A stretch of 64,000 bases of DNA, taken from NCBI RefSeq assembly GCF_006345805.1, contig NC_043000.1, positions 106,640,001 through 106,704,000 of the forward strand. Direction: 5' to 3'. Position 1 is the stretch's first letter; each line of letters opens with the position of its first letter. This DNA comes from Octopus sinensis (Eukaryota). The position numbers and the translations under genes were made by a program. Under the pieces are notes generated by a model. It worked only from the letters and a program-made list of their open reading frames with translations. It was not told the DNA's origin and made no database searches. Of this stretch, positions 1-64,000 are shown piece by piece.

Positions 1-106
1 TCCACGCAATCACACACACACTTACGCTCGCATACACATACATATATACAGTTATATATATATATATATATATATCTACATGCATGCATACATGCACGCA
101 ATACAG

Positions 107-148
<42 letters not shown>

Positions 149-938
149 ATAGAGGTAGATAGATAGATAAAGACAGAGAGCGAAAAAGAGAGATAGATGG
201 GGAGACAGGGAGAGAGAGAAAGGGAGATAATGAAGGAGACAGACCTATATATATTTCAAAATAACGTTTGTGTGTGCGCGTATGTTTGCGTACACATCTG
301 TATATTTATTATGTATTCTGGTTGAATAATAGAATGAATATCAGAGACATTAATAAAGCTTTATTAGTGAACCATTATCGACATGCAACCAATAGCTGTC
401 TAGTGGTGTTCGTATCGGTTGATGATGTAACTGTCACGTGAGAGTGCCACTGTTGGTTGATTGCTTCGTTAGCGGTTGATTAGGAGTGGGTAGTAAACAA
501 GGCACGCCTCTGTTTGGGCTTATGGAATTAGGAATCGTGAATGCGCGCGCGTGTGTATGTGTGTGTATGTGTGTGTGTGTGTGTGTATGCGTTCGCGGGT
601 GTATCTACGTGTGCTGTGAAGGTATATGTGTCGTGGTAATGCGGGAAAAATAGTTTTCTTTCCGCACCAGCACCAAACTACATATGTCTAAATTAAGCGC
701 AAGGTTTAGCGGCTATTATTGCCTCACTCTATTACACTTGACTGGTATTTATTTTATGGACCCTGAATGACGTAAGGGAAAGGCGACCCTGGCAAGATTT
801 CAACTCAAATATAAAGGTAGTCAACTGAGTTATTCGAATATTTCAACTTTTAATAATATAGGAATGTGTAGCTTTTTTTTCTCGCATACAATGCTTTGGA
901 ACTGAATTTTGCAAGGTGAGAGTCATGTGGGAGCGCAT

Positions 939-981
<43 letters not shown>

Positions 982-998
982 TATATATATTATATATA

Positions 999-1037
<39 letters not shown>

Positions 1038-1107
1038 GTGCTCTGTGCATTCTGTTCGTCCGTATATTTAGTATATGTTTGTATGTTTATTTACTACATG
1101 CTTTTAA

Positions 1108-1167
<60 letters not shown>

Positions 1168-1470
1168 TGTTGTTTCTAGAGAGAGTCATTCTCTTTTGGT
1201 GACATAATTTAACATACTCACCGGTAAAACTAAGCGCAAGCTTTAGTGGGTATTATTGCCTCATTGTATTACACGTGACTGGTATTCATTTTATGGACCC
1301 AAGAATGATGCAAGGCAAAGGCGACCTTGGCAAGATTTCAACTACTGAAAAGGTTGCAAGATGCATCGAAACTTTTAGAAAAATAAAAAAATAAATAAGT
1401 GGAAATTTAACCGGTGAGTGTGTTAAATTATAAAGCACCAAAAGAGAATGACTCTCCTCAGACACAACAG

Positions 1471-1516
<46 letters not shown>

Positions 1517-2194
1517 TACGAGGACTGATAAGTATCCAGACTGCTGCCATAGTAACAAAGCTAAAGCATGCAGAGTTAAGTCGCTAGGTAAAGATTGATC
1601 TTTAAACTCTGGTGTGTATGCGCACTAAGTTTTAACGTTCTATCTCACTTCCGCTGTTTATCAGAAGTGTTTGGAAGGAAGGTGTGTAGCATGTATATAT
1701 ATATACAAAATTAAGAATAAACCCATTTTAATGATTGTATCAAGTGACCAACGTGTAATAAAACCATACCGGTAATAATTTATACTAATATATAATTATA
1801 TAATATAATTATATTAAAGGGTGCAGATAAACCTCCCCAACACTCCAGATAGCTCTAAAACTATTTGGCACCAAGACGCCAAATGGCTCTAAATACCACA
1901 TCTACACTCCATTAACAGAGGTTATAAGCGGGCTGATGAATAAGATTTTTTTAAATGGTTAATTGTAGATCGATTTCTGGCTTAAGGTTGTAAAATCCCT
2001 TGCTGTCATCAGTACAGTATATATATATGTATGTATATGTGTGTGCGCGTGTATATATATTTATGAATGTATGTATGTGTGTTTGTGTGTGCATATAATA
2101 GTTCTATTTCTATTTGAAGTAAGCAAAGAACCAGAATATAAGGCAGAAAACTTAGTGAACTCTTTTGAGAATTCTAAAATGAAGTCTTATAAGA

Positions 2195-2237
<43 letters not shown>

Positions 2238-2252
2238 ATATATATAATATAT

Positions 2253-2288
<36 letters not shown>

Positions 2289-2964
2289 ATCTGGATATAC
2301 AATATCAAACGATATACACATTGAGTAATATTTTCAATCTGTGTTGCATAGACATACAATCCATTATCACTTTTGCCATCGGGAAACGCAGCGAGCCGGT
2401 CATTGTCATATTGGAAACCCCATATCCACGACGCTATTGTTCACAGAATGATAGAAAATAATAATAAAAATAAATAAATAAATAGAATAAATACAGTGTT
2501 ATTCTTGTTTATCAGAGATTTGTTCTTTTCTTAATCGAAATCTCAATGGTATTATTCCTTGTTATCTTGGATTTCCAGTAAATGGAAATGTCAGCTTCAT
2601 AAGAATTCATAACTCTGTGTCTATACAGAAGTGTTCTCGATCGTTTAAAGAGGGAGAATGGATCACCAGCTCCATTGTATTTAGATCAGCTGAAATGAAA
2701 TCGGGGTCTTCCGTGATGACGCATGGAAAGATCTGGTAACTTGTTTTGGATATTATTTTAATCGTTGCAAAATAAAGGAGGAATAAATGGAATATCTGGA
2801 AAAATACGAACTGTAGCAAAAGAAGTGACAATGAATATTAACTATGGTTTTCTAATTAACTGCTCAAAACTGACAATAATATGAACACCAGCCATTATAC
2901 ACATGCACAAATTGCGATACACGCTCATTTTAGTTGAACACTCAAATTTTAAACGCCAAGCTTA

Positions 2965-3295
2965 ATTCTGTTATCAATTGCCATATATAGGCCTTTGTTG
3001 TCAATAGTCAGAGCTGTTTTAAATAGCCATACATTGGCCTTTATTTTCAACTGCCAGAGCCTCTGTCATCAATAGCCACATATACACTTTTGTTGCCAAC
3101 CGCCAGATCTTCTGTTATAAATAGCAATATATGGGCTTTTGCTGTTAACAGCCAGAGCCTCTGTTATCACTAGCCATATATGATCCTTTGTTGCCAATAG
3201 CCAAAGCCTCTATTATCAATAGCCATGTATGCGTCGTTGTTGTCAACAGCCAATGCCTATGATATCAATAGCCATATATGGGCCTTCATTGTTAA
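2965..3295. repeat. Degenerate minisatellite of about 45 bp (aatagccatatatgggcctttgttgtcaacagccagagcctctgttatc-like), about 7 copies
   Basis: Visible periodic recurrence of aatagcca...ctttgttg...cagag. Confidence 0.75.
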
Positions 3296-3369
3296 CCTTT
3301 TCAGATTGCCGCCTATTGACTCCTAGACCACATTCCTAGTGTTCTCCACCACTCACTACAAACATAGAT

Positions 3370-4760
3370 CTAATTCTAATGGAAGTTCAAAACAACTGTT
3401 TTTCACAAATAAATCTTAGCAACATGAAAGAGCAAATTTACATCCCGCTTGTTACTACGTTGCTTTCATTTTTTACTGCAATGGATGTACTTTGTGCAGA
3501 GATATCAGCTTTTCAAAATCAAGCTGAAAAACACTAAGAAGTAGTTTTAGACCTCATGTTCAATAATTTACAGTTTAATTTTACTTAGAAAGAATTTGCT
3601 TGGAAAGAATTTTGGTAGCTGTACTCTACTGAATATGATGTTGGGAGAGCAATAAAGTACATCTTGACTTTGTTCCACAGAGCAGAGTACCAGTCAGAAT
3701 ATGAGTTTTTGAACTTTGGCCTCAGCTCAGTATCATTTTAAAGTGAAACCAATTCTTTATCTGCTATTCTTGTTTCCTCATTACAGATATCTAAGAATCA
3801 CTCGGACTGGTATTTCTAACAAAAGTAAATATCCAGAAGTCTGTCAGATATGTCTTTGTGAAGCTCATATCTGCACAGAGACATATCTGTGTGAACAATA
3901 TACTTAAACAACACAAATGTGAACAATACACGTGATTGTTATCTTCTGGTATGCGCTTTTCCATTTCCAAATTAGAAAGGCTCTGAAACTAAAAAAAACT
4001 CACGACGGTTTATGTTACATCTGAATAAATTTAACTTGAAGAGAACCGTGGAGAGAGCTAATTTTACCTCGATAAGGTTTAACCCCATTTTCTTGCAGTT
4101 GCAAATTAATTTCATTGAGCTTTGTGATTCCTGCTTGATATTTTTTAGTTCATCACAAAAACAAAAGGCAAAAAACACAAACAAAGCAAAAACAGAATTA
4201 GAGTCTTGCAAGAATTCAACAACTGTTTTAAAAAGAGGATAGAAACTTTCTGGCGGTTTCCCATTATTCTCCATGAAACTACTGTATGCGACAACAGTAC
4301 TTCAAAATCTTCACCATTCCTAATGTAGAACTGTTGAATCAGTAAGGAGTCAACTTTAACAAACACGTGTCTTGATTTTATTTACTTCTGTGACGACAGT
4401 GCTCAACAATTTGTTAAGTCTACCACCAAAGTTATTTGCAATATGTGCAAACACACTTGGTATAACATTTTTAATATACCGATGAAGCGGCGATGATAAC
4501 CTGTCATAGATGGTCTTCCAGCTACTGTTCAAAAACGAAATACTGATTACATTTTTGTATCTGTGTCTAGTTGTCTTACAAATAATAGCTCTTGGACCAA
4601 GTGTTAATCTGTGACGAAGCAAACATAAGTAAGAAACAAACATTTATTGCTTTGCAAAGGGAAGTTATCCAACTGAGCTAAATTTGATTGTATGTTGTAC
4701 AATATACTTTAAATGCTATAGCATTCTATATTTTGAAGCACATGTAATACGCATTTTTAG
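3370..4760 (-). mobile_element. Degraded hAT (Buster/Charlie-like) transposase remnant
   Basis: ORF fragments FYPLFKTVVEFL, KLNLFRCNINRREF and GRLNKLLSTVVTEVNKIKTR resemble hAT transposase segments; many stops and frameshifts. Confidence 0.6.
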
Positions 4761-5794
4761 AGAAAAAAATGTACTTCCATCTCTTCATTCAAAATTAAAA
4801 TCCATCCAGCTGCCAGAAATATAAGGAGAAATTTCGATTTATACTTGATAGCTTTTCCAATTTTTTTTTAGAATTTGGCACGGCTATGAAGTTGGGTGAA
4901 TGGTCGAGTCGATTAATTAACTACAGTATATAAGAAGGCACTTACTTTTATCGACATTTGAAGGCTAAAATGCAATGTTTCCCGCAACGCAAATTGAACA
5001 TAAAATTAAATACTGCATTACAGTTTTCTCCCCAAGATATGAAATTTTGGACGAGTAGATAGTCAATACTATGGACTTCTCTTTCTAATTTCTACTTTAT
5101 TTTATCTACTCGCAAGGCATGAATGCCAGATTTGAACTCAAAATGTAAAGAGCCGAAACGAATGTTGCAAGGCACTTTTCCGACGCTCTAATGGTTCTGC
5201 CAGTCCACCACACTGATATTATAAATAATTCTAATTTGGCACAAGTCCAGTATTTTGAGAGGCGGAGCAAATCGGTTACATCGATCTCAGTGCTTCATGG
5301 GCATTTATTTTATCGACCCCAAAAGGATGGAATGCTAAGTTGATCTCGGTAGTATCTGAACCCAGAACGTGAAGAGCCGAAATAAATGCCGCTAAGCATT
5401 TTTGTCCGACGTGTTAATGATTCTGTCAATTCACTGTCGATGCGTTATTACTAATATTTGTTTCTGCTATAAGCACAAGATCTGAAATTTTGGGAGAGAG
5501 GGTAAGCCGATTATATCAACCCCAGTACTCAACTGGTACACATTTTATTGACCTCTAAAGGATGAACTGTAAAGTCGACCTCAATATTTTGTCGGGAGTG
5601 CTAACGATTCTGCCAGCTCTCTGGCCTGCGTGGTATCAGTAATAACAATAATAGTAGTATGTATCTCACCATGTTTACATGCACTCTAACACATCATCAC
5701 ACATACACATCATTTTATAGTTAATAAAACACATTAAAAGATTTCTAGTAAAATTATTTTAGCACTTTATTTCTAGCTTGTGTTTTTGTTGGAG

Positions 5795-5852
<58 letters not shown>

Positions 5853-5886
5853 GAATGAGTGGACAAGCAAAAGGGCACTCATAAAA

Positions 5887-5892
5887 TTTATT
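5887..5892 (-). terminator. Probable polyadenylation signal AATAAA of gene A
   Basis: First AATAAA on the minus strand, about 160 nt after the stop codon and before a (TA)n tract. Confidence 0.5.
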
Positions 5893-6049
5893 GGGAGCTA
5901 CGTGTATGAATCATAACAGTTTAATTCAAACCCTGTACTACTTAAAGTTTCAAAGCTCGAATACAGGTGGAGGAAGTCCGAGATGGTTGACAGTTGATGG
6001 GCTGTGATATCACAGGTTGGTGTTGGTGCATCAGCGGTGTAGGTGCATG

Positions 6050-6207
6050 TTATCCACTGGAGATTTTGCCAAGTTCAATATTCTTCTGAATTTCTTCGAG
6101 TACCATTCTGGTAGCGCACTGCACGGCACTTACCTGACTTGACCTTTCACAGTGGCGTTTAGTGTTTGTAATGATTTCAGTCACATCAGCTGGACATCTC
6201 CATTCGA
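6050..6207 (-). CDS. Gene A exon 4 (terminal): LEWRCPADVTEIITNTKRHCERSSQVSAVQCATRMVLEEIQKNIELGKISSG*
   Basis: actttcag acceptor, phase 1 matching exon 3, TAA at 6052-6050; paralog of identical length (158 nt) at 28909-29066. Confidence 0.88.
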
Positions 6208-6365
6208 CTGAAAGTTGACATAAAGTTATATATATATATGTATACATATACAAGCACAAATACATATAAATAGATGAAAGTAAGAGATTTCTTTTAAAAA
6301 GGAAAACAAAACACAACGAATATAGGGATCAATACATGCGTATTAATTTTTATTATATATTGCTG

Positions 6366-6580
6366 GTAAGGCGGCGAGTTGGTAGAATCGTTAGCACGCT
6401 GGGCAAAAAGTTTTAGCGGCATTTCGTCCGTCTTTACATTATGGGTTCAAATTACGCCGGGGTTTGCTTTGCCTTTCATCCTTTCGGGGTCGATAAATTA
6501 AGTACCAGTTGCGATCTAATCAACTGGCCCCCTCCCACCAAAATTTCAGGCCTTGAGCCTTTAATAGAAAGGATTATATA
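6366..6580 (+). mobile_element. tRNA-derived SINE family 1 (gcctttcatcctttcggggtcgataaattaagtaccag core, Nin/Deu-domain-like)
   Basis: Head ggtaaggcggcgagttggtagaatcg plus conserved core; further copies at about 685-830, 1230-1345, 5050-5620, 7007-7207, 12470-12600, 33790-34190, 46410-46625, 49198-49820, 57655-57840 and 59945-60090. Confidence 0.85.
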
Positions 6581-7006
6581 TTGCTGATAGCGGCTTACTA
6601 TAAATAGTTTTACGCAGCGGTGGTACCTTCGTCAATGAGATGAATTCAAGGCGTAGATTATAAATAGGTTACCATTGCCGAGAGAGAAAACACAATAGAA
6701 AAATAAATAAAAATGCAAATGAAGAAGTGACAACGAGTTAAATGAAAGTAAAAAAAAAAAAAAAACCTGGAAAAGCCTAGACATAGACGCAACTATCAGC
6801 TGTTGACTCAAACTAAAAAGTGATTCTAGCTCCTAAAGAATAGTTTCATATGTTGAGAAATACCTCAAACATATTCATCAGGCACAAACCACATATTATA
6901 ATGTTATACGTAGTTTGAGCCCCCTGAATATGTTTGAGATATTTCTCAAGATATGAAACTATTAGTAGCACACAAGAAAGGAATATATTATATATTAAAT
7001 AATATT

Positions 7007-7207
7007 TAAGGCGGCGAGCTGGCAGAAACGTTAGCACACCGGGCGAAATGCTTAGCCGTATTTCGTCTGTCTATTCGTTCCGAGTTCAAATTCTGCCGAG
7101 GTCGACTTTGTCTTTCATCCTTTCGGGGTCGATAAATTAAGTACTGGGGTCGATATAATCGACTTGCCCCTCCCTCAAAATTTCGGACGTTGTGCTTAGA
7201 GTAGAAA
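7007..7207 (+). mobile_element. SINE family 1 copy
   Basis: Near-complete match to the 6366-6580 copy. Confidence 0.85.
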
Positions 7208-7278
7208 ATAAATTTTAATAATATTTATCTCTCACCAGATGGCGTACTATTTTTGTTGACCTTACCATCACGGACCAG

Positions 7279-7326
<48 letters not shown>

Positions 7327-7371
7327 GAGAATGTTAATGGATGGAAGCACTCCGTCGGTTACGACGATGAG

Positions 7372-8132
7372 GGTTCCGGTTGATCCGAATCAACGGAACA
7401 GCCTGCTCGTGAAATTAACGTGTAAGTGGCTGAGCACTCCACAGACACGTGCACCCTTAACGTAGTTCTCGGGGATATTCAGCGTGACACAGAGAGTGAC
7501 AAGGCCGGCCCCTTGAAATACAGGTACAACAGAAACAGGAAGTAAGAGAAAGTTGTGGTGAAAGAGTACAGCAGGGATCACCACCATCTCCTGCCGGAGC
7601 CTCGTGGAGCTTTTAGGTGTTTTCGCTCAATAAACACTCACAACGCCCGGTCTGGGAATCGAAACCGCGAACCTATGACCGCGAGTCCGCTGCCCTAACC
7701 ACTGGGCCATTGCGCCTCCACTCGCGAGAATGTTAATACGTAGTATACTGTTGTGGCACATCATTGGTTACAACAATAAGACTTCTAGTTGATCCGATCA
7801 ATGGTACAGCCTGCTCGTGAAATTAACGTGTAAATGGCTGAGCACTCTACAGACACGTGTACCCTTAACGTAGTTCTCGGAGAGATTCAACGTGATATAG
7901 AGTGTGAGAGTGTGACAAGACTGGCCATTTGAAATACAGGTAGAACAGAAACAAGAAGAAAGAGTGAGAGAAAGTTGTGGTGAAAGAGTACAGCAGGGTT
8001 GTCTACCACCCACTGCCGAAGCCCCGTGGAGCTTCAGGTGTTTTCGCTCAATAAATACTCACAACGCCCGGTCTGGGAATCGAAACCGCGATCCTACGGC
8101 CGCGAGTCTACTGGGTCATTGCGTCTCCACAC
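7372..8132 (-). mobile_element. Two tandem copies of tRNA-derived SINE family 2
   Basis: A-box/B-box head (tggcccagtgg...ggtttcgattcc) on the minus strand; the same family occurs at 14030-14320 (-) and 62914-63215 (+). Confidence 0.85.
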
Positions 8133-8972
8133 GTGGTATACACAGTGTGAATATCTGCACTTGGAAACTTAGTCTCCATAGGTCAGACTTAGACATCACC
8201 ATTTTTTTTTTGGGGGGGGGGGGGGAACTAGTTGATGCTGTTGCACGCAAATTCCTTCTTTCCACGCCATCCAGGCTGCTCATAGAATAGTCCATAGTGA
8301 TGTTATGGACGCTGCCGTCAGAATGCAAAGAGCTGGAACAGACACTACATGGTATTCACCTATGTAGACAGCTATGCACTCTAACAAGACTTAAATGCTG
8401 TATACGACTGGAAGAATGAGAATAAAATGTCTTTCAATGGCATGAAATCGGACTCACCGTTACGTAAAGGGGTCCTCCCACAACAAGTATGTAGCCGACT
8501 AATGATCATACACTGATCAGAACAGCTGTTAATGTTACATCCATGTATCCTACTGTTACATACAGCGATTTGAATTTTAGTTTCTCTAGATAGCCGTAGA
8601 ATTAGGGTACACTTGTGATGAAAGCCAATTATTCCGAAAAATATCCATAAGAAGGTTCCCGATAAGTTTGCATTATTTTTACCTCCAAAGCTAAATAACT
8701 ACACTTGTCTACAATATATAATGTTTCAGGCATTCTGTCTGTCTCTATCTTCCTACCCCTCAGTGTGTTTGTGTATGTGTGTATGTGTGTGTGTGTGTGT
8801 GGGGGTATGTATGTGTATGCATGTGCGTGTGCTTGTGGTACGTTTAGATAAATGTCGATAGGCAGATGTAGACAGAATAACTTCAAACGATCTTCGTTCC
8901 TAGGCGTTCATGTTAACACTTATAAAATTACATGTGTGTCAAAGAATTCTCAAAAAACTAAATAAGACTTAC

Positions 8973-9054
8973 GGAAACTACGTTTTCTACCAAACTTCAA
9001 ATCACAGTCGTCTGCTTTGAAAGTAATCACCAACGGCGTTCCATCGATTTCGAA
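8973..9054 (-). CDS. Gene A exon 3: FEIDGTPLVITFKADDCDLKFGRKRSF(+C)
   Basis: ttttcccaag acceptor and C|GTAAGT donor; 82 nt, phase 0 to 1; homologous to the start of gene B exon 3 (FEIDGTPLVITF identical). Confidence 0.9.
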
Positions 9055-9122
9055 CTTGGGAAAATAAATGAAAATAAATGTTAAAAATATTTATTGTGCA
9101 CACACACATACACAGACACACT

Positions 9123-9166
<44 letters not shown>

Positions 9167-10172
9167 GGCTAGGCTCGAAACGTAAATGACGATACGGTTT
9201 TCAAAAATAATATATGGAAAAATAGAATCAAGTTAAGTCATTTTACTCGACTTTACGCCTGCCCGCCACAGATATTGGAATCGTAAAATCACTAGAAAAC
9301 TGTTAAAAGCACATAAAATCATGCTACTGTACAATAAATAAGAATAAAAGCATATAAAATCATTTTAAAATACTTACAGTAAATGTTAAGATACATACCA
9401 TAAAGTAATGTAGCTAAGTGAACGAAATCATGAAATCACGAAATCATCAAAATGTATGTTCGTATTTGCAAATTTAAAATGATTTAGTCATTTTTACAAT
9501 TGCGAAATAATAATAATTACTGAATTTGTTTTTTTAATTTAAAAAAGCCCTTTATTTTACCATGTCTTATTGCAAACCGCATTCATAAATAAAGTGTTAG
9601 CGATGTACGGTAAACACCGCCAAATTGTACTTTTTTTTTACTGCACGGTATTAAAAAAATTAAAAAAAAATATTTGTTTGTAAGCTTAAAACAGGTTTTT
9701 ATTAACCATGTAGTATTGAAAATGCATTCACATTCATAAATAAAGTACAGAACTGGCAATGGTTATTATCGGTTTAGCCTAAGTAAATTCGGCCTAGTCT
9801 TGCCTAGAGATAATTTAATTCGACTTAAGTCGAAAAACGACTTAAGTCGTGTCTCTTGGAACCAATTAACAACATAGGGCGAGGTAAGCCTGTTTATACA
9901 TAAAAACGAACACACACACATACACACACGCACACACACACGCACACACGCACACACACACACACACACACATACACACAAGCAAAGGTACTTGTCTTCA
10001 ATCATCAAGATAAAATACTTGTTAATTAAATTATATTCACTAGCGTGATAATAATAATGATGATAATAATAATAGCTTTCAGTCATACTGTAACATCTCT
10101 TATCCTTCACTCGCCCCAGGACGCTAGGTCTGTCTCGGCAAGTGACTGTAACAAAGATGCAGATTAAAAGTA

Positions 10173-10218
<46 letters not shown>

Positions 10219-10571
10219 GGACTTACAAACACATATAACATACAGAAAATTGCACTACTAGGCACTGCACACATCCTACGCAGAACACTTTCCATACAAT
10301 AACCATCAGAGCATCACAACATCACCAGCACATACCCAAGGCACACAGAGCTGCGCTCGGTAGTGAAGTGAAAGCACGCTATAAAAATAAAACTACTGAA
10401 TAATAATAATAATAATAATAATAATTGATATGAAATCACTATGTCACGCACATATGGTTGTGATGCATGTGCCTGGTGTACCCTTATCAGACGGGTAGTC
10501 ATGATGGGTATACTGGGCTTCGTATATTTTACCCCAGGGTCACTTTGATGGCATGCACTGCTCTCTCACTC

Positions 10572-10632
<61 letters not shown>

Positions 10633-12398
10633 TTAATAATAATAGTGGAAATAATAATAACAACAGACAGCAAATTGACTCCAATTCACCAGACATTGTG
10701 ATTAAGGACTACAACAGACAAACTTGTCTGTTAGTAGATATGTCTGTCCCACAAGATTAAAATGTCTCAAGAAAAGAATACGAAAATCTTTTTCACTATA
10801 AAGATCTGCAAATTGAAATACCGAAAATGCTGAAGCTGAATACTATGATAATACCAGTGATAACTGGTGCGTAGGGAATGATAAAGAAGGGATCTGGACT
10901 GTTTTGGTCAAGGAATCTATCTGTTTTTCAGATAGATTCCTTGACCAAAACAGTCCAGAAGTGAGGTAGGGACATCGGTATGGGCGCTAGGAATACCAAA
11001 TGCTCAGTACTTAATATGAAAAGAGAGAAGATAGCAGCCTGCAGAGGATTGCGGTTACCATCAGGAGAGACCATGGGTGAACCCGACGGTAGTGGGTATA
11101 GATATCTAGGGATTTTGGAGCTGGATGACATTCTACACAGAGAAATGAAAGTCAAGGTCAGCGAGGCGTAACAAAAAAGGGTGAAGATGGTGTTGAAATT
11201 CAACCTGAATGCCCAAAATTTGATTACCGCAATGAATATCTGGGTAGTTGCGGTGGTTAGATACAGTGCGTCCATCCTCAAATGGACTAAGGAGGAAATA
11301 TCAACACTGGAGAAAAATACGAGAAAGTTGCTAAACGCTGCATGGGGCACTACACCCTAAAACAAAGTAAACAGACTGTATATGAAAAGAAAGAATGGTA
11401 GCTGAGGACCAATTAGTATAGACCATTGTATAAGGAGTGAAAGGATAACGCTTGCCGAGGACTTGATAAAGAGTGATGAAGACCTGCAGCGATATGCTGC
11501 GAAAGATATGGGTGTAAATGCAGATGAAATAATGGGCAAGGAAGAGTTTAACCAAAGAGCTGAGGAGAAGAGAAAAGAAGACCTTTTTGAAATGCGGATG
11601 CATGGACAGTTTGAAAGGAATACACAAGATGTTAAGGATAATATAGCATAGTGAGCGAGGTGATTTGAAGTGTACCACCGAAAACCAGAGCATTGCTGCA
11701 CAAGACCAGGCTCTCGTTAGCAATTCAGTGAAATATAACATCTATAAAACTTCTGACACCCAGAAATGCAGACTCTGTGGAAAGAGTGTGGAAAATGTGA
11801 CCCACTTGGTAAGTGGATGTGAGAGCCTTGCACAAAAAGAATACAAGCGCCGCCACGATAAAGTGTGTGCGTGTATCTTCATTGGCTCTTATGCCGTAAA
11901 TACCAATATGAAGTAACAGAGAACTGGTATGGGCATCTACCAAGTAAAGTTATGCAGGAGGATGGAGAAGTAAGGACACTCTGAGACTATGATTTTCAGA
12001 CGGATCGTGTAATCGAACACCGTCGGCCGGATATTGTCATAGTGAATAAGAGAGACAAATACCGCCAGATCATTGTTGTAGCCATACCAAATGGCATGAA
12101 TATTGTGAGTAAAGAGGTTGAAAAAATCACCAAGTACTCCGAATTGAAAGTAGAAATGGCAAGACTATGGAATGAGAGATACCAGTGGTGATCGGAGCGT
12201 TGGGCTCAATCTCATTGAAACTTCAAAACTTCTTAAGCCAACTAGAAATCCCATGCAAGATTGATGTTTTACAAAAAGCTGTCTTATTGGGCACAGCGCA
12301 CATCTTAAGGAAAATATTATCTATCTGAGGTCCTTGACAGATGACTAAAACTCCGGTGCATTTTTACCTACACTGTGTTACGAAATAATAATAATAAC

Positions 12399-12432
<34 letters not shown>
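10219..12432 (+). mobile_element. Dong/R4-clade non-LTR retrotransposon remnants (restriction-like endonuclease type) in (TAA)n tracts
   Basis: CRLCGKSVENVTHLVSGC zinc knuckle, RRHDKV, PDIVI and QKAVLLGTAHILRK motifs; (TAA)n flanks and tails; three fragments (10219-10430, 10670-10893, 10960-12432). Confidence 0.8.
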
Positions 12433-12436
<4 letters not shown>

Positions 12437-12851
12437 TGATGATGATGATGATGATAATAATAATTATTATCATTTCAAATTTTCGTCACATTTTTGTGGG
12501 GAAGTTGGAGATGCATCGATTACATCAGCTGGTACTTATTTTATTAACCTCGAAAGGATGAAAGGCAAAGTCGACCTCGACGGAATTTGAACTCGGAACA
12601 TAGCCACCATACCACCACCACCACCACTACCATCATCATCACAACAACAACAACAACAACTCCAAATTCTCAGCTTAGTTTTGTGGTTAGTATTATGGAT
12701 ACATTTAGGTTCAGATTAGATTTTTCGGATTATTGCTATTAAGCACCATAAAACATTTGCATAGATTTATTAGTCAACTCTGTGTTACAATGAATGTAAA
12801 CAACATAGCTATAGAATATATGGACAGACAGGCAGACAAGCATATAGATAG

Positions 12852-12888
<37 letters not shown>

Positions 12889-13226
12889 AAAAAGAAAGAG
12901 AGAGAGAGAAGGGGAAAGTGTTGTACATGTACGTTTCGATTGTTCTTGGAATCTTCGTTAGCAAATGTGTGCCCTCTTTGTCTATCAAACTGTTTATAAA
13001 CACACACCAATCAAATCAAGCATGTAAGTTGTTGTTTCTTTTTTTTTTATCCCCAAAAATATTGTATAAACGTGTTGGTCGCAATCATCGTAACACACAG
13101 TGTTGGCTGATACACATAAAAATATGTTCAATCGTACACGATAGGGACGAATCGAAACCCTGCAATTTCGAATTATTGCATTAAAAGCCAATCCAGGGAA
13201 AGGGATAAACAAGTCATTTTACATAC

Positions 13227-13399
13227 CTGCCCGTGTCTTTCCACGAATATCTCCTTGATGCCATGGAAGAATCTTTTAAATTTATTTCCCAGACCTTTTT
13301 CTAAACTTTCTTTTATTTTAGCGGCCGTTTGCTTTAGATCTAAGCCTTCACAGGAACTCAATTGGCAGTGGGCAGTGACCAACACAAGTAAAAAGACAA
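13227..13399 (-). CDS. Gene A exon 2: IVFLLVLVTAHCQLSSCEGLDLKQTAAKIKESLEKGLGNKFKRFFHGIKEIFVERHGQ
   Basis: ctacag acceptor and CAG|GTATGT donor; 173 nt, and 13+173=186 gives phase 0; hydrophobic signal core; clear paralog at 34379-34548. Confidence 0.9.
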
Positions 13400-13598
13400 C
13401 TGTAGATAAATATATATATATATATATATATGTATGTAAGTAGAATCAATGCGAAAATATGACAAAACTAAATATTTTAATTAAAATACACTTCATCTTG
13501 CAGTCTTCTAGAAATTGGGATCGAACCCCCGAACTACAAATCTATCTCTGATCACGTCTGTGCACGTAGAGTAACACACACACACACACACGCGCACA

Positions 13599-13629
<31 letters not shown>

Positions 13630-13846
13630 CACAAGCAAATACACATTTATTTGGAAAAACTGGAAAGTCACTCTATTGGTTCTTGGGGTTTCTCGTTCAG
13701 ACAACGTCAAATTCAATCCATTTTACATTGATTCAAAACTGCAGACGGTAGAGTACTACGAATAAGACCAGCGTCAATTAACAGTTGACTCCGAATGGAT
13801 ATATTAACTTTACGACCTACACCGAATACTATCTCGTTAGTTTCTT

Positions 13847-13917
<71 letters not shown>

Positions 13918-28014: not shown

Positions 28015-28472
28015 TACTTACATGCACATATACAAACACAGACACATAGACATATAGACAGATTGACAAACTCAGAAACTAAGAGGTTAGGCTGAACAAC
28101 AGATAAGTGCACTAGCTGCTAGCATGGGCTCTAAAGTATGATATTTATATTTCCCACCTCGTGTAACTATCATTAAAGTGTTTAAGTAAATGTAAATATA
28201 CTTGTCATATGTTATACATGTTTAAAACAGACTGCATAGCATATCGATGCTCTTAATGATTTCGAAAGAGCGAAGAAGCACTGCGTACGAATCCACCAAC
28301 ACATGTAAACAATACACACACATGTAGTTACACACCGGCACACACACTCTTACACACACCCCACCGCACACGCATACACTGTTTAATAGCTTTTGAAAAG
28401 ACAAATAAAAGGCAATAAGAGATTGCTGATAAAATTATTTTATTACTTATTTGTAGCTGGTGGTTTAGGTGA

Positions 28473-28521
<49 letters not shown>

Positions 28522-28799
28522 TATTGGTTTAGGCCAGTTTATAGAGTTATCTTGGGTTTCTTGCCATAAAAAGTACCTTTATAGCGTATCTTCTGACTCT
28601 AGAACCTGTTGGCCCATGGTCTCTTTAAAGTATGGAGAGGGAAACGATACGGATATAATCAATGGGAATTATCTCCAGGGTAACCTGATAAACCCAAGAT
28701 AAGCCTATAAACCGACCTTCACCCGTAATTAATATAGACTGCTCTACTTCTTAAAGTGTCCTCTTCTCCGGATTTATGTTTTTCTAAAAAAATTATATA

Positions 28800-28885
<86 letters not shown>

Positions 28886-28908
28886 CACTTCGTGTGTGTG
28901 AATCTATG

Positions 28909-29066
28909 TTATACGCCATGGATTTTGCCAGTTTCAATGTTCTTCTGAATTTCTTCGAGTACCAGTTTGGTAGCACACTGCACGGCGCTTTTCGGACTTG
29001 ACTTTACACAGTGACGTCTGGTTAGTGTAGTGATTTCAGTCACATCAGCTGGACATCTCACTTCAA
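28909..29066 (-). CDS. Gene B exon 4 (terminal): FEVRCPADVTEITTLTRRHCVKSSPKSAVQCATKLVLEEIQKNIETGKIHGV*
   Basis: actttcag acceptor, phase 1, TAA at 28911-28909; same length and Cys spacing as gene A exon 4. Confidence 0.85.
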
Positions 29067-29496
29067 CTGAAAGTTGACAAAATGTTATATATGTTTAGAT
29101 ATACATGCACATATACATATACGTATAACAGTTGCAAGTAAGTGATTCTCAGAAAACAACGAATATAGGAATCAGTTCACAAATTCAACAACCCCGGCCG
29201 CTCCATAGTTTCCACCTGTAACTGCCCCACAGAACACATTTCCAAATACCTCGACCTCATCCTTTCCCTTTAGTCGCTGCCTTCAGTCTCAGTTACATTA
29301 CACCAACCACAACGAAGGGAGAAGTTAAAATAATAGACAGAGAACACCACTGGAAAATACAAAAACTAAAAGAAGCAGCTCAACAACCTCCTAAGCAGAG
29401 CGAGTGCAGATATGAGCAGCATATGGGAACCAGTATTAAGGAAGGATAGAAAAATTTTAGACCTATAACGCCTAAAATTCACTCCATAATTGTCCA

Positions 29497-29760
29497 CGGG
29501 CATATAGCGTAGTAGTTAAGAGCGCGGGCTACTAACCCCAAGATTCCGAACTCGATTCCAATAAATGACCTGAACAATAATAATAATAATAATAATAATA
29601 ATGATAATACCTTAGGAATGAGAACCCAGGTTCGAAATTTCCCCAAGACACCTGAAGAAGGCTGGAGGGTATATCAGCCGAAACGTTGTGTTAACAACAA
29701 ACAAGTTGAGGACAAATATCCGTCGAATGTAAAAATTTAAATAATGTACATAATTCCTCA
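29497..29760 (+). mobile_element. tRNA-headed SINE with a Penelope-like, hammerhead-containing tail
   Basis: tagcgtagtag A-box and ctcgattcc B-box; acacCTGAAGA...GAAAcgttgtgt motif at 29648-29691. Confidence 0.65.
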
Positions 29761-29839
29761 TCTCTTCTATATAGGACTACATAGTCGGAGTATCTGCAGT
29801 TAGAAAATTGCACCTTAATGCACAAATTAATTATTTTTC

Positions 29840-30500
29840 TTTTACAAAGATCTAGCAGATGCCGATGAATGCAAGTCTCCCCTTTCCTCGCCATCGAAGC
29901 TATTTAGCAGCAGTGGTGTCATATGGACGGTGCCTTGAGAATCCAGTGAACTGGAACAGATGCTGCATGGCATTCTCCTATAACAATGCTGGTGGTCAAA
30001 ACAGACGACAATTATGCGCGCCAACAGATAGATGCTCATTACAGTTGGAAGAATGCGAATATCACGTCTTTTAATTTCGCGATACCATCCTCTCTGTTAC
30101 GTAAAAAGGAACTCCAACGAATGAACCATATCCAAGACGTGAAGAGAATTCAAAACTCTTTCGTTTACCTGGGTATTTGGATGCCTTCAAATATACAACG
30201 GCTTCACGAAATGTTTGCGTAAACTGATCAAACATTTCTGAGGACTTCAAAAGATATAGAGAAGCATTTTACACCAGTTTTTTGCGTCAGCCGTCTTTAT
30301 CCAATACGCCTCAACCAAAGCAGAGAATAGCTCCTAGTTCTTAGCTCCATTATCTAAAAATCTCACATATATTAACAAAGCTAACAAAAATATTTGGCCC
30401 ATAATATGTGAATAGAGACGATACGAAGGAAAAACATTTTACACTGAAAGCGATGTTTCAGCTCTCCAATGAATCAAAGAACACAAACTAAAATAAAATA
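29840..30500 (+). mobile_element. Degraded LINE reverse-transcriptase fragment in gene B intron 3
   Basis: FVYLGIWM thumb-region motif; many disablements. Confidence 0.4.
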
Positions 30501-31126
30501 TGTATAGGCTGGCATCTGTGGTTTAGCATACATACAGAATATATGTTCCCACCATATATTTATAGTCGTAAACCTTCGCTGCCATTCACAATTGAGCACG
30601 ACATGTTAACATGTATTATGGTTTCGCTAACTGTTTCTGTTGCCTATGTAATCACAAGGAGATTTACACACATTCTCGGCCCTTTCAACTTGACTCTAGA
30701 TGAGACAGTTCGATGAAGAGGGCTCTTCTCTACAATTGGTCTTATACTCATTTTCAGGTGAATTGACATGAGCAACGTGCAAATCAAAACGACTGTTAAT
30801 GTTATACTTTTGAAAGCTACTGTGATAGCGATTTCGATTCAAAGTTTTCTAGGTAGCCAACGAATCTTAGTACACTTCTGAAGAGGGCCAATCATTCCGA
30901 AACATATCCATAAGAAGATTCCCAGTACTTTTCCCTGCTTGCTTTAGAAAAGCAGGTAGGTTTTAATATCTTTTTTAAACGCTAAAGCTAAGGCAATTGA
31001 GTACGACATATATTTCAGGTATTCTGAATTAGCTTGTATTCTGGGTGTCAATCTGTTTCTCTCTCTCCCTCTGTGTGTGTGCGTGTCAGTGCATGTCAGT
31101 GTGTGTGTGCAAATCAGTGTTTGCGT

Positions 31127-31174
<48 letters not shown>

Positions 31175-31341
31175 GTGCGCGCGCGCGCACGAGTGGGCGT
31201 GCGGTTGTGTATTTGTGTAGCGGAGAGAGAAATAGGTAGATAGGGAGATGTAGACAGAACTGCATCAAATGATATCTCTTGCTATGCATGCATGTTACCA
31301 ATTATAAAATTACATGTGTATCTAATAATTCGCAATAAACC

Positions 31342-32195
31342 AAATAAGACTTACATGGACTTCGTTTTCCAATAATCTCCGAATAAGACTTAGATGGACT
31401 TCGTTTTCCAAAAATCTCCGAATAAGACTTAGATGGACTTCGTTTTCCAATATCTCCGAATAAGACTTAGATGACTTCGTTTTCCAATAATCTCGAATAA
31501 GACTTAGATGGACTTCGTTTTCCAATAATCTCCGAATAAGACTTAGATGGACTTCGTTTTCCAATAATCTCCGAATAAGACTTAGATGGACTTCGTTTTC
31601 CAATAATCTCCGAATAAGACTTAGATGGACTTCGTTTTCCATAATCTCCGAATAAGACTTAGATGGACTTCGTTTTCCAATAATCTCCGAATAAGACTTA
31701 GATGGACTTCGTTTTCCAATAATCTCCGAATAAGACTTAGATGGACTTCGTTTTCCAATAATCTCCGAATAAGACTTAGATGGACTTCGTTTTCCAATAA
31801 TCTCCGAATAAGACTTAGATGGACTTCGTTTTCCAATAATCTCCGAATAAGACTTAGATGGACTTCGTTTTCCAATAATCTCCGAATAAGACTTAGATGG
31901 ACTTCGTTTTCCAATAATCTCCGAATAAGACTTAGATGGACTTCGTTTTCCAATAATCTCCGAATAAGACTTAGATGGACTTCGTTTTCCAATAATCTCC
32001 GAATAAGACTTAGATGGACTTCGTTTTCCAATAATCTCCGAATAAGACTTAGATGGACTTCGTTTTCCAATAATCTCCGAATAAGACTTAGATGGACTTC
32101 GTTTTCCAATAATCTCCGAATAAGACCTAGATGGACTTCGTTTTCCAATAATCTCCGAATAAGACCTAGATGGACTTCGTTTTCCAACAATCTTC
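31342..32195 (-). repeat. 39-bp tandem array, 22 copies (+ strand unit gaataagacttagatggacttcgttttccaataatctcc)
   Basis: Counted directly; near-identical units; four 1-nt deletions (copies at about 31420-31457, 31458-31494 with two, and 31612-31649). Confidence 0.97.
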
Positions 32196-32251
32196 GCTTC
32201 ACAGTTGTCTGCATAGAAGGTAATTACCAGCGGTGTTCCATCGATTTCAAA
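31355..32251 (-). CDS. Gene B exon 3, extended by 21 in-frame 39-bp repeats: FEIDGTPLVITFYADNCEAKIVGKRSP[S(K/R)SYSEIIGKRSP]x21
   Basis: ctatctaag acceptor at 32252-32253; the only GTAAGT donor lies in the last repeat copy (31354-31349); 897 nt as assembled, and 897+4 deleted nt = 901 = 82 (gene A exon 3 length) + 21x39. Confidence 0.75.
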
Positions 32252-33550
32252 CTTAGATAGAAAAAGTAAGGAAGATATGTTGAAAATTGTTACTGTATAC
32301 AAACTCATGCACTCATACACAGGTGCAAATACGGGCGTGCGCACAGACGCACGCACAGACGCACATACACACGCACAGACACACGCACAGACACACGCAC
32401 ACACACGCACAGACGCACATACAGACACAGACGCATACACATGCACAGACGCACACACACACACAGACGTGCGAACGTAAAGGTAACTTTGTAGCCAATA
32501 TGCCGGATATATCTAAGCATTTTTCTTTAAACGAAAATGACCTATTGCAAGGTTTTATATAGTACTATTTGTTTCAAAATATATTTGGATATATATATTT
32601 TTGTGGTGCTATGATATGTCTGAAGTTGTTCTTTTGTAGGTGTCTATGATGTGCTAAGCTTTTTTTTATCGATAATTTTATTTTTGTGATCGAAGAAAAT
32701 CACCTCTTTATGTTTTACTTAATATATTTTCGTGTAATTTCAAAATTGATATGCAATACATAAAAAGGAACAGACCCAAGAGAAATGGGTTTTATTACTG
32801 AAGAGGACTGGTACAGGATAATATAGCTTGTATTGTGGTTTGATACTCTGGAGGAAAGATAGTTAATGCGACGTAGTATCATCAATTGGAAGCATTGCAA
32901 AAGAAAATGCTGCGATTAAGACAGAATAAGCATTTGTTTTTCGTATTGAAATCAGAAAAGACTTTATTTTCAATCTCCTGTTACCACTAACAATTCCAGA
33001 CATATATATAGAGAGAGATACAACTCCTACAACATTTAAAATAAATACGACAGCCACACTAACGCACTTAGTAATCCGAATATATGAAAATTGGAACAGT
33101 TCTCTGGAAATGCATTTGAAAGTTCAAACAGTATCTAAGGCTAAGTCTTCCATACTGGATCTTTACATTCTATTGCTTGATCAATTGTTCTCTTCTGTAT
33201 AAAGTACAGAATTCAATCTTCTTGAATTCTGTACTTTATTCACATCATAATTATTTACCATCTCAACCTTTACCATTTCCTCAAATTTTATCTAATTACT
33301 TTTTGCTGTTACTATTCTTAGGTTAAAGAATAACAATAACAATAACAACAACAACAACAAATTCTTAACTTATATGAAGGACTAATTTTGTCGTTAGTAT
33401 CATGGTTGTATCAAGGTATAGATAAAATTTCAGTATTATTGTTGTAATGTATTACAGAATATGTCCATAAATTTATTAGTCAAAACTGTGTTACGATGAG
33501 TGTAAAGATCTTCACAATATGATCGTAGACAGATAGTTAGATCGAGAGAT

Positions 33551-33582
<32 letters not shown>

Positions 33583-33789
33583 TAAGAGAGATAGAAAGAG
33601 AGAGAGAGAGTAAGAGAGATAGAGAGAGTAAGGGAGATAGAGAGAGAGAGAGAGAGAGTTGGACGTGTGTATTGGAATCTTCACCAGGAAACGCGTACTC
33701 TCTATCTGACAATTGTTTATAACCCACACAAATTAAATCAAGCATGTATAATTGCTGTTTGTTTTTATATCCACCAGAATAATATTTTC

Positions 33790-34190
33790 TACTCTAGGCA
33801 CAAGACCCGAAATTTCTGGGGAGGGGGCCAGTCGGTTAGATCGATCCCAGTACGCAACTGATACTTAATTTAGCGACCCCGAAAGCATGAAAAGCAAAGT
33901 TGACCTTGGCGGAATTTAAACTCAGAACGTAAAGACAGACGAAATACCTATTTCTATTACTTTACTACCCCCAAGGGGCTGAACACAGAGGGGACAAACA
34001 AGGACAGACAAACGGATTAAGTCGATTACATCGACCCCAGTGCATAACTGGTACTTAATTTATCGACCCCGAAAGGATGAAAGGCAAAGTCGACCTCGGC
34101 GGAATTTGAACTCAGAACATAACAGCAGACGAAATACGGCCACGCATTTCGCCCGGCGTGCTAACGTTTCTGCCAGCTCGCCGCCTTATA
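33790..34190 (-). mobile_element. Two adjacent SINE family 1 copies in gene B intron 2
   Basis: Reverse-complement head (gccagctcgccgcctta) and two cores; absent from the homologous intron of gene A. Confidence 0.8.
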
Positions 34191-34378
34191 TCCACAAGAA
34201 TATTGTATAAACGTGTTGGTTGCTATTATCATAGCGCAAAGTATTGGCTGATGCACAAATAGATATGTTCAATCGTACACAGCAGTACCGAAACAAAACG
34301 TTTGTTACATATCTGAGATTTAGGATTTTTGATCAAAAGCCCATTCAGGGAGAGAGATAAACAAGACATTTTACATAC

Positions 34379-34548
34379 CTTCCCACTTTCCGGGAAAAGG
34401 AGCAACTTGAGTTTGAAGAATTTTTCAAGTTTATTCCCAAGTCCATTCTCTAGAATTCCTTTTATTTTGGTAAGTGTTTGCTGTACATCAAAGCCTTCAC
34501 AGGGATCGAACTGGCAGTAGGCAGTGACCAACACAAGTAAAAAGACAA
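34379..34548 (-). CDS. Gene B exon 2: IVFLLVLVTAYCQFDPCEGFDVQQTLTKIKGILENGLGNKLEKFFKLKLLLFPESGK
   Basis: tttacag acceptor and AAG|GTATGT donor; 170 nt, and 13+170=183 gives phase 0; paralog of gene A exon 2. Confidence 0.9.
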
Positions 34549-34551
34549 CTG

Positions 34552-34602
<51 letters not shown>

Positions 34603-34644
34603 CTGTGTATATGTATATATGCATGTATGTACATCTATCTAGCC

Positions 34645-34717
<73 letters not shown>

Positions 34718-35520
34718 GTTTAGGGAAAATAAGAAGAAAATGGAGAATAAATGGATGTAATTACTGATTTATTTGCATGTTATAAAAAGATAGCGTTTTT
34801 TTTTTAAAAAACATAAATAAATAAATTGATTGGAAATTGAAAGCTTGAAGAAAAATAAATTAAAATGAAAATAGAAAAGAGAACCTACATTTATGTTTCA
34901 GTTGTACCACCGAACTGATGGGAATCTACAAGCATATCGTTTAATGCTAAGGAAGTTGCCATATTCAAGGTATATGTGGTAGGACTTCGTCATGGTTCAA
35001 AAAGAGGTAACGCAACTTTTGAGGGAAATGTATAATATTGGCAGGTTAAAAGTTAAAAGTTACGTATTGAGATTTTATTTGATTGGTAGATTTTGAATAT
35101 TTGTGAATATATCATATACAATATATTATAATTAGGAAACAAATAGATAAATATAAAAATAAATTTAAATATGACCCCAAAATTTCGGGCCTCCTGCCTA
35201 GACTAGAAAAGATTCTGTGCGTCTGTGTGCAAAGACCAGCTGTGTTTTGCAGGGCTGCCTTATTTTAAACCCTTAACTTAGAAATGGAGACAGACATAGT
35301 GCTAGATATAACAAATAAGCAATTTGAGGCTAGAAAGAAAGTGGAAAAAACATGAAATTCTTCGAGCAGGCATGTATCTTATGCAAAATCTGTGACGAGC
35401 CCGAGTGACCTTGATGACCTGGAGTCGCCTCTGAGACACCCACCTCCACATATATATGAGATAGTTTTTTGAGAAAAATATAAATCCGGAGATGCACACT
35501 CTAGGAAGTAGAGCAATCTA

Positions 35521-36725
35521 TATTAATTACTGATGAAGGCTGGTTTATATGGTTACCCTGGATGTCTCGCCATAAAGGGTAACTTTATGGCGTATCTTCA
35601 GACCCTAAGGCCTGTTGGCATATGGCTTCTTTAAAATATGGAAAGGGAAGCGATATAGATATAAGCAATGAGTATTATCCCTCTTTGGTGCTGGCCATCG
35701 GCTTCCGGCTATGTCGTCCTCCTTCAGTTATAGCAGCGTTTCGTTATATTTAGCAACAACATTGACAGCGGTAACAGCAGCAGCAGCAACAACAACGGTA
35801 GCAACACCAACATCGGCAGGCTTAATAACACCAACACAGGCACTACCGGCAACATACGCGGGAGCAGTAAGACTATCGAAGCAACCGCAATCTCCAGTAG
35901 CACCACCACCAACAGCCCCAGCTCCAGCACCACTAGAATCAACACCATTGGTAGCACCAGCAGCAACATCAATAGCGGCACCGACAGCAGCCACAATATC
36001 GGTAACTACAACCACAACTGCAGCATCGACAGCAGCAGCGGTAGCAGCAAATACAGCAGCGAAAGTCGGCATGACACCGACACCACACGTCCAAGGAAAT
36101 ACATTGGATGCACGGGAATTTCTTTCCAGCAATAGATCCTCCTTCAGAGTCCCGGAAATGAGATATGTAACATTGCTGGCCAGCCATATCTGGCAACTGA
36201 ATGAAGATGGGATTCCATACTCGGTATCATGGAAAATCCTCCACCGTCCGGGTCCGTACAAAAATGTAACGAAACGCTGCAAGCTATGCATAACCGAACG
36301 CATGAAAGTCCTGAAAAACTCGCACGTACCATGGACCATACCGAACTCCAGAACGGATATTTTCAGTCCCTGCTTGCATTTCAGGAGATTCCTATTAGCG
36401 TTTTTGGACCCGCATAATAACGATAATAGCAGTATTAGCGATAATTACACCACAGCTGGAAATTGATTGCTGATGAGAGTACCCTACCTTTTAGCCTCCT
36501 AGCCGACAGGTAGCGTGAGTGAAGGAGGACGACACAGACGGAAGCCGATGATCAGCACCAAAGGGAGATAATTCCCATTGTTTACATCTGTATCGTTTCG
36601 CACTCCATATTTTAAAGAAGCCATATGCTAACAGGTCCTAGGGTCTGAAAATATATCAGAAAGGTACTCTTTATGGCGAGAAATTCCAGGGTAACCCTTT
36701 AAACCAACCTTCACCAGTAATTAAT
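35521..36725. mobile_element. Element with diverged inverted termini of about 200 bp enclosing a Penelope-type endonuclease C-terminal fragment
   Basis: 35521-35726 is the reverse complement of about 36510-36725; the internal frame contains PYSVSWKIL...CKLCITER...CLHFRRFLL. Confidence 0.65.
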
Positions 36726-36727
36726 GA

Positions 36728-36799
<72 letters not shown>

Positions 36800-38077
36800 T
36801 GTTGTGTCTTGGGGTGGGTCATTACGACAATAGGGATAATAATACTCATACTAGTTCAATGCCACTTCGTTATTGTTAATCAATTGGTTAAACATCTGGT
36901 CAGCTAACTAATCGATTGTTTGTTTATTATGCTGGATAAACAATCAATCAGTTGTTTTTCCGTCATCATTTCCGACCATTTTAGTGACTTAGAGACTTCT
37001 CCTCTCTCTCCTGGGTTTGCTGTGAATTTGTCTGATAATTGACCTTATGCCTGTGTTCTTGCATACTCGCTTGTGTGGTTGCTTAAAAGAGGATGTAAAG
37101 CTGAAAGTAAACGAAAAGTCTGTGTGTAGATAGAGGGGGCGGGCATGCACTCGTGTGTGTGGTTGTGCGTGTACACCCGCTTGACTGCTTGTATGTGTGA
37201 GAGTGTGTATGTGTGCGTTTGTGTATTGGTGCTGTGTGTGTGTGCGTGCATGTGTGTTGATAAACCAACCGACATCTCCTTAAGGGTTTAGCCTTGTATT
37301 CAAAGCAAGTTCGGTCTCAGATCTACTGGGATTCGCTTGTCACCCTGTAAAGATTTATGGGTGTAGAGTGTAGATCTTTAGGTGGGTATCTGCACGCGCA
37401 CATGTCCGTGGGTGTGAGTATGTGTGTGCGCGCACGACTGTGTAGTCTAGAGTGTGTGTTCGTGTGTTTGAGTCAGTTTTGTGAGTGCGTATGTTTTTAT
37501 GTGTGTGTGAATGTGCGAGTGTTTGCTTACGTAAGAGTATTCCAGCGTATGTGTGTATGTGTATCTCTGTGTATGCTTGCGTATGTGTTTATGTGTATCT
37601 CTGTGTATGCTTGCGTTTATGCGCTCTTGTATATGTGCGTTCTTGTATGTCTGCATGTGTTCCTGTGTACATGTGAGTGTGTTTCTGTGTACGTGTGAGT
37701 GTGTGTGTGCGTGTGTGCACATGCGTATGCGTGGTGTGAGAGTTTACGTGGTTGTGTGTTCTTGTGTTCCCCTATGTGTGTGTGTGTGTATGTATGTGTG
37801 TGTGTGTGTGTGTGTGTGCGTTTACGCATTGCGTACCTGTCCGTGCCCGTCCCTGCGCGCGTGGATGTGAATAGTCCTGTATGGCTGTGTATAGGAGTTT
37901 TTCATAGCTAAATTATTTAATGTTTATGGATTTCTTCGTATCCTGCTGTTATTCTTTCTTCTATCTTATCAGTACCTCCTATGCTTACATATATGCATGC
38001 GTGCGCGTGTGCGTGAATATGTATGGATGTGTATGAAACTGTTGATATTTACACGTATTTATATGTATAGGTTATAT

Positions 38078-40790
38078 TAGTGGTTCTCAAAGTGGGTTCT
38101 GTGAGCCCCCTAATTTTTGATGTGTGTATAAGGTGCGCTTATATAGGAGCTTGCACTCAGTGTGCACGCCTAGACGTGACCTTAGTTACTGTTGGCGTCG
38201 GCTGCGGCTTGCCAGAGCAAATACCTCAGGCTGTTGATCAATGTGCTTATACGTGCGTACCTGGGTTTGAAGGTGAGTGATTGCATGTTAACTGTCCAAT
38301 AGTTTTGCAAGCCTATTAAAGTTGAAAACGTTAATTAAAACATTAATCGAGACATTCTGCTCAGGCTCATATTGCTCCTTGTATAGACCGTTTGAATTTG
38401 AAAGGAGCAATTTTACTGCATTATAAGTAAGGTTTTTTGAATATATGTGGCATAACACGAAATATAATATGGCAAAATCAATCGATAATGTTATTTTATT
38501 GACTTTCAAATACTTATTTCCATTGAATAGGGTTTTTTTTATCTTTGCCTGGATTTAGTTCCCGAGCAATAACAATACTACATTTAAAAGTTATCAGAAT
38601 TCAGTTTTTGGACTCTATATCTACGTTTTCTGTCCTCAATGTGGCAGTGATTTCTTTTCTCACAAATTTTTTCTGATTTTCGTTCTATTTTTTGTAGTTA
38701 TCAACTTCCTACCATTACTTCAAGAAGCTCTAATAAAAGGCCGTTTACACGCAATTACCAACAAGAGCTTTTACTACTTGCTTTTTTTGCCTTCAAGTGA
38801 TAACTCGGATAAGCCTCGATGTATTGAATGTGGGTTGATAATGACAAATGAATCCATGAAGAAATCGAAGATCCTTAGACATCAGTAAGTACAGCATCCT
38901 GGTTCCGTAGGCAAAGAACGCAATTATTTTGAGAAGAAAGCCGAGCAACGACAGAAGAACAAACCACAACCACATCAGTTGTTTACGAAAAGAGCAAATG
39001 AAAAAACCAAAAATATACTTAAAGTGAGCTGCTTGGTAAGCCAATTGATCGCGAAAGCGGGTAAGCCACATACAATTGGTGAAAGTTTAGTGAAACCAGC
39101 TATGCAAGTGAACTCCTTGGACAAAACGCCGTAACCGTCTTACAAAAAGTCCCCCTTTCGATGATACTGTCAAGCACAGACAAGATGAGATGGCAGAAAA
39201 CCTCGACTAACAACTGGTTGAGGCACTAAGACTCTCGAAGTTATCTTTCCAAATCGACGAGACAACCATTAGGAACTCCTCAGTGCTATTGGCGTATGTT
39301 CGATGTGTTGAGGAAAAAAGATGCTGGAAGAAATGCTCTTCATGAAGAGACTGCCGGATACAAAAAGTGAAACTATTTGAAGATATCTGTTCACAGATAT
39401 CTTCAACAGAAAGGAATTCCTCTGGAAAACCTTTTTCAAATCGCGACAGATGGTGCTTGTGCGATGACCGGCGAACACAATGGTTGCACAGCAAAATTCA
39501 AAGAAGTTGCTCCGCACTTGTCCATTCATTGAATCATTCATCAGGAACATCTAGCTGCAAAATTCCTCGGTGGCGATATGGAGATGGCATTACAGGTTGC
39601 TGTTTCAGCTTTCACGACTGAATTTTTCACAAACTATTTTTCACAAACTATGCGAGGTTCGATGGCTTTCCAAAGGTGATTCCCTTCTTCGTCTAACTGA
39701 AATGTAGAGCATGGTTCTTTCCTTTGTCAACCTTATGAAATCACAAGCCTGCACAAAGAAACAGATGACCTATTTTCAGCCATGAGTGAAGATGACACAA
39801 AGGCTAAAATTTTCTATTTGGTTGATCTGTTTTTGCATGTCAACCAACTGAATAAAACCTTTGGCAGCTGCACCTTCAGAAGAGGGGTTCATGTTCTTTG
39901 GCAACTTAGCAAAGGCCTCTTCTTCCTCCGTTGTCATTGCAAACTGTACAAATCATTTGGAAAGCTTAAGAGAAGGTATCAATCGATGGTTTAAGGATGT
40001 CATCGAAATAAAACCCACTAAGTGGATTTCTGATGATGCTCATTTTGATGTTTTAAGGGAGGGTAGCATCGATACTATCATTGCCGCAGATTTGGTCGAA
40101 CTTAAAGAAAACAATATTTTGATGGGGAGACCCCAAAAAGAAGGATTGATGGTATGGTTGGAAGTGAAATCTTCATTTCCCGTCCTCTTAAAAAGGTGGT
40201 GCCCTTTCTTTAATGGTTTTCTACAACGTGTTTGATTGAAGCTGGATTTTCTGCATCAAATCATATTCCCACAACTAAAAGAAATGTACGACAAATTGAA
40301 AAGAGAGGTGATTTACAACTTAAGCTGAACCACGATATGAAGATATGTAAGGGGTCCGGTAATTGGTCGGTGGATTGGATAAAGTTTGGGTTAGTGGTCG
40401 GTGGGCGTGATTAGGGTTCGTCACCTCTAAAAAGGTTATAATCACTTACAAGAACAAGTAAATAAGAGTCCAGATAAATTGGTATAAATAGGTACGTTGG
40501 ACTACGCGAAAGAGGGGTTAAATTTGTTTCAAATCCGGGCCACCTGCAAGCTTTTGTAAAAATTCGAAATTTCTATAAAAGAGATAAAAATTTAACTCTT
40601 TAGGGACAGAAGGATTTATGCAGTATGCCGGATTTGTACGTCTTTCTCTACATTAATCTTTTCAAGGCAACACAAAATTAGCAACTTATATTAAATCAAT
40701 AGTGCTAATTAGGTCTTCATTCCAGTGGGCCCCGGAATTATTGGGGGTATGAAAAGTGGGTCCCGGACACAAAAAGTTTGAGAACAGCGG
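38078..40790 (+). mobile_element. hAT (Buster/Charlie) DNA transposon, degraded, in gene B intron 1
   Basis: Termini tagtggttctcaaa / tttgagaacagcgg; 8-bp TSD GGTTATAT at 38070-38077 and 40791-40798 (central TA); transposase motifs KAGKPHTIGESLVKP, QIDETT, ATDGACAMTG and IIHQEHL. Confidence 0.9.
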
Positions 40791-41826
40791 GGTTATATGC
40801 AGAATGCATATAACCCACTTGGTAACATTGGTGTTGAAGATCTACAACCTCTTATGTAAATTTTCTATTCAATTTTGATAATGTCTCATTTATGAGAACA
40901 GACTCGTGTATTTGTCTTATCTATGGACCTCTTTGATTATTATTATATTCTGGTAGACTCCCATAGCGATTGAATGTTTAAAAACTAGTTTTATAGATAC
41001 TTCTTTCAAAATTCTTATTTTGTTTTTCTTACATTAACTTGTGTAGGTTGAACGATGTAAAATGTTATAGAAAGGAACCTCGCTATTTCTCGCAAAATAT
41101 GCCAATACATACATCTGAAACGAAGGATAGATTGTGATGATAAAGTCAGCTTCCATTTAAGATTTTATTTTTAAAAAAAGGTTAAACAAGTATTCGTAAT
41201 AGATATAAATTCACTTTAGATAAATGTGGATATTCTATACCGTAGATAGCATATAACATCTATTTTCAGTTTTGTGGAGTTAAAATATTTTTTGACAGCA
41301 TTCAGTGACTGTTCTTAATGCATCCAGTCTCATTGTATTTTTTTCGTAGTATTTTATTCTTCATGCCTTGAAGTGTTTGGGTCCAAAATAAATCTATGTA
41401 TATATGTAAAAGTCATGGCAGATCTAAGAAAAGGTTTATGATTTTTACATAAACTATATATTTAGTAGCCAACTGGGAAAGCATTCACAACGCAATATCA
41501 ATTCCCAATGAGATTTAACAGTAATAATGCATAAAACTTAAAAAAACCAACTTGAAATAATCATACTGGATCAGGGCAGTCCAGGTTTCAAAGACCAACA
41601 ACAAAAGTAATCCTATATGTGCTATACCTGAAACAAAAATATTCAGATTAATGATGGCTAGAATGGCTTTCAGCAAATGTAGGGCTACTGAACTGGGAGA
41701 GAGCAAAGTTTAACACACAGCAACATAAAAAGGAAATTTAAAAAACAAACTACAGCAGACGTTCATGATCTGAAAATATGATGAAAGTCAAGAGAAAGAA
41801 AGATTAAAAGATTCCATCTTACTTAC

Positions 41827-41839
41827 TAGAAAGTCTCAT
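41827..41839 (-). CDS. Gene B exon 1 (coding part, MRLS plus first base of I)
   Basis: ATG AGA CTT TCT A|GTAAGT; flanking intron and 5' sequence are homologous to gene A exon 1. Confidence 0.85.
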
Positions 41840-41900
41840 TGTTGTTGTTTAGTGGTAGATTATCGAGGATCAACTGTTGAAGTGTCCTACGTATCTCTTA

Positions 41901-41908
41901 TTTTTATA
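41901..41908 (-). promoter_or_regulatory. TATA box of gene B (TATAAAAA)
   Basis: Upstream of gene B exon 1, positionally equivalent to the gene A TATA box. Confidence 0.6.
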
Positions 41909-42231
41909 TGCGGGAATATATTCTTACTGCTATACATACTTGTGTGCATGTGTGTCTGAGTATGTATGTATGTATGTATGTATGTATGTATGAATGTATG
42001 TATGTATGTATTTATGTTTGTGCATGCATGCATCCAAGTATATATATGTATGTGTGTATGAATATATAAACGTACATATTAACACGCACACATAATTACT
42101 TATAAGCACTGTTCATAGTTTAACTACATCCTTCGATTGTGTTTTGTAGTAATCAGATTCTGCGGTTTTATCAAACATACATTCTTTCCCACGAATCCCG
42201 GTAAACAAACACGATTTTATCAATCAGAACC

Positions 42232-43928
42232 AGTGCTCCAGTACCGGAGAAGGAGGGAAGAAAGGACATTGACACAACAAACACCAGCACCAAAACAATG
42301 GAACTCCGTCGTAACAATTTCGCCTCAGCTGCGAAGCAGATCTCTGAGGAAATAAAAGTTACGATGGAGGAGATTAAAAATTCGAAGGTTTTGTTGAGAA
42401 AAGAGGGAAATAGTGTTTTCTTAAACACTCCCCAAGAGCTCATCAACGAAACAAAGAAAGACAATAATTTACAGAATTTTCGAAAGAAAACAAAAGAAAA
42501 ATCACAAATGCTACACCTCAACAACTCGAAATAGCTCTAAAGCCCATATGGGGGCAAAAGAGCTATGTGACAAAAGGCAAGCGGTATGGAACCGTGGAAG
42601 TGAGATTCCAACAGAGAAAGAGGCACGGAAGAATGCCATTTCGCCCTTGCAAACGGACAGTTTGTTACTCGTGCCAACGTATCTCGGTCAAAGAGTAATA
42701 AAAATCCGCATCGACCTTGTCCCGCCTGAACTCAATATTCCTTGGCTAGTGGCAGCTGTCCTCTATGACAAAGAGGACAACGCCACTATTCTCCAAGTCC
42801 ACAGGCATAGAGAAAAAAAACTGGTCAGGTATAGAAGTTCAACTGCTGGTACAAATCCAGCAGGAAAACATTAATGCCATACCTGACTCGGTAAATTTGC
42901 CGGACGGCACCAGGCTGCACGTTGCTGTGGAGGGGCGAAAGCCAAAATGTTACCTCTGCAGCAGCGAAAGCCACCTAAAAATGGACTGCCCCATTTACAA
43001 GAAAAGAATGGAGGCAGACGGCAAGAGGCAGCAGCAACAACAACAACAAAAGACAACAACAACAACAACAACAACAGAAACAACAAAAGCACGAAACACC
43101 AAAGGCTGCCACACCACCAACACCATCACCACCACCACGACGAACGACACCACCTCCAACAACCACAAAACCAACACCAACCCGAACACCAAGAAAGACA
43201 ACAAAAAAGGAAGAAAAATCACCGACACCGTCACCATCACCAACAGATACAGCAACACCACCGCTACCAGCAGAACCAACAATTTTTCGCCCTGCTGCTG
43301 AAGCGGACCCGACAACCATCCCCTTTCCGGATCAGGACAGCTCGGATTGTGCGAGCACTGATACCGAGAGAGGTGAATGGCACACAGTGCCTCCGAAGAA
43401 GAAGAGGAGGAAGAAGCAAAAAGACACACAGGGGAAGCACAAACAAATAGTGCTTCCCAACAACAACAACACGCACTCACAACAGCAAACAACAACACCT
43501 TCGACACCACTACTGCCACTTCCCCACACACCAACACACACAGACTCGATTACAGCCATAAACACAAAAAATGAAAAACTCGTTTCATATATAAAAGACA
43601 ACACAAGTACAAACATTACAGATTTTATAATACCTACACACAACACACCACCAGCACACATTCTCACCATTAAAATTAACCAAAAGACATACAGTGACAT
43701 AAAAGAGAAATTCCCTAACGACGTCGGATCGCTAGGGAGAAGTTTCTCTAAGAAACTTTATAAAAACATTGTGGAAACACCCGTGCAAAAGCACAAGGGA
43801 GCCACTCCTACCACCACCAACAACAGTAAGTAGAGCCTTTTTCTACTTTTTTTCTGTCACCTTTTGAAACATGGCAAACTTAGAATCGGTTGCTTGAATG
43901 TGAGAGGCCCTGGGTCACCTTGGAAACA
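42232..43928 (+). mobile_element. L1/Tx1-type LINE 5' portion: ORF1 with CCHC knuckle and the first codons of ORF2, 3'-truncated
   Basis: KCYLCSSESHLKMDC; ORF2 start MANLRIGCLNVRG at 43871. Confidence 0.8.
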
Positions 43929-44135
43929 ATAACAACAACAACAACAACAAATTATTAACTTATATGAAGGACTAATTTTGTCGTTAGTATCATGGTTGTA
44001 TCAAGGTATAGATAAAATTTCATTATTATTGTTGTAATGTATTACAGTATATGTCCATAAATTTATTAGTCAAAACTGTGTTACGATGAGTGTAAAGATC
44101 TTCACAATATGATCGTAGACAGATAGTTAGATCGA

Positions 44136-44174
<39 letters not shown>

Positions 44175-44325
44175 TAAGAGAGAGAGAAAGAGAGAGAGAG
44201 AAAGAGAGAGCGAGAAAGAGAGAGAGAGAAAGAGAGAGAGAGAAAGAGAGAGAGAGAAAGAGAGAGAGAGAAAGAGAGAGAGTAAGAGAGATAGAGATAG
44301 AGAGTAAGAGAGATAGAGAGAGAGA

Positions 44326-44374
<49 letters not shown>

Positions 44375-44461
44375 GGACATGTGTATTGGAATCTTCACCA
44401 GCAAACGCGTACCCTCTCTATCTGACAATTGTTTATAACCCACACAAATTAAATCAAGCAT
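43929..44461. repeat. Near-identical dispersed copy of gene B intron 2 segment 33343-33745
   Basis: Same unique sequence on both sides of a (GA)n tract; only a handful of substitutions plus a difference in microsatellite length. Confidence 0.9.
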
Positions 44462-44870
44462 ATTTTGATGAAAATTTTGATAAATTTTGACGAAAATTTT
44501 CAAAAAACTTTTCTAAAATTTTGATGCAAATTTTCAAAAAATTTTCCAATATTTTGATGAAAATTTTCAAAAAAACTTTTCAAAAATTTTGATGAAAATT
44601 TTCAAAAAACCTTTCTAATATTTTGATGAAAATTTAGAGAAAAATTTTCAAAACTTTTGATGAAAATTTTCAAAAATTTTTATTAAAACTTTGAAAAAAC
44701 CTTTTAAAAATTTTGATGGAAATTTTCAAAAAACTTCTTAAAAATTTTGATGATAATTTTCAAAAAGCTTTTCAAAAATTTTGATGGAAATTTCAGAAAC
44801 CTTTTCAAAAATCTTGATTGAAATTTTCAAAATCCTTCTCAAAAGTTTTGATGAAAATTTTCAGAAGAAT
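44461..44870. repeat. AT-rich satellite (ttttgatgaaaattttcaaaaa-like), inverted relative to 51350-55600
   Basis: Reverse complement of the Helitron-internal satellite unit. Confidence 0.85.
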
Positions 44871-45261
44871 TACTGGTATCCTTTATATATTACTATATTT
44901 TATATCTTGTATCTTATATGCAAAGAATAATATGCTATATGTATGTTATTATAATTATCAGTTTAATAAATAAATAAGTTAACATAATTTAATGTCTAAA
45001 TTTGATGTACCACCTATTTTTCTACTCCATTTTCTTATTTCCTATATAAATTAATGGTAAGATATCTCTTTACCTTCACCCATTTAGTACACTCAGTAAT
45101 GTAATTGCAATGCAATACAAAACACTTGTGTATTAATAATTGGGTATTCTACCGGCAGTATATTGGATAGATATTTTCCCTTAGTGAGTTGGATTCACAA
45201 CCTCTAACTTTGTGGTGCACCTGAGCACTGTATACAATAATTTCATTATATATATAATATA

Positions 45262-45320
<59 letters not shown>

Positions 45321-45959
45321 TGATATATACAGATTATGTATATTACTCATTACCCATAACTTTGCTGCTGGATAATGGCCTAGTCAAGATATAACGATAG
45401 CAGTCATTATAATACATGAAAACCCTTAAAAGCAACACTTGAGGCCACCCCAAAGTCCAATGGGGAAGTTAATAAATTCATACAATTTGTGACATTGTTC
45501 TGGTTTAATGAAAGAAAACAGAATTATGAAAAATTTTATATTTATTTATAAATGTTTTTATTTATTTTACCATATTCTGACCCATCAGTCATTAGTGGGC
45601 TTAGTGTGAAAATTTCTTTAGTCTAGTTCTTCGGCATAATCACAGTTGCCCTCCAGTTTCGTCTTGTGAAAGTTTTGTCTTGTGACAGTTAGTAACAGGA
45701 TACTAAGACATTCTATAGGACAATATACAGGCAGATGGTAGACTGAAACTTAATGCAATGTACGCATTTTAGTGCTTAGTTTGATATGTTACAAAAACTC
45801 CAATTTGAACTGCAGTTGAATGTGTGATGTTGAGACTGCCTTTCTGGAGTGGCTAGAAGTAGCTTCTCCATGAGCAGATAGGTATAGATTAAAATAGAAA
45901 TGAAGAGGCAAATCGTTTTGCAAGACTCAACAGAGATATCAAATTTAGATGTAATCTTT

Positions 45960-46320
45960 TATTCTTTTACTTGTTTCAGTCATTTGACTGTGGCTATGCT
46001 GGAGCACCACCTTAAGGGGTTTTAGTCGAACGAATCGACCACAAAACTTATTCTTTATAAGCCTAGTACTTATTCTATCGGTCTCTTTTGCCAAACCAAT
46101 TAGTTACGGGGACGTAAGCACACCAACATCAATTGTCAAGTGATATTGATGGGGACAAACACAGACACAAACACACAAATATATATATATACGACGGACT
46201 TCTTTCATCTACCAAATTTACTGAAAAGGCTTTGGTTGGCCAGAGGCTATGGTAGAAGACATTTGCCCAAAGTGCCATGTTGTGGGATTGAACTTGGCAC
46301 CATGTAGTTGGGAAGCTACC
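45960..46320 (-). mobile_element. tRNA-derived SINE family 3 (CORE-like: ggcaagtgtcttctactatagcc...ggatttggtagacggaaactgaaag)
   Basis: Matches copies at 63790-64000 (+), 20455-20645 (-, tail), 47700-47930 (+, tail) and the heads inside the 1.1-kb tandem units. Confidence 0.8.
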
Positions 46321-47571
46321 TTTTCTATTATATGTAAAATTAAATGTCTTTGTCAATTCTTGCCAAACAGTGAGCCTTTCCATTTCTATTTTACTTTTTA
46401 TATATACCGCAAGGCGGTGAGCTGACAGAAACATTAGCACGTCGGGCGAAATGATTAGTGGTATTTCATCTGTCTTCACGGTCAGAGTTCAAATTCTGCT
46501 GTGGTCAACTTTGTCTTTCATATTTCGGGGTCGATAGATTAAGTACCAGTTGCGTACTGGGGTCGATCCAATCGAGTAGCCCCTTCCCCAAACATTTCCG
46601 GCCTTGTGCCTAGAGTAGAAAAGAATATATGTATACGTAACAGCTTCTAAAGACTCTCATGCCATCGAATAATTCCGAAGCGTTACAGAGTTACTTCCCC
46701 TGAACTTACAAAGCTTATTTAAGAGTTGTTTCCCTTATATTATGAAGCTAATGTTTTCTGAGTTATCGCCTTTGAATATGACTCAAAATTTTGCGATGGA
46801 TTCAGAATTGCTAGCTCATTATATAAGGTTCTAATTATACATAAATAGTTCTAATTATATATAAATAGTTAATATTTCGTTGTGATTCGATGAATTGGTT
46901 TCTAGCAGAGCCACGGTTGTAAACTGTTGTAGCTTTGTCAAGAAATGACTATTTCACAGTGTTATGACTCCGTATTTAATTTAGGTTTTATAACGTTTGT
47001 GATTTCTTGCTTTTTTTTAAGATGAAGATTTACATAAATATACTACAAACACACCCTTCCACACACACACGCCAAATAACGCAATACTGAAGCGCACATA
47101 CGCAAATAAACAGTGAACTGTGCTAGAAATTTGCCCGAAAAAATTTAGACATACACATCTAATCTATCGCTTCGTTTTCGGTTTTCCTTTTGAATGAGAT
47201 TTCTACAAAATGTGATATTTATAGGCAACCTTTGTTCTATTATAAAATGTCAACATAGCTTGATTTTCTGTCTTCCACAGGGGTATCGCATACTATTCGG
47301 TTGAATGTGTCTTACTCCTTGTAGTTACGTAAGACGAATATTTATTCATAGTTTAACTTATGCTTATGAAACTCTAAGGATTTTAAAATGCGAATTAATT
47401 TCATGAAAAACTATCATATGTCCTTTAAATTTCCCACATGTCTAGTCACCATCAAAAAATATAATATATATATAGTAGCCACTATTTTTGAAATAAATCA
47501 AATGATAAACAATATACATATAGTAGCTACTATGTATATCATTTGATTAATTTAAAAAATAGTGGCTACTA

Positions 47572-47650
<79 letters not shown>

Positions 47651-48564
47651 GTGTGTGTGAAATTAATATGTGACAGTTATTCGGTAGCCATGATAAAACT
47701 CCGAGTTTCGGATGTCGGGGCGGAAACCCACGCTGCCATCTCTTGACAATTGATGTTGATTGCCTTGAGTCGCAGTAACTTAACAGTTTGGCAAAAGGCA
47801 CCGATAAGATGAGCAACAGACTTATAACATATGTACGGTGACGTGGGGGGGGGGATTTGATCGTCTAAACACTTTAGGTCGGTACTCCATCATCGTTGCA
47901 ATTCAAGGATTAAAACAAGTAAAAGATAAAAGAAAAAAACGACAAAAGCCGTGATCTTGAGCCTGGAACCATAATGAACGAGGCGCCGCGCTTATCAAAA
48001 ATTAGTCTGAGGGTGAAGTTGAGATCGTTCCGAAATATTAATGGGATGATGGATTTGTGAAAGCTTATGTTTCTGGGGAAAAAAAACAGAAGCTTAGACA
48101 ATGCTTTTACCACTTTGTCGGTCGCTATAGCAGGTTGCATTGCACAATGACTGGTACTGTTTTGACTACAAGTTTTGTGTCAGAGTATCTTTTTCCTAAA
48201 AGGGTTGCCTTCGCCACGGCTTTGTTGAAAACAACAAGAACCTCGTCTACCTCCTGAGAAATCTAGTTAACCCATGGATGTTTTGGGTTTGTGTGGAGTG
48301 TGGAGTCGCCCCTTAATTACAATACATACTCAAATACATACATGCTTACATAGTACGTACGCACATACCTACCAAACTACCTATATATCTACCTACTTAC
48401 CTACTTATATGCATACGTACGTACATACATACATACATACATACACACATACATACATACATACATACATGCATGCATGCATACACAAATTCACTGACAC
48501 TCATATATACGTGTTTATACATGCGAATCTATCTATCTATCGATCTATCTACCCCCGTCTCGCT

Positions 48565-48633
<69 letters not shown>

Positions 48634-48749
48634 CAGTAAACCTTTACTATAGCTCGTATATTACTGCAATTTTCAGTAAATATTGGTGCATTGTTGTACT
48701 ATTTTCCTATATGTATGTATGTATATATATACATACATAGATACATACA

Positions 48750-48781
<32 letters not shown>

Positions 48782-48937
48782 CACAATACATTTGTGCAAG
48801 TATACATGTGTGTGTGCATCCGTGCGTGCGCGCGTATGCTCGTATACGTACACGTACAAGCACACACACGCATGACTCAGATAGACAAACCAGTTTACTT
48901 ATTGCAATTTAATAGAAGCAAAGGAAAAGCTGGAAGC

Positions 48938-49005
<68 letters not shown>

Positions 49006-49197
49006 CTTAGGAAAACGTAATGTGTTTCGATAAATAAAATATTTGTGTTGCTAACATAATAAATCACCTAACATTGAAACAAGAAAAGAAAATACCTAAG
49101 GTAAATATCTATATAAAATATTCGTATGCCCTATTTACCTGGAAGAAAATCTATATAGAATGTTTATCGAACATGTAGGCATTATTATTACAGCTAT

Positions 49198-49820
49198 AAA
49201 GGTGGCGAGATGGCAGAATCATGAGCACCCCGGGAAAAATGTTTAGTGGCATTTTGTCCGTCTTTACGTTCTGAGTTCAAATTCCGCCGAGGTCGACTTT
49301 ACCTTCCATCCTTTCGGGGGTCGATAAATTTAATACCAGTTGAGTACTGTCTCCCCCACCCCAAATTTCAGGCCTTGTGCCTATAATAGAAAGGATTATT
49401 ATTACAGCTATAAAATTGGCTTAGCGACATTTCAAGCGTCTTTTTATTGTAAGTTCAAATTCCGCTGCGGTCGACTTTGCCTTTCATCCTGTCGGGGTCG
49501 ATAAAATAAGTTCCAGTTTAACCTTGGGGGCTGATGTAATCGACTTACTGACGACGACAAAATTACTGGCCTTGCATCAAAATTTAAAGCCATTATTACA
49601 GTTGTGATTAAGGTGGTGAGTTGGTCGAATCGTTAGCAGGCCGGACAAAAATGGTTTGCGGTATTTCACCCCTCTTTACGTTTTGGGTTCAAATTCCGTC
49701 GATCTCGACCTTATCTTTCATCCTTTCAGGTCATTAAAATAAGTACCAGTTGAGTACTGGGTTGATCTAATCGATCTATCCGTCCTCCGAAATCGTTGGC
49801 CTTGTGATAATACTTGAAAG
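49198..49820 (+). mobile_element. Cluster of three SINE family 1 copies
   Basis: Three successive head/core matches. Confidence 0.8.
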
Positions 49821-49859
49821 CAATTTATTTATTTCTGTGAGAAATTGTTAGTGAAGAAC

Positions 49860-50415
49860 AGGACCCCGGATTGACAGAATGTAACCTCATAGCCCTAAAT
49901 AATCTTTATTGGTGAGTGTACAACTTTCTAAGTACCACTCACAAAATTTCATTCTTCTGTCCGGACCATCTTCATTTAGAGTATGTACTATTCTTGTTTC
50001 AAAATGTGATGGGCGATTGATTGTGAAATTCCATTCTTACGATTCGCTTCTCGCATAAACTTTCTCGAATATTTGCAATACTTTTCAAATGCTCTTTCTT
50101 GCTTTGCGGGGCTATTCGATGTCCACGATTTTCCAGGACGTTTCTTATAGACATTCTGAACGGCTCCGTCTGCATCAAGCTTATCTCTCATCTCAGTGAT
50201 ACGCATAGGTTGATCTGTTTGAAACTCCCTCCCAAGTTGTATTTGCACTCAACTTTTTCAAACTTTCATTAACATCTGAGAATAAATTTCTTTTGTTCAA
50301 AATTTACTCTGGCTCCCTTCGTTATTTCTAATCGTTTAAATTTGAAAAGAAATAAAAATTAAGTGAATTATTCAGCTGTTAAAGTGTGCATACATTTCTG
50401 GGAACACCATTTGTA
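49860..50415 (-). mobile_element. Tc1/mariner-like transposon 5' remnant (HTH region)
   Basis: ORF 49988-50248 (KLDADGAVQN...[12 protein letters not shown]) resembles the N-terminal DNA-binding region of a mariner-type transposase. Confidence 0.5.
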
Positions 50416-50503
50416 TGTGTGTGTGTGTGTGTGTGTATGTATATGTGTACATACGTATATGTATGTATATGTGTCTACGTACGTATATGTATATATATGT
50501 ATG

Positions 50504-50655
<152 letters not shown>

Positions 50656-50766
50656 TATATATATATAAAGTTAATCCAAACATGAAAACACAAAGAGAAA
50701 CCACAACATGGAACATGGAACAAATATAGTGTTATTGGACGCCCAGGAAGGAAGGGAAGAAGGAGG

Positions 50767-50801
50767 GTTTAACGTTTCGAGCGGAGCTCTTCGTCAGAAA
50801 C
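50767..50801 (-). ncRNA. Minimal type I hammerhead ribozyme motif
   Basis: gttt CTGACGA a GAGC-tcc-GCTC GAAA CG TT aaac. Confidence 0.7.
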
Positions 50802-51011
50802 ATAGGAAAAGGAAAGATCCAGAGAAGGGAAGACGGAGGAAAAAACTCGCCAAAAACACGCGGTCACATTTTGAACAGGTCGCGGTCTCAAAGCGACGAA
50901 AATATTTGGACAAATTAAATTTAAATGTTGAAGTGAATCTAACGGTTTTTGTGTGTTTCTTAAATGGCTTATAAACACCTTCCACGCTGCAATTATATAT
51001 ATATATATATA

Positions 51012-54000
51012 CTAGCATTATGACCCGGCGTTACCGGATCATAGTGCTAGTTTGGTATAAATTTGTTAAATTAAAAATTTGGGGTAATAAAACATACAAA
51101 GACGAATTAAAATTCCAGAGAAAAATACATAGAAGATAAATATACAAATTTACAAAAGTACATAAAAGTTCGGAGATGCGCCAATTAATATGAAAAATAT
51201 CATATATTTAAAATTGACACTCCCCTCGTCAGGATGTTTTTTTACTCACAACACATAGTACACGGAAACAAATGCACAATTACATACCGGCTACATGCGA
51301 AAGACCAGACATTACGTACTCCCCAAAATTCTCATAGATACTGAATGCTACTTTATAAAATTTTTGAAAAGTTTCTTGAAAAATTTCATTAAAATTTTTG
51401 AAAATTTAAAAAAATTTTCATTAAAATTCTGTGTAAAAGTTTTCGAAAATTTTCCTGAAAGGTTTCTTGAAAAATGTTCATCAAAATTTTTGAAAAGTTT
51501 TTCGAAAATTTTCATTAAAATTTTTGAAAATATTTTTGACAATTTTCATAAAAATTTTCGCAAACGTTTTTGAAAATTTTTCTGAAATTTTTCATCAAAA
51601 TTTTGGAATGTTTTTTGAGAATTTTCATAAAAATTTTGAAAATTTATCTGAAAAATATCATAAAAATTTTGGAAAGTTTTCTGAAAATTTTCATCAAAAG
51701 TTTTAGAGTTTTTTTGAAAATTTCCATCAAAAAAAAGTTTCTTGAAAAATTTCATTAAAATTTTTAAAAATTAAAAAAAAAATTTTCATTAAAATTTTTG
51801 AAAATTTTTTTTGAAAATTTTCATCGAAAGTGTGTAAAAGTTTTTGAAAATTTTCCTGAAAAGTTTCTTGAAAAATATTCATCAAAATTTTTGAAAAGTT
51901 TTTGGAAAATTTTCATCAAAATTTTTGAAAATGGTTTTGAAAATTTTTATCAGAGTTTTCTGAAAATTTGCATCAAAATTTTAAAAAAGTTTTTTGAAAA
52001 TTTTCATCATACTATTTGCGAAGCTTTTTGAAAATTTTCATCAAAATTTTCATCATAATTTTGGAAAAGCTTTTTGAAAATTTTTATGAAAATTTTTGAA
52101 AAGTTTTTTTGAACATTTCCTTCAAGATTTTTGAAAAGTTTTTTGAAAATTTTCATAAAAATTTTGGAAAAGTTTTATGAAAATTTTAATGAAAATTCTT
52201 AGTTTTTTGAAAATTTTTATCAAAATTTTTGAAAACTTTTTAAAGAATTTTCATGAAAATGTTTGAAAATTTATTCTTAAAATTTGCATCAAAATTTTTG
52301 GAATGCTTTTTGAAAATTTTCATCAAAATTTTCGGAAGTTTTTTCAAAATTTCCAGCAAAAATTTAAAAAAGTTTTTTGAAAATTTTCATCAAATTTTTG
52401 AAATGTTTTTTTGAAAATTTTCATTAAATTTTTTAAAACTTTTCATCAAAATTTTTGAAAAGTTTTTTGAAAATTTACATCAATATTTTTGGAAAGTTTT
52501 GATGAAAATTGTTGAAAGTTTTTTGTAAATTTTCATTAAAATTTTTCAAAAGATTTTTGAAACATTTTATCAAAATTTTTCAAATTTTTTTTGAAACTTT
52601 GTAACAAAATTTTTCAAATTTTCTGAAAATTTTCATCAAAATTTTTGAAAAGTTTTTGAAAATTTTCATCAGAATTTTTGAAAATTTTTCTGAAAATTTT
52701 CATTAAATTTCGGAAAAGTTTTTTGAAAATTTTCGTCAAAATTTTGGAAAGTTTGTGAAAATTTTCATCAAATTTTTTGAAAAGTTCTGTTGCCGGCAAT
52801 ATTCGGCAAACACCAATCTCCAAAAATGCTACACTGCTAATCTGCTGCTATCTCCGGCAATTTCCGGCAATGTTCGGCTATCTCCGGCAATCTCGGTCCT
52901 CTCCGGCCATCTCCGGTTATCTCCGGCAATATCCGGCAAACTCCAGCAAACTTCGGCAATCCCGGCAATCTCCACCAACCTCCGGTAAACTCCGGCAATT
53001 ATCATCAAAATTTTAGAAAAGTTTTTTGAAAATTTTGATGAAAATTTTTGAAAAGTTTTTTTGAAAATATTTATCAAAATCTTTGAAAATTTTTCATGAA
53101 TATTTTTGAAGAGATGTTTTGATAATATTTTTTCAAAATTTTTCGTAACTTTTTTGAGAATTTTTATCAAAAGTTTGGAAAGTTTTAAAAAATTTTCATC
53201 AAATTTTTTGAAAAGTTCTTTTGCCGGCAATCTACGGCAATATCCGGCAAACACCAATTTCCCAAAATGCTACACCACCAACAATCTGGCTATCTCCGTC
53301 TATCTCCGGCAATTTCAGGCAATCTTCGGCTATCTCCCGCAATCTCCGGCAGTCTCCGGCAATCTCTGGTTATCTCCGGCTATCTCCGGCTATCTCCGGC
53401 AATCTCCGGTAAACTCCGACAATCTCCGGCAAACTCCATCAATCTCCGGCAAACTCCGGCAATCTCCGGCAAACTCCGGCAATCTCCGGTAAACTCCGGC
53501 AATTATCAAAACTTTGGAAATGTTTTTTGAAAATTTCTATGAAAATTTTTGAAAATATTCATCAAAATCTTTGAAAATTTTTCATCAAAATTTTTGAAGA
53601 GATTTTTTGATAATATTTTTTTCAAAATTTTTGGTAAGTTTTTTGAGAATTTTCATCTAAATTTTAAAAAGTTTTTCTAAAATTTTCATGAAAATGTTTG
53701 AAAATTTTTCTGAAAATTAGCATCAAAATCTTTGAAAAGTTTTTTGAGAATTTTCATCAAAATTTTGAAAAGGTTTTTTAAATTTTCATGAAAATGTTTC
53801 AAAATTTTTCTGAAAATTAGCATCAAAATCTTTGAAAAGTTTTTTGAGAATTTTCATCAAAATTTTGAAAAGTTTTTTTTAAATTTTCATGAAAATGTTT
53901 CAAAATTTTTCTGAAAATTAGCATCAAAACTTTTGAAAAGTTTTTTGAAAATTTTCATCAAAATTTTGGAAAGTTTTTGAAAATCTATTCATCAAAATTT

Positions 54001-55654
54001 TAAAAAAGTTTTCTTAAAATTTTCATCAAAATTTTTGAAAAGTTTTTTGAAAATTTCATCAAAATTTTTGAAATGTTTTTTGAAAATTTACATCAAAATA
54101 TTTGAAAAGTTTTCTGAAAGTTTTGATGAAATTTGTGGAAAGCTTTTGAAAATTTTCATCAAAATTTTCGAAAATTTTTTTTAACTTTTCGTCAAAATTT
54201 TTGAAAATTTTCTGAAAATTTTCATCAAAAGTTCTTTTGCCAGCAATCTACGGCAATATCCAGGAAACTCCAATCTTCCAAAATGCTACTCTGCCAATCT
54301 CCGGCTATCTCCGTCTATCTCCGGCAATTTCCGGCAATCTTCGGCTATCTCCGGCAATCTCCGGCACTCTCCGGCTATCTCCGGCCATCTCCGGCTATCT
54401 CCGGCCATCCCCGGCTATCTCCGACTATCTCCGGTAAACTCCGGCAATCTCCAGTAAACTCCGGCAATCTCCGGCAAACTCCGACAATCTCCGGCAAACT
54501 TCGGCAATCTCCGCCAATCTCCGGCAAAATTTTTGAAAATTTTTCTGAAAATTTTCATTAAATTTCAGAAAAGTTTGTTGAAAGATTTCATCAAAATTTT
54601 GGAAAGTTTTTTGAAAATTTTCATCAAAATTTTTGAAAAGTTTTCTGAAAGTTTCGATCAATATTTTGGAATGTTTTTTGAAAATTTACATCAAAATATT
54701 TGAAAAGTTTTCTGAAAGTTTTGATCAAATTTGTGGAAAGCTTTTGAAAATTTTCATCGAAATTTTCGAAAATTTTTTTGAAACTTTTCGTCAAAATTTT
54801 TCAAAATTTTCTGAAAATTTTCATCAAAAGTTCTTTTGCCAGCAATCTACGGCAATATCCGGGAAACTCCAATCTTCCAAAATGCTACTCTGCCAATCTC
54901 CGGCTATCTCCGTCTATCTCCGGCAATTTCCGGCAATCTTCGGCTATCTCCGGCACTCTCCGGCACTCTCCGGCTATCTCCGGCCATCTCCGGCTATCTC
55001 CGACTATCTCCGGTAAACTCCGGCAATCTCCAGTAAACTCCGGCAATCTCTGGCAAACTTCGACAATCTCCGGCAAACTTCGGCAATCTCCGCCAATCTC
55101 CACCAATCTGCGGCAATATTTTTGAAAATTTTTCTGAAAATTTTCATTAAATTTCAGAAAAGTTTGTTGAAAGTTTTCATCAAAATTTTGGAAAGTTTTT
55201 TGTAAATTTTCATCAAAATTTTTGAAAAGTTCTTTTGCCGGCAATATCTGGCAAACTCCTATCTCCCAAAATGTTACTACACAAATTTTGAAAAATTTTT
55301 CTGAAAATTTTCATTAAAATTTTGGAAAAGTTTTTTGAAAATTTTCATCAAAATTTAAGAAAGTTTTGAAAATTTTCATTAAAACTTTTGAAAGATTTTC
55401 TGAAAATTTTCAACAAAAGTTTGGAAAGTTTTTGAAAAAAGTATCAAAATGTTTGAAAAGTTTTTTGAAAATTTTCATCAAAATATTGGAAGATTTTTGA
55501 AAATTTTATCAAAATTTTAGAAAAGGTTTCAGAAAATTTCATCAAAATTTTTGAAATGTTTTTTGAAAATTTTCATGAAAATTTTTGAAAGATTTTTTGA
55601 AGATTTTTCTGTATGCATGGGACTTGAACGCACACCTCTATTAATGATAAGTGA
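51012..55654 (-). mobile_element. Non-autonomous Helitron filled with satellite arrays
   Basis: Minus strand reads A|TC...CTAG|T; subterminal ccgg-taacg-ccgg hairpin 9 nt before the CTAG; interior consists of AT-rich 20-35 bp repeats and (ctccggcaat)n blocks. Confidence 0.7.
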
Positions 55655-56133
55655 TATTTGTGAATATATATATGCATATATATAAATTTAAATAAAGAAG
55701 TATTATTGCCATTATTAATAAGGTGGCTAGCAAGTTGACACTGTTGCAGGCACAATATAAGGTAAATTTAGATTCAGTCGGGGATATAATACCACTTGCT
55801 AAAATTTTTTCTTGCTCACTATAGTTTTCTTTTAAATGGAGCGGGATGTTTAAACTAAAAAATGTACATGTTCTAATGTAGTGAATATTTTAGAAATAGA
55901 TGCGAAAATGTTATTTTCAACTGAAAATTGCAGTGTATGTTTTTCATGCAAAATATGAAATGAATTGATATTGATACTTACTGTATTCAATGCAAAGATA
56001 ATCCTATTTCTCATGTGTTCATTGCATTGCTCATGTGTATCCTTATCATGAATTTATGGTGGTTTTTGGAGCATTGGCTCTGAATTTAGCAAGTGGTATT
56101 ATATACCCTTCTGAATCTAAATTTACCTTATAT

Positions 56134-56167
<34 letters not shown>

Positions 56168-56342
56168 GTTCAGATTTATAGAAAACAAGACAAAGATGGG
56201 AGGGAAAAACAAGCATTATTATTAGTTTGATGCTGGGAAGAATGGAAAAGTCTTTTACATTTTGAACCTTTGCTCTTTGACAGAAAGACTTGAAAGAATA
56301 TATATATATATAAATCTATTCATATATGTATATACGTTTGGA

Positions 56343-56387
<45 letters not shown>

Positions 56388-58297
56388 ATATATATATATA
56401 TATATATACTCCCAAATTTAATTAATTGCAGTTTTGTAAACCATTAGCAATAAAAACCTACAATATCAAGGAAAGTAATTCAAAATGAGGAATATCTCAA
56501 ATAAAATACTGTATAGATACCTCTTTTTTGTTTTTAGTTCTGTTTTTGTATTGTTTTGTTTCTTTTAGACAAGCCAATGTTATGAAGAAAAAACGAAGGC
56601 AAGTTTTATCAATGTGTTTGTTTTGCTTTTTTTTTTAGCATTCTGTTCTTTTGTGTTTTGTGACATTGCTTGCTTGCACCACTAAGTATTAGTTATTGAG
56701 CATCACTACTCTTTCTTACAGAAGAATTTTTCCTAACTAACATTTAATCAGCTTGTTTCTTTCTAGTGTTTATAGCACAGTCTTGTATGTTTTTTTAAAA
56801 ATTACTTTGATTGCTAATTTAACCATCCTCTTCAATGTGAATGAAGCAGCTTTAGAAATTTTGGAAAAAGGAGGAAAATGTTTAACATTTACAGTTACTC
56901 TATGTTTTGATACTTTTTAATCTCTGACCATAATTAGATGTGTTATTCCTTAATACATACATAATTGCAGACTGATTTCAAGCTAGAAACCTTTATTTTA
57001 AAATTCATAACATTTTTGTATTTGATTTGTATTTGATTTTGTATTTCTTGATTTGAATTTGTGTGTTGAGGCAGATTTTGTTGTATTTTGGGAGGATCAT
57101 TACACCAATAATAAACACATGCACTGGTTCAGTTTTACTTCTTTATTATTCATCAATTGGTTAGCTATTTAACCAAGTAACTAATTGACTATTTGCTTGA
57201 TCATTCGGTTAATTGGTCAATCAGCTGTATTTGCCAAAGTTCTTTTGAAGCCGATCTGGTGAAGAGAGGGCATATCATTGAAGTGGTCAAGAATGGCAAT
57301 AAAAGGACTTTGATGAACACAGATGACTGATATAATAACAATTCTTATTCATTTCGCTGCTTACATATGAAAATGATTGAACATCATATTAATGTAAATG
57401 TAAACAAATTTTCAATCCATTTCTAAAGATGTGGTTAATACAATTAATAAATGAAGTAAATTGAAAAATCATTTTAACAAGCATGCTAACTTCATTTTGG
57501 GATCACTGACTTCATTGACATCGATATGAGGATATTGATATCATTTACAATGGGCACATTAAGTATTTTATATACGACAGTTAGTTAATCAATGCAATTA
57601 ATTTCATTATAGTGCTGGTATATTAATACCAGCTTAGTGCTAATATTTTGATTTCAAATTTTGGCATAGGGCCAGAAATTTTGGGGGAGGAGTGACCCCA
57701 GAACTCAGCTGTTACTTATTTTATCAATCTCAAAAGGATGAAAGGTTTAAGTCAACCTTGGTAGAACATGAAGACTGATGAAGTGTTGCTAAGCATTTCA
57801 CCTGGTGTACTAATGGTTCTGCCTACCTGCCACCTTACATAGTGCTAATACATCAATACCAGTATTATAGTGTATTGGCTCCTACCTGATTGAATGAAAT
57901 GCAAAATTTAACTGTGTCAAGATTTGAACTTGGAAAGAGTTTCAGAAACCAAAGTAAAGAATTAATGTGCCCTTGTGCAAACCACTTCATTTCACATTGC
58001 TTCAGTACACTCAGCTGTGCATGGGTAAATCTGAAACAGACTGGCGTACATGTGCACATGCATGCACACACACACACAATTTGTTTTTTAATGGTTGAAT
58101 TTGAAGTAGGTTAAGTAGTGTGTAAATAAAAAAACACTTTGGACAGAAAAAGTTGAAGGCTGCTCACCCAGTGTACCACATACACTTATTTATAGCTTTA
58201 TCTGCTTAAAGTTGAACTTTTAAAAATGAATTATTTCATGTTCTCTTGAGGTTTCTAAATTCTTATGATGTAAACAATATAGATGTATGTATGTATG

Positions 58298-58329
<32 letters not shown>

Positions 58330-58679
58330 TGTATGTATGTATGTATGTATGTATGTATGCATGCATGAATGCATGCATGCATGTATGTATGTATGTATGT
58401 ATGTATGTATGTATGTATGTATGTATGTATGTTTGCATGCAGGCATGCATGTATGTATGTGTGTATGTATGTTACTGTTTGTTTTTATGTTCACTTATAA
58501 TAAAAACTATTTTACATTAATCTGAAGGGCTACTCTATACTTTCGTAGAGTACAAATTTATTATTCTTATATTCTTATACAAGGATATTGTTGACAGTGA
58601 CTTTGAAATTTCGGCCAGCTGAATGATAGCTTAGCTGGCTGAAACTTCAAAGTCACTGTCAACAACATTCTTGTATAAG

Positions 58680-58717
<38 letters not shown>

Positions 58718-58857
58718 ATAATAAATATTAGGGAATAAATCCAAATTTACAAGGAAAAATCAGATTTAATATTGAATCCAATTTTATAGTAAAATATTAT
58801 ATTATATAGATATTTATATCGTAAAATATTGATTATATTTTATATTTTAGGTTTTGA

Positions 58858-58909
58858 AACCACCTGAAGAATGTCTAAGATGTGCTGACACGAAACGATC
58901 GTAGTGGTT
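58858..58909 (+). ncRNA. Minimal type I hammerhead ribozyme motif
   Basis: aaccac CTGAAGA a TGTC...GACA c GAAA CGATCG TA gtggtt; perfect 6-bp stem I. Confidence 0.65.
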
Positions 58910-59007
58910 ATTCATATGTTAAATTTTAATTTATATAAATTATTTTATGTATTGGCTTAAGTCTTTCTTTGTTTGATTTGCATAATAGTGGTTTTGTCTC
59001 TAATTTG

Positions 59008-59068
<61 letters not shown>

Positions 59069-59331
59069 TCAAATTAAAATCCAGAAAATCGAGAAGCACC
59101 ATTAATATAATTTATTAACTGAAAAATTCAACATGTTACTTACAACTGTTTTGAATTTGCCCAAAAGAATTAAATTCCAGTAATTAAAATATTTTATTGG
59201 GCAAAATCTCGTCAGAAGAGTAAAAAAGACATATTGTTAGGTTATTACATCTTATTCTTCCAAAACATCTCAACAGACCAGTAATTCATTGGATATTTTC
59301 TATCCCTTAAGGTTGTTTTTTTAACCTCTAA

Positions 59332-59385
<54 letters not shown>

Positions 59386-62300
59386 TTGCATAAAATTAGA
59401 TCTGAAATCAATTATTATTTCATTTTGGTAATTTATAGTTGCCAATTTGCTAATTAATAAACTTGCTTATAAATAGACAGGCACTGTATATTCTTTTATT
59501 TTTTTACTGAGTTGTTGAATGACAACTTTGCTGTGCCACTATCAAGTGTTTAGTTAATTGTACTGACCACAATATATATTTTAATTCGTTACTTATTCTA
59601 AGCCTGTATTTATTTGTCAAAGTGGTAGAGGAGCAAGTAATAGGACACAATAGGTGGCTACATGCTGGTAATGGGTAAAGTGACTGAATAGAAAAACAGA
59701 ATTGTCAGCATGATGTGCTAAGTCATGGGATATAGAGTGATACAGCATAAACAATGCTAGTTTTTACAGTAGCATAAACATAAACACACATACACATACA
59801 TATATAACAGAATATATAACTGAATCTGTCTATATTCAAATCCAGCTTTCATCATCTTTTATTATTCTTTCTTCCATCATGCCACCTGTGTAATGAAGGA
59901 TGGCAGTAGATCTGTATGTATTTAATACTAATATTATCTTCTTATTTCTTTATTGCCCACAAGGAGCTAAACAGAGAGGGGACAAACAAGGTCAAACAAA
60001 GGGATTAAGTCAATTACATCGATCCCAGTGCACAACTGGTACTTAATTTATTGACCCGTAAAAGAATTTGAACTCAGAACATAACAGCAGACATACCATC
60101 ACCCATCATTATTGCTATCCACCATTCTTTCTGTCACATTAGTCCTTCCTCTATCATATACATCACTCTCTCTCATTTCTATTAATTTTGCTTCCATAAC
60201 CTTGCCTCTCTCCTGTTATTATATTTTCTTTCATCATGCTGCTGATTCTGTCTTTCTATTCAATCACTTTACCCATCACCAACATGTAGCCACCCATCAC
60301 AGTATGTGGCCTTTTACTTGCTCCTCTATCACATTCTTACCCCTATCACTGTTTTACCTATCATAAGCTCCCTTTTATCACTTCCTCACTTTGGTTCCCT
60401 CTCATTTGTCAATCTCTCTATCAGCTTCTTGATCATGCTGCTTTGAACAAGTTGAGATATTGTAAAAAGATCCCCTTACTGGGGACAAAACAATCTGTCT
60501 AGTGATGGTGCCATGATAAACCACATCTGATATATTCTATAGAGTGGTTGGTGGATGAGCTCAGACAACATAGTGTTAGGGAGGACTCTTTGATCTTGCA
60601 GAGGGCAAGACAACTTCTCTAATGTTGATACTACCATAAACCATACCCATTACAGTATTGTAAAGTATCAACCTTATGAAGGGTATCAAGCTATAGAAAT
60701 CATGTCAAAAATGGAACATACAAGTGAGACGTAGTCCACAAACCTTTCATGGAGGGCGGTAGCTTCAAAACAGAAGCATCTTGGATAGTGATAAGCCATC
60801 CTACTCATATCAGGACTGAAAAACAAGTGTAAAATGGTGAGGATGATGCCAGTAGGCTTCTACATAGTTTCTCTCAATCAGAATCCTCTCTCAAGAAATT
60901 GGTCAACTTAAAGCTACAAGTTAACACACATTAAGATTAAATCCAGACCAATGTTTATTAGAGCAGAAGTCAACTCAAATAATAAGGTGATAATATAACT
61001 GTTCACGCATGTGTTTATTAAGTGGGGTAAATTGACAAACATGACTCTACCAAAATACAACAATACCAGTAATGTTTATTAGAGCAGTGATTATATAACT
61101 AACAATGCATATATCTATTAATTACAGCAAATTGACAAACATGGTTCTACCAAAATATAACAATGCCAATAATAGCAATTAATGCTTTGTAAAGTTTGCA
61201 GAATCAAATAAGTTTTTATGATTGAAAGATACAGGAGCATTGACATTTTGGTCAGAGTCCTTTAGAGAAGGAAATAATAAACTTGCTTATAAATAGACAT
61301 GCACTGTATATTCTTTTATTTTTCTACTGAGTTGTTGAATGACAACTTTGCTGGGCCACTATCAAGTGTTTAGTTAATTGTACTGACCACAATACATATT
61401 TTAGTTTGCTACTTATTCTACTTATTCTTTTCATTCCAAAGGGTTCTGCTAGAAATATTACTAGTGTGTCATACAAACTTAACTGAATTTGTAAATTAAA
61501 TTTTGCCCTCTAGTTTTTATCTAATGATTGATAAGTTTGGAAAAGACCTGTATGCAACATTAAATATTATGTCTCCATACAGCATAAACTTTTCTTCAGG
61601 TATCCCAACTTTATTAGCTGAATTTTCTATCACACACCACCCCTAGTTTCTTCAGGTTCCAGTTTGTATTTAATGATTTGTAAGTTTCGTCACATTTAGC
61701 AGTTAAGGATACAAAATTTAATTCGCATTCTTCAGTAGAATTGAAATCTAAGTCAAGAAATTGGACATCAGTAACATATTTTCATTCTTAATATTCAGAT
61801 TTGAACATGAATCTGCTGATCACTGTTGTATTTTGTCGTTGAAGAACAACTCCTCTCTTTAGATGATGTGTATTCATAATATATGCAATTCATAATATAA
61901 GGGGCTTTAAGACACCAGGGTGTTTCAGCCTTATTGTGTTTCTTTGGTCCAAGCCACATTAGATCAATGAATCTAAACAAGTGTACAAGCTTTTGTTTAT
62001 ATAAATCAACAAACAAATTATTGCTGATGTATCTACCAAACTGATAATTTTTTCATTAGGTGCATGCAAAACAGTGAAAATATAAACAATAACATATCTA
62101 TCCATTCTTAATATGTTCTGGCAGAGTTGAATGTGACTATACTGATTTCTAGTGTATTTTGCTATCAGAGAATGTCTCTTCCCTTATTTTGAAATAATTA
62201 TGCATTGTTTTATCGCTTTGAGATTTTGATGATGTCATTGTTTATTTGTACAATGACATTGTAGAATAGGAATGAGAGGCTAGATCTGGTCAGTTTCATC

Positions 62301-62831
62301 ATAAAACAGGTACAATATTTGGGCCAGACGTGATTGTTTAAATGCTAAAGGGTTAATAAACCTGTTTTAATTATGAGCAATGAAAATATTAGACTGTCTA
62401 ATTATCTAATATTTAGATTGTGATATTAATTAGATATAATTTAGGAAATCATATTTAGATAGCTTACATAATGTAGTTATTAAATATTAAATTATCTGTC
62501 ATTACTAGCATGTATTTTATCTATCCCTCTCTTTAACAAAGTATCTTATGCAAGATGTCAGAATTATTTTCTCCTTTGCAGGCTATTATCTAATTCCACT
62601 TTGATAATTTTTTTTTTATATTTGATCTATGTTAATGCAGGCTACTACTAGTTTCCTTGGATTCTACTGTTTTCTTTTCACACTTATGTTACCATATTTC
62701 TGTTGAAATATATTATTTCAATTAAGTTTTAAAATAATGAAGCATTTAGTAAAATAACTTTTGTCATTATTAAGCTAATATTTGGAACAAATTATACACA
62801 CACATACACACACACATACACACACACACAT

Positions 62832-62908
<77 letters not shown>

Positions 62909-62913
62909 TATAT

Positions 62914-63215
62914 GGTGGAGGTGCAATGGCCCAGTGGTTAGCGCAGTGGACTCACAGTCGGAGGATTATGGTTTCGATTTCCAGACTAGACGTTGTGTGT
63001 ATTTATTGAGCGAAAACACCAACAAGCTCCACGAGGCTCTGGCAGGGGGTGGTGGTGACCCCTGTTGTACTCTTTCACCACAACTTTCTCTCACTCTCTC
63101 TTCCTGTTTCTTGAGTAACGCTGCGATGGACTGACGTCCTGTCCAGCTGGGGGGGAACACATACGCCACAGAAACCAGGAAACTGGGCCCATGAGCCTGG
63201 CTAGGCTTGAAAAGG
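62914..63215 (+). mobile_element. SINE family 2 copy inserted after a (TA)n tract
   Basis: ggaggtgcaatggcccagtggttagcgcagtggactc...ggtttcgatttcc head plus a body matching 14030-14320. Confidence 0.85.
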
Positions 63216-64000
63216 GTGACGTTTTTATCGTTTTATATATATATATGGAGAGGGAGAGAGAGAAAGAGAAAGAGTACCTATTGCAATAGAATCTTAAAGC
63301 AGCAGAAACATTTTTTATATGAATATACCATCTAGGTTTCATCATTGTTGCTACTGTTGTTAATTTGTCTGCATCGTTTTAAGTCTGATTTCCATGTTGG
63401 ATGGGTTGTCACAGTTAGACAATTCTTACTTGGAATTTGCTGCCCATTTAGGTGAGTCATATGTCTATGCCATTTTTGGCTTGCTTTTATATGGCTAAGT
63501 GCCCTTCCTTTCATCAACCACTTTACGAAGTATACAAGGTGCATTTTATGGTGCCAGCACTAGAGAGGTGGTCATGTCCTCAACAAGTTTAAAAAGACTT
63601 CTCAACCTCACTTTTTCTCCACCCTCCTATGAACCACACTCAAATGGTTGAGTGCATTTTATCATGGCACCAGTTTTAATACCTAGAGTTTTAATTTAAA
63701 AAAGAAAACTAAAACAAAAAAGAAAACGACAAAAAAACTAGTAATAAATGTATGGTGAGGAAAGAGACTAACAATGGTGAATGTGATTTTCATAGCTTAC
63801 AAACCACATGGTTCCAGGTTCAGTCCCACTGCGTGGCACCTTGGTAAAGTGTCTTCTGCTAAAGCCCCGGGCCGACCAAAAGCCTTGTGAGTGGATTTGG
63901 TAGATGGAAACTGAAAGAAGCCTGTCGTATATATGTGTATATATATATGTTTGTGTGTCTGTGTTTGTCCCCCCAACATCGCTTGACAACCAATGCTGGT

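Follow-up and report, generated by a model that had tools for sequence, protein, structure and literature searches.

Two paralogous four-exon genes, here called A and B′, lie head-to-tail on the minus strand of the window, a stretch of 64,000 nucleotides in which tblastn returned these two gene copies and no others. Gene A runs from 15825 to 6050 (minus strand) and is composed of exons of 13, 173, 82, and 158 nt, with every border following the GT-AG rule. Exon 1 (ATGAGACTTTCGA; 15813..15825) is followed by the donor GTAAGT and a phase 1 intron, while exon 2 (13227..13399), preceded by an AG acceptor and followed by the donor GTATGT in phase 0, encodes the remainder of the predicted signal peptide and the N-terminal helical region. 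Exon 3 (8973..9054; donor GTAAGT, phase 1) codes for the predicted beta-strand core together with Cys79 and the invariant G-RKR site, and exon 4 (6050..6207, including the TAA stop) encodes the C-terminal module with Cys94, Cys109, and Cys120. Splicing yields a 426-nt coding sequence with intron phases 1,0,1 and an intact open reading frame of 141 aa, identical to the peptide given in the preliminary description of this DNA. A TATA box (TATATAAATA, 15873..15882) is followed about 28 nt 3′ by an Inr-like element (TTCAACACTTG, 15855-15845). On the other side of the gene, the nearest AATAAA (5887..5892) is situated 158 nt past the stop, with further poly(A)-type motifs being an ATTAAA at +125 and a second AATAAA at 5771, all on the minus strand. 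The comparison of A with C indicated purifying selection (dN/dS = 0.36, Fisher p = 1.5e-4).

Gene B′ (minus strand, 41839→28909) has the same four-exon layout, with exon 3 crossing a 39-nt tandem array. Its TATA box (TATAAAAA, 41901..41908) and, 3′ of it, its Inr-like element (TTCAACAGTTG, 41881-41871) correspond to those of gene A; the TATA box and the Inr-like TTCAACA(C/G)TTG are invariant across seven aligned paralogue and orthologue promoters, which bears out the earlier report of TATA boxes in both genes. Exon 1 (13 nt, 41827..41839) ends at the donor GTAAGT, exon 2 (34379..34548) spans 170 nt, and exon 4 (28909..29066, including the TAA stop) spans 158 nt, the last being intact in sequence and out of frame as assembled. 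Exon 3 (31355..32251) measures 897 nt, of which 82 nt are ancestral and 815 nt stem from exonisation of the tandem repeat. The underlying minisatellite (31343..32193, minus strand) comprises 21.9 copies with 98% matches, and its unit reads in frame as the 13-residue GKRSPSKSYSEII. Each 39-nt unit joins the terminal 24 nt of exon 3 to the initial 15 nt of intron 3, and there are 21 extra copies. An insertion of foreign DNA was ruled out, the extra sequence being tandem copies of the gene's own exon 3/intron 3 junction.

Sequence comparison identified both the ancestral single-copy junction and the derived changes common to the internal copies. These copies carry a G to C change at donor position +1, and the orthologous donor after the first 82 nt of exon 3 reads CTAGGT rather than GT. 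Since no internal copy has a GT donor, the entire array must be read as exon up to the sole consensus donor, CAT/GTAAGT at 31354, which is shared with the gene model of the O. vulgaris reference. Copies 13, 17, and 18 carry four 1-nt deletions, so the extra length is 815 nt and not the 819 nt given before. The B′ coding sequence of 1238 nt is consequently not a multiple of three, and the gene, exon 4 included, is out of frame as assembled. Translated from the window assembly, the product would begin with the N-chain, continue with 13 clean repeats, and end in nonsense sequence in place of the C-chain. In contrast to the window, with its 21 extra copies and frameshift, B′ of the O. vulgaris reference has 10 in-frame repeats, all exactly 39 nt long, and an open reading frame of 270 aa that continues through exon 4. 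Neither genome shows damage to the promoter motifs, to exons 1, 2, and 4, or to any splice site of B′. Thus, the exon lengths, GT-AG borders, and phases 1,0,1 described earlier hold throughout gene A, and the lengths also hold for exons 1, 2, and 4 of B′, but the third intron of B′ is not in phase 1 as assembled. The homologous intron edges shared by A and B′ were confirmed. The statement that the genes are hidden from the open reading frame track holds only in part, as exon 2 and the array of B′ fall inside mechanical ORFs of 160 and 380 aa.

Although the two genes are neighbours, they are not a simple local duplicate pair. B′ is part of a segmental duplication of about 15.4 kb (26701..42089, minus strand) that is about 93% identical to the locus of a further gene, B, and covers the B gene and, beyond it, about 2 kb of flanking DNA on the downstream side, up to the start of the neighbouring TPR gene model. 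This second locus is situated at 129.6 Mb in O. vulgaris, 66 Mb from the A/B′ pair on the same chromosome, and at 40.7 Mb in O. sinensis. B′ is thus a segmental copy of B and did not originate from A by local duplication. Measured by dS, the age of the duplication is about 4-5 times that of the split between O. vulgaris and O. sinensis. The original B gene is intact in the O. vulgaris reference sequence, and dN/dS between B′ and B (0.5-0.8) is indistinguishable from neutral evolution. The genome from which the window derives belongs to the Octopus vulgaris species complex.

In the O. vulgaris reference (OX597817.1), the two genes likewise stand in tandem in the order B′ to A, both annotated as hypothetical proteins. 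There, gene A (P0001, 141 aa) is 98% identical to its counterpart in the window, which differs at 3 residues, and B′ corresponds to CAI9721111.1/P0007 (270 aa). Independent annotations in O. vulgaris and O. sinensis share the four-exon structure, which supports the reality of both genes. The O. vulgaris annotation is an EVM merge of Iso-Seq, RNA-seq, and Augustus/GeneMark, so ab initio prediction may have contributed to the reference gene models. Both genes were already in databases as predictions from reference octopus genomes, and the label "unannotated" is at most true of the present assembly.

A and B′ are, by sequence similarity, members of an uncharacterised mollusc-wide family of about 140 aa with a signal-peptide-like N-terminus. 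This mollusc 4-Cys G(R)KR family is without a Pfam entry and is defined here from our own alignment. Paralogues occur as RefSeq models in O. sinensis, O. bimaculoides, and Argonauta, the close relatives being LOC115211078 and LOC115210997 (O. sinensis), LOC106870724 (O. bimaculoides), and LOC115210761 (Argonauta hians). Like A and B′, the annotated octopod orthologues and paralogues have four exons, a signal peptide, the Cys framework, and G(R)KR. More distant members, with identities of 24-38%, include Octopus LOC115215373 and LOC115215941/LOC106883259, sequences from four Haliotis species, Patella caerulea SNE40_000730, and the chiton Liolophura sinensis LOC135463155. Profile similarity in phmmer and hmmsearch ranged from E 2e-85 to 1e-8 across octopods, abalone, and chiton, and was weaker for the limpet (7e-6). 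For the family as a whole, the suggestion of lineage specificity was therefore wrong; restriction to octopods holds for the MRLSIVFLLVLV subfamily alone. The relatives are all labelled "uncharacterized", and we found no published paper on them. In agreement with the earlier failure to recognise the family, Pfam, PDB, and Foldseek searches gave no match to a curated family. Pfam gave nothing for A and the short form of B′ at E<=10 or for four single-module distant members at E<=0.01, and the best hit of a profile search against the PDB had an E-value of 1.8, with no match to a solved structure. Foldseek against PDB or BFVD retrieved nothing at E<=0.001, the best hits being dsRBD-like alpha-beta3-alpha topologies with TM<=0.40.

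Thirteen residues are invariant through to the chiton, namely G61, T68, the four Cys, K86-R87, A96, V98, E100, A117, and A121. The Cys framework reported before is real: C79, C94, C109, and C120 are invariant family-wide, including in A and B′, with the spacing C-x14-C-x14-C-x10-C in octopods. Gly-(Arg)-Lys-Arg lies between the first two Cys in all 23 family sequences or modules, as FGRKR in A and VGKR in B′. The residue before the basic run is Gly in every one of the 23, for KR and RKR alike, and K86-R87 is invariant in 18/18 aligned proteins while the other 8 loop positions vary. As the distance of the Gly from the first Cys is not fixed (4 to 6 residues), G-(R)KR shifts position as one block, which is the behaviour expected of an amidation and cleavage signal. 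At the N-terminus, MRLSIVFLLVLVTA opens with a basic n-region, after which comes a hydrophobic stretch of 12 residues; all relatives have such a signal-peptide-like segment. The segment described before thus stands, whereas the placement of its cleavage after G23 was a guess, cleavage after C16 also satisfying the -3/-1 rule. Throughout the close octopod subfamily, a fifth Cys is conserved (position 21 or 23), which suggests that this residue is part of the mature protein; the distant members are without Cys21.

Other members of the family show how the module is arranged and repeated. Unlike the octopod proteins, the non-cephalopod members have a KR/Q propeptide junction. In the abalone and limpet proteins, which in abalone also have two extra Cys, a short propeptide past the predicted signal peptide ends in KR and is followed by Q, and the chiton protein is composed of three near-identical modules with KR/Q junctions between them, a polyprotein layout needing dibasic cleavage. 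Exon 3 gives way to exon 4 two codons past KR. In O. bimaculoides LOC106883259, a single set of exons 1-3 precedes a tandem series of at least 4 alternative exons that each code for a C-chain, and RefSeq isoforms X1 and X2 match two of these.

For A and B′, processing, expression, and function are inferred, and our best reading, whose chances we consider evenly balanced, is a secreted precursor that would be cut and amidated at G-(R)KR into two disulfide-linked chains. The precursor would enter the secretory pathway via its signal peptide and fold into a small alpha/beta domain in which a five-stranded sheet is preceded by two helices at the N-terminus and followed by a long helix at the C-terminus. 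In the AF2 model (18-sequence MSA; pLDDT 75, pTM 0.67), helices are predicted at residues 26-39 and 43-49, and strands 80-83 and 90-100 flank a lower-confidence loop with GRKR. Residue 79 would pair with 94 in antiparallel hairpin register, so that Cys79-Cys94 may staple the hairpin and Cys109-Cys120 may tie the last strand to the helix, a pairing read from the secondary-structure string and not from coordinates, and one that leaves the fifth Cys (21 or 23) of the close octopod subfamily unexplained. A furin/prohormone-convertase-type enzyme would cut at the invariant Gly-(Arg)-Lys-Arg at the hairpin tip, the basic residues would be trimmed, and the exposed Gly would be converted into a C-terminal amide. 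The expected product is a two-chain disulfide-linked secreted molecule with an N-chain ending in ...DLKF-NH2 (A) and a C-chain of about 54 aa. It may act as a signalling peptide, pheromone, or defence molecule.

Since AF2 gives one compact domain, with the N-terminal and C-terminal halves in one sheet, the protein could instead stay uncut as a single-chain secreted alpha/beta protein, the KR loop simply lying at its surface and G-K-R at the hairpin tip acting as a recognition loop. We regard this as rather unlikely. Such a loop might present a P1 Lys/Arg to trypsin-like or convertase-type proteases in the manner of canonical inhibitors, or bind an anionic ligand; KR lies midway between invariant Cys 79 and 94, as in small disulfide-framed inhibitor loops such as the Bowman-Birk-type reactive loops, which is a resemblance only. 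The sequence and fold searches (Pfam, PDB, Foldseek), however, match no inhibitor family, and the P′ side is variable and hydrophobic. That Gly abuts the basic run despite changes in run and loop length suits an amidation signal over a fixed turn, and the KR/Q junctions together with the three-module chiton polyprotein imply convertase processing in the family. It is much less probable still that these are antimicrobial host-defence precursors whose active part is the N-terminal amphipathic helices, GLGNKFKRFFHGIKEIF in A and QLVTGILSAALPTLSNLLL...GKAVGWVTSFF in the chiton. Piscidin/pleurocidin-type helices resemble those of the family, and diversifying defence peptides typically show their fastest evolution in the active region. 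The helices predicted at the N-terminus fall in the region that evolves fastest (10/37 positions invariant vs 26/43 in the C-chain core), and there are several paralogues with dN/dS of 0.4-0.8. Against this, the sheet and C-terminal helix, not the helical N-terminus, are most conserved, the helices and beta core have no dibasic site between them, so no short peptide would be released, and Pfam and PDB searches gave no similarity to known antimicrobial peptide families.

Two further readings concern B′. It may be a dying duplicate in which the array, expanded at the hairpin tip, destroys the fold, the four frameshifts are real, the 270-aa model annotates a non-functional locus, and only A functions; we consider this possible, though short of an even chance. 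The frame is lost past repeat 13 as assembled, and, at four in 815 nt, the 1-nt deletions are about 3-4 times as frequent as 1-nt gaps generally are between window and reference. All four, however, reduce a 2-nt run to 1 nt within a near-perfect tandem array, where assembly or polishing errors are expected, and the reference array keeps 10 copies of exactly 39 nt with the frame open through exon 4. B′ vs B substitutions are indistinguishable from the neutral expectation, and the intact B at the other locus of the O. vulgaris reference would make B′ redundant; yet derived amino-acid changes are spread about evenly between the B and B′ branches (alignment by eye), and exons 1, 2, and 4, promoter motifs, and splice sites have survived in both genomes. 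At the other extreme, B′ would be a newly born multi-copy precursor releasing 10-21 copies of a novel amidated decapeptide, SPSKSYSEII-NH2, which we judge improbable. Here, a donor-spanning minisatellite in exon 3 would have grown out of a copy in which a mutation had changed the donor GT to CT, each unit turning 15 nt of intron into coding sequence and copying the invariant Gly-Lys-Arg processing site of the family, and the number of copies would be polymorphic within the O. vulgaris complex. Within the two-chain model, each exonised repeat would likewise add its own GKR site, and B′ with an open frame, as in the reference, would release these decapeptides in addition to the two chains.

Comparison with known systems places these features in context. 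Luqin precursors have a C-terminal Cys pair 10 residues apart and a WRPQGRF/RW/RY-amide-type peptide straight after the signal peptide (PMC7041311). The A/B′ family resembles them in its signal peptide, GKR-type motif, and C109-x10-C120, a likeness insufficient alone for membership, but it has four Cys rather than two, about 60 folded aa before the GKR, and no WRPQGRF-amide-type peptide. No sequence similarity to luqin precursors was detected, and luqin identity was ruled out by the absence of a luqin-type peptide next to the signal peptide. B′ shares the multi-copy "peptide-GKR" layout typical of FMRFamide-like precursors. In insulin/relaxin-like peptides and the Aplysia califins, a dibasic cut in a disulfide-bridged precursor gives two linked chains, the same outcome as proposed for A and B′. 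A and B′ nevertheless have four core Cys instead of six, no A-chain CC motif, a single basic site instead of the two dibasic sites of the B-C-A layout, and no excised C-peptide; with this different Cys layout and no Pfam, PDB, or Foldseek match, they do not belong to the insulin/relaxin superfamily. The array of B′ resembles coding minisatellites (VNTRs) in its unit being a multiple of three, its near-identical copies, and its copy number of 10 vs 21 between genomes. It differs from them in that the unit spans a splice donor and duplicates the invariant GKR of the family, the 15 intronic nt per unit having become coding because the amplified copy has the donor-killing G to C change.

Short-exon genes such as A and B′ escape ORF-based scans. 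If the processing model is wrong, they are two more uncharacterised secreted-protein genes that are already in the reference annotation. If it is true, chitons, gastropods, and cephalopods would share an ancient and so far undescribed molluscan family of secreted peptides, amidated and made of two chains, which in octopods has diversified to at least 6 loci, an array of alternative C-chain exons being present at one of these. The family would be a candidate for a hormone, pheromone, or defence system, and B′ would offer a rare, datable case of a repetitive peptide precursor coming into being. Should B′ indeed be a newborn precursor, a repetitive neuropeptide-like precursor would have been caught arising, and its parent family would be a conserved, overlooked molluscan two-chain amidated hormone or pheromone.

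Gene A lies on the minus strand, with exons at 15825-15813 (13 nt), 13399-13227 (173 nt), 9054-8973 (82 nt), and 6207-6050 (158 nt); all its internal exon borders read AG...GT, with introns in phases 1, 0, and 1. The spliced coding sequence (CDS) of 426 nt translates without a stop into the same 141-aa protein that the preliminary description had quoted as an intact open reading frame. Its paralogue B', also on the minus strand, comprises exon 1 (41839-41827), exon 2 (34548-34379, 170 nt), a repeat-expanded exon 3 that begins at 32251, and exon 4 (29066-28909). A tblastn search of the whole window with protein A recovered these two exon sets and nothing else, and independent annotations of sister genomes gave the same exon structure. 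Both genes carry the TATA box attributed to them, with an Inr-like TTCAACA(C/G)TTG about 28-30 nt downstream of it; the two motifs are invariant across seven aligned promoters of paralogues and orthologues, and AATAAA signals follow the stop codon in A and in B'. Given the exon borders, the open CDS, the tblastn matches, and the promoter and AATAAA motifs, the structure of the two four-exon genes is real, far beyond chance. A 49-nt tandem repeat (2966-3286, 6.6 copies, with 98- and 147-nt periods also detected) is situated downstream of gene A, and four tandem copies of a ~1.1 kb unit with long (AT)n tracts occupy 15923-20011, directly upstream of its promoter. In the O. vulgaris reference stretch bearing A (L001), one extra ~1.1 kb unit holds a second, identical gene A promoter and exon 1 that precede the annotated copy by 1013 bp (L001:8988, L001:10001), and the window has a single copy.

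Protein A shares 98% identity with an O. vulgaris "Hypothetical predicted protein" (P0001) and 55-74% with RefSeq "uncharacterized" proteins of O. sinensis, O. bimaculoides, and Argonauta hians. The description of the pair as unannotated does not hold in general, since B' (63.816-63.828 Mb) and A (63.842-63.854 Mb) are already annotated on O. vulgaris OX597817.1, in the order and orientation found in the window. A and B' are new members of an uncharacterised, already predicted family, and their novelty is modest. The window differs from the O. vulgaris reference by 1.4-1.5% substitutions, plus indels, a divergence close to the heterozygosity of O. vulgaris (1.22%; PMC10700109) and similar to the distance between O. 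vulgaris and O. sinensis at a second locus of the family. The DNA of the window is thus that of O. vulgaris or a sibling species. The next gene annotated downstream of A in O. vulgaris encodes a glycosyl-hydrolase-18 (chitinase-like) on the opposite strand (L001:28061-31924), expected by colinearity just outside the left edge of the window (1-1500 and beyond).

The second locus (O. vulgaris, 129.6 Mb; O. sinensis, 40.7 Mb) is composed of paralogue C, paralogue B, and a TPR gene, in that order. Positions 42089-26701 of the window are ~93% identical to B and ~2 kb of its downstream flank, as far as the point where the TPR gene model begins, and the homology ends at both edges. B' therefore derives from B through a segmental duplication of ~15.4 kb, inserted upstream of A, rather than from a local duplication event at A. 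Synonymous divergence (dS) was 0.08-0.12 for B' versus B, 0.022 for O. vulgaris versus O. sinensis orthologues, and 0.40-0.46 for A versus B or C. Purifying selection was clear between A and C (dN/dS 0.36, p = 1.5e-4) as well as between C and B (p = 1.3e-3); along the B/B' branches, which are short, it could not be demonstrated by the dN/dS test. At its far end (26701-28014), the duplication is homologous to the region with the TPR gene model start beside B, and this end is probably a truncated, non-functional copy of the 5' end of the TPR gene. At the second locus of O. vulgaris (L003 23165-33970, a stretch of OX597817.1), gene B is intact in the reference sequence and encodes 142 aa with Cys21 replaced by Tyr; annotation P0006 (151 aa) mis-models it by joining unrelated upstream exons to its exon 4.

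Other features of the window include two plus-strand ORFs that resemble retroelement gag remnants, one at 22241-23337 and one at 42765-43301, just outside the 42089 boundary of the duplication. A CCHC zinc knuckle (CYLCSSESHLKMDC) is present in one of them, and a ...PDGTRLHV / ...PDETRLRV motif in both; neither had a Pfam match. Inside B' intron 1, a 251-aa plus-strand ORF (35711-36466), Ala/Thr/Pro-rich at its N-terminus and with ...KRCKLCITERMKVLK... toward its C-terminus, also lacked a Pfam match and therefore may be a transposon remnant; the sequence adjoining it is common to the second-locus copies. Pfam searches of five window ORFs other than those of A and B', as possible transposon remnants, and Rfam and tRNA scans returned nothing. 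Large AT-rich satellite arrays with a ~34-nt unit (TTTTGAAAATTTTCATCAAAA...) occupy 44471-44871 and 51364-55607, where GC falls to 26%, and a 10-nt unit (CAATCTCCGG) forms three arrays interspersed among them, at 53288-53503, 54295-54527, and 54894-55117.

Profile searches extended the family to two further Octopus loci (LOC115215373 and LOC115215941/LOC106883259) and, beyond cephalopods, to four Haliotis species, Patella caerulea, and the chiton Liolophura sinensis; no member found in this way carries a name. The family is thus mollusc-wide, and the earlier label of lineage-specific applies, as an octopod limit, to the MRLSIVFLLVLV subfamily only. Thirteen residues are invariant up to the chiton (G61, T68, C79, K86, R87, C94, A96, V98, E100, C109, A117, C120, and A121), including the four cysteines of the pattern first described. 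The view of these secreted-type proteins as an unrecognised family was borne out: Pfam gave nothing meaningful for A, the short form of B', four single-module distant members, and three bacterial proteins, and sub-threshold noise only for the chiton protein, while neither a PDB profile search nor Foldseek against PDB and BFVD yielded a significant match. The weak Foldseek matches (PDB, BFVD) of dsRBD-like topology were discarded. The three bacterial proteins (P0012, P0013, and P0015; E ~1e-4), giant Bacteroidetes adhesins, were likewise rejected as evidence of homology, as they share only a repeated 27-residue motif, G..DGT...N..AD.C, worth 5-6 bits per copy. In the literature, no paper was found for the LOC numbers, accessions, or peptide strings of the family. 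Every member of the MRLSIVFLLVLV subfamily has a Cys at position 21 or 23, and O. vulgaris B, with C21 changed to Y, retains C23; this retention argues for C16, over G23, as the residue after which the predicted signal peptide is cut, which would leave Gln17 exposed. The O. bimaculoides gene LOC106883259 (L006 10166-31928, on CM046610.1) combines a single set of exons 1-3 with alternative terminal exons arrayed in tandem behind them. There are at least four of these (near 18394, 24114, 28632, and 31839), each encoding a complete 3-Cys C-terminal module, and two match RefSeq isoforms X1 and X2.

The extra length of B' exon 3, first given as 819 nt, is no foreign insertion but a 39-nt minisatellite of the exon 3/intron 3 junction, located at 31343-32193 (21.9 copies, 98% matches by TRF). 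The unit is single-copy at the second locus, where the paralogue keeps the junction AGATTATTGGAAAACGAAGTCCAT|GTAAGTCTTATTTGG; by this comparison, it consists of the last 24 nt of exon 3 and the first 15 nt of intron 3. All internal copies have two derived changes, G to C at donor +1 and T to C at +13, and CAT|GTAAGT is kept in the last copy only, at 31354. As this is the sole strong donor in the region, the array must be read as exon, and in frame the unit encodes GKRSPSKSYSEII. The true extra length is 815 nt (exon 3, 897 nt; CDS, 1238 nt), and the 4-nt error is consequential: the array contains four 1-nt deletions, each a 2-nt run cut to 1 nt, and B' as assembled stays in frame through 13 clean repeats, after which translation shifts and continues into exon 4 in a wrong frame up to a stop, giving a product of 362 aa. 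The O. vulgaris reference has ten extra copies, each exactly 39 nt, and an open 813-nt CDS; an exhaustive profile search recovered its product, CAI9721111.1 (P0007; 270 aa), with ten in-frame repeats and the same C-terminus, ...GKIHGV. A search for other repeat-bearing orthologues with this 270-aa protein was flooded by low-complexity candidates, the informative ones being P0007 itself and P0006. B' could be a decaying duplicate in which the window frameshifts are real, given that four deletions per 815 nt exceed the background rate about 3-4-fold; all four, however, fall inside an array of nearly identical tandem units, a setting prone to assembly errors, and we consider decay a serious but somewhat doubtful explanation.

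The strongest functional clue is the basic site, K86-R87 being the sole invariant positions of a 10-residue loop. A Gly directly precedes the basic run (KR or RKR) in 23/23 sequences or modules, 4 to 6 residues from Cys1, a putative mark of dibasic cleavage with subsequent Gly-directed amidation, as in the convertase, carboxypeptidase, and PAM pathway. Two codons separate KR from the exon 3/4 boundary. In abalone and limpet members, the predicted signal peptide is followed by a short propeptide that ends in KR, with Q next, and the same KR|Q junction joins the three near-identical modules of the chiton protein, which is laid out as a polyprotein. For structure prediction, as for the protein-representative search, P0001 stood in for the window proteins. 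AlphaFold with a five-sequence subfamily alignment was unusable (pLDDT 37.5), and an 18-sequence alignment gave a model with pLDDT 75 and pTM 0.67, comprising helices at 26-39, 43-49, and 114-134 and strands at 59-64, 71-76, 80-83, 90-100, and 106-111. In this model, the GRKR loop is predicted less confidently than the segments on either side, and an antiparallel hairpin register would place residue 79 opposite residue 94, from which we infer disulfides C79-C94 and C109-C120 and cleavage at the hairpin tip.

Alternatively, the protein could be an uncleaved single domain with the GKR loop serving in recognition, which we regard as unlikely, and the variable amphipathic N-terminal helices would suit an antimicrobial-peptide precursor, a reading that we consider improbable. 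Membership among luqin-type precursors was considered for the C-x10-C tail common to both (PMC7041311), but these have a luqin-type peptide adjoining the signal peptide; none is found there in A, and the assignment was therefore rejected. Under the cleavage and amidation that we favour, with every step for the A and B' precursors putative, the GRKR hairpin tip would be cut while bracketed by the C79-C94 disulfide, yielding an amidated N-chain (the part before the site) covalently linked to a ~54-aa C-chain. Since every exonised B' unit contains GKR, 10-21 copies of SPSKSYSEII-NH2 would be produced as well if the array were in frame. The interest of the pair resides in a deeply conserved amidation/cleavage signature at a predicted disulfide-stapled hairpin, and in a coding minisatellite that spans a splice site and whose copy number is unequal between genomes.

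What the first reader, a model, noticed from the sequence alone, without database searches (positions are those of the whole stretch)
31342..32195. Exon expansion by tandem amplification of a splice junction with donor knock-out
The 39-bp unit comprises the last part of exon 3 plus the first part of intron 3. The final copy keeps the ancestral donor (AGT CCA T|GTAAGT, equivalent to AGT TTC C|GTAAGT in gene A). All 21 upstream copies read CTAAGT or CTAGGT. Splicing should therefore skip to the last copy and exonise former intron sequence in frame (39 = 13 codons). The arithmetic is exact: 82 + 21x39 = 901 nt = 897 observed + 4 deleted. The insert falls between the first two mature Cys; without it, DNCEAKIVGKRSPFEVRC aligns with DDCDLKFGRKRSFLEWRC of gene A.
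Basis: seen in the sequence. Interest (0 to 1): 0.92.

Follow-up and report, generated by a model that had tools for sequence, protein, structure and literature searches.

The report
Splice-junction repeat that lengthens an octopus exon
A 39-base piece spanning an exon-intron border of a small secreted-protein gene in common octopuses has been copied in tandem (22 times here, 11 in the sister species). All copies but the last have lost the splice signal, so former intron sequence probably became protein-coding repeats, but in this assembly four missing bases break the reading frame.

Summary
Window 31343-32196 (minus strand) holds 22 head-to-tail copies of a 39-bp unit made of the last 27 nt of exon 3 plus the first 12 nt of intron 3. 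Copies 1-21 read CTAGGT or CTAAGT; only copy 22 keeps GTAAGT.

The window is Octopus sinensis (assembly of Li et al. 2020). The paralogue B' and O. bimaculoides have a single junction copy with GTAAGT. The true O. vulgaris orthologue (98.6% identical) has the same array with 11 exact copies. So the array and the donor loss arose once, before the two species split.

Corrections:
- The "21 knock-outs" are one G>C change that was amplified.
- The intact last donor is a necessary edge effect, not evidence of selection.
- The four missing bases shift the phase, so as assembled exon 4 reads LK-stop.

The deletions are about 44 times denser than in the flanks and look like unpolished long-read errors, but this is unproven. 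No transcript evidence was reachable. Each repeat carries a Gly-Lys-Arg site, so a polyprotein-like peptide precursor is possible. The closest precedent is the origin of antifreeze glycoprotein from trypsinogen.

The parts
41827..41839 (-). Gene B exon 1 (ATGAGACTTTCTA, donor GTAAGT); encodes MRLS plus the first base of an Ile codon
   Evidence: identical to the O. vulgaris orthologue
34379..34548 (-). Gene B exon 2 (170 nt): rest of the signal peptide and the N-terminal helical part; donor GTATGT
   Evidence: one difference from O. vulgaris (Q/K)
32170..32251 (-). Ancestral 82-nt exon 3 (FEIDGTPLVITFYADNCEAKIVGKRSP); its last 27 nt are the exonic part of copy 1
   Evidence: identical to O. 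vulgaris over 82 nt
31343..32196 (-). Array of 22 copies of the 39-bp unit (27 nt of exon plus 12 nt of intron); 854 nt = 22x39 - 4
32164..32169 (-). Position of the ancestral donor, now CTAGGT (first of 21 inactivated donors; copies 1-2 CTAGGT, copies 3-21 CTAAGT)
   Evidence: single-copy relatives read GTAAGT here
31349..31354 (-). Only retained donor, CAT|GTAAGT, at the end of copy 22; 8 of 9 matches to the U1 consensus; predicted 3' end of an 897-nt exon 3
31452..31641 (-). Stretch holding the four 1-bp deletions (after 31641, 31494, 31473, 31452). The first shifts the frame from SEIIGKRSPSKSY to ENEVHLSLIRRLL. The other three lie within 43 nt and sum to -3.
   Evidence: absent from O. vulgaris; about 44 times the flank density
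29067..31354 (-). Intron 3 counted from the retained donor; mosaic similarity to paralogue B'
28909..29066 (-). Gene B exon 4 (acceptor TTTCAG). In its native phase it is an intact ORF, (F)EVRCPADVTEITTLTRRHCVKSSPKSAVQCATKLVLEEIQKNIETGKIHGV-stop. In the phase imposed by the 897-nt exon it reads LK-stop.
6050..15825 (-). Gene A, an intact paralogue with one junction copy: exons 15825-15813, 13399-13227, 9054-8973 (82 nt, donor TCC|GTAAGT), 6207-6050
   Evidence: 97% identical to O. vulgaris P0001

Best explanation
Gene B belongs to an octopod-only family of small secreted proteins of about 140 aa. They have five conserved cysteines and an invariant Lys-Arg (GKR or GRKR) site between Cys2 and Cys3.

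Shown from sequence:
- B and B' arose by duplication after the O. bimaculoides lineage split off. [quoted passage not shown]
- The internal junction then acquired G>C at donor position +1, plus two further changes (AAG>GAG and GTT>ATT).
- This internal junction is the only part that unequal exchange or slippage can multiply. It expanded to 11 copies in O. vulgaris and 22 in O. sinensis.
- The outermost 3' half-unit cannot be homogenised, so it still carries the ancestral GTAAGT.

Inferred:
- Because this is the only good 5' splice site left, the spliceosome should define an exon of 82 + 39n nt. That turns 12 nt of former intron per unit into codons and inserts n copies of S(P)SKSYSEIIGKR at the dibasic site. 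The G>C change also turns a would-be Cys codon (TGT) into Ser (TCT).
- The four 1-bp deletions seen only in the O. sinensis assembly are most probably uncorrected long-read consensus errors inside a perfect repeat. The real O. sinensis gene would then be in frame with 21 extra units.
- If the conserved GKR site is a prohormone-convertase and amidation site, the insert makes the protein a polyprotein-like precursor.
For: - Array anatomy.
- Single-copy ancestral junctions with GTAAGT in gene A, paralogues B' and C (both species) and O. bimaculoides.
- Tree from intron 2: ((B_sin,B_vul) 99.5%, (B'_sin,B'_vul) 98.5%) 95.3%, with O. bimaculoides at 93%.
- The orthologous O. vulgaris locus L013 is 98.6% identical over 10 kb. 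It has 11 exact 39-bp copies with the same C at +1, the same CGGAG and the same GTT in the first copy.
- My splicing of L013 with the last-copy donor reproduces the annotated 270-aa protein P0007 letter for letter.
- The only strong 5' splice site in the 897 nt is the last one.
- Outside the array, B_sin and B_vul differ at 5 of 423 coding sites (3 synonymous, 2 not). All other splice sites and exon 4 are intact.
- Deletions: 4 in the 854-bp array (22 nominal units, 858 bp) against 1 lineage-specific 1-bp deletion in 9449 flank columns (Poisson P = 3e-6). The deletion:substitution ratio is 4:3 in the array against 1:51 in the flanks (Fisher P = 4e-4).
- G000 matches the PacBio + Hi-C O. sinensis assembly: 13,516 scaffolds, 2719.2 Mb.
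- KR is invariant in all family members, including Argonauta.
Against: - No RNA evidence was reachable. No transcript-derived protein with the repeat exists in the collections searched. P0007 may be an ab initio model that simply follows the long ORF and the only good donor.
- As assembled, the window copy is out of frame and ends two codons into exon 4. The deletions avoid the AAAA run, where homopolymer errors would be most expected.
- An 897-nt internal exon is unusually long for exon definition.
- The family evolves fast (pairwise dN/dS 0.4-1.0), so constraint on B cannot be demonstrated.
- All four substitutions within the arrays are non-synonymous.
- No O. sinensis protein for gene A or gene B is on record.
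Confidence: 0.65

Rival explanations
1. The four deletions are real. In O. sinensis (or in this haplotype) gene B is a recent pseudogene, or it encodes a truncated product: signal peptide, N-terminal half, about 14 good repeats and a frame-shifted tail. That product lacks the C-terminal three-cysteine half. The array is then decaying.
For: The sequence as assembled gives phase 0 at the donor and LK-stop in exon 4. The flanks of the same assembly are clean, with 1 lineage-specific 1-bp deletion in 9.4 kb, so the assembly is not error-ridden in general. None of the deletions lies in the AAAA run.
Against: A 4:3 deletion:substitution ratio against 1:51 in the flanks is not what neutral decay gives. 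Exon 4 and every splice site are intact, and only 2 non-synonymous changes separate it from O. vulgaris. O. vulgaris has no indel in 11 copies. Perfect repeats are where short-read polishing of PacBio or ONT contigs fails (general knowledge).
Confidence: 0.22
2. The array is a neutral minisatellite in a gene that is silent or dispensable. The long ORF and the O. vulgaris gene model are by-products: the period happens to be a multiple of 3, two of three frames are open, and a gene predictor follows the ORF. Nothing is exonised in vivo, or splicing fails and the transcript is degraded.
For: There is no transcript evidence. The frame is open in two of three phases, so openness is weak evidence. 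Copy number doubled or halved within about 2.5 My. dN/dS in the family is high. The variants inside the arrays are all non-synonymous.
Against: All exons, splice sites and conserved residues of B are kept in two species. The array has persisted since before the species split with perfect periodicity in O. vulgaris. The O. vulgaris annotation used Iso-Seq and RNA-seq as well as ab initio predictors.
Confidence: 0.12
3. Transcripts use another 5' splice site. Candidates are CTG|GTAATT near the start of exon 3, TAG|GTCTTA created in copies 1-2, or TAA|GTCTTA four bases past the last donor. The last of these would restore phase 1 in the assembled sequence.
For: These GT sites exist. An exon ending at 31351 would be 901 nt, which is phase 1 and in frame with exon 4.
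Against: They match the U1 consensus at only 3-4 of 9 positions (7 of 9 for CTG|GTAATT, which gives the wrong phase and is unused in all annotated paralogues). The log-odds scores are -6.8 to -10.8 and +1.4, against +4.5 for CAT|GTAAGT.
Confidence: 0.05

Closest known systems
Origin of notothenioid antifreeze glycoprotein (AFGP) from trypsinogen (Chen, DeVries & Cheng 1997, as summarised in PMC3449122)
   Same: In both cases a short element straddling a splice junction of an ancestral secreted-protein gene was amplified internally. Part of each coding repeat therefore derives from intron. The signal peptide and terminal exon of the parent are retained, and the product has the layout of a polyprotein with short cleavable spacers.
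   Different: AFGP used a 9-bp element at the intron 1 / exon 2 (acceptor) side, after most of the parent gene had been lost, and its function is proven. Here the unit is 39 bp at the donor side, and the internal donors had to be inactivated. The whole parent protein is kept around the insert, the copy number is only 11-22, and neither expression nor function is known.
Multi-copy amidated neuropeptide precursors, e.g. arthropod GSEFLamide precursors (PMC4696782) and bivalve [FY]SEF[LV]GKR proteins (P0030, P0037)
   Same: Both have a signal peptide and tandem short units that each end in Gly-Lys-Arg. The unit end S-E-I-I-G-K-R resembles S-E-F-L-G-K-R. These precursors are the best non-octopus phmmer hits.
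   Different: There is no homology: the octopus repeat demonstrably arose from its own exon-intron junction. The hits rest on the GKR periodicity, and there is no Pfam match. Processing, amidation and neuronal expression are untested.
Coding minisatellites (VNTR exons) and exonisation of intron sequence after splice-site loss
   Same: The array has perfect tandem units with a length divisible by 3, copy number varies between close species, and intron sequence is recruited when a donor is lost.
   Different: Here the repeat unit itself contains the splice site, so amplification and donor loss are coupled. I know of no catalogued case on the donor side (from memory; a library search found none).

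Membership tests
Octopod small secreted 5-Cys protein family (P0001-P0005; no Pfam family) | N-terminal MRLS signal-like hydrophobic start, four-exon structure with phases 1/0/1, and the invariant residues C21, C79, K86-R87, C94, C109, C120 and the CPADVTEI motif | tested here: met
   The pieces of gene B carry all of them. Pfam and PDB sequence searches find nothing. AlphaFold models have pLDDT 37-40, so no fold can be assigned.
Splice-junction-derived coding repeat (AFGP-type origin) | The repeat unit is colinear with a single-copy exon-intron junction in the ancestral or paralogous gene | tested here: met
   27 nt of exon plus 12 nt of intron match the single junctions of B', C, A and O. 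bimaculoides.
Splice-junction-derived coding repeat (AFGP-type origin) | The repeats are in frame with the flanking exons and free of stops | tested here: inconclusive
   Met in O. vulgaris, with 11 x 39 nt and P0007 reproduced. Not met in the window as assembled: 897 nt, phase 0, LK-stop. The deletions may be assembly errors.
Splice-junction-derived coding repeat (AFGP-type origin) | The repeats are present in mature mRNA and protein | not testable with these tools
   No reads or transcripts are available. No transcript-derived protein with the repeat was found in the collections.
Multi-copy amidated neuropeptide precursor | A signal peptide plus tandem peptides that each end in Gly followed by a dibasic site | tested here: met
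   The sequence reads SPSKSYSEII-GKR, 10 times in P0007 and 14 intact units in the window before the first frameshift. The signal peptide was judged by eye only.
Multi-copy amidated neuropeptide precursor | Homology to a described neuropeptide family, or demonstrated processing and neuronal or endocrine expression | tested here: not met
   There is no Pfam hit. The resemblance to GSEFLamide-type precursors is motif-level only and the origin is independent. Processing and expression are not testable here.
Pseudogene | Frameshift or premature stop | tested here: met
   As assembled, a net -4 nt gives a stop two codons into exon 4.
Pseudogene | Decay elsewhere: lost splice sites, stops in other exons, relaxed dN/dS, or a broken orthologue | tested here: not met
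   All splice sites and exons are intact, with 3 synonymous and 2 non-synonymous differences from O. vulgaris. The orthologue is intact.

The most novel reading that the evidence does not exclude
Within the O. vulgaris species complex, a structured secreted protein has been turned into a de novo polyprotein precursor. Amplification of its own convertase and amidation site, together with 12 nt of former intron, means that processing at each GKR would release 10 (O. vulgaris) to 21 (O. sinensis) copies of an amidated decapeptide, SPSKSYSEII-NH2. Four of its ten residues are encoded by ex-intron sequence. Its S-E-hydrophobic-hydrophobic-amide end converges on arthropod GSEFLamide-type peptides. 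This would be a datable birth of a multi-copy bioactive peptide gene, with the single-copy ancestor still present as paralogue B'.
Probability: 0.15. Interest if true: 0.85.

Novelty: new variant of a known kind. Interest (0 to 1): 0.55.

Why it matters
This is a clean, polarised example of how new coding sequence can arise. All the stages are preserved: single-copy junctions in an outgroup species and in three paralogues, and two expansion states (11 and 22 copies) in sister species that split about 2.5 My ago. The splice signal is part of the repeat unit, so the case shows that amplification of a junction must be coupled to inactivation of the internal donors for the repeats to enter the protein. 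It also shows that the surviving terminal donor needs no special explanation.

The insert multiplies a conserved Gly-Lys-Arg site. That makes the origin of multi-copy peptide precursors directly testable in an animal with good transcriptomic and peptidomic resources.

There is also a practical lesson. The four frame-breaking deletions sit in exactly the kind of perfect repeat where polished long-read assemblies stay wrong, so gene calls across such arrays need read-level checks.

Tried and rejected
1. I first took L001 (O. vulgaris, 129.6 Mb) for the orthologue and concluded the array was absent from O. vulgaris. That was wrong. L001 is the orthologue of paralogue B' at C4:40.75 Mb. The true orthologue, L013, has the array.
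2. A dispersed satellite or transposon inserted at the junction is rejected. The unit is unique to this locus in the 2.72-Gb genome and is colinear with the ancestral junction.
3. An assembly artefact creating the whole array is rejected. Two assemblies, from different species and different technologies, both have it.
4. Family and fold assignment failed. Pfam gave nothing and PDB sequences gave nothing. AlphaFold2 on 5- and 6-sequence alignments gave pLDDT 37.5 and 39.7. I did not run fold search, because a model of this quality gives meaningless matches.
5. Searches for transcripts or peptides carrying the repeat found only P0007. Literature searches for the LOC identifiers, the UniProt accession and the peptide found nothing.
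6. dN/dS as a test of constraint on B since the species split has too few changes to decide (5 in 423 nt).
7. Cryptic donors that would rescue the frame are too weak to favour.
8. A literature search for a donor-side junction amplification returned nothing relevant.

Full report
**What is in the window**

The window is eukaryotic: about 35% G+C and dense microsatellites. The gene lies on the minus strand. Tandem Repeats Finder gives a single outstanding minisatellite at 31343-32193, with period 39, 21.9 copies and 98% matches.

Read on the minus strand and parsed in the exon register, it is 22 units over 32196-31343.
- Unit 1 is CGAAGATTGTTGGAAAACGAAGTCCAT + CTAGGTCTTATT.
- Units 3-21 are CGGAGATTATTGGAAAACGAAGTCCAT + CTAAGTCTTATT.
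- Unit 22 ends in GTAAGTCTTATT and runs on into unique intron sequence.

So 21 units carry C where a donor G should be, and only the last has GTAAGT.

**The gene and the species**

Six-frame searches located two paralogues.
- Gene A has exons at 15825-15813, 13399-13227, 9054-8973 and 6207-6050.
- Gene B has exons at 41839-41827, 34548-34379, 32251-31355 and 29066-28909.

A protein search with gene A found only octopod proteins of 137-145 aa, from O. vulgaris, O. sinensis, O. bimaculoides and Argonauta hians. They have a hydrophobic MRLS start, five invariant cysteines and an invariant Lys-Arg between Cys2 and Cys3. There is no Pfam or PDB relative. AlphaFold models were too poor to use, at pLDDT 37-40. 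Nothing marks the family as a toxin, and its function is unknown.

The window's assembly has 2,719,151,902 bases in 13,516 contigs. Contig C4 is 164,836,235 bp, the same length as the contig that carries the O. sinensis proteins. These figures match the O. sinensis assembly of Li et al. 2020 (PacBio plus Hi-C) as tabulated in PMC10700109.

**Which sequences are the right comparators**

O. sinensis has two clusters of this family on C4. One is the window, at 106.64 Mb, with genes B and A. The other is at 40.73-40.76 Mb, with paralogue C (P0002) and paralogue B' (P0004).

I first mistook the O. vulgaris locus L001 for the orthologue of B. It is in fact the orthologue of the B'/C cluster. The real orthologue of B is L013, OX597817.1:63.81-63.84 Mb, which is 98.6% identical to the window over 10 kb.

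Intron 2 gives the tree ((B_sin,B_vul) 99.5%, (B'_sin,B'_vul) 98.5%) 95.3%, with O. bimaculoides outside at 93%. The B/B' duplication is therefore younger than the split from O. bimaculoides (about 34 My according to PMC10700109). It is much older than the split between O. sinensis and O. vulgaris (about 2.5 My).

**Ancestral state and origin of the unit**

B' in both species, C in both species, A in both species and O. bimaculoides each have one junction...GATT[A/G]TTGGAAAACGAA[G/A]TCCAT|GTAAGTCTTATTTGGTTTATTGCG. The repeat unit is colinear with the last 27 nt of the exon plus the first 12 nt of the intron. The unit exists nowhere else in the genome. The array therefore arose in place from the gene's own splice junction.

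**The array is shared**

L013 has 11 units, each exactly 39 bp. Units 1-9 read CTAAGT, unit 10 reads CTGAGT and unit 11 reads GTAAGT. It shows the same GTT in the first unit and the same CGGAG/ATT in the internal units. The array and the donor change therefore predate the species split, and copy number has since diverged (11 against 22).

Splicing L013 at the last-unit donor reproduces the annotated O. vulgaris protein P0007 (270 aa) exactly. That protein has ten extra copies of SPSKSYSEIIGKR between ...AKIVGKR and SPFEVRCPADV..., then an intact C-terminal half.

The O. vulgaris annotation combined Iso-Seq, RNA-seq, protein alignments and ab initio predictors. I cannot tell which of these supports this model.

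**How the pattern should be read**

In a two-copy state, only the internal junction can be multiplied by unequal exchange or slippage. That junction is the 3' part of copy 1 joined to the 5' part of copy 2. The outer 5' and 3' halves always stay at the edges.

All internal units share three derived states: donor G>C, AAG>GAG and GTT>ATT. The two edges keep the ancestral states. This is the expected signature of one mutated junction that was then amplified.

The "21 knocked-out donors" are thus one event, and the surviving last donor needs no selective explanation. The G>C change remains meaningful in two ways.
- It removes the only competing strong donor. The remaining GT sites score far below CAT|GTAAGT.
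- It changes a would-be TGT (Cys) codon to TCT (Ser) in every unit.

**The frame problem in this window**

Exon 3 is 897 nt as assembled. The ancestral exon is 82 nt (phase 1), and 82 + 21x39 = 901 would keep that phase. Four single bases are missing, after 31641, 31494, 31473 and 31452.

The first deletion moves translation from SEIIGKRSPSKSY into the other open frame, ENEVHLSLIRRLL. The next three lie within 43 nt and sum to -3. The ORF stays open to the donor, but the donor is now in phase 0 and exon 4 reads LK-stop.

**Are the deletions real?**

I aligned B_sin, B_vul, B'_vul and B'_sin across the flanks and counted lineage-specific events.
- The flanks show one window-specific 1-bp deletion and 51 window-specific substitutions in 9449 columns.
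- The array shows four deletions and three substitutions in 854 bp (22 nominal units, 858 bp).
- That is a 44-fold excess of deletions (Poisson P = 3e-6), and a deletion:substitution ratio that differs from the flanks (Fisher P = 4e-4).

Ordinary neutral decay does not look like this. Residual consensus errors of a long-read assembly inside a perfect repeat do, because short reads cannot be placed there to polish (general knowledge). O. vulgaris shows no indel.

Against the error reading, none of the deletions is in the AAAA run, and the same assembly is clean in the flanks. I rate error at roughly 2:1 over real, and only reads can settle it.

Outside the array, B_sin and B_vul differ at five coding sites (3 synonymous, 2 not). 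Every splice site and exon 4 are intact. So if the gene is broken in O. sinensis, the break is recent.

**What the insert would do**

The insert sits exactly at the family's invariant dibasic site, and each unit carries its own Gly-Lys-Arg. If that site is cut by a prohormone convertase, trimmed and amidated (established chemistry for G-K-R, but untested here), the protein becomes polyprotein-like. It would yield 10-21 copies of SPSKSYSEII-amide plus the two original halves.

A library-wide phmmer search with the array ORF found P0007 as the only true relative. The next hits were multi-copy GKR precursors:
- APGSEFLGKR x n proteins, which match the arthropod GSEFLamide family described in PMC4696782;
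- bivalve [FY]SEF[LV]GKR proteins, including a Crassostrea virginica locus.

This is resemblance by motif and periodicity, not homology. Equally possible, the repeats are just a disordered spacer tolerated at an exposed site. The models show them as coil, but at very low confidence.

**Comparison with what is known**

The nearest precedent is the notothenioid antifreeze glycoprotein gene. There, a 9-bp element straddling the intron 1 / exon 2 border of trypsinogen was amplified into a polyprotein coding region (PMC3449122 citing Chen et al. 1997).

The octopus case shares the principle and differs in four respects:
- it lies on the donor side, so the internal splice sites had to be killed;
- it keeps the entire parent protein around the insert;
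- it is young and small (11-22 units);
- it has no demonstrated product.

It is also an instance of a coding minisatellite and of exonisation after splice-site loss. I therefore class it as a new variant of a known kind, not a new category.

**Verdict**

It is very probably right about the exon structure in O. vulgaris, but it overstates the donor pattern and is wrong about the frame in this assembly.
- Expression is unverified.
- Interest is moderate (0.55). It is a tidy, datable case with all intermediates available and a testable peptide-birth hypothesis, but in an uncharacterised gene and without RNA or protein evidence.

Noticed in passing
window 28860-31200 (intron 3 of gene B), compared with L013, L001 and L015: Downstream of the array the orthologues are less alike (96.5%) than upstream (99.5%), and similarity is mosaic. 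For example, 29788-29603 is identical to O. vulgaris B' (0 of 186 mismatches) but has 11 mismatches to its own orthologue, and 30188-29989 behaves likewise. This suggests interlocus gene conversion, or shared haplotype classes, between clusters 66 Mb apart.
   Followed up: partly
G000:C4:40,728,830-40,759,497 (L010, L011, L015): A second cluster of the family lies on the same chromosome: paralogue C (P0002) and paralogue B' (P0004), each with a single junction copy. More weak or broken copies are at C5:109.0 Mb (with stops) and C9:20.28 Mb.
   Followed up: partly
window 15600-20011: About four tandem copies of a roughly 1.1-kb segment lie just upstream of gene A exon 1. All of them match a single stretch of the O. 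vulgaris locus (L012 7769-9216).
   Followed up: no
window 44100-55610: A large satellite block. Arrays of 34-bp A/T-rich units (AAAATTTTCA...GATGAAAATTTT) alternate with 10-bp GGCAATCTCC arrays, repeated as a higher-order pattern.
   Followed up: no
window 22190-23337 (+), 42425-43833 (+), 25318-25731 (-): These are retroelement remains: two related gag-like ORFs, one with a CCHC knuckle, and one ORF that looks like an AP-endonuclease domain of a LINE.
   Followed up: no
L001 10001-33957 (O. vulgaris P0006) and L001 29205-29327: The O. vulgaris gene model for B' is chimeric: unrelated upstream exons are joined to B' exon 4. O. vulgaris B' also reads DSYDC where O. sinensis reads DSCDC, so the first conserved cysteine has shifted.
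   Followed up: no
window genes A and B: No O. sinensis protein for either gene is present in the 5.8-billion-protein collection, although gene A is intact. The O. sinensis proteins on record come from the other cluster.
   Followed up: no
window 31625-32260 (+): The array is also open on the opposite strand (211 codons), and in two of three frames on the coding strand. ORF length alone is therefore weak evidence here.
   Followed up: yes

What the first reader, a model, noticed from the sequence alone, without database searches (positions are those of the whole stretch)
31355..32190. Candidate newly born polyprotein precursor releasing about 21 amidated decapeptides (SPSKSYSEII-NH2)
In frame, the array reads ...G-KR-SPS(K/R)SYSEII-G-KR... 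within a signal-peptide-bearing protein. KR is the standard prohormone-convertase site, and a preceding Gly is the PAM amidation donor. After correcting the indels the predicted products are 18 x SPSKSYSEII-NH2, 2 x SPSRSYSEII-NH2 and 1 x SPSKSYSEIF-NH2. I know no peptide with this C-terminus. It may show a multi-copy neuropeptide/venom-type precursor arising inside a defence-protein scaffold. Alternatively, if uncleaved, each unit adds net +2 charge, giving a long polycationic loop.
Basis: partly seen in the sequence, partly recalled or inferred. Interest (0 to 1): 0.88.

Follow-up and report, generated by a model that had tools for sequence, protein, structure and literature searches.

The report
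Young peptide-repeat array in octopus gene
A secreted-protein gene of the common-octopus species pair has recently amplified a 39-base piece of its own exon/intron boundary, copying an ancient protein-cutting signal 10 to 21 times, so it may be a peptide-hormone-like precursor caught just after its birth, although neither expression nor cutting has been shown.

Summary
Window 31355-32190 (minus strand) holds 21 full units and one partial 39-bp unit reading G-KR-SPS(K/R)SYSEII.

The array lies in exon 3 of a four-exon gene ("gene A") for a ~140-aa secreted protein. The window is Octopus sinensis (100% match to CM016862.1).

The unit is 37/39 identical to the contiguous exon 3/intron 3 junction of the paralogue A'. 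The donor G+1 is changed to C, so only the last unit keeps GTAAGT. "SKSYS" is therefore former intron sequence.

The O. vulgaris orthologue carries 10 units, all in frame, and is annotated as a 270-aa protein. A', gene B, and the O. bimaculoides and Argonauta homologues carry a single copy.

In this assembly four 1-nt deletions break the frame after unit 13. They are probably assembly errors, because another tandem repeat in this window is dense with 1-nt indels.

G-(R)KR is ancestral. K-R is invariant, and a Gly directly precedes the basic cluster, in 13 homologues from chitons, gastropods and cephalopods. This fits a conserved convertase/amidation site.

The polyprotein reading is plausible, and the array may simply excise itself. 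Expression, cleavage and bioactivity are untested. The "defence-protein scaffold" has no support from Pfam, PDB sequences or fold search.

The parts
41827..41839 (-). Gene A exon 1 (ATGAGACTTTCTA, encoding MRLS + 1 nt), followed by a GTAAGT donor
   Evidence: Pattern search and identity with exon 1 of the annotated paralogue in L001. Exact boundaries.
34379..34548 (-). Gene A exon 2: rest of the signal peptide plus the N-terminal helical part (IVFLLVLVTAYCQFDPCEGFDV...FPESGK). Acceptor ...TTTACAG|, donor |GTATGT, ends in phase 0
   Evidence: 99.4% identical to exon 2 of O. vulgaris P0005.
32186..32251 (-). Gene A exon 3, ancestral single-copy part (FEIDGTPLVITFYADNCEAKIV), acceptor ...TCTATCTAAG|
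   Evidence: 100% identical to O. vulgaris L004 14613-14678.
31371..32185 (-). 21 full 39-bp units (GGAAAACGAAGTCCAT CTAAGTCTTATTCGG AGATTATT). Each encodes GKR-SP-SKSYS-EII, and the former donor GT is CT in every unit
   Evidence: The rotated unit is 37/39 identical to the contiguous exon 3/intron 3 junction of A'.
31641..31678 (-). Unit 14, 38 nt (ATTATT shortened to ATTAT): the first frameshift
31449..31523 (-). Unit 18 (38 nt, CGGAG shortened to CGAG) and unit 19 (37 nt, GTCCAT to GTCAT and GATTATT to GATATT): three more 1-nt deletions
31355..31370 (-). The original last 16 nt of exon 3 (GGAAAACGAAGTCCAT, encoding GKRSP + 1 nt), forming the 22nd partial unit
31349..31354 (-). The only intact splice donor (GTAAGT) of exon 3. 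It is followed by the ancestral intron sequence CTTATTTGGTTTATTGCG
   Evidence: It is the best-scoring donor in the region (5.3 bits on a rough PWM, against -4.9 or lower for every GT inside the array).
28909..29066 (-). Gene A exon 4 (FEVRCPADVTEITTLTRRHCVKSSPKSAVQCATKLVLEEIQKNIETGKIHGV*), acceptor ...CAACTTTCAG|. The ORF is intact but is read out of frame (LK*) as assembled
8973..9054 (-). Paralogue gene B exon 3 (FEIDGTPLVITFKADDCDLKFGRKRSF) with a single-copy junction ...TTTCC|GTAAGTCTTATTTAG. This is the comparator showing the ancestral state
   Evidence: The gene B CDS (exons 15825-15813, 13399-13227, 9054-8973, 6207-6050) begins exactly as the 141-aa protein of LOC115210761.

Best explanation
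What it is. This is a young coding minisatellite inside exon 3 of a four-exon gene for a small secreted protein. The protein belongs to an uncharacterised family found across molluscs.

How it arose.
- A 39-bp segment was tandemly duplicated. It comprised the last 24 nt of exon 3 (...EII-GKR-SP) and the first 15 nt of intron 3.
- In the copy that was then amplified, the splice-donor G had become C.
- Splicing can therefore occur only at the last unit, which still has GTAAGT. Every internal unit is translated as 13 in-frame residues: SP (exon), SKSYS (former intron) and EII-GKR (exon).

What it does to the protein.
- Each unit re-creates the family's invariant Gly-(Arg)-Lys-Arg motif.
- In the predicted fold this motif sits in a loop between two beta-strands, flanked by invariant cysteines.
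- The most likely reading is that the motif is a proprotein-convertase site, with Gly as amide donor, in all family members.
- If so, the array is cut out of the pro-protein as 10 (O. vulgaris) to 21 (O. sinensis) decapeptides, trimmed and amidated to SPSKSYSEII-NH2. What remains is the same two-part protein that relatives make.
- That would explain why a fast-expanding insertion is tolerated, and it supplies free multi-copy peptides on which selection could act.

Shown: the array, its origin from the junction, loss of the donor, in-frame status and annotation in O. vulgaris, the copy-number difference, absence from paralogues and outgroups, and conservation of G-(R)KR.

Inferred: inclusion in mRNA, cleavage, amidation and tolerance by self-excision.

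Unknown: the tissue of expression and any activity of the peptide.
For: - Array and units.
- Origin from the junction: the rotated unit AGATTATTGGAAAACGAAGTCCAT|CTAAGTCTTATTCGG is 37/39 identical to the contiguous junction in A' of both species. The two differences are donor G+1 to C and intron +12 T to C.
- Splicing: the last unit's GTAAGT is the only strong donor.
- Gene model: canonical splice sites and intact exons 1, 2 and 4. Restoring the indels gives an in-frame 413-aa protein.
- Orthologue: O. vulgaris P0005 (CAI9721111.1) is 270 aa with 10 in-frame units and an intact C-terminus. Its DNA array has 10 units of exactly 39 nt with different private substitutions.
- Species and orthology: the window is O. 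sinensis (100% identity over 25,825 nt) and is 98.6% identical to the O. vulgaris locus.
- Single-copy junction elsewhere: A' in O. sinensis and O. vulgaris, gene B and O. bimaculoides; single copy in the Argonauta protein.
- Family conservation: of only 13 invariant columns among 13 sequences (chiton, gastropods, cephalopods), two are K85 and R86 and four are Cys. A Gly directly precedes the basic cluster in all 13 sequences.
- Basic-site processing elsewhere in the family: the chiton member has three whole domains joined by KPKR|Q, and the gastropod members carry KR|Q just after the signal region.
- Structure: in the AlphaFold model (pLDDT 72.8) IIGKRSPF is the loop between strands 79-81 and 90-99.
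- The indels are probably artefacts: another tandem repeat in the same window shows about 27 one-nt indels per kb, against 3.4 per kb in unique sequence.
Against: - As assembled, four 1-nt deletions break the frame after unit 13. The product would be 362 aa and would lose the Cys-bearing C-terminal part.
- No O. sinensis protein model for gene A turned up in either search of the 5.8-billion-cluster database.
- No transcript-derived sequence with the array was found. The O. vulgaris model is an EVM consensus that may rest on ab initio prediction.
- Cleavage at G-KR has not been shown for any family member.
- Pro at P2' (KR|SP) is not an ideal convertase context (general knowledge).
- All four substitutions seen among units are non-synonymous, which gives no sign of purifying selection on the peptide, although the counts are tiny.
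- The non-repeat CDS evolves fast (pN/pS 0.56-0.85 against A').
Confidence: 0.55

Rival explanations
1. Neutral coding VNTR that stays in the protein. The array is translated but not cleaved, and forms a long, disordered, Ser/Lys-rich loop with net +2 charge per unit between two beta-strands. G-KR is conserved in the family for a structural or binding reason, not for processing.
For: Copy number differs freely between the sister species (10 against 21) and the units carry private non-synonymous variants, as expected of a drifting minisatellite. The unit net charge is +2. The motif lies in a loop of the model, where insertions are tolerable. There is no direct evidence of cleavage for any member.
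Against: K-R is as invariant as the four core cysteines across more than three molluscan classes, while the neighbouring residues vary, and a Gly always abuts the basic cluster even where the register shifts (G-KR against G-RKR). That pattern is typical of processing/amidation sites. The chiton member is a three-domain polyprotein joined by KPKR|Q. A 130-273-residue insert between two adjacent strands of a 120-residue domain would be hard to tolerate unless it is removed.
Confidence: 0.22
2. Decaying duplicate. After the A/A' duplication, gene A became redundant. The array is a slippage-prone lesion, and in O. sinensis the frameshifts are real, so this allele is a pseudogene or encodes a truncated product.
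For: There are four frameshifting deletions as assembled. No O. sinensis protein model for gene A is in the database. Evolution against A' is relaxed or fast (pN/pS 0.56-0.85). In unique sequence the window does not lack bases more often than the O. vulgaris assembly does.
Against: The O. vulgaris orthologue is fully in frame and is annotated. Exons 1, 2 and 4 and all splice sites are intact in O. sinensis, and differ from O. vulgaris by only 2 synonymous and 2 non-synonymous changes. All four lesions are 1-nt homopolymer contractions clustered in the array. Another tandem repeat in the same window shows about 27 one-nt indels per kb with an indel:substitution ratio near 1:1, the signature of unpolished long-read consensus.
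Confidence: 0.25
3. The array is not part of any mature mRNA. The gene is silent, or exon 3 is skipped or spliced differently, and the O. vulgaris 270-aa protein is only an ab initio artefact.
For: No transcript-derived protein containing the array was found. The annotation pipeline mixes ab initio calls with evidence. An internal exon of 468-897 nt would be unusually long.
Against: The ancestral donor is destroyed (CT) in every internal unit, and no other GT that joins exon 3 to exon 4 in frame scores above -2 bits. Any productive mRNA must therefore include the array. The period is a multiple of 3, the array is stop-free, and it keeps exon 4 in frame in O. vulgaris.
Confidence: 0.15

Closest known systems
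Multi-copy amidated neuropeptide precursors of molluscs (for example the FMRFamide-type precursor; general knowledge)
   Same: Signal peptide; many near-identical short peptides in tandem; each followed by Gly-Lys-Arg, the canonical convertase cleavage, carboxypeptidase trimming and PAM amidation signal; copy number varies between species.
   Different: Here the repeats sit inside a folded, Cys-containing domain of an older protein family rather than in a dedicated precursor. The peptide has no relative. The array is only as old as the O. vulgaris/O. sinensis lineage. Expression in neurons or glands, processing and a receptor are all unknown.
Notothenioid antifreeze glycoprotein polyprotein gene, born from a trypsinogen-like protease gene (Chen, DeVries & Cheng 1997, as summarised in PMC6410882)
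   Same: [quoted passage not shown] The parent gene supplied the signal peptide. The product is cleaved post-translationally into many copies.
   Different: In AFGP the unit is 9 nt at an intron-exon (acceptor) junction, the parent protein body was lost, and function and selection are proven. Here the unit is 39 nt at an exon-intron (donor) junction with an inactivated donor, the parent protein is retained on both sides, the cleavage signal is inherited from the parent, and no function is shown.
Two-chain pro-proteins cleaved within a disulfide-bridged connecting segment (insulin-type C-peptide logic; general knowledge)
   Same: The basic sites flank an excisable middle segment. Invariant cysteines lie on both sides of the site (1 on the N side and 3 on the C side in the family core), which would keep the chains linked after cleavage.
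   Different: There is no sequence or fold relationship. The disulfide pattern is inferred from conservation and a predicted model only.
Coding minisatellites / VNTRs (general knowledge)
   Same: Head-to-tail units of tens of bp, at least 98% identical, with copy number and private variants differing between close lineages.
   Different: The unit carries a complete proteolytic processing signal and a disabled splice donor, so expansion changes the number of releasable peptides rather than only the length of a linker.

Membership tests
Multi-copy amidated peptide (prohormone-type) precursor | N-terminal signal peptide | tested here: met
   MRLSIVFLLVLVTAYC has a basic n-region, an 8-residue hydrophobic core and small residues at -3/-1. 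It is conserved across the family. This was judged by inspection; no SignalP run was possible.
Multi-copy amidated peptide (prohormone-type) precursor | Tandem peptide copies each bounded by dibasic (KR) sites | tested here: met
   21 units in the window (13 in frame as assembled) and 10 in-frame units in O. vulgaris P0005.
Multi-copy amidated peptide (prohormone-type) precursor | Gly immediately before the basic site (amide donor) | tested here: met
   EII-G-KR is present in every unit. A Gly precedes the basic cluster in all 13 family members.
Multi-copy amidated peptide (prohormone-type) precursor | Transcribed, with the repeats in the mature mRNA, in cells that have a regulated secretory pathway (PC1/3, PC2, CPE, PAM) | not testable with these tools
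   No RNA-seq or read access. The only support is the EVM gene model P0005 and the splice-site logic.
Multi-copy amidated peptide (prohormone-type) precursor | Mature peptide detected; bioactivity or receptor known | not testable with these tools
   No literature hit for the peptide or for any family identifier.
Mollusc-wide secreted G-(R)KR protein family (uncharacterised; P0001-P0016) | About 140-150 aa; signal peptide; invariant G60, T67, C78, K85, R86, C93, A95, V97, E99, C108, A116, C119, A120 | tested here: met
   The collapsed gene A product aligns at 90% identity to P0001 and keeps all invariant columns. The profile search recovers only molluscan members at E below 1e-5.
Coding minisatellite / VNTR | Tandem units of 10-100 bp, high identity, copy-number variation between close lineages | tested here: met
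   39-bp period, 98% matches, 21 copies against 10, with different private variants.
Known defence-protein scaffold (AMP, BPI/LBP, lipocalin and the like) | Sequence or fold similarity to a characterised defence family | tested here: not met
   Pfam: no hit (one E = 0.19 chance match). PDB profile search: nothing below E = 0.7. Foldseek against PDB: best E = 0.1, TM at most 0.37, no lipocalin. An automatic UniRef name 'Lipocalin/cytosolic fatty-acid binding domain-containing' on P0020 is not borne out.
Unitary pseudogene | Frame-disrupting lesions that are real and fixed | tested here: inconclusive
   Four 1-nt deletions as assembled. However, the orthologue is intact, the other exons are intact, and tandem repeats in this assembly are dense with 1-nt indels.

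The most novel reading that the evidence does not exclude
SPSKSYSEII-NH2 is a genuinely new bioactive secreted peptide (a neuropeptide, pheromone, or salivary or skin-gland peptide) that arose only within the O. vulgaris/O. sinensis lineage. Half of it comes from former intron sequence. It was born by amplifying a splice junction that happened to carry an ancient convertase/amidation site, and its copy number is now expanding under selection. This would be a neuropeptide-type counterpart of the antifreeze-glycoprotein story.
Probability: 0.12. Interest if true: 0.9.

Novelty: new variant of a known kind. Interest (0 to 1): 0.64.

Why it matters
How multi-copy peptide precursors originate is usually reconstructed from ancient, eroded genes. 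Here every intermediate is still readable:
- the single-copy parent junction, in a paralogue about 7% diverged and in outgroups;
- the disabling donor mutation;
- the ex-intronic codons;
- two sister species with 10 and 21 copies.

The finding also flags an uncharacterised, mollusc-wide family of secreted proteins. Its most conserved non-cysteine feature is a Gly-(Arg)-Lys-Arg site, which suggests an unrecognised processed (possibly amidated, two-chain) molluscan factor.

If the peptides are made, the locus offers a directly testable case of partial de novo birth of a secreted peptide. If they are not, it remains a clean example of exonisation through splice-junction duplication, and of how annotation pipelines drop genes because of indel noise in repeats.

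Tried and rejected
- Early exon guesses were wrong. I first guessed gene B's exon 1 as ATGAAGT|GT and took a conserved block (A 30932-30870 / B 8669-8607, 'KSTGNLLMDMFRNDW') for the last exon. Database homologues showed the true exons 1 and 4, so that block is intronic.
- Species call corrected. I first took the window for O. vulgaris because gene B resembled P0004. The 100% match to O. sinensis CM016862.1 corrected this.
- Orthology corrected. I first took O. sinensis L001 (P0001) for the orthologue of gene A. It is the orthologue of the second locus A' (97% to L005 against 92% to L004). 'Absent in O. sinensis' therefore became 'absent in paralogue A''.
- Missed hit. The first homologue search missed P0005 although it is nearly identical to the query. 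A second, composite query found it.
- Low-confidence model. The structure predicted from a 4-sequence alignment was unusable (pLDDT 37). The 12-sequence alignment gave pLDDT 72.8.
- Searches with no result. The PDB sequence search, Foldseek and five literature searches for the family, the identifiers and the mechanism returned nothing relevant.
- Chance matches set aside. A bacterial 3157-aa hit (P0012) and an ENA repeat protein (P0007) were judged to be chance or low-complexity matches.
- Not attempted. Testing selection on the repeat units, because 4 substitutions are too few.

Full report
OBSERVATION. The window is eukaryotic: about 35% GC, with many microsatellites and transposon debris. 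TRF reports a 39-bp-period array at 31343-32193 with 21.9 copies, 98% matches and score 1639. On the minus strand it resolves into 21 full units (32185-31371) and a 22nd partial unit (31370-31355). Units 3-13, 15-17 and 21 are identical to the consensus GGAAAACGAAGTCCATCTAAGTCTTATTCGGAGATTATT. Units 1-2 carry AAG to AGG (K to R) and unit 20 carries ATT to TTT (I to F). Unit 14 lacks one T, unit 18 lacks one G, and unit 19 lacks one C and one T. In the frame entering from upstream the array reads ...AKIV-GKR-SPSRSYSEII-GKR-SPSRSYSEII-GKR-SPSKSYSEII-... for 13 units. It then shifts into a second stop-free frame (LLENEVHLSLIRR).

GENE MODEL AND SPECIES. A database search with the neighbouring open exons found a small family of uncharacterised secreted Octopus proteins of about 140 aa. 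Mapping them onto the window gave two paralogous four-exon genes on the minus strand.
- Gene A: exon 1 41839-41827, exon 2 34548-34379, exon 3 32251-31355 (897 nt, containing the array), exon 4 29066-28909.
- Gene B: 15825-15813, 13399-13227, 9054-8973, 6207-6050.
All splice sites are canonical. A locus fetched through gene B's protein matches window 25825-1 at 100.000% with no gaps. The window is therefore Octopus sinensis, assembly GCA_006345805.1, chromosome CM016862.1, near 106.6 Mb.

ORIGIN OF THE UNIT. In gene B, exon 3 ends ...GRKRSF|GTAAGTCTTATTTAG, a single copy. The same single-copy junction...AGATT(A/G)TTGGAAAACGAAGTCCAT|GTAAGTCTTATTTGGTTTATTGCG, is found in three other places: a second O. 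sinensis locus (L001, protein P0001), its O. vulgaris orthologue (L005), and the O. bimaculoides homologue (L002). Rotated, the array unit AGATTATTGGAAAACGAAGTCCAT|CTAAGTCTTATTCGG is 37/39 identical to that contiguous stretch. The only differences are G to C at donor position +1 and T to C at intron position +12. The unit is thus 24 nt of exon end plus 15 nt of intron start. In the peptide, SP and EII-GKR are exonic, whereas SKSYS is translated from former intron sequence. The first unit keeps the original exon sequence on its 5' side, and the last unit keeps GTAAGT and the original intron on its 3' side, as expected for in-place tandem amplification. With a rough donor matrix (values from memory), the last unit's CAT|GTAAGT scores 5.3 bits. 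Every GT inside the array scores -4.9 or lower, and no GT that joins exon 4 in frame scores above -2. Any productive mRNA must therefore include the array.

THE ORTHOLOGUE SETTLES THE FRAME QUESTION. A second, composite search recovered P0005 (O. vulgaris CAI9721111.1 / A0AA36ARS0, 270 aa). It is gene A with ten in-frame units: 8 x SPSKSYSEII, 1 x SPSKSYSEIV and 1 x SPSESYSEII. These are followed by the intact C-terminal part SPFEVRCPADV...GKIHGV. Its locus (L004) lies directly upstream of the O. vulgaris gene B locus, as in the window, and is 98.6% identical to the window over 10.3 kb. Its array has ten units of exactly 39 nt plus the terminal partial unit with GTAAGT. The array therefore predates the O. 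sinensis/O. vulgaris split. It differs in copy number (21 against 10) and in private substitutions, and it is in frame in at least one species. The paralogous locus A' is about 7% diverged from A, whereas the two species differ by about 1.5-3%. The A/A' duplication is therefore older than the species split, and the array arose in A after that duplication.

ARE THE FOUR DELETIONS REAL? As assembled, the mRNA would encode 362 aa, reading exon 4 out of frame (...EVHLK*). With the bases restored it encodes 413 aa ending in the native C-terminus. No reads are available here, so the evidence is indirect.
- Points towards artefact: all four lesions shorten 2-nt homopolymers and cluster in units 14-19. 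Exons 1, 2 and 4 are intact and differ from O. vulgaris by 2 synonymous and 2 non-synonymous changes.
- Assembly noise: the about 1.1-kb tandem copies at 15.9-20.5 kb of the same window differ from each other by 96 one-nt gaps against 101 mismatches in 3.5 kb (about 27 per kb). Unique sequence compared with O. vulgaris shows 3.4 per kb and a substitution:indel ratio of 4.5:1. Tandem repeats in this assembly are therefore indel-noisy.
- Estimate: I put the probability that the array's deletions are assembly errors at about 0.7. They would also explain why no O. sinensis protein model for gene A turned up in the database searches.

THE G-KR MOTIF IS ANCIENT. A profile search of 1.8 billion representative proteins showed that the family is mollusc-wide: Liolophura (chiton), Haliotis and Patella (gastropods), several Octopus paralogues and Argonauta. 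All members are unnamed. In a 13-sequence alignment with 44% mean column identity, only 13 columns are invariant: four Cys, K85-R86 and seven others. A Gly directly precedes the basic cluster in every sequence, whether the site is G-KR or G-RKR. The gastropod and chiton members also carry KR|Q just after the signal region. The chiton protein is three complete domains joined by KPKR|Q, which is hard to read as anything but a polyprotein. With 12 sequences, AlphaFold gives a usable model (pLDDT 72.8, core 81-90) built of N-terminal helices, a five-strand sheet and a long C-terminal helix. IIGKRSPF forms the loop between strands 79-81 and 90-99. The core cysteines are split one before and three after the site, so cleaved chains could stay disulfide-linked (inference). 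Pfam, PDB sequence search and Foldseek found no related family or fold.

MECHANISM PROPOSED. Established knowledge is that Gly-Lys-Arg in a secretory protein is the substrate for three successive steps: convertase cleavage, carboxypeptidase E-type trimming and PAM amidation. The conservation pattern suggests this happens at the single site of every family member. In gene A each repeat unit regenerates that site in the same local context (EIIGKR|SP against the parental KIVGKR|SP). The array would then be excised as decapeptides (SPSKSYSEII-NH2, M 1108.576, net charge about +1), and the flanking chains would be the same as in relatives. Such a 'self-excising' insertion would be nearly neutral for the parent protein. 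That explains its tolerance and rapid copy-number change, and it yields 10-21 copies of a new peptide per molecule. Nothing here shows that the gene is transcribed, that the site is cut, or that the peptide does anything. The O. vulgaris model comes from an EVM pipeline that mixes Iso-Seq, RNA-seq, protein alignments and ab initio evidence (PMC10700109).

COMPARISON WITH WHAT IS KNOWN. Architecturally the predicted product resembles molluscan multi-copy amidated peptide precursors. The sequence-level criteria are met: signal peptide, repeated KR-bounded copies and a Gly amide donor. The biological criteria (expression, detected peptide, receptor) could not be tested. Evolutionarily the nearest precedent is the notothenioid antifreeze glycoprotein gene. 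[quoted passage not shown] The octopus case differs in four ways:
- it uses the donor-side junction, with an inactivated donor;
- it keeps the parent protein on both sides;
- it inherits its cleavage signal from the parent;
- it has no demonstrated function.
No paper mentions the peptide, the family identifiers or this mechanism in a peptide precursor.

VERDICT. The array is a real, young, lineage-specific, exon-resident repeat that multiplies an ancient processing motif. Whether it is a functioning peptide precursor, a self-cleaning neutral VNTR or, in O. sinensis, a broken allele needs reads, RNA and mass spectrometry. I classify it as a new variant of a known kind and score interest at 0.64.

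Noticed in passing
window 15900-20500: About four tandem copies of a ~1.1-kb intergenic segment between genes A and B. The copies differ by about as many 1-nt gaps as mismatches (96 against 101 in 3.5 kb), which suggests unpolished long-read consensus in tandem repeats. O. vulgaris has two cleaner copies.
   Followed up: partly
window 38150-40345: hAT-like transposase remnants (ORFs on both strands) inserted in intron 1 of gene A. The insertion is present in the O. vulgaris orthologue (continuous 98.6% alignment) but absent from the paralogous A' locus (L001 4489-4556).
   Followed up: partly
window 30870-30932 and 8607-8669; L001 11991-12131: A block of about 140 nt inside intron 3 is conserved at about 73% between genes A, B and A'. 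I first mistook it for an exon. It could be a regulatory element or an alternative exon.
   Followed up: partly
window 24000-26300 (minus strand): LINE-like endonuclease/reverse-transcriptase ORF fragments lie downstream of gene A. The segmental duplication shared with the A' locus extends through 28521-26701, where the A' locus (L001 15832 onwards) carries the start of a TPR-repeat gene.
   Followed up: no
window 42500-43850 (plus strand): A gag-like ORF with a CCHC zinc knuckle (CYLCSSESHLKMDCP) embedded in low-complexity T/N/Q-rich sequence, probably a retroelement remnant just upstream of gene A's exon 1.
   Followed up: no
P0009 (Liolophura sinensis XP_064596543.1): The chiton member of the family is a 420-aa protein made of three near-identical full domains joined by KPKR|Q. 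This is a whole-domain polyprotein, independent of the octopus peptide array.
   Followed up: partly
L005 5001-28957 (O. vulgaris, P0006 / CAI9721795.1): The annotated model for locus A' in O. vulgaris looks chimeric: an unrelated 94-aa N-terminus joined to exon 4 over 24 kb. Yet intact exons 1-4 encoding a normal 141-aa protein are present. That protein has Tyr at the otherwise invariant Cys21.
   Followed up: partly
P0020 (O. bimaculoides XP_014772383.1): UniRef names this family member 'Lipocalin/cytosolic fatty-acid binding domain-containing protein'. Neither Pfam nor the fold search supports a lipocalin relationship.
   Followed up: yes
P0012 (Bacteroidetes MAG OIQ28571.1, 3157 aa) and P0007 (ENA, 278 aa): The bacterial giant protein gives seven weak matches to profile positions 57-116 (E = 5e-5). 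The ENA repeat protein shares 'KSYSEIL'. Both look like chance or repeat-driven matches.
   Followed up: no
window 31621-32260, both strands: The array is stop-free in two of the three minus-strand frames and in at least one plus-strand frame (a 211-aa ATG-initiated ORF at 31625-32260). ORF finders will therefore report spurious long ORFs here.
   Followed up: yes
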